64,000 nt of DNA from Piromyces finnis finn (taxonomy: Eukaryota > Fungi > Neocallimastigomycota). Location of the stretch: contig MCFH01000021.1 of the NCBI GenBank assembly GCA_002104945.1, positions 756,239 to 820,238 on the forward strand. The letters are read 5' to 3'. The position numbers and the translations under genes are program-made. The notes beneath the pieces are model-generated. The model was not told where the DNA came from. It saw nothing but the letters and a program-made list of their open reading frames with translations, and searched no databases. The first letter of the stretch is position 1. Each line of letters starts with the position of its first letter. Below are positions 1 to 64,000 of this stretch, piece after piece.

Positions 1-73
1 CCAACATTGGTTGTGGTGGAACACCCATTTGTACAGGTGCTGCTACAGGTGCTGCTTGTGTAGTTGCACTCAT
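1..73 (-). CDS. 5' start of a gene running off the window edge (MSATTQAAPVAAPVQMGVPPQPML...), product unknown
   Basis: ATG at 73-71 preceded by an A-rich context on the minus strand. GC-richer open frame to base 1 with an Ala/Pro/Gln-rich translation. Only 24 codons are visible. Confidence 0.6.
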   Translation of the reverse strand, partial: MSATTQAAPVAAPVQMGVPPQPML

Positions 74-2144
74 TTTATTCTATTTTAATAAAAAATAAAA
101 TATATTAATAAATATTATTATTTTAACATTATTAAATTATTTACTTATTAGTAAAAAAGAGTTTTTATTAATTATAAAATTAAATAATCAATATCTATTA
201 TAACATTAATAAAAGTATTGTTGATTAAAAAGATTTCACTAGAATGAATACTTTAAGTTATAAGCTTAAATCTATTATAAGTTTAAATAATCTGATTTTA
301 ATAATTTAATGTTTCTGTATGAAATTTTAAAATTGACTTTATTTTAAATAAATTCCGGTTAAATTATTAATTTTATATATTTATAATTTATTGAAATATT
401 AAATTTGCAATGTCATTTATCATTTTTTGCGTATAATTTATTTTTCAAATGTCTTGTAATAAATAAATTTATAACTTCTTATTATTTTAAACTTTATTTA
501 AATTTAAATTTATATTTTTTTAGCTTTTTTTGTTTATGAATGATTTTATAAAGATTTTAATGAAAAAAATCCCCTTTATATTTTTGGTTGTCAAATTGAT
601 TTATAAATAATATTATTGTTTCTTACTTTATATATTATTAAAAAAAAATAATTACTTTTAATTCCTGTATTTGTTAAAAGTGAAACTTTGAAAAAAAATT
701 ATTGATTTACTCTCTAAATACAATAATTACAAATATTATAACTACAATATTAACTATATATGATTGGTTGTATAAATACAATATGTATTAATGTATTATC
801 CAACAAATTATATTTACTTATAGAAAAAAGTACTATAATAATGAATCTATATAAAAAAAAAAAGAAATATTATAAATAAATAATGAAATATAAATATATA
901 ATAAATTGAATAAATATTCACATCTATTTAATAATTAAAGAAGAATAATTATAGAGCAATCTCTTTTTTTTTAAGTATTTTTTATATTTTATTAATTTTT
1001 TTATTTCTACTATATTTTTATTATAAATGATTATTTGTTACCAAAAAAAAAAAAAAAAAAAAAAAAATATTTATAATTAAAATGTTTGTTACACAAATAT
1101 TTCTTTTTAAAATTACCACTTTAAAAAAGTGCTAATCTTGATTTTTTTTTTTTATTATTATAGTTTAATTAGTTCTTTATATTAAAATTTTAATAAAATC
1201 ACTTGTAATAAAAATAATACTGATTGTTATTATTAGAATAGATAATGATAATTAAAAACATATTTATCCATTATCTTTTAAATTGTAATATGTTATTACA
1301 ATTTAAAATAAAAGGAATTTAGTTAGAATTTAATTTTTCTCATTTTAAGTTACTTTATTAATAAAAAACATTGAAGATGCTAACGATTAAAGAGATAAAA
1401 ATGATAAAAATGTTAAACTATTATATTCATTTTTATCAATAATTATTCTTTTACGAATTATTTAATAAAGCATTTAGTTATATATAAAAAAAACATAATT
1501 ACTTTGATAATTTGTATTTTTGTTTAAGTCTCTTTATTTCAACATCTAAAAAAGTATGAAGATAAATTTTATGCAATTTAATTAATTAAAAAAAAAGAAA
1601 AAAAAAGAAATAATATCATTGTTATTATAACAAAATTATTTTTATATTATTATTAATATATTCTATTAGTAATTATTATTTCAAAAATAATAATGAATGA
1701 TAATTGTTAATATTTTGTTTTTTGTACGTAAAATATTTCGAAAACTTTTTATTATTTTTTTTAAAAATGAATCAAATATTGTTATTACATTTATATATAG
1801 AATTTAAAAGAATTAAAAATAATATAAAATATTAAATTTTATTTTTTTATTTAATTAAAATTAAAACCTTAAATATAAAAAATAAAATTTTAAACTAAAT
1901 ATAATTTTTATTAAAAAACAAAAAATAGTAATTATTAAAAAAGAAAAAGAAAAACAAATTATTTTTCAAATATACACACACAAGACAAAGAAAAATAGAA
2001 AAAAAAAATATAAAGGGTTTGTTTTGATTTTGATTTAATATTTGTAACATAAATAAATAAAGGAATTAGTAGAAGTAATTTATATTTAAATTAATAAAAT
2101 TAAAGGAAACAATATTTTACATTTGTAAATTAATAAATAGAAAA

Positions 2145-2855
2145 ATGCCAGGTGATAATCGGGGTGAATATACTAGATTAGGAAGTAATGGCACTGAAAA
2201 AAAGAGTTTAAGAAAGTTAAGTTTTAAAAAAATATGTAAGTACTTTAATGTATATAATATTACCATTATTAATATTTTATTAAACTAAAAGTATATTATT
2301 TTAATTACAATTTTTAAAAATAATTATTGTTTTTAGTATGGATTTCATTATCTGTATATCTTGTTTTCTTTACAGATTTTGGAAAATTATTAATCAATGA
2401 TAAAGAGAATAAATTAATAAAGTAATTATAGTGTTTCATTATTATATTTATTTTTGAATATATTTAAATAATATTTAAAAATATAGGAATTGTAAAGGAA
2501 TATAAAGTAAAAATATTAACAATTTATTTTCTGCATATATTAAAATATTATATCAAAATCTTAAAATATTTTAAATTTATGCAGGCCTTTCTTATACATA
2601 GCATACTGTAGTTTTGCTTTATTTGTAGGTTGTATTTTAAATCTTACAGTCTATTTACCTAAAGTAAAAAAGGTTAAAGTTGATTTTAAAGATTGGCAAC
2701 ACAACATTAAAAAGCCAATTCAATTGACAACAGTTAGTATTATTGTTTCATATATTTGCTCTTCAATTGCATTCTGGCCAGTTTATGGTTTTGTTAGTTT
2801 TATCTTAATTTTAATTTGTTGTCTTGGTGGTGTTTCTCTTGTTGCCTTAATTTAA
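2145..2855 (+). CDS. TMEM128-like small multi-pass membrane protein (3 exons)
   Basis: Hand-spliced: MPGDNRGEYTRLGS...KKI|LWISLSVYLVFFTDFGK...|PFLYIAYCSFALFVGCILNLTVYLPKVKKVKVDFKDWQHNIKKPIQLTTVSIIVSYICSSIAFWPVYGFVSFILILICCLGGVSLVALI*. Four hydrophobic segments. The YLP..DW..P...T...AFWPV pattern recalls TMEM128 (from memory, not searched). Confidence 0.65.
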
Positions 2856-3497
2856 TAAATTAAAAAAAGAATAAAGACATAAAGAATAGATAAATTATTT
2901 TTAGAATATTTCAATAAACAAAACAATAAAGAATTTTTATACTTTAATTATTTAAATAAAAAAGGAAAAAAAAAAACAATATAACATTCATATTTGATTT
3001 AAAAAGAATGAATAATAGTATTGTTTTATTTGCATTTACAATTAATTATTATTTGGAAATACATAAATATAAAAAAAAAATAAAAAAAAATTAATAAAAA
3101 TTTAAAAATTGCATCTTAAAATAAAATCAATTTCTTTATATATATAGGCTTTTATTAATATTAGAATTGTATTAGTCATACTATAAAATATTTATTTCTT
3201 TCTTTCAATTCAATGATTATATAAGAGTGTTTTTTTTTTAATATAATAAATGTATCACAAAAAAGACAAATATTAATAAAATTTTATTTTCTAAAAATAA
3301 TGTGCTTTATATTAATATTTAAACTCAGAACTCAGAATAATAAAAAATTAAAATATATATTTAAATTTTGTTGTATACTACAACTTACGATCTTAATAAA
3401 ATATTTTTAATGTTTAATAATAATACTGAATTTAAACTACATAAATATATAAAAACCATTATTTAATTTATCTTCTTAAACAATTATTAAAAATAAA

Positions 3498-6348
3498 ATG
3501 TTAAAAGGACCATCTGATAATGATGATAGTCATTCTGAATATTCTGAATATTCTGAATCATATACATCTTGTAATTACCACTTATTAATTATATATATTT
3601 AAATAGATTATATTATCGAAATTATTAATATTTACATGAATATTATTGAATAAAATATATTCTTTCGAAAGCAAGTCAATCTTGTACTGAAGAATCAAGT
3701 TCAAGTGAATATAGCAGTGATGAAGAAGAAGAAGAAGAGTTTGTAGAAGGTTCTAACATGAATATCATGGATGAAAAACTTATGAGTTCTCTTAAAAATA
3801 AAGTAAAAATTAAAAAATAAAACTATAATTCATTTTATAAAAAAACACAGTCATTTTAATAAAAATATATAATTCTTATCTTTAAAAATTATATATTTTA
3901 GAAACTTGTGGCCTTATATGATTATGTTGGCTCAACAGATGATGAAATATCATGTAGTCAAGGAGATGAATTTTTATTTATTCAATGTGATACTCCAGAT
4001 TGGTGGTAAATATATTATATTTTTAAATATTTATATATTATGCTTTTCATATTACCTTGAAAACCAGCTACAAAATTATTAACTTTATTAAAAATATGTT
4101 ATTTAGGTATGTTAAGTCAATTGATAACAAGGTATATGGTTATTTACCAAGAACATATGTTCAATTCGTAGAAGATATTGATTTAGAAAAAGGTTGTGGA
4201 CTATTTCTTTCATATATATATGAAATTTATATTTAAACATTCAAATATTTATTTTTTAATTATTATAATACTATATTATCAAAAAGAATTAACAAAAGTA
4301 TTAGTTGAATCAAATAAATTTTTTATTGAGCCTGATTTAATAAAAAAAAACATTCAATTGAAATCAAACAAAAAAACTGAAAAAATTATTCAAAATATTT
4401 TGGATGAAAGTAAAAGTGATATGTCTTTATCATATTTATCAAGATTAAGAAATGAAGGTTGATATCTAGAAATATTATTTATACCTAACCATATTATACT
4501 TATATATGATATTAAATATATTACTTTTTCCCAATTTTAATGGGAAATAATAAATTAATAGGAAAAGGTTCTATGAAGGAAATGTTTATGCCAGTATTAG
4601 ATAAAGCAGGAATTAACTTTAAGGATTTATATTTAGATCCAAATACTAAAACTGTAAATTGAAAAAATAAATATATTATCTTGAAAAAATCAATATATAC
4701 ATAATATTAATAAAATAATATAAAGTTATACCCAATTATATCTCAATGTACATCAGCATTTAGTATAATATCTGCAAAAAATATTGAACAAGTATCACCA
4801 ATATTTGATATTCATAACTACTATGTTAAAATGGCTTTATTTAGAAATTCTGTTTTATGTGGCAATATTCATAATATACCTGCTACACCATCAACTGATT
4901 CAAATTCAACTTGGAAATTTTCATCAAAAGTATTATTAAATTTAATTATCTGCTTATATTAATTCTTACTTTTATAAAAATAATGTAAGTAATATTTATT
5001 TTTTATTTTTTAGTCTTCCATTTTATTCCCAGGTGATGATGAAAATACATGTTTCGTTAGATCTAATAATAGCGATTATAATATATATATATTATTTGAA
5101 CTATGTGTAACAGTGTCATTAAAAGAAGACAAAGAAAATGATGAAAATAATAATAATATAGAAAAAACTTCATTTAAAAAAACTAATAATGTTACAGGTA
5201 TAAAATAAAAAATATATAAATAATAGGAATAGATATATTTTTATTAGGACATATTATAATATATTTTGAATAATATAAATAATATTAGATATATGCTGCG
5301 GATGGGGACTCTTTCCATTATTTACTCCAGATGGGGGTCCAATAGAAAATAGGACATATGAAATTAAGTTAAATTCTGGTATACCATTTGAAGAAAAAAA
5401 GAAAAATTCAAATATCGAAAAAAAAGGTATATATTTATTAATTATTTTATATTTTTATTAAATGTATAGAAATAAAAAAATAATTTATTTATTTCCTAAT
5501 AATTTTTATAGGAATTTTCCAATCTATTTTAGGAACTGATAAAAATCCAAAATTAAACATACGTGTATGGAAACTAGGGAAATCTATGCTAAATCAAATA
5601 AAGTAAATAAATAACTATATAATAATTATTGTACAAAAATCAAATTCTTATCATTAATAATAATAATAATTAATTTAAAACTTAATATATTTAAATCTTC
5701 AGTATGCTTCCAATAAATATAATATCATTTATTTCAATTGTTCCAGTATTGTCTATATATAGAAGTTATATAGCTCAAATATTACATAATATCCCTAATA
5801 AAAGTATATTAGAGCCAAAATTTAATCCAGTTTTGGCAATTATGCCAAGAATTGGTGAATATCCAGAATTGTTACGTTATTTAGCATTGGTATGGGATTA
5901 CAAATATAAATCTTTGAAAAGATCTGAAAAAGTAAATATAATTATTATATATTGAACATTTTAAATAATCTAATAAAAGAATTAAGTATTAAATATATAA
6001 TTATTATATACAATATAGAAACAATTTTCTTCATTGATTCAACATTTTAAGGATTGTGTTTTAACTGTTTGGCCACTTATTAGTTTATTAGATTCTGATA
6101 ATATTGTAATTATCTACTTTTAATAAATAAATAATGAAAATAAAATAGAATAAAATAATAATTAAAATTGTATATTTTAATATATGCAGAATATATTAAG
6201 TTCAGGTATTAGTTTAATTCAACAAAAAGGACCTATAGCATGTTTACTTAATGAAACTGGAGAATTTGGATTTAAGCCTTTTGATATGGAAGAACTAACA
6301 TTTGACTATCTAAATTATGTTGAATCTAAAAACGAAAAATCTACATAA
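3498..6348 (+). CDS. NPHP1: Nephrocystin-1 homolog (acidic stretch + SH3 + C2/nephrocystin homology domain), multi-exon ciliary transition-zone protein
   Basis: Spliced exons give an acidic tract (SSDEEEEEE), an SH3 domain (VALYDYVGSTDDEISCSQGDEFLFIQCDTPDWW|YVKSIDNKVYGYLPRTYV), then NPHP1-like motifs: NFKDLYLD, GNIHNIPA, TCFVRSN...ILFELCV, ICCGWGLFPLF...TYEIKLNSGIPFE, WDYKYKSLKRSEK and FKPFDMEELTFDYL*. These parallel human CFIRSN/ELSCGW/STLKRSEK/EPFDLSEQTYDFL. ORF-track pieces 4196-4462 and 5704-5955 each contain an exon of this gene plus flanking intron. Confidence 0.9.
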
Positions 6349-7234
6349 TAAAAAATTAAATTATAATTTAAAAAAAAAATAAAGTAATCTCTATTTTAGA
6401 TATTTAATTATTTATATGTAAAATTAATAATATCATAAACTTGATATTAAAATTAATTAATATTGTCTGAAATATTTTATTTCAAATAATAAACTATATT
6501 GAGATTTAAATGATATTGAAAAATATTTCAATTAAAATATTAATTATTAATATTTAAAAAGAGTAAATTAATATAACATTACACTAATTATAAATATAAA
6601 CCTTTGCATTTATAACAATTTATGTAATTATTATGTATCAAAAACTATAAAAAATAATATTATTTATATTAATTCAAAAATAGAATAAACCATAATTAAC
6701 ATTATTAAGAATGTTATAATTAAACGAAACTTTAATAAATAATAATGGAAAAAAAATTATTATATAAATTTAAAATAAAGGTGCATTAATTAATAATTGA
6801 TTTGGAAAAATTATATACTTAATGTATCATCTTATTCATTTCTATAGAAACAGGATAAAAATCCTCATATAATATATATATAATAAACTTTCAAGTTTTA
6901 TTATTAATATTTTAATTATAATTATAGTTTATATTCATAACATCTTTTCTATATATCAAAATAAAAATTATATTAAATTATACTTTTTTTCAATAATGAT
7001 ATTATTTAATTTTTTTATCTTTTTTTCTTCTATTTTTTTTTTCTTGAATACTTTCAGAATTAGGAAAAACATTATTTCTTTATATATGAAATTATTTGAA
7101 ATGAAAACTTAATAAAATATATATAAATAATTTAAAAAGAATAACAAAATAAATAATACTAATTAATTATTTTTATATCTGTATAAATTATTTGATAAAG
7201 CTATTTAAAAACACATAAATTATAATAAATAAAT

Positions 7235-9787
<2,553 letters not shown>

Positions 9788-10017
9788 AAAATTTATATTT
9801 TATAATATTATATTAAATTTTGTAACAATATATACAATTATTTTAAAAAGAGAAAAAGAAAAGAAATATATAATAGAATAGAATAAATCATTTAGTATTC
9901 ACTATTTAACATTTTAAAAAACTACTAATATATAACTATTAATAGAGAAATATTAATTTATTATTTATTATATAATAAAACATTTCTATTATAATTACTA
10001 TTATATTATTGATATAA

Positions 10018-10048
<31 letters not shown>

Positions 10049-10248
10049 CTTTATTAAAAGTTATTAGAGTGGTTAAATAAATTTATTATATTATTTATTT
10101 TAATATATAATTTTTTGAGAAAGTTATGTGTATTTTTAATTTTAATAGTTTTGTTATTTTTTTCTATTATATTATAAAATAGTGTAAATAGGTGTAATAA
10201 TTAAAAGATAATACATTTATAAATTGTAATATAAAAAAGTCTATAGTA

Positions 10249-13200
10249 TCATTCTTTAGGTATTGGTACGGTCTTATATAAAAGTTGAATTAAACCTCTA
10301 GATTCAATCAAAAATTGATTGTATTTGTCACCATACTCTTTCTTCATGTTTTAATATTGTAATTAAAAATATTTTATGTATAGTATTATTAAATGTTTAT
10401 ATATATATATATTAATAATGGAATTAAAATAAGAAATATTAATAATATAAATGATAAATACCTCTACTGTATCAACAACATTATTTATTTTTCTTATTTT
10501 TTCACATAATTTTTTAAATTCAGCTTTTTTATCATTTAATGATAAAGGATTTGTAACAAAAGTTCCATTTTTAATTTCTGTATAAAATTTACTTCTTTTC
10601 TGAAGTATTAATTTCGCATTTATGAGCTATTTTATGTAATAAAAAAATATTATATTTAAATTATTAATCAATATTATATTAATTTAGAGAAGAATAAAAA
10701 AAAAAACAAAATTTTAAATACATTATTTTTTTTATTGTATTTCTTTTCATATTCTTGTAATAAATTTGTTTGTCTTTTTTCTAAAAAATCGCATGTTTCT
10801 TTTATTGATGAAGATTGTTCATCTAATTGATGTTGTGTGTTTGATAAAGTCGAAATTTCTTTATCACATTCTCTTAAATCACTTGAAATAATTTTTATTT
10901 TTTTCTGAAGATCAATTATTGCTTTATTATGTTGGGTTTGGACATTATTCATTGTATTGGGTTTAGAATAACCCCTATTTATAAGAATATATATAAAATT
11001 TAACATTAATATTAAAAACATTATAATATTAATTTTTAATGATATTTAAAATTACTTCATCTGAATATATTCTCTTCTATATACAGCTTTCTCCATTTCA
11101 ACAATCATTTTTTCTTGTAACCTCAATAAACCTTTCAATCTTAATTTCATTCGATGAATTTCAAGTTTCATATCTCTAATTTCTGTCGAACCAATATTAG
11201 GATCTAATGCAGCTTGAGTTTCTTTAGTTAATTGAATCTTCTTTTCCCATAACATCATTTGTCGTCTATTTTATCGAAATATTTAATTTATAATGTTAAT
11301 TGAAAATTTATATATATTAATATACATATTTTTAAATATAAATTACTCAGATTCTATCAATCCATTTAATGCTTTTTCTTTTTCATTTTTCAGTGATTCT
11401 AATTTTTCTTCTAATCTTAATAAATTAATTGATGATTCCTAATATTTCATTATTTTAACATTAAATTTAATATTTGAAAATGTCTAACATTTAAACCCTA
11501 TCTCATTATAGTATTAATATCATTAAAATACCTTTAATCTTGCTTTAAATTCATTTTCTAAATCTAAATTGTTTTCTATTAATTTTGATTGAACATCAAC
11601 ATTTTTGGAAATAAGGGTATTAATTTTAACCATATCATGTTGAAGTTGTTTAATATTTCTATCATGTTCTTTTATTTCTTTTTCTTCATTATCAATTTTG
11701 GCTATAATAAATATTAGAAATTTATACAAATTAATTAAATTGAACAATCTTTTTGAATAAAAAATGTTGTAAAAACTATTATTGAAAATTTACTATTAAT
11801 AACAATTCTTTTTCTATCCAAAATTGAAGAGCGCATTTTCAAATCTTGTATTTCCTCGGACATTTTTGAATTCTTTTTGGACAAATTAATTAAATCGGTT
11901 TGAGATCTTATCCATAACTGTTGCATTTCATAATATTCTTTTTCTTTTTGTGATACAGCTTTCATTAAATTATTAATTGTTGCTTCCATTGGACCAACAT
12001 ATTCCTCCTATTAATAATATTATCAATATAATATTTTAATATATATATATAGCAAAAAAAATATTGGAAGAAATAACTTAGACATACATCATTAACATTT
12101 TTTAATTCATCAAATTTTTTATTTAACGCGTCTATTTCAGATTGTCTTTTCTCAATAACTGTATTTTGTCTTTTAATTTCTAATTCATATTTATCAATCA
12201 TTTTCTTCTTTATTTCCATTTCATTTTGAATGTCTTTACTTTTTTCTCTTAATCTATCTAATATCCCATCTAAGTTTAATGATTGTAATTCGAGTTTTGC
12301 TATTTCATTTTCTGTCTTGGCAATAACATCTTCCTGTATAATTGTAAATATATATTGAATTAAAACTTAGAAAATACAGAAAATCATAAATTTATATCAT
12401 TTATCTATTTTTTTTTGTTTGAAAAACAAATAATTACCTTTTCATTTATTTTTATTTTTAAATTACTCCTATCTCGTTCGGCACCATGTGCCCCTTTTTT
12501 TAAATATAATTGATCCTGAAGTAAACTCATTATTTCTTCTTCTATTTTTTTTGTAGAAAATTTCATTTGAGTAATTTGCTTTTGAAAATTCATATCCTCA
12601 ATTTCTAATAATTTTTGATCCTAATGAATAAATATAAATGAATATAAAAGAAATTAAAAATTAAGTATATTATGTTTATTATTCTTTATATTATTATGAA
12701 TAAAATAGATGTTTATGTACTTGAGAAGCTTTTTCTAATTCCATTTCTGTATTACTTAAACTTTTGGAATAAAGTAAAAATGTTTCTTTATTTTTATCAA
12801 TATTTTCTCTAACATTTGATAATTGTTTTTTTGTAAAAGCAATTTCAGATTCTAGACGATTGGATAATCCTGTTAATGATTCATTTCTTTCTTGAACCTG
12901 ATTTAATGAATGTTTAAATCCATTGATAACACCTTCCTTTGTTAATATTTCACTCTTTAATGTTCTATTAAGTACAATAATATATATTGATGATTATTAA
13001 AATAATGTATATAAAATAAATTATTATTAATAATGTATCAATTTTTTAACCTTATATCTTCATTTAATTTTTTAATAATATCTTCACGTTTTTGAAGTGC
13101 GAATACACTACTATTCCATTGATTTAATAATTGTCGTTTTTCAAATGTCATTGCCTTAATTATTTAAGTAAAAATTTAACAAAAAATAATAATTAATTAA

Positions 13201-14717
13201 ACTTCAAAAATGATATCTACTACACTAAAATTAAAATAATAACCTCCATTTCCATTTCAGCTTCGTGTAATGTTTCATGTGCTGCTTTTGATTCTTTTGA
13301 TTGTGCATGATATTGAGAATCATATAAAGCAAGTTTTTCTTTTAATTTTTGTAATTGGGTTGTTAATTTATCTATATAGAAATCCTATTTTAAATATATT
13401 GTATAAGAAATACTATTAAATTAAAATAAATAATATGTATTATATTAATTACTTGTCTTTTTTTCTCAATTTCTTGTTTAACTATATCTTCTTCTGTTTT
13501 TAATGTTGTTCTTTTTACTACACTAATTTGTGATTTCAATTCTTCATGATATAAATCAACTTGTTTTATTGTTTGATTAATCTTTTCAAGTTCTGTTTTG
13601 TGAACTTCAACTATTTAATAATAAATTATATTAATGCCAATGTTATACAAATATTCAAATATTAATATAAATATAAAAATTAATTAAAATATTAATTTAC
13701 CAGCATCTGAAAATTTTTTCATTTTTTCGTTTTCTTCATTATATTTATTATTTAATTCAGTTAATAACTGTTCAGCATCTGCTCTATACTTTCTTATGGC
13801 ACTTTCATTATCTCTTATTGTTTCAAGTGAAACTTGAGCATTTGCCAACTGTTGTTGAATATTATATAATTCTACACCAACATCTTCTCTTTGTTGCATC
13901 TTTTTTCTTAATGTTTCTTTCTATTATTAAGAAATTTATCATTGTATATTTATTTTTTTTATGGATTAGTAATCTAATATTAATTATTTTATCTATAATA
14001 TAATTATTACCTTTTCTAACAAATCTAATTGTAGTTTTTGATTACGGCTTGTTAACTGTTTAAAAAGTAATTCTTGAACAGGTTTCATTAATTCCTATTT
14101 AATAATTAATAATGCAAACATTAAAATAATATGAATATGAGTATTTGTTTTTTTTTTCATTCTTTTATTTAATACTTATAAAATTATGTTATAATATTTA
14201 ATGGAATATTAATCATTACATGTTCAGGATCAATTAGCGCGTTGTTATCCTCTTCTTGTTCTCTTTGTATCCTTTCATTTTCTTCTTGCTCAAACTTTAA
14301 TCTTTCTGCTTCAATATCGCTTGCTTTATGAATTTCACCAGTTTCAAAATGGCCTTCATTAACATGGTCTTGAATATATTGTAAAACAAAAGAGTTATCT
14401 AAATTCTCTTTTTTAAATAAATTGTCTTTTTCTTCGTCTGTTAATATTGTCGAAGTTTTCGAATTTTGATTTGTATCATCAGTTGATGATACACCTTTAC
14501 CAGAAAGAAATTTATTTTTTATATTATCTACATTCTCGACTTTATAATTAACAATATTTACATCCTTTTCTAAATCTTGAATTGTATTATTAATATTAAG
14601 AGCTTTCTTTTTTTTATCTAGTTTATCTTTTAATTGGTTTATAACATCATCATCACTATCACTATCTAAATTATCATTTCCTACATTATTTATATTTAAT
14701 TCATCATTAATATTCAT
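10249..14717 (-). CDS. CCDC40: Coiled-coil domain-containing protein 40 (axonemal 96-nm ruler), multi-exon
   Basis: Exons include [42 protein letters not shown]...[11 protein letters not shown] and [62 protein letters not shown]. These match the characteristic CCDC40 C-terminal motif. The last exon [30 protein letters not shown] ends at TGA 10251-10249. Confidence 0.9.
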
Positions 14718-15094
14718 TTTGCTAAATATTTATACTTTAAAAAAAAATATATTTGATATTAATAGACAGATAGATATTAATAATTATTCATTTAGAATTA
14801 TTCTAATTCTATATCATTAAATCTCAATAATAGTAGTTTTTAAATGATATTACTACTCAATAATTTAATTTTAAATAATAGAATTAAATTTCTGAATAAT
14901 AAATTTTAATTTGTTTTAAACTGAAATAAATAAAAAAATAAAGTTTAATTTTTTCTTTCAAAAAAATATACAAAAAAGTTTTTAACTAAAAAATCGAAAA
15001 AATAATTTCAAAATATTTTTTCTACTTTTGTTATGAATTAGTTTTAAGTTTTTTTTTTTTTTTTTTGATTAAATAATAAAGCTTTAAGTCATTC

Positions 15095-15125
<31 letters not shown>

Positions 15126-15258
15126 ATAGTGTAAAGAAAATAATGCTTATTATTTCAAATTCAAATGGTTTATATATATATATTTATTTTTCCTTTTTTT
15201 TTTTTTTAAAAAAAAAAAAAAGAGAGAAAGAAAAGATAGTTAATAGAAAATATTTTAT

Positions 15259-15312
15259 TTTTATATTACTTTCGATATATTATAAAGATAAAATATCGAA
15301 AGTAATATAAAA
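15259..15312. repeat. Perfect 20-bp inverted repeat with a 14-nt spacer
   Basis: TTTTATATTACTTTCGATAT (15259-15278) and ATATCGAAAGTAATATAAAA (15293-15312) are exact reverse complements. Confidence 0.85.
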
Positions 15313-15429
15313 TAATATAATATATTTTATAGAATATAAAAATTCATCCACTTATAATATTAATCTATGTTGATGGATTATTTTCTGTTTATAGTTTTCT
15401 TGAAGTTGTTCTTAATTATTAGTATAATT

Positions 15430-15641
<212 letters not shown>

Positions 15642-16186
15642 TAATTCACTATTCTAATTTTTAGTGGTATTATCCATTTTTATTAAGTTAAAAAATTTAA
15701 TTATTATTATTATTATTATAATTAAATTATTTTATTTATTATCAAAATACTTTCAATCCAAATCTTATTTATAATAAATTTTAATTTATCATATTAAATT
15801 AAATAATTATAAATTATTATGTTCAATCTTTTTATTATTCTTAACAATTTTTAAACTTTTTTTTTATTATTAAAACGTTATAGTAAAAATAGATTTTGAT
15901 AAAAGAAAAGAATAAATCATATATAATAAATAATATAATATTGGATATAATACAACACTTTTTAATGTAACCTATTTTTTAATATAATTTATTAATGATT
16001 AAATTTTAAATAACAAAATGTTTAATATAAACAAATGTATAATTAATTTTAATAAAAAAAATAAATAAAATGAATATTATTTAGTAAAATAAAATTCCAA
16101 AAAAAATAAATTAAAATATAAATAAAAAATAACAACATAATGATTTTTTTTTTAATTATATATTAGAATAATATAAAGTTTTAAAA

Positions 16187-16840
16187 ATGGGTGATTACGA
16201 TTATAAGAGAAGAGATAACAGAAGAGACGATAGAAGGGATGATAGAAGAGGTGGCGATAGAAGAGATGACAGAAGAGGTGTCTATGGGGACCGTAGAAGA
16301 GATTATAGAGATGACAGAAGAGATGACAGAAGAATTGGCGATAGAAGAGATGATAGAAGGGGTGGCGATAGAAGAGATGACAGAAGAGGTGGTGGTGACA
16401 GAGGAAGAAGAGATAGAAGAGATTTTGACCGTGGTGACAGATACGGAGATAGAAAGAGATTTGGAGGTGATAGAGGAGGCTTCAGAAATGATCAATTCCC
16501 TCCAGATCCAGAACCAAAGAATTTCAATGAATTCTTTAAAGATGTATGCAGACAATTTCAAATTCAATTAGCAGAAGATTCATATGACTCTTGGAATATT
16601 GATCCAAGAATTAAAAAGGATCCATTACTTCATTGGCCAATTGAAATCGGTGTTAATGCTGCTGATTCACGAAATGATTATGGAGGCATTAACAACTACA
16701 GAGAAAGAGGTGGAAGAAATGATAGAAATGACAGAAACGATAGAAACGATAGAAACGATAGAAACGATAGAAGACCACCACCAAGATCAAGATTATCAAA
16801 TTATGGTTCTAGTTACAATTCATCCTCTAATTACAATTAA
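16187..16840 (+). CDS. Orphan 217-aa Arg/Asp/Gly-repeat protein (possible RNA-binding or condensate protein)
   Basis: A-rich context before the ATG, single exon, GC-richer than the flanks. (RRDD/RRGGD)n N-terminus, a unique ~55-aa core and an (NDR)n C-terminal repeat. Confidence 0.75.
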   Translation: MGDYDYKRRDNRRDDRRDDRRGGDRRDDRRGVYGDRRRDYRDDRRDDRRIGDRRDDRRGGDRRDDRRGGGDRGRRDRRDFDRGDRYGDRKRFGGDRGGFRNDQFPPDPEPKNFNEFFKDVCRQFQIQLAEDSYDSWNIDPRIKKDPLLHWPIEIGVNAADSRNDYGGINNYRERGGRNDRNDRNDRNDRNDRNDRRPPPRSRLSNYGSSYNSSSNYN

Positions 16841-17558
16841 TTTATTAAATTCAATATAAAATTTATTTTAATTTTTTTTTTTTTTTAATAATTAATGTTA
16901 CTTTCTTAAATTATACATATATTATAGATATAATATAATAATTAAATCTCAAATATAAAGTATCGTATTTTCTTAAAATTAAAACGATAAATATTCTAAT
17001 ATGTATAATAAATATTAATTATTTACAAAATAATAATTAGAACAAAAGAATTTTGAAAATATAAATATATGTAAATATTCAAAATTGTTATGGTTTATTT
17101 TATAATGTTTAAATATATTAATTCTATTTTAGTTTAAATAAAATAAGGATGATGAATATACGACAAATGACTAGTTTTTAAGATTTTTTTTTTTTGATTT
17201 TTGGTAATAAATAAAAGAAGAAAAAAAAAGGAAAAAGAAAAAAAGTTTTTGATATTATTTTATTATTTTTTTTATTTATATTAACGTTTATAATAAATGA
17301 AGTGGTTTTTTGTAAAATAAATAATGATAAAATATATAATGAAAAAAGAAAAATAAGCAAAAATATATTTATATATAAATATATAAAATAGAAATATTTA
17401 AAAATGCTATAAATATAAATAGTTGAAGTGTAAAAAAAGTTTTCTATTTTTTTTTTTTTTTTTTTTTTTTTTAATAAAAATAATATTATATTATTAATTG
17501 TTACTTTAATAGAAGAATAATAAACCGATAATTCTTACTGTTTTATATTATCATTTTT

Positions 17559-20500
17559 CTATTGTCTCATATAAAAACTTTTATTATAAATGTTAGTGTA
17601 CTTATTCTTTTGATATCTATATATATTACTGTTGTTTTGATTTCTAGTGTAAAGTGCATATACAATGCAAGCAATAATTAAAAATCCTAATAGATTAATA
17701 GCCCAATTATATTTATATAAACTATAAAATATAGCTCCTAAAACAAAGAAAAAGAGAAGATTTTGGTAGGAAGCCAAGAATCTAAAATTAAATTCTATTT
17801 TGTATAAAAATCTTGGAACATATATATTACGGCTTCCTAAACGGCTAAGAATTATATTATACTAAATGAAATTAATTAATAATCAATTATTAAACCAATT
17901 TGTATACTGCATTTTAATATTTATTCGTTTTTATAATAACCACTAAATATTTACCTGTTGATTAGTTTTATCTGATAAATAATTTGTTAAATGAACTAAG
18001 GGAGCAATTTCATAAGAGAATATCATTTCTCTTTGTCTTGGCGTAGGCTTAATTTTTATATTGGTATTATCACATTTACGTAAACCAAGCATAATCTAAA
18101 TATACATAATTATATAAAATTTAATATTTATTTTAATATTCTATATTTTACTCTTTTATATATTAATACTATTTATTTTTTTATTTATTGTATATATTAA
18201 GCTTTAACTTACTTGTTGTTTTCCCTCATATGTTAATTTACCATCAGTATTATAATCAGGAGCATAAACACCAGGTCTAATTTGTTTAGAATTCTCTACT
18301 ACACGAGGTTGTAATACATTTGGTGATATATGAGAAGGAATTTCCCAAATATTTTCAATTATTTTTAATATTCCTTTTAATGATTCTAACTGATTATTTA
18401 AAATTACATTCATTTCACGAGACTTTGGATTTAATTTATTAACTTGATTGACAACATACTTTGTAACCATAATAGTTTTATCAGAAATTGTTTTTATGTT
18501 AATACCATTGGATAGTTTATTTGATGAATTATCATTTATAAATGGTGAAATGCGTTGTTTTATTTGAGTGATAGCACTATTGATGCTTTCTATTATTACT
18601 GTTAACTATAATTATAATATAAATCATTATTAAAAAATAAAATAAATTATTAATTTTTTCTTCAAAATTATGAGTTTTTTCCTCTATTTTAAAAACTTAC
18701 AGTATCCCATGTTTCAAATTTTCCTTCTGTTAAAATATTAAATACTGGTTGATAATCTTTATCATATCCAAAGTCCATTAAATGGTTTTGTAATAGTATA
18801 ATAGATGGTTTATTAGATGTTGAATAACCTTGAATTTGTTGAACATTATCAACTGATAATATAATACTTTCAGTTTCTCTTAAGAATTTTAAAAGATTTT
18901 GATTAGAATAAACAGTGAGAACCTTTTTGAGCAAATTTAATTGATTCTTTTTAACACTTTCTGAAGTTTTGTTATTTATTCTAGAAAGTGAGAAATCGAA
19001 ATGAATAACTCTCGATAAGAAAGTCATAAATAATACTGAATAATATAAATAGTTATCATAGACATAAGATGCCCTATAATTATTCATTTATTTAGAAATA
19101 TATTAATTGTATTATATATTAGATCAAAATATATAATAAAATTAATTAATAAATAAATAAATATAAATGATATATCATATATATACACTGATATACTAAT
19201 TTTCTTACCAATCACCAGTAATATTAATATTCTTTTTCTTTTCTCCCCAAGGTTGAATATATGAGAGCCAAATATCAACAGCCTATGAATAAAATAAGAA
19301 AAAAAAAGTACATAATTTAATATATTAATATCACTTATTTTAATTCATAATTAATTTAAATATTATTTGAAATTTTTATTACTAATTCAAATGAAGTATC
19401 TAATGGCAAATGACGTAATGCTAATTGTAAGAATAAGAAAAGCTTGGAATGTAATGCTTGATAAGAATAACTATAAATTAAAAATATATATATTTAGTAT
19501 TAGATATTTTTTTTATTTCTTCTTAAAAATAATTTAATATAACATAATAAAAAAAAGCATACTCTTGTATTATTGAATAACTCAATTCATTATTATTATT
19601 ATTAATTAATGAAGTTTCATTCAAGTTATTTCTTTCGTTTAATAATAAAATAACATGCTTTACAACTTGATTGATACAAATAAGCATTGGTACTGATGGA
19701 TTATTATATGTCTGTTTTTTATATTATATTAAATATATTTAATAATTATTTCATAATTTATATTTATTTATTTAAATATAGCATAATTAATGCATACTCT
19801 TTTATTAGAATTTTTTAAATCATCAATAGAGACTTGATTTAACCATAATTCACAAACAGAATCGATAAAGAATTCAGCTATTTTTATTGAAGATGTTGAA
19901 TTCATAAATCTGTAAAATTTTATAATATGAGAATATAAACTTTTGATCTAAATAGAAATGTTATTATAACATTTAATAAATACATACCTGCATTCAAATA
20001 TACTTTTATGTGGAATATCTGGCGTAACTGTTAAATATATATAAATCCTAAATTAATTAAAACAGCTTATTAATTTTTTTATATTATTTTTTATTTTACC
20101 TTTCATTATTTTTTCTTTTGGTGGATTACAACCTTTTAAATTAGCATTATTTGATTTACTTGAAACTCCTACTTTTGATAGTTGAACTGAATTTTTCTTT
20201 AAGGATCTTAAACGATAAGAATCATTATAAATTGCTCCTGTTTCTTGTTTGGTTGGTTTTGCCATTACCCTAACTTTTGAATTTGATTCCAATGGAAGGA
20301 AATATTTTAAATATTGAACAAACAAATTTATGTATAGAAGATTATTTTTTGATATTTTTTCAGAAGTTCCATAATTATAATTTTTGTTTGATGGTTTATT
20401 TCCTGTTTTTAAATAATCATTGAAAATATATTGGCTTGCTGTTTTAAAAAAGTTGTTTGTTTTATTATCTTTTTGTTTATTTTTAATTTCTGTAACAGAA

Positions 20501-21579
20501 GGGAACATTATAAATTGTGACTAATCCATTAAATACAAATCTGATTAGAATATTAAAAAAAATTAAATAAAAATTAAAAGACAATAGAACTTTTAACTTA
20601 CAACTGAATTCAATTTATTGTTTTGTTTAAGCGTTAAAAAGAAAATGAAACAGAATATATAATATTCAATCATATCTATAATTTAAATAAATATTTTTAA
20701 ATGTAGTATGGATATACAAATTATGTGATATACTATTATAACATAGATTATATATAGATTATATTTTAAAAAAAGGATACTGAACATGATTTTTGCAGGT
20801 TGTTCTTGTGGTGAAGTTATGAAATTATCTCTTGGAGAAGTAAAGTAAGATTCCATTAAATGTAAATGAGTTTGATATATTAATGAAAGAGATTTATAAT
20901 CACCCATTTGAAATTGTTTCTGAACAGGAACCTATTTTAAAACAAATTTTAATTTATTTTAAATATTAAAAAAAATTTATATATTTGTACAATATGAAAT
21001 TTAAAATAACTTACGGGTAATTTATCTTGAAGAATCTCATATAAGCAATTTGATTCATTATAAAATTTTAATAAAAGTTGAACAAAATACCCATTTGGAT
21101 CCAATAAATTTAAAATATATAATTCATCTTTTTCGTTGTTATTAGTTTGTAAATAACCTCTATATTAATAATTTTTTAATTTTATTAAGATTATTTAAAA
21201 GTATATATTAGCATTTTAATACTTATAAATTATTAATTTTGAACAATAACGGTTAAAAAAAAATAAATCAAATTTATAATTTAAATTTAAATATAGATTT
21301 TAACTATAGAAATAATTTAGTAAATTCAATATAAATTAAGCACAAATTACTCTTAAAGATTTCCATTAAATAAAAATTTTAATAATTATTTATAACATAA
21401 TTTTAATAATACCTATTGTTTTTTGAACCAAATAATCTTGAACATAATCTTGGCAAGGAATCAAAAATTATGTTAGGTCTTTCATTTGTTTCCCATATTT
21501 GAGAAAAATTACTTTGAATTGTATAATAAAATTCATTTACTGGTAATTGAGTTGATAATATTTTTGATAATTCAAACAT
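17559..21579 (-). CDS. SMPD4: Sphingomyelin phosphodiesterase 4 / neutral sphingomyelinase-3-like protein, multi-exon, C-terminal TM anchor
   Basis: Start MFELSKILSTQLPV (ATG 21579). Spliced motifs MIEYYIFCF, FIDSVCELWLNQ, YQALHSKLFLFLQLALRHLPLDTSFE..|AVDIWLSYIQPW, VYDNYLYYSVLF, FSYEIAPLVHL and FLASYQNLLFFF match the SMPD4 signatures (LQHCFGHWPLDASF..WLSYLQPW, RSYEIASLV, FLGSYRTL). Confidence 0.88.
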
Positions 21580-21944
21580 TTTTTTTTTTTTTTTTTTTTT
21601 TTTTTTATTGTTATTATAAAGAAAAAAATGATATTATATTGAGAATTAATTAAGTATATATTGTTTTTATTTGTAGTACTTTTTTTAACTTTAAATGGAA
21701 ATAAACGAATAAAAGAAAGATAATTGATTTTTATAATTTCTTAATATTAATAGTTTTTGTGAAGATTTCTAGTTAAATTAATAAATTTTCAAATTCTCAT
21801 TCTCATATATATTCTTATTTTACTAATAAATATAATAAAAAAAATGGTCTTTTTAAAACGAATATTGCATATGTTTAAAAGTTTTCGTTTTTACTTAAAT
21901 TTCTTAATGCAACAATTCCTTTAACCAAATGATCTTCTATTATT

Positions 21945-21989
<45 letters not shown>

Positions 21990-22628
21990 TATAAAAATTA
22001 AATAAGGTTTTTGTTACATACTATTATGATACGTAAAATCTATCATACATACAATATATTAAATACTACTAAATAAATTTTTAAAAAAAAAGATGGGAGT
22101 GAGAAATAATCAATGTAATAAGTGTTTTTAATGAATGTTATAATAAATAAAACTAAGCTAAATTCTCGTTGAATATATTCAAATAGTATGGGTTATATGT
22201 TATTATATTTAATTTTATAAAATCAAAAATATATAATATATTATAATTATATAACTGCTTTTAGATTTTTGCTTAATAGTAAATAGAAAATTATTATAAA
22301 TTTTCATTTAATTAATCTTAACCTATAAATAAAACAATAATTTTAATTAAATTTTATATAACTATAACTTTGAAAAAATTTATCAATATCACCTACTGAA
22401 ATTTTAATAAAGTAAAACTTAAATAGGTAAATATTTTCAGATGACGTGTTAAATTATTTATTTGTTTCCTTTAATAATTAATAATATTTTTATCATTTTA
22501 ATAATAAAATAATAAGAAAATATTAACTTTTATATATATTATTATATTTTTTTTATTTATTAAAATAAAAAATAAACATAAAAATAAATAAATATTTTAA
22601 TATTATATGAAAATAATATAGTATCAAA

Positions 22629-24135
22629 ATGTCTGTAAGTACTAACCAACGTATAGGAGAAGATATCTGGAAATTAAAGACAGAAAGAATTGTAAATTAT
22701 TTTATTAAATATGCTTAATCTATCTATATCATTTCAATAAATTTATTATTCATCAAATTAAACATTTTATTTATTATTGATAAACATTCAAAAAATTAAG
22801 AATGCAGAATTATTTACTCTTACTTATGGATCCATTGTAACTCAATTAATAAAAGATTATGAAGACTATAATGAAGTTAACAAACAATTAGAGAAAATGT
22901 ATGCTATTAAATGTCATTTAATTTGTTGTTTCTTAAAAATAATATAATAATTATAAATGAAAGAATGAATAAATGAAATAAAAGTATTATAAAAAAAGGG
23001 GGATTAGTATATAATATTTAAAGGAGAATTTAAAAATGAAATTAAAATTATTTTTCATTTTCATAAAAAAAAGTAGAAACACTACTTCTTAAATTATGTA
23101 TTTCAATAATTTTTGAACAATAACAAAAAATAAAATAATAAATAATACTATTTTGGGAACTTTATATTAACTAAATAATAAATAAATAAAAAATGAAATA
23201 AATCAAATTGACATTAAATATATTATAAGTAATATTGCAAATATATAACTATAATATGATAAAAGAAGAGAAAGAAGACAGGAAACATAACATAAAAAAG
23301 AAGGAAATGAAAATAATTATAATTGTATTATTTATTCAAAAAAGTATATATGATGTAATTAAGTAAACAATAACACTAGTTTTACTGGTAGAATCTTAAA
23401 TTCACTAGTTCATAATAAAAAAAGGATAAAAAATTTATCATTAATTTTAAAATATAAATATTGATATATAATTTCACATTATGTTATATTATTCATATAT
23501 AGGGGATACAATATAGGATGTCGTTTAATTGAAGATTTTCTTGCAAAAACAAATATTCCACGTTGTAAAAATTTTAAAGAAACTTCTGAAGTTATTAGTA
23601 AAGTATGTATTAAATAAATTTAAATTATAAATAAATACAAACATAATATTATTAAATAAATAAATCTAATCCAATTTTATAATTAATATCTCAAATAAAA
23701 ACATCAAAAGATTGGTTTCAAAATATTTTTAAATATTGTGCCAAATGTAGCAAATTGGAGTCCAGATGAAAAAGAATTTTCATTAATTTTCGAAGAAAAT
23801 CCATTAACAGAATTTGTTGAACTTCCAGAAGATGCAATGGATTTATGGTATTCCAACATTTTGTGTGGTGTTATACGAGGAGCATTAGAATTGGTTAGTA
23901 TTAATAATAAATAATAAATTAATTATATATCAAAAAAATTAAATAAAATATACTTAATTTTCATAAACAATCAAAATAAAATAATAAATAAATATTAATA
24001 AATTAAATATAATAGGTCCAAATGCAAGTTGAATGCGAATTTGTAAGTTGCGTTTTGCATGGTGATGATGTCTCTGAAATAAGAGTTAAGCTTATTAGAA
24101 TATTAGAGGAAGAAGTTCCAGCTGGTGAAGATTAG
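22629..24135 (+). CDS. BET3: TRAPP complex subunit BET3/TRAPPC3 (5 exons)
   Basis: Spliced: ...[12 protein letters not shown]|[33 protein letters not shown]|[15 protein letters not shown]...|[11 protein letters not shown]...[12 protein letters not shown]...[17 protein letters not shown]|VQMQVEC...EEEVPAGED*. Canonical BET3 sequence. Confidence 0.97.
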
Positions 24136-25768
24136 ATAATTTTAATAAAAATTTAATTATAATATGAAAATTGACAACAGCAACTACAATATAACAAATA
24201 AACACTGAAACTAATAAAATAAAATTAATAAATATATTTCACAAAACATTATTTTTTCTTTTACCAAATAACATTAAAACATTGTTTAAAAACTTATAAT
24301 AATAATATTATTATTTTATTAAATAAAATAAATATATATATAAATAAAATAAATATATATTAAATTAAAAAAAAATATATTTAAAAAACAATTCACAACA
24401 ATAAACATAATAATTTTAATTTTTCATCAAAACAACATAAATTTTAAACATTTTATTTTCTTTATTTCCAAATTATTTTTTTTTTCAAATATTTAAAAAT
24501 TAGTAACTATAATTTATATATAATTTAAAACTAAATTAATTTTAATCAAAAATATAAAATTTAAAATTTATTTTATTAAATACAATTTAAAAGTATGCTA
24601 CATTTAATGAGAAATACATTTGTTTGATTAAAAAAATTTTGTAGATATTTATAGCCAATCATATTTAATAATATTAATGAGGCTTTATTATATAATATTT
24701 AAAATGTATTAAAAATGTATCAAATTTTATTTTTAGATGTCTTTTTATGTTACATTATAAATATGTCTTAGTAGTAATAATAATTAAAAATGTATGAATA
24801 TATACATAATATACATATTTAGTTTTTCACTTATTTATTTTTGAAATATAATAAAAATAATAGAAATCCAATATTTTATATAAATTATATTTAAACATTT
24901 ATTAGAGCCAATAAAATAAATATTACTTAATGTATTATTTTAATCAATTGTTATATAAGTATAATTTTACATTTATAATATTACAATATAAAAATTAATT
25001 TGTTCAATATATTGATAATGTACTATTATTATATTATTATTCAATAATATATTTTTATAATTATCTTGAATAAAAAAAATCTTTTCTTTTCACAAAAAAA
25101 TTATTATAGTTAATATTACTATACTATAAATAATCCATAATCCATAATAATCTAAAAATGTAATTATCAAATCGAATATTAAAAATAAAATAATAATAAT
25201 AATTGAAAATAAATAAGAAATATACTATCTTTCATTTAAATCTTTAATAATTAATAATCTGTATGAAGCAAATAAATTTTTACAAAAAAAAAAGTCTTTT
25301 TACTTATGAATTTCAAATCAACGATTCAATAGTAGCAATAAATATTAATGATTTAAATTAACAAAAGGAAAATATTTGATTTTATTGGAAAAATAAAATA
25401 AAAAATAAAAAAAAGTTAATCAAAAATAATTAAATGATTATTTAATTCGATTAAATAATCATTTAAAAAGGAAAAAGAAGAAAAAAAAAACATAATTCAA
25501 TAAAACAAATACTTGATGAAATAAATACAAAATAATTATTAAGTCTTTTTAAATTCAAAAAAAAAAATAATAAAATGCTATATTTTCAGAAGTTATATTT
25601 TAAATAATTAATTTTTTTTTTATAATGTTGTTATATTAAAGTAAATCTATTTGTGGTATAATAAAAAAATATTTACTTATAAAATGTTTTTCAATATATT
25701 TTTATATACTTTTATCATTATATATTTTATTAATATTTAATTAAAACATTGAAAATGAATATATAAGA

Positions 25769-28335
<2,567 letters not shown>

Positions 28336-28869
28336 ATGGATTTAAAAAATACATATTAATTTCTTTAACTACCAAAAAAAAGCCTAGTATAAATAATAAT
28401 GATAAATTTACATTATAGTAGAAAATAATTTAAAAAGAAATTATAAATATATATATTTTTTTAAAAAAAATTCAAAAAGGAAAAAAAGGAAAAGAAACAA
28501 AAAGCCTCACTGAAATGTATAAAAGCTAAAAAAAAAAATTAAAATTATTTAAAAATAAATATTATTTAAAAAAATATTGTCATTAATAATAAGAATAATA
28601 ATTATATATAATACAAATATAATTTTTAATTTTTATTGATACAAATAAAATATATATATTAAGACTTTATAAAAATATATAAAATTAAATCAAAATAAAA
28701 CTATATAAAATATAAAAATACATTTTATTTTATATATATATAATATATATATTTGTGTGTGTGTGTGTGTGTTTGCCATATAAATGATGAAAAATGGATA
28801 AAATCTATGAAAATATTTTAAAAAGTAAACTTTATCAAAAAGAATAAATGGGTTACCATAAGACTTTAT

Positions 28870-29702
28870 TCTCTTATTATGCTCCTTTACTTAGTTCCAA
28901 CAAAAATAGAACTAGAAGAGTCCAATCTCTTATCAATACTGCTGTTTTATGGAATGTCAATAGCTTTCACAATAAAAGTCTTAATAACAAAGATTTTGTT
29001 TTTGAACGAAATTCATTTATTAGTCTGTATGCTCTTACAAGAGATATGAAGATTCCTACCCTTTCGGGTATTTGTGCTGCGCAACAAGTGAAATGCTTTG
29101 TTAAATGGAGAAAATCAAATTGTATTATTAAAGATCTCGTCCGATCTATTCCTCCCATGTCTCATTACACTTGGGCCAAGGAATCTTGTTCACTTCATAA
29201 GAAGCTTATGAAAATAAATATTAAAAGTACTAAAGATATTAGAGAATATTATTGGAATAATAATGGAAGTAAAGCCCTCAGATATACTAACAACAAATTC
29301 CTTAATTCAAATCGCCTAATGCCTATCTGTCTCAATAAACCTCACTTAAATTTAGGAATTACCTGGATTATTTGTATTCGATACGGTTATGAATACACTA
29401 CCCACACTATCATACCTGATGTTACTTCTTTTTTTTTATTTCATTTAATTTATTAGGTAGGGACCAATTTCACACAGTACAAAATGCAGAGTTCATTGAT
29501 CTTTTATGCAATTTAAATAATTATTTTATATTATTTTATATTTATATTTTATTATTTTTATTTATATATATTTTATTATTTTTATTTATTATTTATTATA
29601 TCAATATGTATTATCACCTAATATTATGTAATATCACGAATTAAATAAATAAAAGATGTGTATTCTCTTTCTAGTCTAAAAAAAAAAAAAAAAAAAAAAA
29701 AA
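28870..29702 (+). mobile_element. 5'-truncated LINE (non-LTR retrotransposon) copy 1, family A, with poly(A) tail and 15-bp TSD
   Basis: ACCATAAGACTTTAT at 28855-28869 is repeated at 29703-29717 directly after a 25-A tail (29678-29702). The interior encodes a post-RT ORF2-like peptide (YYAPLLSSNK..IPTLSGICAAQQVKCFVKWRKSNCIIKDLV..YTWAK..YYW..GITWIICIRYGY) homologous to copy 2. Confidence 0.8.
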
Positions 29703-29738
29703 ACCATAAGACTTTATATCAGATTGTCTTATGTTTAT

Positions 29739-30271
29739 CTCAAAAGATTTGAATATTCCTCCATTGTCAGCCAAATGCTTAGGTTAGATGTTTTAACAAA
29801 TGGAAAAACTCAAATTGTATTATCTCACACCTTGTCAATTACATTCCTAAATTTAGAAAATACACGTGGTGCAAATCAAGTAGGACACTTGATAAAAAAT
29901 TAAAGAAGCATGGAGATGTCAAAAGCAATTAAAAACTTTTATTGGAAAGATCTCAAAGGGAATTCAACCAAAACGCAATATTATGATGATAATAAATTTA
30001 TTAAAACTAAAGATTTTATCAAATTATGTTATGAATACCCAGTGTTTGCCTATGGCTTCTACTAGCTATTGAAAGCAAGAAGGGGATACAAGTTGGATGC
30101 TAGAGTTGCAAAAACTGCTAAATTTGTTGATTCAGTTTGTCCTAACTACTATCTATGTTGCAAGTGTGGTGTTCAAAGTATTAAGCATTGGTTATTAGAT
30201 TTTTTTTTATTATTAATTTTAATTAAATTAATAATAAAGTTTAAAATATTTGATGCAGTTAAAAAAAAAAA
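29739..30271 (+). mobile_element. 5'-truncated, decayed LINE copy 2, family B, with poly(A) tail and 14-bp TSD
   Basis: TGTCTTATGTTTAT at 29725-29738 is repeated at 30272-30285 after an 11-A tail. Frameshifted peptide SKDLNIPPLSA..RCFNKWKNSNCIISHLV..YTWCKSS../..FYW..GFY*LLKARRGY..CCKCGVQSIKHWLLD includes a degenerate C-terminal CCHC-type knuckle typical of LINE ORF2. Confidence 0.82.
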
Positions 30272-30420
30272 TGTCTTATGTTTATTAATTTTTAAATATA
30301 GTTTACTTAATTTTAGGAATTAATTTATCTGTAATTGTTATGGCTATCAGAATGCTACTAAAATGTTACTTTTTATTTATTTATTATTGTTGTTGTTGTT
30401 AATATTACTAATACTATCAT

Positions 30421-30814
<394 letters not shown>

Positions 30815-31921
30815 TTAGTTTTAATATACTCAATAAAACTACCTTTCTGAGAGCTCTTAACATAAGCAAGAGTCATATTGTATTAATTTAGCAAAACAAA
30901 AACAAAACAAAAAAAAAAAAAAAAACATTTCAAAATGTTTCTTATATAAAGTACAAATTTACCAAGTTTATCGAATTAGTTGTTATACAATTAAAATAAT
31001 ATTTTTCATTCTGTAACATTTATATATAAAATATTTTTTCTTGTTATTTTTCACCAGAAATCACATCGAATAATTAATATTTTAAATTGAAAGGTTAAAT
31101 TAAATTTTTTTTTAAATATTAAATTTAAACAAAAAAAAAATTCTTGAGATTTAAAATATGAAAATGAAACCTTTTTCATTATCAATATTATTAATTCATT
31201 TATTTAATGTTTTAGCTAAAAAGAAAAATAACATTTTAACACAATAATATATTATATTAAAATCAAGCAAACATATCTTCTTTTATATACGATTTTTGTT
31301 CACTTGTACTAAAACAATAATAAACTTAAATTTTATTCATTTCCATTATTCTTCTTTTAATCCCAGTAGATAAAATAATAAAATATAAAGAATTTGTGAA
31401 AAAAACTTAATAATAAAATTATCGAAATTAAAAATTAAAATTATATATTATAAATAAATTTTAATATATTAAAGTAATAAATAAAATACTTCATAATATA
31501 CATAAGATAGTATTACAATGTTTTAACTTTATCATAACTTTTATAAATTGTATCCTCATAAGTTAAGTAAAATATATACATATATACAGTAATAAATAAA
31601 TTATTCCCTATTTTCCTCAAACTAAATAAAATAACAATTAATAAGTAATTTATAATTTCATCTTAACATTGTGAACTTTCAAAAAAATATATCTAAATGG
31701 ATTTAAAAAACAATTATATTGTTATATATATTGTAATACATTATAATATATAGATATTTATTTTTAACCAATCAAATAATGTTTAATAAGCCATTTCATA
31801 TTAATTTTAAAATATAGAAATTAAAAAAAACCAAATTTTAATAATTATATAATTATAATTTGAATGTATTATAATATATTGTTCCAATATATTATTTAAT
31901 TGGTTCCTTTATTCATATAGT

Positions 31922-31959
<38 letters not shown>

Positions 31960-32447
31960 CTTTGCATAAAAATAATATCGTAAAGTGTTAATTAGATTTA
32001 TAGAAAAAAAAAAATCAATTAAAAGTAAGTTAAAATGAATATACATATTCATTTAAAAATAATAATAAATGAGGTTTAATCAATGAGGTTTAATCGTTTT
32101 TTAAAAGTTTAATAATAAAATCAAAAGATAATTTAAAAAATATAATTTATTAAGTAAAACTATGCTAAAATAATTTTAAAAGAAAAACAATAGTCAATTC
32201 GAAAAATTAAACATAAAAATTAATGATTAAAAATTAATTTCACAGAAAAATGAAAATATAATGCTTTTTTTAATAATATAAATATATTGTAATTTACAAA
32301 TTAATTTTAAATAAGAATATTAACTAAAATTTTAAATTATTAATATATAATATTTAGGGGTTTAATATATATTTATATACTATTATTTAATATTTTTTTT
32401 TCATATATTTATTTAATTATTTATCTATCTTTATACCAAAAATCAAT

Positions 32448-35400
32448 ATGGATGTAAGTTTAAAAAGCATATATTGTGAAATATAATAATTACTGAAATA
32501 AAATTATTAATTATTACGTTATAATAAAATTAGCAACAACAATACTTAGCCAATTTAGAACAATTATTAAAGCAAGTTTCTTCTCCAGATACTAATGCTA
32601 TTAAGCAAGTTAGTTATCTACTAGAAAATAAATAAAATATATTTAAAATAAGTAAATTAATATCATTTTTTTTATTTAGGCTACCGAAATCTTAAAACAA
32701 AACTATTTCAACAATGAACAATGCATTCCAGCTTTAGTTGAAATTATTTCTTCTTCAAAGGATATTAGTGTATGTGGTATTTGATATTTATTAATAGTTT
32801 ACTTACAAAAGAATAATTATTAATCTTAAAAATTAAATAATCAGATTCGTCACATTGCTGCTGTTGAACTTCCAAAACGTATTAGAAGTCATTTTGAAAA
32901 GCTTGATGATAACCTTAAGTCACAAATTGAACAACGTCTTTTAGAAATTATTACTGTTGAACCACAGTAAGTAAAAAGTATTATAATTTTTGTAGTAGAT
33001 ATAACATTTATTGATAATATTGTATTTTTATAAATTATAAAGAAAGATTATTAGTCACGCTATTGCCCGTTGTATTTCTTCTATGGCTGAATTTGAAATT
33101 CCAAACAATAGATGGACTAATTTAATTGATTTCTTATTTGAATGCTGTAAAAGCCAAAATGCTTCTCACCGTGAAGTTGGTGTATTCGTTTTATATTCTT
33201 TATTTGAGGTTATTGTTGATAATCTTACTGAAAGACTTCCACAAATATTTGAATTATTAAGTGTCACTATTAATGACCCAGAAAGTATTGATGTTAAGAT
33301 TACTACCATGAAGGCATTAGGATCTGTTGTCGAATACATTGATGAAGAAAATCAAAAGGAAATTGAATTATTCCGTTCTTTAATTCCAAATATGGTTAAT
33401 GTTCTTTATCAATGTCTTGAAACTAGCAACAGAGATGGTGCTCAAGCTTGTTTTGATGTTGTTGATATTTTACTTACTTTAGAAACTCAAATTGTTGCTG
33501 AACATTTCTCTCAACTTGTTCAATTAACTGTTGATATTGCTAAGAATCCAAACTATGATGAAAGTATTAGAAATCTTGCTCTCTCTACCTTATTCTTCAT
33601 TCCAGTTTACAAGAAGAACAGTTTAATTCGTTTACAATTAGTTAAGCCAATTATTGATGGCATTTTCCCAATTGGTAATGAAGAAGAACCAGAAGATGAA
33701 GATGAAGATTGTCCAGCTAGATTAACATTCCGTATTATCAACTGTATGGCTACTAATTTACCACCAAATTACATTTTCCCAATTATTATGGAATACATTG
33801 TTAGTTACATGTCAAATGCTAACCCACTTTACCGTAAGGCTGCTTTAATGAGTCTTTGCTCATTAATTGATGGATGTGCTGATTTAATTCGTGGAAGAAT
33901 TAACGACATTTTCACTTTCATTGCCCAAGGTCTTCAAGATAGTGAACCAGTCGTTCGTAAGGCTGCTTGTATTTCCTTCTTCCTTATCGCTATGGAAATG
34001 GTAGAAGAAGTTTCTGTTCATCACAGTTCTTTCATTCCTTTAATCTTCAATTTAATGAATGATCCAGATGTTCAAATTCAAAGACATGCTACTAATGCCT
34101 TAAATGTTTTATTAGAAGGTTTAAATGAAGATATTGTTCAATATCTTCCAATGTTAGCCGAAAAATTCGTTTTCTTATTAGAAAATGGTGCTGTAGAAAA
34201 CAAGGCTGTCATTGTCGAAGCTATTGGTTCAGCCGCTTTATCTGCTAGTGACAAGTTCCTTGACTACTTCGAAGTCTTCTATCCAAGAATCCTCCATTTA
34301 ATGTCTTTAACTACTGGTACTGAAGAATTATTAATCCGTGGTAATGCTACTAGTACTATGGGTTCTATTGCCGAAGCTGTTGGTAAGGATATCTTCCGCC
34401 CATACGTTCAAGAAACTATGAAGTTAGCTATGGAAAGTTTAAGTATTGATAGTCCAAAGTTAAAGGAACAAAGTTTCTTCTACTTTGCCATTCTTGCTAA
34501 GGTATTCAGTGATGAATTCACTCCATACCTTGAACACATTATGCCACCAATTCTTGAATCATTAAACCAATCTGAAGACCTTAATGATTTACTCTTTGAT
34601 GAAGCTGCATTTGAAGATATGGATGATGAAGAAGCTGAAGAAAAGGCTAACCAATTATTCTCAACTTCCTCTGCTATTGCTGAAGAAAAGGAATTTGCTG
34701 CTGATTGTCTTCAAGAAATCTTTGCTGCCACCAAGCATTCATACATGCCATACTTTGAACAAAGTATTGAAATTTTAAAGACTTTATTAAAGCATGACTT
34801 TGAAGGTGTTCGTAAATCTGCTTGCAATTCCTTAATTTCAATTATTTCAACTTGTTATGAAATGTCTAACCCAGAAAAATGGCAACCAGGTTTACCAATT
34901 AAGGTACCAATTAACCAAGATGTTGCTACTCTTATTTCTCAAGTCATGCCAGAAATTATCATTGTTTTAAATGATGAAGAAGATAAGGTATTAGTTATGG
35001 AAGTCTTCCAATCTATTGCTAGTGAACTTAAGAACATCGGTCCATCTTTAATTGCCGAATGTCATAAGGACCTTGCTAACATTTTATTAAGTGTATTAAA
35101 GCGTACTCATACTTGTCAAATCGATTATGACTACGAAGGTGAAGAGCCAGAACAATTAGAAGAAACTGAATATGAATCTATTGTTATTAGCTCTGCCTCA
35201 GATGTTATTGGTTCAATGGCCTTTGTTCTCGGTGATCAATTTATGGAATACTTTGAAGGATTCTATCCAAGTATTGTTAATTTCTACAACCCAGCTAAGG
35301 CTCCAAATGAACGTAATATGGCTATTGGAACTTTAGGTGAAATTGCTGCTGGTATTAAGGGTACTATTACTCCATACACTGAAGAAATTCTTAAGGTCTT

Positions 35401-35854
35401 AATGGCTGGTTTAAAGGATGAAAATAATGAAGTTAACAGTAACGCTGCTTACTCTATTGGTATTCTTTGTGAAAACACTCAATTAGATATCTCAAGTTAC
35501 TATCCAGAAATTCTTTCTAGTCTTTCACCACTCTTTAATTCAACTTCTCTTCCACAAACCATTGATAATGCTTGTGGTGCTGTTGCCCGTTTACTCTTAC
35601 GTTATCCAAATGTTGTTCCAATTGACCAAGTCTTACCAACATTCTTTAATGCCCTTCCACTTAAGAGTGACTTTGAAGAAAATGTTCCAGTTGTTAAATT
35701 CTTACAATACTTATTTGAATCTCAAAATCCATTCATTTTATCTAACAAGGAAGGTTTAACCAACTTATTCCAAGCTATGCTCTCTCCACCAGAAAACCAA
35801 TTAAATGATGAATTAAGAGCTATTGTCTTAAAGATGGCCCAATCCCTTCAATAA
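32448..35854 (+). CDS. KAP123: Importin-4 / karyopherin beta KAP123 (HEAT repeats), 5 exons
   Basis: Micro-exon MD (32448-32453), then QQQYLANLEQLLKQVSSPDTNAIKQ|ATEILKQNYF...|IRHIAAVELPKRI...|KIISHAIARCISSM joined to the 923-aa ORF. It has HEAT repeats, two acidic loops and the C-terminal DNACGAVARLL...LPLKSDFEEN motif typical of IPO4/Kap123. Confidence 0.92.
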
Positions 35855-36736
35855 ATAATAAATAATAATTAAAAGCATAATTAAGAAAGGAAAAATACTT
35901 TCTAAAGCAATCTATCATTTAATATTTTATAGTAAAAATAATCTTAATTTATTTATAAAATCCATAATTATTTAATAGTAAAGAAATTATAGAATTATAT
36001 AATAATTATACATTTTATAATTTTGAAAAAAAAAAGTTATATTTCAGAATTATAAGGATTCGAAAGAGAAAAAATATTGAAGAGAAAAATTGAAAATGAA
36101 TAATTAAATATATAAAGAAAGAAAACTTAATAGAATTTAAAGAATGCAGACTATTTAGTTAATATTAATATCATTAATTCATATAATAATAATTAAATAG
36201 ATAGAAAAAAATCATAAAATAGAATTCATTCTATAAAAGATATTTATATAATATAAACCCTTTTTTAAAAAAAAAAAAAAAAAAAAATAATAATAATATT
36301 AAAAAAAAAAAAAAAAAAAAACTACGAAAATTATTTTTTATTTAATTTATAGAATTTTTAATTATTTAATAGTATATAAATAAAAAAAATTAAATAAAAT
36401 AATATCATAATAATATCATAATCATAATAATAATTTGAGTTTTTCATAAACCCATTTTAAGCTTTAATAAAGCACAAAAATGTATTTAGAATTAAAAGAA
36501 ATATTTTTTATATTTGTAAAAAAAAAAAAAATATGTCATTTTAACAAAGGTATAATAGGACTTTTGTAAAATTTCAAGAAAAAACAAGATATTTTTATCA
36601 CATTTAAAAAGTTAGTGATTACTTTATTATATTACTTTATAATGAATTAATAAAATGATGTACCTCTTTTTCTTTTTTTTTTTTTTTTTTTTTTAATTTC
36701 TAACAAAATCAGGTTTAGGATAAAGTTCATAGGTAT

Positions 36737-36929
36737 CAAAGTTTGCCTATGGTTTCTACTGACTATTGAAAGCAAGAAGTGAATACAAGTTGGATGTTAG
36801 AGTTGTAAAAGCTGCTAAATTTGTTGATCCAGTTTGTCCTAACTACTGTCCAACTTTAATTAAAATTACTAGGATACATTATACCCAATTTTTATTCATT
36901 TGTGTGTTTAAACATATTTTTTTAATTTT

Positions 36930-36962
<33 letters not shown>

Positions 36963-37288
36963 TCCATGAATTAGTACTTATCCTAGAAGTTTTAACAATA
37001 TCAATTCCAATTCAAGGGAATGGAAAGAACTCTGCAAGTGTCAGATTCAATTGGGTATTTATGAAACTTCTAACCAAAATCATGCCTTTTGTTATTGGCC
37101 AGCAATGATCAATGTTGAAAAGGTTTGAAACAGTATCTAAGAGCGTCAATGCAGAAGAAACAGTAAGATAAACCAGGAGAGGCCAGCGCAACCTTATTTT
37201 TAATTTTGTTTTTTTATAATATGTATTATAATTTTAATTAAATTAATAAAGTTTAAAAATATTTGATGCCGTTAAAAAAAAAAAAAAA
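36737..37288 (+). mobile_element. 5'-truncated, decayed LINE copy 3, family B, with poly(A) tail and 15-bp TSD (1 mismatch)
   Basis: AAAGTTCATAGGTAT (36722-36736) versus AAAGCTCATAGGTAT (37286-37300, overlapping the end of the A tail). The first ~110 bp align to 30040-30153 with about 10 mismatches by eye. It has the same 3' terminus as copy 2 (AATAAAGTTTAAAA(A)TATTTGATGCMGTT-polyA). Confidence 0.82.
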
Positions 37289-37779
37289 GCTCATAGGTAT
37301 ATCATATTCAATGGAATCATTCTAATCACTATAATTAATTATCTTAAAATTTTGAAATATTCTGCCGTTATTGATAAAATGTGTATTAGCTTTAATGGAA
37401 AAATTCAAAATGTGTTAATTCCAATTACATTCTAAAATAAACATGATAGGAATCAAAAACTTTTTAGTAAAAAATTAAAACACCATAAAAAATAAAAACT
37501 TTTATTTCTTGATAAACAAACTTTAATAGTTAAATATAAATTAGTAATAATTCTTTCTTTATAATTATCATTCATTAGTATTTAATTAAAATTTATTTTT
37601 CTTGAGAAAGAAAAATAAATTTTAACAATATAAAAAAATGAAAAAAATTTTTTAGTTGTGCTGTAGTCATCGAGAAATATTTTTTTTTTTACAAAAATCA
37701 TGATTTATTAATTAATAATAGTTAATATTCATTAACCATTACTATTTAATATCAACAGCTAAAAACATTAATATTGAAA

Positions 37780-37780
<1 letters not shown>

Positions 37781-37810
<30 letters not shown>

Positions 37811-37848
37811 TCATCATCAACATCAACAACAACAACAACAACAACAAC

Positions 37849-37880
<32 letters not shown>
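37781..37880. repeat. Compound (CAA/CAT)n-(AAT)n intergenic microsatellite
   Basis: Directly visible. No start codon or surrounding ORF supports coding. Confidence 0.9.
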
Positions 37881-38809
37881 GCTAGAAAGTTTAGATCAAA
37901 TTTATTTGTATTTTATTGTACTAAATTTTAATTAATAAAGAATTATTTATAAATAAATTAGCTTGCAAAAAAACATTATTTTTATATATAAAAAAATAAA
38001 AAGTTGAAAGAATTTAAATTTATTTTTTTTTATTTTAACAGATTTTAACATATATAATATTAATATTAATACAGATATAGTAATGTATATAATTAGATTA
38101 TGTGAATAATGCCATTTTATTTTTATAAATATAATAATTTTTATATAAATAGCAAAAAGAAATTATACAAATTATACTAAATGAATATTTATAAAAAATT
38201 TAAAAAAATATTAACGATAAATAATAATAATAATAATAAAAAAAAAAGTTAATATTTGATGTAATTAAATATGAAATTCTATTGATTATTAAATGATGCT
38301 AAAAATAATAAAACGAAACATTAAAAACTATCTTTAAATCCAATTAAAAAATATAATCTATCAATAATTTATTTTAAAAAAATTAAACTTTAAATTTAGT
38401 AGAATTATTTGAAAATTCATTTTATTTATTGGTGGAGAATGTCAATTAGAATTAGAATGTGATTTAGAAATTTTGAAAATACTAATTTTTATAATTAACT
38501 TATTATTATAACTAATAGATAACTTTAAACATTAGTTTTATTTATTTATTTAATAATAAAAAAAGGGTATAAATACTGCATTTTTTTCAATCTAAGTAAG
38601 TCTTCAGAACAATTATTATTTAATAATTTTTCTATATAAAAAAAATTATACCAAGAAATTATTAATCTTATTAATATTTATTCCAAATAAAAAATTCTTA
38701 AATTTTTTAAAGCGTTATAATATTAATAATAACAAATAATATATACCCAATTTTTTTTATAATAAAAAAAAAATACTAATCTTTTAAAACAAACTTTTAA
38801 ATCTTAAAA

Positions 38810-39166
38810 ATGATTACTCCAGGATTCGAAATTCAACTTCACCCAAGTCGTCAATACGAAATTCAAAAGGATAATGAATACAGAGAAAATTTAAAAAAGG
38901 TCTCTTCTCATTACAGAAAGCCACGTTCTCCAGGAGATATTTTCACTCCAAAGAAAACAAATGAAAATAATCATCAACTTATTCTCCACCCAATACGTCA
39001 AATGGAAATATACCGTGAAAAAGGTATGATGATTCAAGTCCATCCAAATTTCTCTAAAAAAGTAGAAATTGAAAAGGAAGAAATAAGAGAACCAATTAGA
39101 ATCATGAGTAACAAGGAAAAGAGATTTAGATCATTTGTCATTAATGACAAATTCCAAACTGTTTAA
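38810..39166 (+). CDS. Orphan 118-aa protein with three internal [IL]x[LV]HP...EI repeats
   Basis: AAAA-ATG context. A GC island in a very AT-rich desert. It uses TTC/TAC/CAC/CGT codons like the housekeeping genes in this window (PheRS, importin), which argues for a real gene. Confidence 0.7.
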   Translation: MITPGFEIQLHPSRQYEIQKDNEYRENLKKVSSHYRKPRSPGDIFTPKKTNENNHQLILHPIRQMEIYREKGMMIQVHPNFSKKVEIEKEEIREPIRIMSNKEKRFRSFVINDKFQTV

Positions 39167-40167
39167 AAAAAATAAAAACTTCTCTGAATATCCTATTTAA
39201 TTTATATAATGGTTATAAAAAAATGGATATTTAATAATTAAAAATTATTTCTTGTATTGGAATAATTAAACTGATTATTTTTATAATGTTTAAAAATAAT
39301 TTAAAAAAATTAAGAAAAAAAAAAATAAATAAAAATAAAAAAATTAAAACTAAAAAGTTCAATATAAAGTGTGGAATTAATGATTTTAATTGTAGATATA
39401 TTATTTAAATATATTATTACTTTATAAATATCAATTAGTTTTTAAATTATATAAGTACTTATAAATAGTAAAAATAGTTAATAAATTATTTTTTTTTAAA
39501 TAGTAATAAAATAATGACTATTTTATTACTATTTAAAAAGAAATAATTTATCAAGACATTATAGTTGAAAATTCTAATGAAAAAAGTTAATATTAAATAC
39601 CTTTATATTAAAATTTTTAAAATTAAATTTAAAATTAAATTCTAACCTTTTATTCCAGATTTTTATTTTAAATAGGTTACACACATTTATTATAATATAT
39701 ATTTTTTTAATTTATATCATTATAATAATATATTTTTGAAATATTTTATTTGAGGAAATATATTGAAATTAATTTCAAATATTATTTTTTCTTTTGTTAT
39801 GAAGTTAAATATTAAAATCATTTTAATAATTAACTTTAGAAATATAAATTAAAAAAAAAAAATAAAAATAAAATTATAAAACTAGAAGGGGATATAATAA
39901 GTAGAGTGGAAGAAGAAAGGGAAAATATTATAATAATATGGAAAAATTTTAAAAGATTAATGTATTAATACAAAATAAATTTATAAATTTAAAATAAAAT
40001 AAAATATAAAAAAAAAGAAAAGGAAAAATCCACTTTTAAAGTATTTTATAGTATAGAAATTTAAATAAAAAAAAAAAAAAAGAAAAGAGAAAAAAAGAAA
40101 AGCAAAAATAAAAAGAAAACAAAAATAAAAAAGCCTAGTATATATTAAAAAAAAAAAAAAAAAAAAA

Positions 40168-40638
40168 ATGAAAAATATATATTTTATAATATCATTAGTA
40201 CAAATAATAACAACTTGTTACGGTAATGTACTTCCTCACTATAATGAGAGTGTAGTTTTTAATAATAATAATACCAATAATGAGAATTCAATAATAAACG
40301 ATAATTCTTATTTACAAAATGTAAGGATATATGATTATGGAATACCTTCAAATTTACAGGAATTATATGATATTCAGAATGGTAATTTAATACCAATGGC
40401 AAAAGTAAAATATATTAATTATAAACAATTTCCAGATTTAAAAAACGTAAAAGGAAAAAATATAGTTTCTCAAAAAGCTTTTAATTTCAATATAAAATCT
40501 GAAAAGAGTCATGAAAGTGAAATTTATGAAAAAGCATTATTGCGTGCTGAGGATGTAATTTCAAAAGCTTTAGGTTAGTATATGTAAATGAAATTTCAAA
40601 ATTTTCTTTTTCAAATTTAAGATATAAATACTTTAGTG

Positions 40639-40689
<51 letters not shown>

Positions 40690-42035
40690 CCTTTTGAATT
40701 ATTGTTATTATTTTAATTATTAATATTATTAATAAAATAAAGATAAATTCTATATAAATTTATATTTTATATTAATATTTAAATTATTAATTTGTTATTA
40801 AAATAATTTAATAATCCTAATAATCCTTTTTTTTTTTATATTTAATTTAATATTATGCAAAAATCAAAGAAATAAAAAAAACAATCAATGTAGATGTATA
40901 TATTGAAGATTTTTGTAATAGCATACAAAGTATTCAGTGTGCGTCATTAGTGGGAATGACATATGCTCCTATTTATATTGCTTTAAAAGATGGTCCAAAT
41001 GAAAGAGAGTATGCTTATCCACAAGCACTTGCCAAACAACTTAACTTGGATAAAGAAATTGAATTTTCAGGTCATGATTTAATTGTATATTTGAATACTA
41101 AAATGGCAAAAGAGGATTATTCTGATCTTATTGTTACCCATGAAATTCTTCATGGCTTGGGAATTATGGGTAATGGAGTTGTTATTGGAAAGAGTATTGG
41201 AATGGACCAAATGGCGGAAGAATTATTTTCACCTTATGTATATTATGATTTTGAAAAAGATGGAGATGAATATAAATATCATTTATTAGGATTCCTACCA
41301 TTTACTATTTATGAAAAATATATTGTTTCATTAAAAGAACCGGATACTTATATCTGTCGTACTGGATTTGATGAATTTTATAACAAATCAGTTAACATTA
41401 CTTCATATTTACTTAATACTAAATCAAGTACAACAGATCAATTTTCAGTATTAACTGATATATATAAAAATATCTATGATAATAATTCTTCTATTGATAA
41501 ATACCGTAAGATTGCAAAACTTTATAAAACCCACAATTCTATTGGTTTTAAAAGTAGTGATGGTGAAGTTATTACTTTACAAACTTTTGATGATAAGTAT
41601 TTATCATCAAGTTCAATATGTCATATTTCTGTTCCATTTGAATGTCATGATTTTGTTTCCTGCTCCTCCGAAAATATGAATGATTATGATAATGAATTTT
41701 TAATGTATTATTCTTATCCGATTCAATTTAAAACAACTGATATGATTAATCGTTTTAACAATAAATATAGTCTTATTGGACCAAAATTAATGAAAATCTT
41801 AACTACTATGGGTTGGACGGAAAAGGGAACGACACAAAATGAAAAAATTTATTATGTAACGAATGATCAATATCCTGATGTTTATAATAACCTTTTCAAA
41901 GTGAAAGCCAATAATAAATTATATGATACCAATAAAAAAGAACCATATCTAATTTCCAAAGGCATAACAATAGATTCACATTTTATTAGTATTATGATTA
42001 TAATCATTTTATCACTAATAATTGTCTATTATTAA
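40168..42035 (+). CDS. Secreted, probably GPI-anchored zinc metallopeptidase, paralog A (HEILHGLG), 2 exons
   Basis: Signal peptide MKNIYFIISLVQIITTCYG. Phase-1 intron from ~40574 (GTTAGT) to AAG at 40867-40869 rejoins as ...SKAL|EIKKTINVDVY. Motifs YAYPQALAKQL, HEILHGLG, GFLPFTIYEK, IGFKSSDGEVITLQTF, SSICHIS, FLMYY and TTMGW. Hydrophobic C-terminal tail. Confidence 0.85.
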
Positions 42036-42279
42036 AAGTAAAAAAAACTTTTTTTTTTTATTTTTTATTTTTTACAATTATATATTATATTATAACAAGA
42101 TAAATTTTATAGAGTTTTTAAGTCAAGTTTTTTTTTTTTTATCAATAATAATATAATTATATTTAAAGTTTTGTAACTACTATTTAATAGTCTTCAAAAC
42201 GTTTTCAATATAAACAAAAAGTAAAATGAAACAACTAATTAATTAAATATAGAAGATATTTTTTATAACTTTTTGATAT

Positions 42280-42320
<41 letters not shown>

Positions 42321-42908
42321 AATGAATTTATATATTCATATATGATAATAAAAGAATAATAATAATAAATTAAAATCAAAACAAAAAAACTATAGGTTAT
42401 ATTATATTTTATTTGCATTATTATTTATTTACAATTTTTTTTTTTTTTTTTTTTTAAATTGTTATTTATGTAAAACCATGATAATTTGATAGTTAAGTGA
42501 ATTATTGTTATATAATATGCTCCAATAAATTCAATATATATATATATTTTTTTGTATATTTATACATTTTGACTTATTTCTTTTCGGTATTAACATTAGA
42601 GAAAGGTGATTTTTCTAGAATCGTTTGCTGGAAAGCATTTCTTTTTTTTTTTTTTAATTATTTTAAATATATATTTAAAAAGTATATATTAGAACATGAA
42701 TTAATAAATTATAGGTTAATAAAGTTTTTATACTTATTTTCTTTACATTGTTTCGTTTAGTTTTCCAATCTTTTTTTTTTTATGTTATGATTTTAATATT
42801 TAATATATATTAATAGATAAAAAAATATTATAAATAAAAGAGAATATTGAGAATATTATTAGTGTATTATTTTTTTTATAATCGTTCTAATTTTTCAATA
42901 TAACGACA

Positions 42909-43570
42909 TTAGATTCTTGAATATTTGATAATTACATTACTAATGATATAATTTGAATCAATTTCTTTTTGTTGAATTAAATTGGCATTCTGATTATATC
43001 TTACTTCAGGATCTTCATTTATATCAGAAAATTTCCTTAAAAAAAAAAAAAAGGTTATTAAAGTAAAACTTTTAATAAAAGAATAATATATTTTATTAAT
43101 ATTGTACATATTATCTTGATTTTTCTTTCCAATATTCATATGGTCAATTGCAAGTTTGATTTGTTGTTGTCTAATTAATAATAAATCATCAAAAATTGAG
43201 TCCGATACTATTGTTTTATAAGAAATTGGTATTAATATTGAAAGTTAAACTCATATGTTCTTTTAATATATACTATAGTGTCAATAAATAAATCTCAAAT
43301 AATTATAATGAAATAAGAAAGTTTTATTAATAACCTGGAAAAATTTTTTGTGGTCCAGATATACTATGTTGAAAATGGGCTAAAATTTTATCATGACAAT
43401 CAATCTATAATGTTCATTTTTATTTAAAAAAAAAACATAAAAGTGTTTATGATAAAGTTGTAAAGTCATTATTTTTTAAAATGTACGATATAAAATGAAG
43501 ACAAACATACTTTATCACCAATATTTCCAGATAAATTCTCAACATTATTTTCCATATTTGATGTATCCAT
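42909..43570 (-). CDS. Small 4-exon hypothetical protein (~120 aa), missed as a whole by the ORF track
   Basis: Hand-spliced with GT..AG and consistent phases: MDTSNMENNVENLSGNIGDK|IDCHDKILAHFQHSISGPQKIFP|VSDSIFDDLLLIRQQQIKLAIDHMNIGKKNQDN|MKFSDINEDPEVRYNQNANLIQQKEIDSNYIISNVIIKYSRI*. Confidence 0.6.
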
Positions 43571-44498
43571 TTTTTATATTTAGCAATTTATTTTTTTTAA
43601 ACTCTAGTTTTTTTTTTTTTTTTTGCCGTCCAAAATATAAGTTCGAATTTAATGGTCAACTATATTAACAAAATAATTATGTATATCGTTATTAATATAA
43701 TAGAATAATAAAAGTTTTAATAAACATTTTTATTAATTTATTAGTTATTTATACATTTATTATATATATAAATAGTTAAAAAATATATGTTTTTATGATA
43801 TTTTACTTTTTTTTTTTTTAATTATTTATATTAAGATATGAATATTACTTATAAAATTTAAAGCTATATTAATATAATGTTTAATAGGATGTTGATGTGA
43901 TTATGAATAATTATAAAAGTAAATGTTTAAAGTATATTCTTTTAATCTGCTTATGAGATACTTGTTCATAATTAACAAGTGCAAAGTGTAATAATAATCA
44001 ATAATAATAACATAAAAAAAAGAGAAGCTAATATATACCTCTATAAAAATTAATTTCAAAATTAGTTTAAACTTTTGTTATTGTTTATATTATATCATCT
44101 GATCTAAATTAGAAAAGAATAATATTTAAACTTTTTATCCACATTTTTTTTTTTATTTTAAAAAAATGCTTTTAATTAAAGTAAATAAAGATGTAGAATT
44201 TAATTAATGTAATGCTTAATTAATGACTTTAATTAAATTTGATAGATTAATTAATTAATATTAAAATTTTATTAAATTTTTTCTTATATAAAAATACTTA
44301 ATTTTTTTTATTTCTTTTTTTTTTTTTACCATTTTATTTTGAAAAAGTTATTATTTCCTACAGACTTATTTCAGAAAGCAACTCTATATTTTTAAAAAGA
44401 GAGAAGAAAAAAAAAGTAATATATGTACATGAATACTAAAAATAAAAAAAAATAAGTAAAATGTTATTATAAAAAATATTAGACGACAATTACCAATT

Positions 44499-47357
44499 AT
44501 GGATATAATTACAATAATAAGAAATAGTTATAATTGCAGATATTGTAATATATCAGCCTTAGATAATTATATAAGGGATAATAAAATTGATTTAAAAGAA
44601 TTGAATAATGAACGTTCAGACATACTGATCAGTATCCTTCAAATTTTTGAAGAATCAAATTTTAAAGATGATTATTATTGTTATAAAGTAGTAAAGTTTA
44701 TTTTAGATCATTGTCAATATAAAACATTAAATTATACTTTTAATTACCGAAGAGAAAACAGATTTCATGTTGGTGATGTTCCTCTTTTTTTTGCATTGTC
44801 AAGAAATAAGTTAAAGGTTGCTGATCTTTTATTAAGTTACGGTGCAGATATTAATTATACTATTAGAAATCACAGACATCATCACATGAATATAATTAGT
44901 TATTTATGTTATATGAATTACTATCATGGCTATCCTTTCCATTCTAACATTCTAAGTTATATTTTAAATCATGGTTTTGATGTAGAAGAAGTTAATCTAC
45001 AATTAATGACGTTTCTAATTTCTTTTAATAACCATAATAAATTAGAAACTATTTTTAAACATTTTATATATGATACTACCTTTATTTTAAATTTTATTTT
45101 CAAATACAAAAATAGAATTCCAATGACTAATCAAGACATTAGTAGTTATATCCTTAAGGCCAAAAGAAAAATAGAAATTAGAGAATCCATGTATGGTGTT
45201 GCATGTTGTACCAATAATTGTGAGGCCGTAAATATTCTTTTAGATTATGATGCTAATATACCAGATACCCTTATTGATATAGTTGAAAAATATAAATTAT
45301 TAACTCGTGCCATCAAAAATAATGATCATAATTTAATTAAAAATATTTTGAATAATAAATCATTTGATGTTAACAGAATTAATTTTGAAGAATATATCAA
45401 AGATATATGTAATTCTTTTTGTAAAGAAAATACGATTGAATGTTTTATTGATATTTTGAAGCAAAAAAAATATAATTTTACCACTGTTGATTTTGAAAAT
45501 ATTTTATTAGAAGTAAGCAGAAAAAGAAATTTATATTTAATAAAATTAATTCTTAAATTATTATTAAATATCAAAAACTTGGATGACCATTGTTTTACTT
45601 TGGATAATTCAATTGTTAAAGGTTTTGATCAACATTATTTAGTTTTAATATTAAATGTTGCTATAAAAATCAATAGTTTGAATTTGGTTAAATTAATATT
45701 AGAAAATGAGGAATTAAAACCTGTAATAGATATAAATAGAACTGATCGAAATAACGAACTTCCTATTATTGTTTCCTATTATTCTACGAAACAGTTTTCA
45801 AAAGGTAGATCCTATCATCCGATAAATATATTTAAATATTTAATAGAAATGGGTGCAAATATTAATTTTAAGGATCAAATGAAAACGTCATTACTTATTA
45901 CAGCAATTCAGGAAAGAGAGTATTTAATTCTTAGTTATTTATTAAAACAAAGCATCCATGTTAATAAAAGAGATATTGGTTCCTATAGCCATCCACTTAT
46001 AAAAGCAATAGGCACTAATAATATTGATATTGTTATGTCATACATAGAAAAAGTTTTCTCGGAAAATAACAAAAAAAATATAGAACATACTGTGGAAAAT
46101 ATTTTTTCTATTACTAGTTGTGATGGTTTCCCTCCATTAATTCTATCCTATTTATTGAATCGTAAAGAGATAACCGATGTTTTAATGAATAGAATTATGG
46201 TAAATACAAAAGATTATTATGGATATAGTCTTATGCACTATGCTATTCTTAAAAGAGATATTAATACAATCAAAATTTTAATTCACCATCAAGCGGACAT
46301 CAATAATGATAAGTATACAAATTATGCCTTAGATACTGCCATCAAAATTCAAGATAAAGAAATATTTTCAATTTTAATGAATTGTGATGATATTGCTGTA
46401 GATCAGCCAAACGAATTTGGTGACACACCTCTATTAACCTTGATTAAAAATCATTTATTACCAGTGGAAGATAAAAAGGAAATGTTAGAACTATTATTAA
46501 AAAAAGAGGATTGTGATATTAATTTCATTGAAAGTAATGACGCCTTTAATAGTGATAATGAAGAGGAAGGAAATACTACACTAATTTATGCTATTATTGA
46601 AGGTCATCTACCAATAATCAAATTATTAATTGATTATGGGGCAGAAATTAATGAAATATACGATAATGGAAATTCGCCTATGAAAGCGGCAATTCAGTGC
46701 GAATCCATTCCTGTAATAGAATTATTAATTAATAATGGAGCTGATATTCACCTTAAAGATTCATATGACGGAACACCATTGATATACGCTATTCTATTAA
46801 CAAAAAATAAAACCAAAGATATAGTAAATTTATTAATTCAACATCATGCTAAAGTGAATGAAGAGGATGTTTATAATAAAACACCGTTAATGTATGCAAT
46901 TGATAATAAATCCTTACCAGTTATTAAACTTTTAGTTGAAAATGGAGCAAATATGAATCATGATAATATCATCTTTACAAAAGTCTTTAAAACAAAAGAT
47001 TTAACTATTATTAAATATTTCATAGAACAAAACATTAGTATTCCTTTCAACAGAATAACAGAATGTTATGAAATAATTAATAAATTTCCTATCGATAAAA
47101 AAATACCAATATTTAAATGTCTCGTTCAAAATAATTCTGATTTTTTTAGTATTAATGTTTTAATAGAAATCATACGAGAAAATCAAATTGAAATTATCAA
47201 ATTATTAATTGAAAATAATTTTAATTTTAATATTAAAGATGAAAATGAAAAGACACCCTTAGATTATGCTATTTTATTTAATCAACAAACCATTGTAAGA
47301 TATTTGAAAAAATATGAAGAAATGCAATCCATTACTAAAAAAAGAAGAATTTATTAA
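44499..47357 (+). CDS. Intronless ankyrin-repeat protein (952 aa)
   Basis: Single ORF with many ankyrin repeats (GDVPLFFAL..ADLLLSYGADIN, GYSLMHYAI, GDTPLLTLI, GNTTLIYAI, GNSPMKAAI, GTPLIYAI, KTPLMYAI, KTPLDYAI). Ends in KKRRIY. Confidence 0.92.
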   Translation: MDIITIIRNSYNCRYCNISALDNYIRDNKIDLKELNNERSDILISILQIFEESNFKDDYYCYKVVKFILDHCQYKTLNYTFNYRRENRFHVGDVPLFFALSRNKLKVADLLLSYGADINYTIRNHRHHHMNIISYLCYMNYYHGYPFHSNILSYILNHGFDVEEVNLQLMTFLISFNNHNKLETIFKHFIYDTTFILNFIFKYKNRIPMTNQDISSYILKAKRKIEIRESMYGVACCTNNCEAVNILLDYDANIPDTLIDIVEKYKLLTRAIKNNDHNLIKNILNNKSFDVNRINFEEYIKDICNSFCKENTIECFIDILKQKKYNFTTVDFENILLEVSRKRNLYLIKLILKLLLNIKNLDDHCFTLDNSIVKGFDQHYLVLILNVAIKINSLNLVKLILENEELKPVIDINRTDRNNELPIIVSYYSTKQFSKGRSYHPINIFKYLIEMGANINFKDQMKTSLLITAIQEREYLILSYLLKQSIHVNKRDIGSYSHPLIKAIGTNNIDIVMSYIEKVFSENNKKNIEHTVENIFSITSCDGFPPLILSYLLNRKEITDVLMNRIMVNTKDYYGYSLMHYAILKRDINTIKILIHHQADINNDKYTNYALDTAIKIQDKEIFSILMNCDDIAVDQPNEFGDTPLLTLIKNHLLPVEDKKEMLELLLKKEDCDINFIESNDAFNSDNEEEGNTTLIYAIIEGHLPIIKLLIDYGAEINEIYDNGNSPMKAAIQCESIPVIELLINNGADIHLKDSYDGTPLIYAILLTKNKTKDIVNLLIQHHAKVNEEDVYNKTPLMYAIDNKSLPVIKLLVENGANMNHDNIIFTKVFKTKDLTIIKYFIEQNISIPFNRITECYEIINKFPIDKKIPIFKCLVQNNSDFFSINVLIEIIRENQIEIIKLLIENNFNFNIKDENEKTPLDYAILFNQQTIVRYLKKYEEMQSITKKRRIY

Positions 47358-48978
47358 AGAATTCATAAACAATATTCTTAATATATATATTTTAAATCCT
47401 TTTTTTTTTTTTTTTTTTTTTTAATAGTATGTACAAACAACTAATTCAAAATAAATAATTTATATTTAATGTAAAGAAATGAAACAAAATATTTTTTCTT
47501 TTGATCTATACATTTTTTTTTTTTTTTGATATCACTCGAAATAATATAATAAAAAAAGAGTAAAATGCAACAATTATTAACTTTTATAATTCCTTTATTA
47601 TAATTTACACTAAACATACTTTTATAATATTAAATACACTTATTTAAAAAATTATTTATAATAAAAGGGATAGGAAAGAAAAGAAAGAAATATAATATAT
47701 ATAATAAATAAGATATGAATAATATGAATGACTATAAAAGTGAGAAATATAAAATTCTTTTTATAGGATATTATCCATTTTAAATTTTTATATAAATTAA
47801 AATTAATATAATTTAATTAATTAAGGATTTAATTTTTTTAAAGATTTTTCACATGTTAAATAAATAAAAAATTTTTTTTTTTATTTCTCCATAATTTTCT
47901 AAAAATAAACATGTGATAATTTGAAGATTTAAAATATTTAAAAATCAATTTTATAAAGAAAAGGAGAAGCAGACAGACAAACTCTGATCTATTATTATTA
48001 ATGGAATAGTAGAACTTGTAAAATGTAACCTTTATCTTTTATGTATAATGAAAGGTGTAAAATAAAAAAAAAATAAAAAAGAAATAATAAAATATTCTTT
48101 ATTATATATATATATATATATATATATTATTCTTATTAATAATGTTATTAGATTATTTAGAAATTTGTATAAAGATTTACATATTGTTTATATCTATTTG
48201 TATATCTACGTGGTGTATATTTATAAAAAAGGAATAATAAAACAAATCTCTAGTTAGACATCGATCAATCAATCAATAATACATATTATTATGACTTTCT
48301 TTATGTGATTTTATATCATTTTCTATAAAAAAAATATTATTTTATTTCAGATTCTTTGTAAATAAGAAAAAAGAAAAAAATAAACTATCATTAATAGAAA
48401 CCCATTTATTAATAAAAAAGGCTTTCATTAATGTTTCCATAAAGAAATGATTTCCTTTACCCTTTATTTTTTAAAAAAAAAAAAAAATCTCCAGATTATA
48501 AATATTTATTTTTTTTAATATAATACATTTATAGTATGCTGTATTTATATTCATAATATATTATAAATTATATATATTATTAATTTATTAAATTAGTTAA
48601 CATCACAAAAAATATTTAAAATAAGATTCTTTTTTTTTTTTTTTTGTTTTTTAAAATTACCTAAAGAAAAGAAGAAAAAAATTTAAAAAAAAAAAACTCT
48701 ATATGAATATAAATCAATTATAATAAAATAAAAAAAAGTAACAAATAACAAATCAATTAAATAAATAAAAAAATAATTAATAATAATACAAAAAAAAAAA
48801 AAAAAACAAAAAATTAAAAAATTAAAAAACCATTTCAAAATAATTTAAATATATACAATAAAATATTTTAAAATTAAATATAGACTTTATATTTAAGATA
48901 TATTAAATATTCAAATAAGAAACAATAAATAAAAATATAAAACAAATAACAAAGCTATATACATATTTAAAAAAAAAA

Positions 48979-51476
48979 ATGCTATCTGAATTTGTTAATA
49001 AATTAACGGGTCTTCCTGTCGATGCATGTGATGCATTCGTTTCTCTTTTCATTGCTATACCTATTGGTGCAATTTATAATAAATTATTCTCTTATATTGA
49101 AATTAATACCAAAATTCCAAAAAATCAACAAAGATTTTATAGATGTCTTTACTCCATTATTACAACTTTGTATTTAATGTGGATGTACCTTGATTGGTTC
49201 GGTATTGCAAACATTTTGTTATCAATTATTATTACCTATGGTTTAATTAAAATATTCAAACCTTCATTTAAGCTTTCCGTCGTTGTTTTTGTTATTAATA
49301 TAATTCACTTATTATTCTGGTATGTATTATTGGCAATTTTCATGATAATAAATAATATTTTAATTCATATTTATGTTAAAAAAAAAACATTTCCATTATA
49401 TGATATCAATAAATAATATGAATACTATTTATTTATATTTATTTATATATATCTTAATAAAAATTTCTTTCTATTCTATTTTAATGGTTATTCTTGTTTA
49501 AATATCTAAAGTCATATTCACAGACAATTTGAAACTGTAGAAAAATTTGATTTTACTTCACCATTTATGTGTTTAGTTATTAAATTAACTTTATATGCTT
49601 GGTCTCGTTATGACGGAACCCAAAAAGAAGAAGTAAGAATTTATAGTGATTTAAATAAATAAACAAACAAACAAACAAAAAAAAAATAAAATTTTTTTTG
49701 TAATATATATGATACAAAAAAATTTAAATCGAATTTATAAAGATAATATTAATAATAAATTCATAGGTGCATATTAATAACATTTTATACTAAAATTTAA
49801 TATTTCAATTTTTTTTATAAAGGATTTATTCAATGCCTATCAAAAGAAGGCTTGTATTAAAAAAGAACCAACATTCTTCGAATTTTTAGCTTATACCTTA
49901 TTCTTCCCTGGTTTCTTTACCGGTCCAGCATGTGACTACTATGAATTTGAAGAAATTTTAAATAAAAGTGTATTTATTATTTTAAATAAATTATATTTAT
50001 AAAATATTGATATATAGTATAATATATAGGATATATACAATAATGCATAGTATGAACAATATTAACAGATAATTTATAATTTTTATCTATTTTTCTTAAT
50101 TAAAATTCAAAATTTTAAATAGTACGCAGAAGAAAAAGAAAAGGAAGGTCAAATGGATGCAGTTAAATCAAAGTTACTTAAAGGATTAATATACACTGTA
50201 ATTTATGTTTCATTTGGCGGTTTCACTTATCAATATCTTATTTCTGAAGAAGGTTTATCCAAACCATTCCTTTACAGGTAAAAACAATTACATGTATTTC
50301 CATTGTATTACCCTATCTATAAAAAATATTTTAAACATTACAAAAAAAAAAAAAAATGTTCATTTGAAATTATTAATTTTAATATTTTTATTTTATTATA
50401 TTTTATATATTCAGATTAATTTATTTAACTATCACTTCTGTCGCTCACCGTTTCAAATTCTATTTAGCATGGACTCTTGCTGAAGCATCTTACAATTTAA
50501 TTGGTATTGGTTATAATGGTGTATCTAAAGGAAAACCATTGTGGTAAGTAAATTATATATGTATAGTTTCTTTTTATTTATCTCTATAACTATAACAATA
50601 GTTTGATACAATTATATTATCATTTAATTTTTGAACCAGTAACAAAACAGACCAAAATTAAAAAAAAAAATATAAAAATTATTATTTAATATATGTTAAC
50701 TATTTTCGAAATTTAACATTTAATAATTTTATTTTTATATCTAAAAATATTAAAGGAATGGTATTATTAATGCCAGTATAAAATTAGAATTATCAGAAAA
50801 TATGAATAGTATGGTTAATCATTGGAATATAAGAACTACTCTTTGGTTACGTCATACTATTTATGATCGTATTAATAAATATTTAGGAAAAACTAGTTCT
50901 CTTATTGGTATTTATGTTGTAGATATTACTTCTGCTATTTGGCATGGTACTTACTCTGGTTATTTCTTAGCCTTTGTTTCTGTTGCTTCTTACAACACCA
51001 TTGTTAAAAGTTTCCGTAAATCAGTATCTCCATTCATTCACGAAAAACACGCTCCACTTCATAAATTCAAACCTATCTATGACATTTTAGGTATTATAGT
51101 AACTCAATGTATTATGAATTTCACTTTTGCTCCATTTATTCTTCTTACTATTGGTGACAGTATAAAACTTTGGAAGAGTTTCTACTTCTTTGTTATTATT
51201 ATTATGTTTATTGCTTTCTTAATCTTAAAACCTCTCGGACTTGAAAAATATCTTTTCCAAAAACAAATTGAAATTTTAAAAATTAATCCCTACAAAAAAC
51301 ATAGTAAACCAATAAAATCAGAAACTTCTGCCACTATAAATCCATCCAATGAAGAAAATGAAAAAATTGCCGCCGAATCTTCAAAGGAAAAAGAAGAATT
51401 AGTAAAGAATGAATCCTCCTCTCTTCTTGAAAATACCGAAAATACAATGAATTTAGAAACTAAAAAAACAGAATAA
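48979..51476 (+). CDS. ALE1: MBOAT-family lysophospholipid acyltransferase (ALE1/LPCAT type), multi-exon
   Basis: Multiple TM segments. Motifs FDFTSPFMCLVIKLT..AWSRYDG, FLAYTLFFPGFFTGPACDYYEF, YFAWTLAEAS..LIGIGYNG, NHWNIRTTLWLRHTIYDR and TSAIWHGTYSGYFLAF (catalytic His). Confidence 0.9.
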
Positions 51477-51720
51477 AAGGGGGGGGGGAAAGTTTTTCAG
51501 TTAAAAAGGGAATATATAATAATTATTATTAATTTATTCACATTTATACTTTTATTATGCACACTATATATTCATGATAGAATTAATATAAAAAAAAAAA
51601 AAAAATCTTTTTAATAACAATATTTAATATTTATATATATTATTTATATTCATATAAAATCAAATAACTCTCATCCTAACTAAAGATTAGTATTATTAGA
51701 TTTTTTTTTTAACTAATTTT

Positions 51721-51757
<37 letters not shown>

Positions 51758-52716
51758 AATGAATATTAAAAAGAAAAAAAAACATTTTACAGTAATAATA
51801 TAATAATTAAACAATATTAATTATTTTGATAAATTCTTTTTATAAATCATTATTATTAATAGGTTTAAATTATTAAAAATATATATATAATATATATTTA
51901 TACAAAAAAAAAAAAAAAAAAAAAAAATAATAATAAAAGAAAGAAAAAAACAATTAAAATATTCAACACTAAAACAACACTTTTTAAATAAAAAAAAAAT
52001 TAAATAATCTAAACTTTTTTTTTATCATCTTTTTAATTATTTATTCATTTTTTTTTTTTTTAAACTTTGTTTTATAATAATAATTATAAATTTTTTTTTT
52101 TTCTTTTTGATTGAGATTGAATGGTATAAAGTAAAAATAATAATAATAAAAACTTTTTTTCAATTATTATTATTATTATTATTAATTATAGAATTGAATA
52201 TAGTATAAAATATATATTAAGTAAAAGGATATATATAATATATATATTTAATAGGAAACTATTTAAAACAATAATGATGGATAAACAAATCTTTTTTTAT
52301 GAATACATTAAAAAAGGATTGTTATTCATCACTTTTTATTTTTATCAATTTATTATAATTATATATAGAGTAATATCATAATATTAAATAATTTATAAGT
52401 ATAGCAATAATAAATGAAAAAAAAAAATAGTTATATATTTGTTAGAAGGATAGGCTTAGATGTAATTGATGCAATTGACTATTTATTGTATATTTCATTC
52501 GATAGGATAAATTTTAATATATTTTATTTTGTTTCTTTTTTTCCATGAAAAAATAATATAAATAGGATAGAATGGATAAGGATAGTAGTGATAGGCAGTG
52601 TAGGAAAAAAAAATATTTATGAGATAGGATGAAATTCTTTCATTTTAATTCCTCATGAAATATAATATATATATCTATAATTTAAAATTATGTTCTTTCA
52701 TTTAATAATGAAATCT

Positions 52717-54540
52717 TTATAGTATAAATGCTATGACTATTATCATTGTATTAATAATAATTATGTTATTGTAAAATGAATATAATGATATTGATGATAT
52801 TGATGATGATCTTGCCTCTTTTGATAAGATGTCTTGTTCAACACTTTTATAATAGAATTCATCTTGTTCTCTTTCGGTCCAACCAATAGTTTTTAGAATT
52901 TTAATAACTTTACTTCCTACAAAACCGTGAGAACTTTCACTTGAAAATCGTTCCACTAACTCATTTACTGATCTTGTAATAATAGTATAGTACATTAAAT
53001 AATTGTCATCCACCTCATTTAACTTTTCTTTTGGAATGAAGCAATCAATTGAAGAATCACAAGCGAAGGGAGCATGAATATGACTAATGCTACTCATTGG
53101 TTCATACTCTTTAAATGTTTGAAGGGTAATAACTTCACCATCATAAGCTTTAAATCCTATTGCTTCCCGGGTAGTAAAAGGTTTTACTAAATGTTTTGAA
53201 TAGGCATGAGTGTTATTTGAAAGTATTTCTAAATTTTCAAAATGATGAATGACATTTTCTTCAGAGGTAAATTTATGAACTTTAACATCTTCCAAGTATT
53301 CTTGTATGCCTTGATGAATATAATAATCAGGATGTTCCATTTCAACAACGTATCGATCAAATACAGTGAATGGAATCCAACCTTTATAGGATTTTTCATT
53401 TCCAGCCCTTGTTCGATAATTATTAGCTAACGGCTGAGGTATTATACGATCTTCTGGAAATGTCATTTTAAAAGCAGCACTTGCCGTCGTCATGAGATGG
53501 AAAAAACCCATACCATGAATGATTTCATGTGTAGCTACAATTAGATAATTTCCATAATTACCTTTTCTTAAATAATCCGTATTAAAATAAAGAGACATAT
53601 CATATGAGGAATAATCTATAGTAATATTATTAAAATCAAATTGTTTAACAAGGGCTTGAGGATAAGAGTAATAGCCTTGATCTGTAATATTTAATGTAAT
53701 AAAACTTGGGGAGTAGGTTAACGCTGTAATATCTGCACAATTATCACTGTTCATACTTTTACAAAATGGAAGAATATGAACATCAACATTAATGGTTTGG
53801 TAAATATTAAATATATTAGAAATGTAATGTCCAGCATTTTCCAATTTATCATTAATATAAATACACTTTTCTTCATCATCCATACATTCTACTATAAAGT
53901 TAAATGGAACATCATCCATTTCATCATCACTTTTTAAGTTTAAAAGGTCATCTTCATCTACATCAATACCATGATAAAATTCAGAAAGGGGTCTACCATT
54001 GTTTTCTCTATGATGATTTTTACAATTTTTGGAGAGCTTATACCGATCAGTGTTGTCGTTATCATTGGGTATTTTACATGAAGATGATGAAGTAGAACGA
54101 TTATGATTACTTGACTTATCGGATAAATCTGTACTATTGTATTCTGATGAATAGGAAGGATACTGGGTATAATTCATGGATTCGTTTGAAATATCTTTAT
54201 CATTTATTTTTTCATTATGAAAAAAAGAAGAAATGAAATTTCTACGATGATAATTTAATTCTTTTTCCTTTTTCTCTAAAGAATATTTTAAGTTTGAAGA
54301 TTGTTGATAATACTGAATATCATTATTTAATATTTGATTAAGACGAGTATTTATATCATCTGCTACATCAGCATAAAATATTTCCGCATAATTAATGTTT
54401 TCATTTTTAAAGGATCTCGCCTTTACTTGACTTGTAAATATTGGTATTGTTGAGTTTTCGATATTAACTATTTTACTTAAATTATAAAGAAGGCATTTTA
54501 CTATAAAAATTACCAATATTTTCCGTATTATTTCTGTCAT
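52717..54540 (-). CDS. Secreted, probably GPI-anchored zinc metallopeptidase, paralog B (HEIIHGMG), intronless
   Basis: 607-aa single ORF. N-terminal hydrophobic leader, Ser/Asn-rich spacer, then PFNF, YSYPQALVKQF, HEIIHGMGF, GWIPFTVFDR, IGFKAYDGEVITLQTF, SSISHIH, YLMYY and KTIGW. Ser-rich linker and hydrophobic tail. Confidence 0.88.
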   Translation of the reverse strand: MTEIIRKILVIFIVKCLLYNLSKIVNIENSTIPIFTSQVKARSFKNENINYAEIFYADVADDINTRLNQILNNDIQYYQQSSNLKYSLEKKEKELNYHRRNFISSFFHNEKINDKDISNESMNYTQYPSYSSEYNSTDLSDKSSNHNRSTSSSSCKIPNDNDNTDRYKLSKNCKNHHRENNGRPLSEFYHGIDVDEDDLLNLKSDDEMDDVPFNFIVECMDDEEKCIYINDKLENAGHYISNIFNIYQTINVDVHILPFCKSMNSDNCADITALTYSPSFITLNITDQGYYSYPQALVKQFDFNNITIDYSSYDMSLYFNTDYLRKGNYGNYLIVATHEIIHGMGFFHLMTTASAAFKMTFPEDRIIPQPLANNYRTRAGNEKSYKGWIPFTVFDRYVVEMEHPDYYIHQGIQEYLEDVKVHKFTSEENVIHHFENLEILSNNTHAYSKHLVKPFTTREAIGFKAYDGEVITLQTFKEYEPMSSISHIHAPFACDSSIDCFIPKEKLNEVDDNYLMYYTIITRSVNELVERFSSESSHGFVGSKVIKILKTIGWTEREQDEFYYKSVEQDILSKEARSSSISSISLYSFYNNIIIINTMIIVIAFIL

Positions 54541-55090
54541 TTGGAGAATTAGTAGAATGACTTTAATAATATAGTATTTATTTAAATTATTGAGTTATAA
54601 CAACAATTATTTACTAAATATGTTTTAAAAAAAATTAGATAATATATATCTAATAATGTGCTATTAATAATTTATAATTATTATTTACACTAATAGTATT
54701 ATTATTATATTGTTAAAAAAATATATATTTTTTTATATTGTATGAAACAAAATTTCATCAATTATAATATTATTATTACACCTTGTTACAATTACTATAG
54801 TATATTTTTATAATATATGTAATGATATTTTTTTAAATTCTTTCATTTTATATAAAAATTTTATTTGAAAATTTTTTTTTGCCTAATATGAAAGAATTTA
54901 TAAGATGAATAATAATAATTCTTTGTGTGATATATATTAAAATAAAGTTAGTACTGAAATTTTACGATATTTTATTTTAACAAAAAATAAATTTTATTTA
55001 TATATAAACTTTATATATTATAAAATTGAAAAAAATATATATATATATATAAAAAGATAAAAAAATTAATTATATAAACATTAAATATTA

Positions 55091-55653
55091 TTACTATTAC
55101 CGATTACTATTACTATTACTATTACTATTACTATTACTATTACTATTACTATTACTATTACTATTACTATTACTATTACTATTACTATTACTATTACTAT
55201 TACTATTACTATTACTATTACTATTATTACTATTACTATTACTATTACTATTACTATTACTATTACTATTACTATTACTATTACTATTACTATTACTATT
55301 ACTATTACTATTACTATTACTATTACTATTACTATTACTATTACTATTACTATTACTATTACTATTACTATTACTATTACTATTACTATTACTATTACTA
55401 TTACTATTACTATTACTATTACTATTACTATTACTATTACTATTACTATTACTATTACTATTACTATTACTATTACTATTACTATTACTATTACTATTAT
55501 ATTACTATTACTATTACTATTACTATTACTATTACTATTACTATTACTATTACTATTACTATTACTATTACTATTACTATTACTATTACTATTACTATTA
55601 CTATTACTATTACTATTACTATTACTATTACTATTACTATTACTATTACTATT
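55091..55653. repeat. (TATTAC)n hexanucleotide satellite, ~93 units
   Basis: Near-perfect hexamer array with two 3-nt slips (near 55225 and 55498). It explains the spurious 201-aa ORF 55081..55686. Confidence 0.97.
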
Positions 55654-58110
55654 ATTAATAATTAATTTTTTTATTATTATTATCATTGATAATATAGCAA
55701 ATAATAAATATGCTTTTGTTAATAAAAACGTATAGTATGATTTACTATTTATTATTATTATATATTCCTATTATTTTTATGGTAATTTTAGTATATATTT
55801 TATATTTTTTAATTTCTTTTTATATTTTCATTCTATATGATTACATGATGTATTATTCTTATATAGAATATAAAATTGAAATCTACTTCTATTACCTTCA
55901 ACACTATTTAAACTAAACAAACTTTTGTTATCTTTGAATACTAATTACTATTTTTATTTTTAAAGTTATTTTTTTCTTTTGTATATATATATATATATAT
56001 ATTTTTTTAGTGATAAAAAAGTGACTGTTACATATATTTTTTTTTCAAAAAACTAAATAATACTCTAAAATAAAATATAATAATTAAAATATTATTTATT
56101 AATACCTTTTAGTTTTTATTTATTATTCTTTTTTTTAGTTATTAAAAAAGGAAAGAAAGAATTTCGTTTTTCAATTACAAATAAACATTTTTCGTTATTT
56201 ATATATTTTATTTTTTTAAAGAAGAAAAATAAAATCTTTTTTTTTATTCCTTAATATTATTTTTTAAAAAATTTAATTTAAAGAATTTATTAAATTAAAT
56301 CTAATTGAATAAATAAATTAAATATATTTTTTGATTTATTTAATATATGTAGTAATAATATTCATTCATAAAGATTCTAGATAGTAAATGATAAAAAAAA
56401 AAAACTTTATGGTATCAAGAATTCTTTTTTTTTTTTATGTATTTTAATTCTAATTCTAATTATTATGTATTTTTATCATTGTTACTATTATTACTTGGGA
56501 TTAGTATTGGTATTACCATTTGACTTTATAATAATTCAATAGAGTAATATATTATCAATTCTTATTCTTTTTTTTATTTTAAACTTTTATCAATATTTAA
56601 ATGTTGTTTTATTTTTTTTTAGATTCAAAAAAATTGAATTCCTTTTTTTTTTTAAGGAGAATTTCTTTTTAAAAAAATTATTTTAGATAATTTCAAGGGT
56701 TAATTTTTCCTTTTTTTTATTATTTCTTGATGATGGTAACCATAAATTTTTTTATCCTTTTTTTATACTATAAACAATATCTGATTTCTCCTATTACCAT
56801 ACTCATATATATTCTATATAGTATCTTTTACTTTTTTCATATAAAAAAAATGATTTCATATTGTTGATTTATGCATTTTTTATCAAAGGGTAAACTAAAA
56901 AAAATTAAACTATTATTATTATTATTATTTAAATAGTCCTATAATACTATATAATATAAATATAATAACTACTAATTTTCATTTAGAGATACCTATTAAC
57001 TATTTAATCTAGATTTCTTATAAAAAATATCCTATTAAATACCATTTTTTCATGCTTTTAATTTTGTATTGAATTACTTTTAAAATATATAATCCTAGAT
57101 AAAATTGATAATGACTTTATTATTACATTCTTATTACTCTATTATTATTCTATCACCATTATTATTCAATTCATTATTACTTCAATCTTTACTAATGTCA
57201 TCGTCATCATCCCTTAGCACCTACCATATAGAATATAGATAAATATTATTTTTTAAACTCTTAAATGTCTACATGGATGATAATGCATAGAATATTCAGT
57301 GTAGGGAATAATGAAATTTTTATGGTAAAATGGATAAATTAAAAAAAAAAATTAATATATCCAATAATAATTAAAATAAAATCATGTAATATATTATAAT
57401 ACATTGTATTATATTATATTAAATATTTTTAATTTATTTTTTTGATTTTGTACGACCTTAATAATTGCCAAAAGAATTTTTTATTTTTATTTGATTTGAA
57501 CCTTTCACAAAAATTTATTTTTAATTTATTTTTGATGTTTCATATTTTTTGTAAATTATTTGACATTTTATTTCAATTAATTCATTTAAATTTAATATAT
57601 TAAATAACATATAATAAAATATACATTAATTAGGCATATTTTTGTCATATTTTTTGTAATAATTAAGGATAATCGAATAAGATTCATTATATAATAATAT
57701 TATATAATAATATTAATAAAAAAAAATGTTATAGTAATAATAATTAAAAAAAAAAAAAAAGTAAATAAACCACCAAAAGAGTGTGAGGAAAAAAATTGAA
57801 ATCTTGATAGTATTAAATGAAAATATAAAAAAATATCAAGAAAAAAAAAAAGTATAAAAATTAATACGTAAAGATAGTAAAGTATTTAAAAACTATCTAA
57901 AAATCTAAAAACGACATTATTTTTAAATAAATTGGTCATTATCCAATAATAAAAAAAAAAGGGATAATTTGAAAATTATTTCAATATTTTATTAGATATT
58001 GTATATAAAAATATAGTAATAATAATAAATTATAAATAATAAAAATAGTAATATAATAATATAAATAAACTATCAATCTATAAACAATAGATAAATAAAT
58101 TTATAATAAA

Positions 58111-59808
58111 ATGAAAATTTATATATTTCCATTTCTGTTGTATATATTATTAAATTTAAGTTTATGTTATTCAGAATTAGTTATAAAAGAATATCATTTA
58201 AATTCAAAACATATTAGTCATGTCGACGGTTGTAAAAGAATAGATAATGATGATAATTTTCTTGTAACAAAGTATACCACAGTAGATAAAAAAAATAAAC
58301 AAAAAAGAGATAGAACTCCTTTAACTGAGCCCTTTGAAGTAACTTTTAATTATACTACTGGTACAAATGAACAATGGGAAATAATCAAGGAAAGTGTAAA
58401 TTATGCTAAAGAATTATTCAATTCAATATTTGGTAATAAGATTATAAATACTATTATTATTATTTTCTATTTTTTTTTAATACTTTATAATGATTGATTT
58501 ATATAAATATATGAATATATATATATATATATATATTTTTTTGTTTAAAATGATTTATTATACTTTCAATAATTTTTGATATGTATTCATACTAACTGAA
58601 TTATTATCTTTTTTAAAATTTATTAAATAAAAACTAAATTTTATTAATATATTATTGATAAAGATTTTTATACACCAATTAAAATTTTACTACAAATAGT
58701 TAATAGTGTGGAGAATAAAATAGCATTTACTGAACATGCAGTGTATTATCAATTAAAAAAACCAAATGAAAAATATGGATATTCCTATCCTGCACCCCTC
58801 GCAAAACAATTAATAACAGACATTCCAATTGATTTCGAAAAGAATCGTCAACATGATATTATAATTACATTTAATGGACGTAGTGTTGTAAGAAAAAATA
58901 ATTTAACTCCAACAATGGTTCATGAGATGCTTCATGGTTTTGGATTTTCTTCACTAATAAAAAGGGTTTTAAATGGTAAATTTTATAATGATGCTCCATC
59001 ATTTGGTAGAGAATATTATATGCCAGATATATTAACAATTGGTGATAAAGATACTGGAATGAAAGTAATTAAGGGATTTCTCCCAATTAATGTTTATGAA
59101 AAGAATTTTGTTGATATTGCAAATAACAATTATTATTTTGATGATTCTTTTTGTAGTATTACTGATATTGATCTTAATTATGAGATTCATGATCCACCAT
59201 ATTATTCTGAAAAGGAAAAGTTACAAGATCTAACTTCATATGTAGAGAGTTGGAGTGGAATGCAAAGAGGTATCAATCTTTATGAAAAAAGCCATCAACC
59301 AAAATCTACTGCCTTTAAAACAAAAGATGGAAGGCTTCTTTATGTTTGTACTTTTTCTAAATCGGATAAACCAGACTTCAATCATATTTGCTCACGTAAT
59401 ATGGTTTACGAATCCGAAGACGTATATAATATTGAGGCTGAATATGACGAAAATTTTGTTATGCACCCTTATAATATTGGTTTAGCTCTATCTAACGAGG
59501 AAAAAATACAAAAATATGGTAATGGTAAAACCATTGGTTTACTTAGTGAAGATATTATTAGTGCATTAGAAACAATGGGTTATCATAGAAAAGGCACTCC
59601 CCAAGATAATACCCAATATACTGTTGTTACCCAAGTTGTTAATACAGCACATACCTATATTGATGGCCATTTTGTTGATGATGGAACTTCAAATATAAAT
59701 CAAGTAATACAAGAAGAAGAAGAAGAAGATGGAGCTTTTTCTCTTTCCTATCCATCTTTAATTTATATTTTATTCATTACACTTTATTCCTTTATTACCC
59801 TTTATTAA
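58111..59808 (+). CDS. Secreted, probably GPI-anchored zinc metallopeptidase, paralog C (HEMLHGFG), 2 exons
   Basis: Signal peptide MKIYIFPFLLYILLNLSLCYS and a KR dibasic site before PFEV. Phase-1 intron from ~58432 (GTAATA) to AAG at 58661-58663 rejoins as ...NSIF|DFYTPIKI. Motifs YSYPAPLAKQL, HEMLHGFGF, GFLPINVYEK, TAFKTKDG, FNHIC, FVMHP and ETMGY. Hydrophobic tail. Confidence 0.85.
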
Positions 59809-61090
59809 ATATAACCAAATTAAAGAAATATAATATATACCTATAAAGATATAAATAGTTATACAATAAATGAAAGAAAGAAAGAAAGAAAGAAAAAAAA
59901 AAAAGATAAAATGAAGAAAATAAAAAAGAATAAAAAAATAAAAATAATAATATAAAAAGATAATGAGATAACAAATTATCATTGGACTTTTACCTAATTT
60001 ATTAATTAGAAAAAAAAAATTATTAATAATACAATATAAAACGAAGTAAAAGTAAAAAGAGTAAAAGAATTTATAAATGTTGAATAATTGAATCTTTTAA
60101 AAGAAAAGGTAGATTAATAAATTAAAAAAAAAAAAAAAACATATTATCGTTTTAAAAAACTGAAATATAGTTTTTTTTTAAATAAATAGGATGAATAAAA
60201 ATGAAAATAATTATAAAAAGTTAGGTATAGATTAGAATATCAAGTATAAGCTCCAAATTAAATTTCTAATAATATTATTATTATAATAATAATAAAAAAT
60301 GAAATATCTATTTAATAAATAAAAGAATTAATATTTTAGAAATGAATAATTGTATATTTGATGAATAAACGAGTAAGGTATTATTGTTTTCATAAACTAT
60401 AAAAATGGCATACATGCATATTTGATTAATCTTCAAAGGTATAACATTGTTAAAATTATAAAAAAAAATGGGTATTTAAAGCAAGTAAAAAAATACATCT
60501 TCTAATTATTGTGATAATTTTAAATTTTTTATATTATCAATTCATTTATCAATTCTATTTAATATTCAATATATTACTATATATAATTTAATATATAATA
60601 GTATATTATATTTAATAATAAAATCAATTCTTTCACAATATATTTTATTTTTTAAAATTTACTTTCTGTATAAATAAATTTTATTTTTTATAATTTTTTT
60701 TATTGCCATAAAAATATTAAAAAAAAAAAAAAAAGAAGCAAAAATTTCCCTTTAAAGTAAATTAAATTAATTTATCATTACACAATCAAAAAATTAAAAA
60801 GTTTAAAAAAAAGTAAAAAATGTAATTTGAAATCCTTTTAAAAATTACATTGAAATCCTTTTAAATTCCTTAATAATAAAAAGGAAAAGAAATAAAAAAA
60901 AATAAAAGCATTCAATAAAATACGGAAACAACAAGCAACTTTAATGAAATAAAATAAATAAAACATAAAGTAAAAGCAAAACATAACAAAATCAAATAAT
61001 AAAATTAAAAAAAAAAAAAAAAAAATACATGAATTGTATTATAATATAATATCTTTTTAGCCAATAAATATTTTAATATAATTACAAAAA

Positions 61091-61526
61091 ATGAATATAC
61101 TATCACTTATAATTAGCAACCTTTATATCATAGTAATATGGTTATGCTTTAATATTACTATTATTGTTCACGCATTTAATAATGATAATGTTGTTCTTGG
61201 TTTTATACCTTCTGAAATTGAAACTCATGGTATTAATGAAAGTTGTTCTCACCTTCATAATAAAAATTCATATCAAATAAAAAAATTTAAAATTGATATA
61301 GGAAATGACAAAAATAAAAATAGTATAACTTCTTTATTTTCAAAATTTGCAAAGTATATTGTTGGACAATCGGAAGAAGAACAAAATAATAACCAAAATC
61401 AAAATTTCATTGCTTTGGAACAACCTTTTGAAGTTGTTTATCAATGTGATTGTGATGATATTTATTGTGAAAGAATAAAGGATTCTTTTGAAAAAGTTCC
61501 TGGATATTTTACAAGTGCATTAGGTT

Positions 61527-61572
<46 letters not shown>

Positions 61573-62978
61573 GAAATTTATTTATAATTAATTTGAGTAA
61601 AAAAAAAAAATAAATATATATTATGCATTAATGTATTATAATTTGCAATTCCATATGAATAATAATAATAATAATAATAATAATATTTTATTTTATTTTC
61701 CAAAAAAAAAAAAAAAATAAAAAATAAAAAAAAGATATCTATAGCGCAATAAAAATTCGTTTAAATATTTTTTCTTTTTCTCAATCTGAAAAAAGGAAAA
61801 ATTCAACTGCATTAGCCATTACATCTCCACCACCCTATATAATTCTTAAAGATTCTGAAAATGGATGGCCTTTTTCTTATCCATACACTCTAATAAAACA
61901 GTTAAATACAAATATAAAAATTCAATATGATTCCAATATCACAGACTATGATATTAACATTGATATAAATACAGATCAAATGATGAATGATAAATATTTT
62001 ACTAGTATGCTAGCTCATGAAATTCTTCATGGTATGGGAATTTATTATATAATTAAACCACTTTCAAAAATGATACCTGATTTTGAATTTAGTCCTGAAC
62101 TAATAATGCCGCCTATAGATTATAATGTATATGAAAATGAAGAAGGAATTTTAAAAGAAATAAAAACTTTTCTCCCACCATCTATTTATGAAAAAAATTT
62201 TATAAATTTGGAAAAATTAATAAAGAATAAGGATTCCAATGATACCTCTAATTTTGTATCTCCTGATTATTATTTATTTAATGAAGATTATTATTTAGCA
62301 TTTAGGGATCTTAAATTAAAATATTATATTCATCAACCGATGATTGATGACTCCGAGAAAACTCAACTTCAACAGTTTAATGAAACCCTTTTTCATTGGA
62401 AGGGATATTCTATTGCTCATAATTTCTATAAATCCGCTACTTCTGAAAATGGTATTGGATTTTTAACCAACGAAGGTGATATTATTAAACTTCAAACTTA
62501 CAATAATGAATATTCTGGTGACTTTTTCCATGTCAGTACACCATATCATTGTGAGTCAATATCCAAATGTAGTATTGAAGATGAAACAGATCATCATCTT
62601 TTAAAATATGGTCCAAATTTCGTTATGCTTTCAAAATACTATGTATTTGATATGACTGTTGAAGAAAAAATTGAGGCATTTGCACCAAATAATCGCTATG
62701 GTCTTCTCGGAGATGGAATTGTACATATGTTAACTACGATGGGTTGGACAGAAAGAAATAGTACTAGAAATAATAAGAATTATATTGTTCTTAATTCAGA
62801 AGAATTAGAAAATCTACAAATTGTGGGACCAGTTCATCCAAACACTATAGAACTTAAACTTGATCATAATCAAAGTTTATTTTCCCTTATTTCTTCAGAT
62901 TCTAATATTTCATTCCAATATACTCCATTAAAATGTATCATTTTAACCTTAGTACTTACCATTATCTTTTTATTTTAG
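61091..62978 (+). CDS. Secreted, probably GPI-anchored zinc metallopeptidase, paralog D (HEILHGMG), 2 exons
   Basis: Signal peptide to ~IVHA. Phase-1 intron from ~61524 (GTTAGT) to AAG at 61732-61734 rejoins as ...TSAL|DIYSAIKIRL. Motifs FSYPYTLIKQL, HEILHGMG, TFLPPSIYEK, IGFLTNEGDIIKLQTY, FFHVSTPY, FVMLS and TTMGW. Hydrophobic tail. Confidence 0.85.
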
Positions 62979-63734
62979 ATAAGAAAAAAAAGGATATAAT
63001 TTAACTGATTTATATAAATATTTTTATTCTATAAATAATGATTAAAAAAAAAAAAAGTGGAGTTATTTAAAAATTTTATTTACTTAATTATTAAATTAAT
63101 ATTTTAACTCTGATAGTTATACCATAACGTCATTTTTTTTTTCATTATATTACAATAAACAGTTTTATTTCAAAAATTTACCCATATTTTTTACAAATTT
63201 AAATATTATATCCTTTTTCATTTTCTCATTATTTTTTAATAATTAATAAAACATTTTATTAAAAAAAAAAAGAATTGGTAGTAAGAATTAATTATAAATT
63301 TAAAACCATTTTATTATCCTATTTTTATATTTATGAATGTGCTATATAATTAATAATATATATAACTTTACACTAATACAAAGAAAAAACAACATTAAAA
63401 TTTCTTTCATTGATAGATCATAAAATTAAAAGTGGTTTAATTTTTAATTACATTATTTTATGTTGTATTACATCAATATTTAATTGATACATTATTTATT
63501 TCATAATGTAATAAATTGAATTGATGTATAATCTACCAAATCCTATTTAAAAATATTCTAAATAAATTAAATTTATTATTATTTTTTACCTGTTTAAAAA
63601 TTATTGGCTTATTTTATCAATTGAATTCAATTAATAATAGAATTTAAAATATATTCTAATATATGACATTAATATAATATTTAAAGTTAAGTTATAGTAG
63701 TTATAATTAATAAACAAAAAAAATATTTATATTC

Positions 63735-63813
63735 TAGAATCATAGCCTAAATAATCACCAGATAATGATTCATTATGGCTGTTCATTACCATGATTTTAG
63801 ACTATGATTTCTA
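63735..63813. repeat. Imperfect nested inverted repeat (hairpin or MITE-like remnant)
   Basis: TAGAATCATAGCCTAAATAATCA pairs imperfectly with TGATTTTAGACTATGATTTCTA. The inner ATAATGA-T-TCATTAT is a perfect mini-palindrome. Confidence 0.55.
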
Positions 63814-64000
63814 ATTTCGTCGAAATTAGGAAGATATTTTTTCTTGTTACACTATAAAATTTTCCTTTAAAGTATCTAGTTTTTTTTTTTTTTTTTTTTT
63901 TTTTAACAAGGCCTAATTATATTATTTCATTCTATCCATTGGTTTAATAAATATAGGTGTATTATATAATTATATAATTGTTATAATAATTATAACTCTT

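Follow-up and report, generated by a model that had tools for sequence, protein, structure and literature searches.

The four paralogous genes found in a 64,000-nt window of the Piromyces finnis genome (the whole stretch of DNA analysed; genes g1-g4, Table 1) probably code for secreted metzincin-type zinc metallo-endopeptidases (probability about 0.7). The proteins are most likely GPI-anchored at the cell surface, and they would belong to a family that has no curated model, is spread over early-diverging fungi and is separate from the leishmanolysins (peptidase family M8). The family was set apart from M8 as now defined because it combines an absence of M8 sequence signal with an insert roughly double that of M8, few cysteines and nothing corresponding to the C-terminal domain of M8.

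Table 1. Coordinates of the four genes, their exons and introns, and the putative zinc-site residues; positions are those of the window.
Feature	Position	Strand	Remarks
g1 gene	40168-42035	+	Two exons
g1 exon 1	40168-40573	+	Signal-peptide-like leader and N-terminal segment; open reading frame; donor GTTAGT at 40574
g1 intron	40574-40869	+	Phase 1; 50-nt poly-T run at 40640-40689
g1 exon 2	40870-42035	+	Catalytic domain and hydrophobic C-terminal tail
g1 HExxH motif	41139-41162	+	HEILHGLG
g1 distal His387	41622-41624	+	ICH
g1 Met414	41703-41705	+	FLM
g2 gene	52717-54540	-	Intronless; 607 aa; P0001
g2 HExxH motif	53506-53529	-	HEIIHGMG
g2 distal His487	53080-53082	-	ISH
g2 Met516	52993-52995	-	YLM
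g3 gene	58111-59808	+	Two exons
g3 exon 1	58111-58432	+	Open reading frame; 58432 joined to 58664 in transcript contigs
g3 intron	58433-58663	+	Phase 1, GT..AG; joint 58431/58663 with the cut at +1, in 4/4 runs
g3 exon 2	58664-59808	+	HExxH motif, distal His, Met and hydrophobic C-terminal tail
g3 HExxH motif	58921-58944	+	HEMLHGFG
g3 distal His348	59383-59385	+	FNH
g3 Met374	59461-59463	+	FVM
g4 gene	61091-62978	+	Two exons; 558 aa
g4 exon 1	61091-61523	+	Open reading frame; transcript contigs cover 61059-61515
g4 intron	61524-61734	+	Phase 1, GTTAGT...AG; poly-T run of about 38 nt at the 5' end
g4 exon 2	61735-62978	+	HExxH motif, distal His, Met and hydrophobic C-terminal tail
g4 HExxH motif	62016-62039	+	HEILHGMG
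g4 distal His410	62529-62531	+	FFH
g4 Met442	62625-62627	+	FVM

When each gene was searched against the whole window by tblastn, exactly four paralogs were recovered, with pairwise identities of 23-33% and E-values between 5e-9 and 2e-49, well outside chance; together with the open reading frames, this bore out the four positions given in the first-pass annotation. The genes g1, g3 and g4 share one phase-1 intron, that of g1 being equal in position and phase to those of the other two, while g2 is intronless and carries a low-complexity insert after its N-terminal segment. Once spliced, g1 yielded the 523-aa sequence of P0011, an annotated P. finnis protein, without any difference, and the spliced product of g3 was identical to the database protein P0013 (488 aa). 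Expression, which the first-pass annotation had proposed to check, was found for g3 and g4 as spliced transcript contigs in four runs from three studies. The g4 contigs contained 17 letters between the matched pieces ending at 61515 and resuming at 61744, corresponding to 8 + 9 exon letters and fitting the splice model. The cluster is loose, g1 and g2 being separated by genes for an ankyrin-repeat and an MBOAT protein.

All four genes possessed a hydrophobic N-terminal leader, an intact HExxHGxG motif, a distal His, a downstream Met and a hydrophobic C-terminal tail, as had been noted initially. The first His of the motif was separated from the distal His by 149-171 residues, and the distal His from the Met by 26-32 residues. 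In an alignment of 102 family members, the three motif residues were kept almost without exception (H in 101, E in 101 and H in 102), and the distal His, present in 102/102, was the sole other invariant His. The Met column contained Met in 93 members and Leu or Ile in 8. The spacer between the motif Gly and the distal His ranged from 124 to 195 residues across the family, while the distance from the distal His to the Met was 13-14 residues outside the gut fungi and 20-66 residues within them. At the position where metzincins canonically carry their third ligand, Ser or Thr was found in 76/102 members and His in 9/102, all of the latter belonging to the g2 subfamily (HEIIHGMGFFH in g2 itself, a full HExxHxxGxxH); the contiguous HExxHxxGxxH/D metzincin motif is thus absent in most members. 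The family domain contained 3-6 Cys.

Based on this pattern, the zinc ion would be held by the two His of the HExxH motif and by the invariant distal His, the latter coming after a large inserted subdomain, predicted to be β-rich, of 124-195 residues. The Glu of the motif would act as the general base, and the conserved Met would lie beneath the zinc site as a Met-turn. The invariance of these residues and the ranges covered by the structural alignments suggest that both the distal His and the Met lie close to the HExxH site. Judged from its sequences, the g2 subfamily has an ambiguous third ligand, because it also possesses a His at the canonical position.

The fold was examined with an AlphaFold model of P0011 (residues 45-470) built on the 102-sequence alignment, which reached a pLDDT of 92.2 and a pTM of 0.93 and superseded an earlier, mediocre model based on 13 sequences (pLDDT 64.7), for which Foldseek had given weak matrix metalloproteinase (MMP) matches. 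In the model, the order of elements was that expected of a metzincin, with an active-site helix, the Gly, the third His, the Met-turn and a C-terminal helix; the proteins end about 50 residues past the Met, plus a linker and the tail. When the model was aligned exhaustively to the structures of 48,161 chains, leishmanolysin (1LML) ranked first (Z 11.7, rmsd 3.9 Å, 187 residues aligned), the aligned range covering residues 103-373 of 1LML only, although it was absent from the best 50 Foldseek matches of the same model, where MMPs came out best (E about 1e-2). The MMPs MMP-2, MMP-12 and MMP-9 followed in the exhaustive alignment (Z 10.1-9.6, 140-144 residues aligned), so that the lead of 1LML was modest (1.6 Z units). 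The remaining matches, down to a Z of about 5.5, were mostly metzincins (MMPs, snapalysin, serralysin, adamalysins, fragilysin, astacin and pappalysin), and the metzincin-like folds of YbeY and Wss1 were also present. Among the structural look-alikes in the ESM Atlas were unannotated Mucoromycota clusters labelled 'sequence orphan' (TM 0.71) and clusters from Bacteroidota and Rhodothermota (TM 0.56-0.57).

At the sequence level, none of the four genes matched a Pfam or NCBIfam model. The HMMER check for M8 membership suggested by the first-pass annotation gave no Peptidase_M8 match (PF01457 / IPR001577) in any of the four genes, in 93 relatives at E<=0.01 or, among the families listed, in 102 relatives at E<=10. 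At the latter threshold, weak Matrixin (PF00413) matches appeared in 22/102 relatives and Astacin matches in 5/102; the Matrixin matches were centred on the HExxH helix and all fell short of the Pfam threshold, the best E-value being 0.0011. The family profile likewise gave marginal matches to the HExxH helix in PDB sequences (MMPs, E about 0.1; 1LML, E = 0.79), a sub-profile restricted to the distal-His, Met and C-terminal helix part found no peptidase in the PDB, 1LML included, and a phmmer search of PDB sequences with g2 returned noise only. The first-pass annotation knew of no characterization of the family in gut fungi, and no description of it was found in the literature searched on leishmanolysins, metzincins and metalloproteases in Neocallimastigomycota, chytrids and anaerobic fungi.

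Several other explanations were weighed against this reading. The genes could be true but very divergent M8 members, whose insert and distal His would be homologous to those of leishmanolysin and whose C-terminal domain would have been lost. This is rather unlikely, even though 1LML was the best of 48,161 structures with some 45 aligned residues more than any MMP, the order of HExxHxxG, long insert, His and Met is the same (PMC11957388), and a Peptidase_M8 cluster came second in proximity among the named clusters when language-model features were compared, with a score (0.85) that is to be taken as a lead only. Against it stand the empty PF01457 search, when Matrixin and Astacin at least surfaced, the confinement of the contact between the family profile and 1LML to the HExxH helix, and the insert length, missing third domain and cysteine content compared in the last paragraph. 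The GP63/M8-like character initially proposed for the four proteins held for the closest solved structure and for the arrangement of HExxH, far His and Met; as a family assignment it failed on the profile searches, the roughly doubled spacer and the lack of the C-terminal domain of M8 with its numerous cysteines. It is also conceivable, and improbable in our view, that the distal His is structural and that the third zinc ligand lies elsewhere, either at position +10 of the extended motif, the canonical one, or in the form of a water or an Asp, which would make the M8-like layout only apparent. The complete canonical motif of the g2 subfamily speaks for such an arrangement, but the predominance of Ser/Thr at that position and the invariance of the distal His in the family as a whole do not, and the distal His is succeeded by the conserved Met and by C-terminal helices, as in metzincins.

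A further alternative is that the proteins are non-proteolytic surface proteins, such as adhesins or pseudo-enzymes, or hydrolases of non-peptide substrates. The occurrence of YbeY and Wss1 among the structural matches lends it some substance, since these metzincin-like folds have different substrates or work in a different setting; nevertheless, we consider it very improbable, as H, E, H and the distal His are retained by 101-102 of the 102 members, which come from different phyla, and such conservation would not be expected of pseudo-enzymes, and the best structural matches are all extracellular endopeptidases. The mode of attachment is a separate matter. An uncharged hydrophobic stretch was found at the extreme C-terminus of all four proteins and of most orthologs, and was classified as GPI-like with a home-made rule based on simple hydrophobicity criteria. 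Since the call uses hydrophobicity only, the stretch could instead be a type I transmembrane anchor without a cytosolic tail, or could simply be retained, which we regard as possible but doubtful. The tail ends 0-2 residues from the C-terminus with no charged residues beyond it, and runs rich in S, G, A and N occur about 8-12 residues upstream, as is common for GPI signals. In stop-transfer anchors the helix is generally followed by basic residues, and these are missing here. Moreover, acidic tails or a chitin-binding domain replace the hydrophobic tail in sister subclades (in one relative, a chitin-binding domain stands in its place), as expected of interchangeable surface-attachment modules.

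The preferred reading, a family of secreted metzincins distinct from M8, was further supported by its range. An exhaustive profile search retrieved 484 cluster representatives at E<=1e-3, and the named members were all fungal (Neocallimastix, Anaeromyces, Piromyces, Pecoramyces, Hyaloraphidium, Nowakowskiella, Polyrhizophydium, Kappamyces and Glomus). The idea of a repertoire specific to gut fungi was therefore dropped, as the family also occurs in chytrids and Glomus, with structural look-alikes in Mucoromycota. Each of the four paralogs fell in its own supported subclade together with other genera; the closest relative of g4 was P0014 of Anaeromyces robustus (60% identical), and the orthologs of g2, found in Piromyces sp. 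E2 and on metagenome contigs of transcript size, were 51-74% identical to it. As orthologs in other genera exist for each paralog separately, the divergence is old, as first surmised, and g1-g4 stand for four subfamilies older than the divergence of the gut-fungal genera. A recent tandem duplication was rejected on the same grouping, and an origin by horizontal transfer from rumen bacteria was weakly rejected because the family occurs in aerobic chytrids and in Glomus. Some synteny was detected: for g1, an importin gene lies upstream in N. californiae as well, and in Piromyces sp. E2 the MBOAT gene adjoins the ortholog of g2. No g3 or g4 orthologs were found within 10 kb of that g2 ortholog, so that conservation of the four-gene arrangement is not established.

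Taken further, the data are compatible with a new metzincin family that would go far back in fungi, its range running from chytrids to Glomeromycota/Mucoromycota, possibly with bacterial cousins secreted by the type 9 secretion system (T9SS). Its third His would follow a large subdomain in the M8 manner, either as a sister lineage of the leishmanolysins or through independent reinvention, and it would comprise at least seven gut-fungal subfamilies in which a GPI signal, a chitin-binding domain and an acidic tail are interchangeable; we give this broader scenario about even odds. If it is true, the family deserves its own MEROPS and Pfam entries. The advance would be a new metzincin family and not a new mechanism. 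The family is absent from curated libraries, and its proteins go under the labels 'hypothetical' or 'sequence orphan', despite hundreds of clusters in early-diverging fungi and a complete catalytic signature. Its recognition would add a class of probable cell-surface proteases to rumen fungi, whose surface and zoospore proteome is almost unexplored, with the same gain for chytrids and arbuscular mycorrhizal fungi. A second lineage with a leishmanolysin-type split zinc site would also help to ask whether this layout arose once or twice.

Among known systems, the T9SS-secreted Bacteroidota and Rhodothermota clusters and those of Mucoromycota resemble the family in predicted fold across most of the domain, and their catalytic part also lacks a Pfam family; for both, the likeness comes from predicted structures only. 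Where the present proteins have a hydrophobic tail, the bacterial ones carry Por_Secre_tail or fn3 modules. The MMPs (M10) share the metzincin catalytic fold (Z 9.3-10.1), give the sole recurrent weak Pfam signal and provide the top weak Foldseek matches, but their third His lies in a contiguous HExxHxxGxxH, where most family members have Ser/Thr, they have no 140-residue insert, and the Matrixin matches of the family are sub-threshold and confined to the HExxH helix. The closest parallel is leishmanolysin/GP63 (M8, PF01457, 1LML). The zinc-site layout proposed for g1-g4, with HExxHxxG, a long insertion, a third His and then a Met, is otherwise distinctive of this family, for which the large stretch inserted after the Gly and before the third His is described as a hallmark (PMC11957388). 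The structural match to 1LML extends over its N-terminal and central domains, and both systems combine a signal peptide (putative in g1-g4) and a hydrophobic C-terminal stretch with several paralogs in one neighbourhood, a GPI signal being typical of GP63 and not required for M8. By contrast, the M8 insertion (about 62-71 residues) is about half as long as that found here, and M8 proteins have three domains, including a Cys-rich C-terminal domain with 19 conserved Cys that has no counterpart in the present family and its 3-6 Cys. M8 enzymes also possess a cysteine-switch residue in the propeptide, whereas g1 (P0011) has no Cys between its leader and the catalytic sheet that could play this role. 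The His-to-Met distances of the family (13-14 or 20-66 residues, depending on the lineage), its fungal range and the lack of detectable M8 sequence signal likewise distinguish it from the leishmanolysins, with which it would share the split zinc site.

The window (G+C content of ~18%) contained four paralogous genes, g1 to g4, and the ORF list, tblastn and motif reading all agreed with the first-pass annotation on their positions and on every motif it had listed. Each gene searched against the whole window by tblastn recovered exactly four copies, sharing 23-33% identity across ~300-370 residues (E-values 5e-9 to 2e-49). Proteins of the window matched those annotated for Piromyces finnis on a scaffold of 820 kb. 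Exon junctions were taken from the sequence and then checked by script; the introns of g1, g3 and g4 occupied an identical alignment position, all in phase 1, and the joined products of g1 and g3 were identical to the database proteins P0011 (BCR36DRAFT_412442) and P0013, respectively. Four public runs, belonging to three studies, supplied transcript-type contigs covering g3 and g4. Those of g3 skipped the intron, with GT..AG ends, and the 17 letters between the aligned pieces of the g4 contigs were exactly those predicted from the junction 61523|61735, so both genes are expressed and spliced as modelled.

Coordinates of the four paralogs, their neighbours and associated features in the window
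Feature	Position	Strand	Remarks
g1	40168-40573 + 40870-42035	+	523 aa
g1 intron	40574-40869	+	
g1 poly-T run	40640-40689		~50 nt
g2	52717-54540	-	no intron, 607 aa
g2 motif	53497-53529	-	HEIIHGMGFFH
g3	58111-58432 + 58664-59808	+	488 aa
g3 intron	58433-58663	+	skipped in transcript contigs
g3 variants, run X1	59711; 59733		6-nt deletion; A>T
g4	61091-61523 + 61735-62978	+	558 aa
g4 intron	61524-61734	+	
g4 poly-T run	61529-61566		~38 nt
Importin-5-like HEAT-repeat gene	33083-35854		neighbour
Ankyrin-repeat gene	44499-47357		neighbour, 952 aa
MBOAT-type membrane acyltransferase gene	48979-51476		neighbour, intron-split
Compound microsatellite	55081-55686		between g2 and g3, ~600 nt

The intron is kept in g1, g3 and g4, while neither g2 nor its ortholog in Piromyces sp. 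E2 (L001 10001-11869) has one, a pattern suggesting that the g2 lineage lost it long ago or possibly underwent retroposition. Long, pure poly-T runs lie within the g1 and g4 introns, that of g4 beginning directly 3' of the GTTAGT donor. In one run, the g3 contigs carried a deletion by a Glu-codon run upstream of the C-terminal tail as well as a substitution; the two resemble differences between strains or alleles within the linker preceding the putative anchor signal. The microsatellite reads as a 201-aa ORF, (NS)n then (IV)n, which is an artefact of simple repeats.

No Pfam or NCBIfam model matched any of g1-g4, and a word-index search returned relatives only from anaerobic gut fungi, all devoid of precomputed Pfam domains. 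As the family scans did not place the protein, an exhaustive profile search was used (domain alignment A2); 484 cluster representatives passed E<=1e-3, of which 44 also passed E<=1e-30. Among the 30 representatives looked up, all named ones were fungal (Neocallimastix, Anaeromyces, Piromyces, Pecoramyces, Glomus cerebriforme, and the chytrids Hyaloraphidium, Nowakowskiella, Polyrhizophydium and Kappamyces), mostly labelled 'hypothetical' or 'sequence orphan', and many others lay on contigs of 1.3-2.5 kb, the size of transcripts. Literature searches found no paper describing the family, in keeping with the earlier impression that it is uncharacterised in gut fungi.

The proposed membership in the leishmanolysin family (M8) was not borne out by sequence. 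When 102 members were compared with Pfam at a permissive E<=10, sub-threshold matches were obtained to Matrixin (M10; 22 members) and Astacin (5 members), and Peptidase_M8 was absent among the matches listed. Against all PDB sequences, the family profile touched matrix metalloproteinases (MMPs; E ~0.1) and leishmanolysin 1LML (E=0.79) at the HExxH helix only, and a profile of the distal-His, Met and C-terminal helices alone matched no peptidase. With no M8 match listed and PDB contacts confined to this helix, the sequence comparisons argue for a separate zincin or metzincin-like family rather than M8. Structure prediction brought leishmanolysin closer. AlphaFold gave a pLDDT of 64.7 with 13 sequences, and a pLDDT of 92.2 and a pTM of 0.93 for g1 residues 45-470 with the 102-sequence alignment A5. 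Foldseek against the PDB returned weak MMP matches only (E ~1e-2), whereas an exhaustive structural aligner run on 48,161 representative chains placed 1LML first (Z 11.7, rmsd 3.9 A; 187 aligned residues, model 53-412 on chain 103-373), ahead of MMP-2, MMP-12 and MMP-9 (Z 10.1-9.6; 140-144 aligned residues) and, at lower Z, snapalysin, serralysin, adamalysins/ADAMs, fragilysin, archaemetzincin, astacin and ulilysin. On this ranking the predicted g1 fold is that of a metzincin, with leishmanolysin as the nearest solved structure to the model by a modest margin (1.6 Z and ~45 more aligned residues); 1LML was absent from the top 50 Foldseek matches. Among language-model features, whose cluster scores (0.85) serve as leads only, the second-nearest named cluster was Peptidase_M8 and the third contained M10.

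An ESM Atlas shape search retrieved unannotated Mucoromycota orphan clusters (TM 0.71) and T9SS-tailed Bacteroidota and Rhodothermota proteins (TM ~0.56) without a peptidase Pfam family. An actinobacterial fn3 family likewise has the predicted fold without such a family (bacterial TM 0.53-0.57). Judging from predicted shape, these bacterial proteins may represent an unannotated counterpart of the fungal family.

Column counts over the 102 members showed a nearly invariant zinc site: the first His and the Glu of HExxH were each kept in 101, and the second His, the distal His and an Asp in the strand preceding the active-site helix in all 102. The motif Gly and the distal His were separated by 124-195 residues (median 141.5). 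A Met followed the distal His in 93 members (Leu or Ile in 8); the two positions are 13-14 residues apart in members from non-gut fungi and 20-66 apart within the gut-fungal clade. The canonical metzincin third-ligand position was occupied by Ser/Thr in 76 members and by His in 9, all belonging to the g2 subfamily (g2 and orthologs P0002-P0009), which thus combines the full canonical motif with the distal His, two candidate metal ligands. The distal His would act as the third zinc ligand and the conserved Met would form the Met-turn.

All four proteins possessed a hydrophobic leader and, after Ser/Gly/Ala/Asn-rich segments, an uncharged hydrophobic stretch ending 0-2 residues from the C-terminus, which by a simple hydrophobicity rule has the usual shape of a putative GPI signal; GPI anchoring of the products is somewhat favoured on these features. 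By the same rule, 18 of the 34 gut-fungal representatives and 30 of the other 63 carried a tail of this kind. A gut-fungal subclade (P0031-P0047, 16 members) had long acidic tails instead, and the gut-fungal relative P0019 ended in a chitin-binding domain (Chitin_bind_1). This alternation fits a family acting at the wall or membrane surface via interchangeable attachment modules.

A maximum-likelihood tree of 101 members united the gut-fungal sequences in a single clade (SH-aLRT 100%), within which g1-g4 each fell in a different supported subclade: g1 with Neocallimastix P0012 (support 99; 67% identity), g2 with Piromyces sp. E2 P0002 and others (100), g3 with P0022, P0026, P0027 and P0028 (100), and g4 with Anaeromyces P0014 (100; 60% identity). 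g3 was sister to g4 (98), and at least three more gut-fungal subclades had no member in the window. The importin-5-like gene precedes g1 and its N. californiae ortholog, and the MBOAT gene adjoins both g2 and the g2 ortholog of Piromyces sp. E2; g3/g4 orthologs were not found within 10 kb of the latter. Cross-genus subclades and synteny therefore support the suggestion that the paralogs are old and retained. In Anaeromyces robustus, two members with nearly adjacent accession numbers, ORX64980 (P0024) and ORX64983 (P0173), shared one 44,752-base contig, so clustering is present in another genus too; P0173, annotated as 'periplasmic binding protein-like II' and 1271 aa long, may be a fused gene model.

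Overall, g1-g4 are real, expressed (transcripts for g3 and g4) and probably surface-anchored metzincin-type zinc peptidases, with wall or surface remodelling, surface-protein processing and rumen protein scavenging as candidate roles. They represent a variant inside a well-known clan rather than a new mechanism, useful in annotating genomes and in studying how the split zinc site evolved. M8 membership failed on both sequence and domain architecture. M8 peptidases have 19 conserved cysteines, a propeptide and ~25 C-terminal residues replaced by the GPI anchor (PMC11957388), whereas the fungal domain has 3-6 cysteines, g1 has no cysteine able to serve as a propeptide switch, and the g1 model matches only the N-terminal and central domains of 1LML, the C-terminal domain being absent from the family. 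The unclassified fungal family nevertheless appears to share leishmanolysin's zinc-site layout, and leishmanolysin is also the nearest solved fold to the g1 model: the layout is the same in kind, with an insert about twice as long (a 71-residue spacing is cited for one M8 group; PMC11957388).
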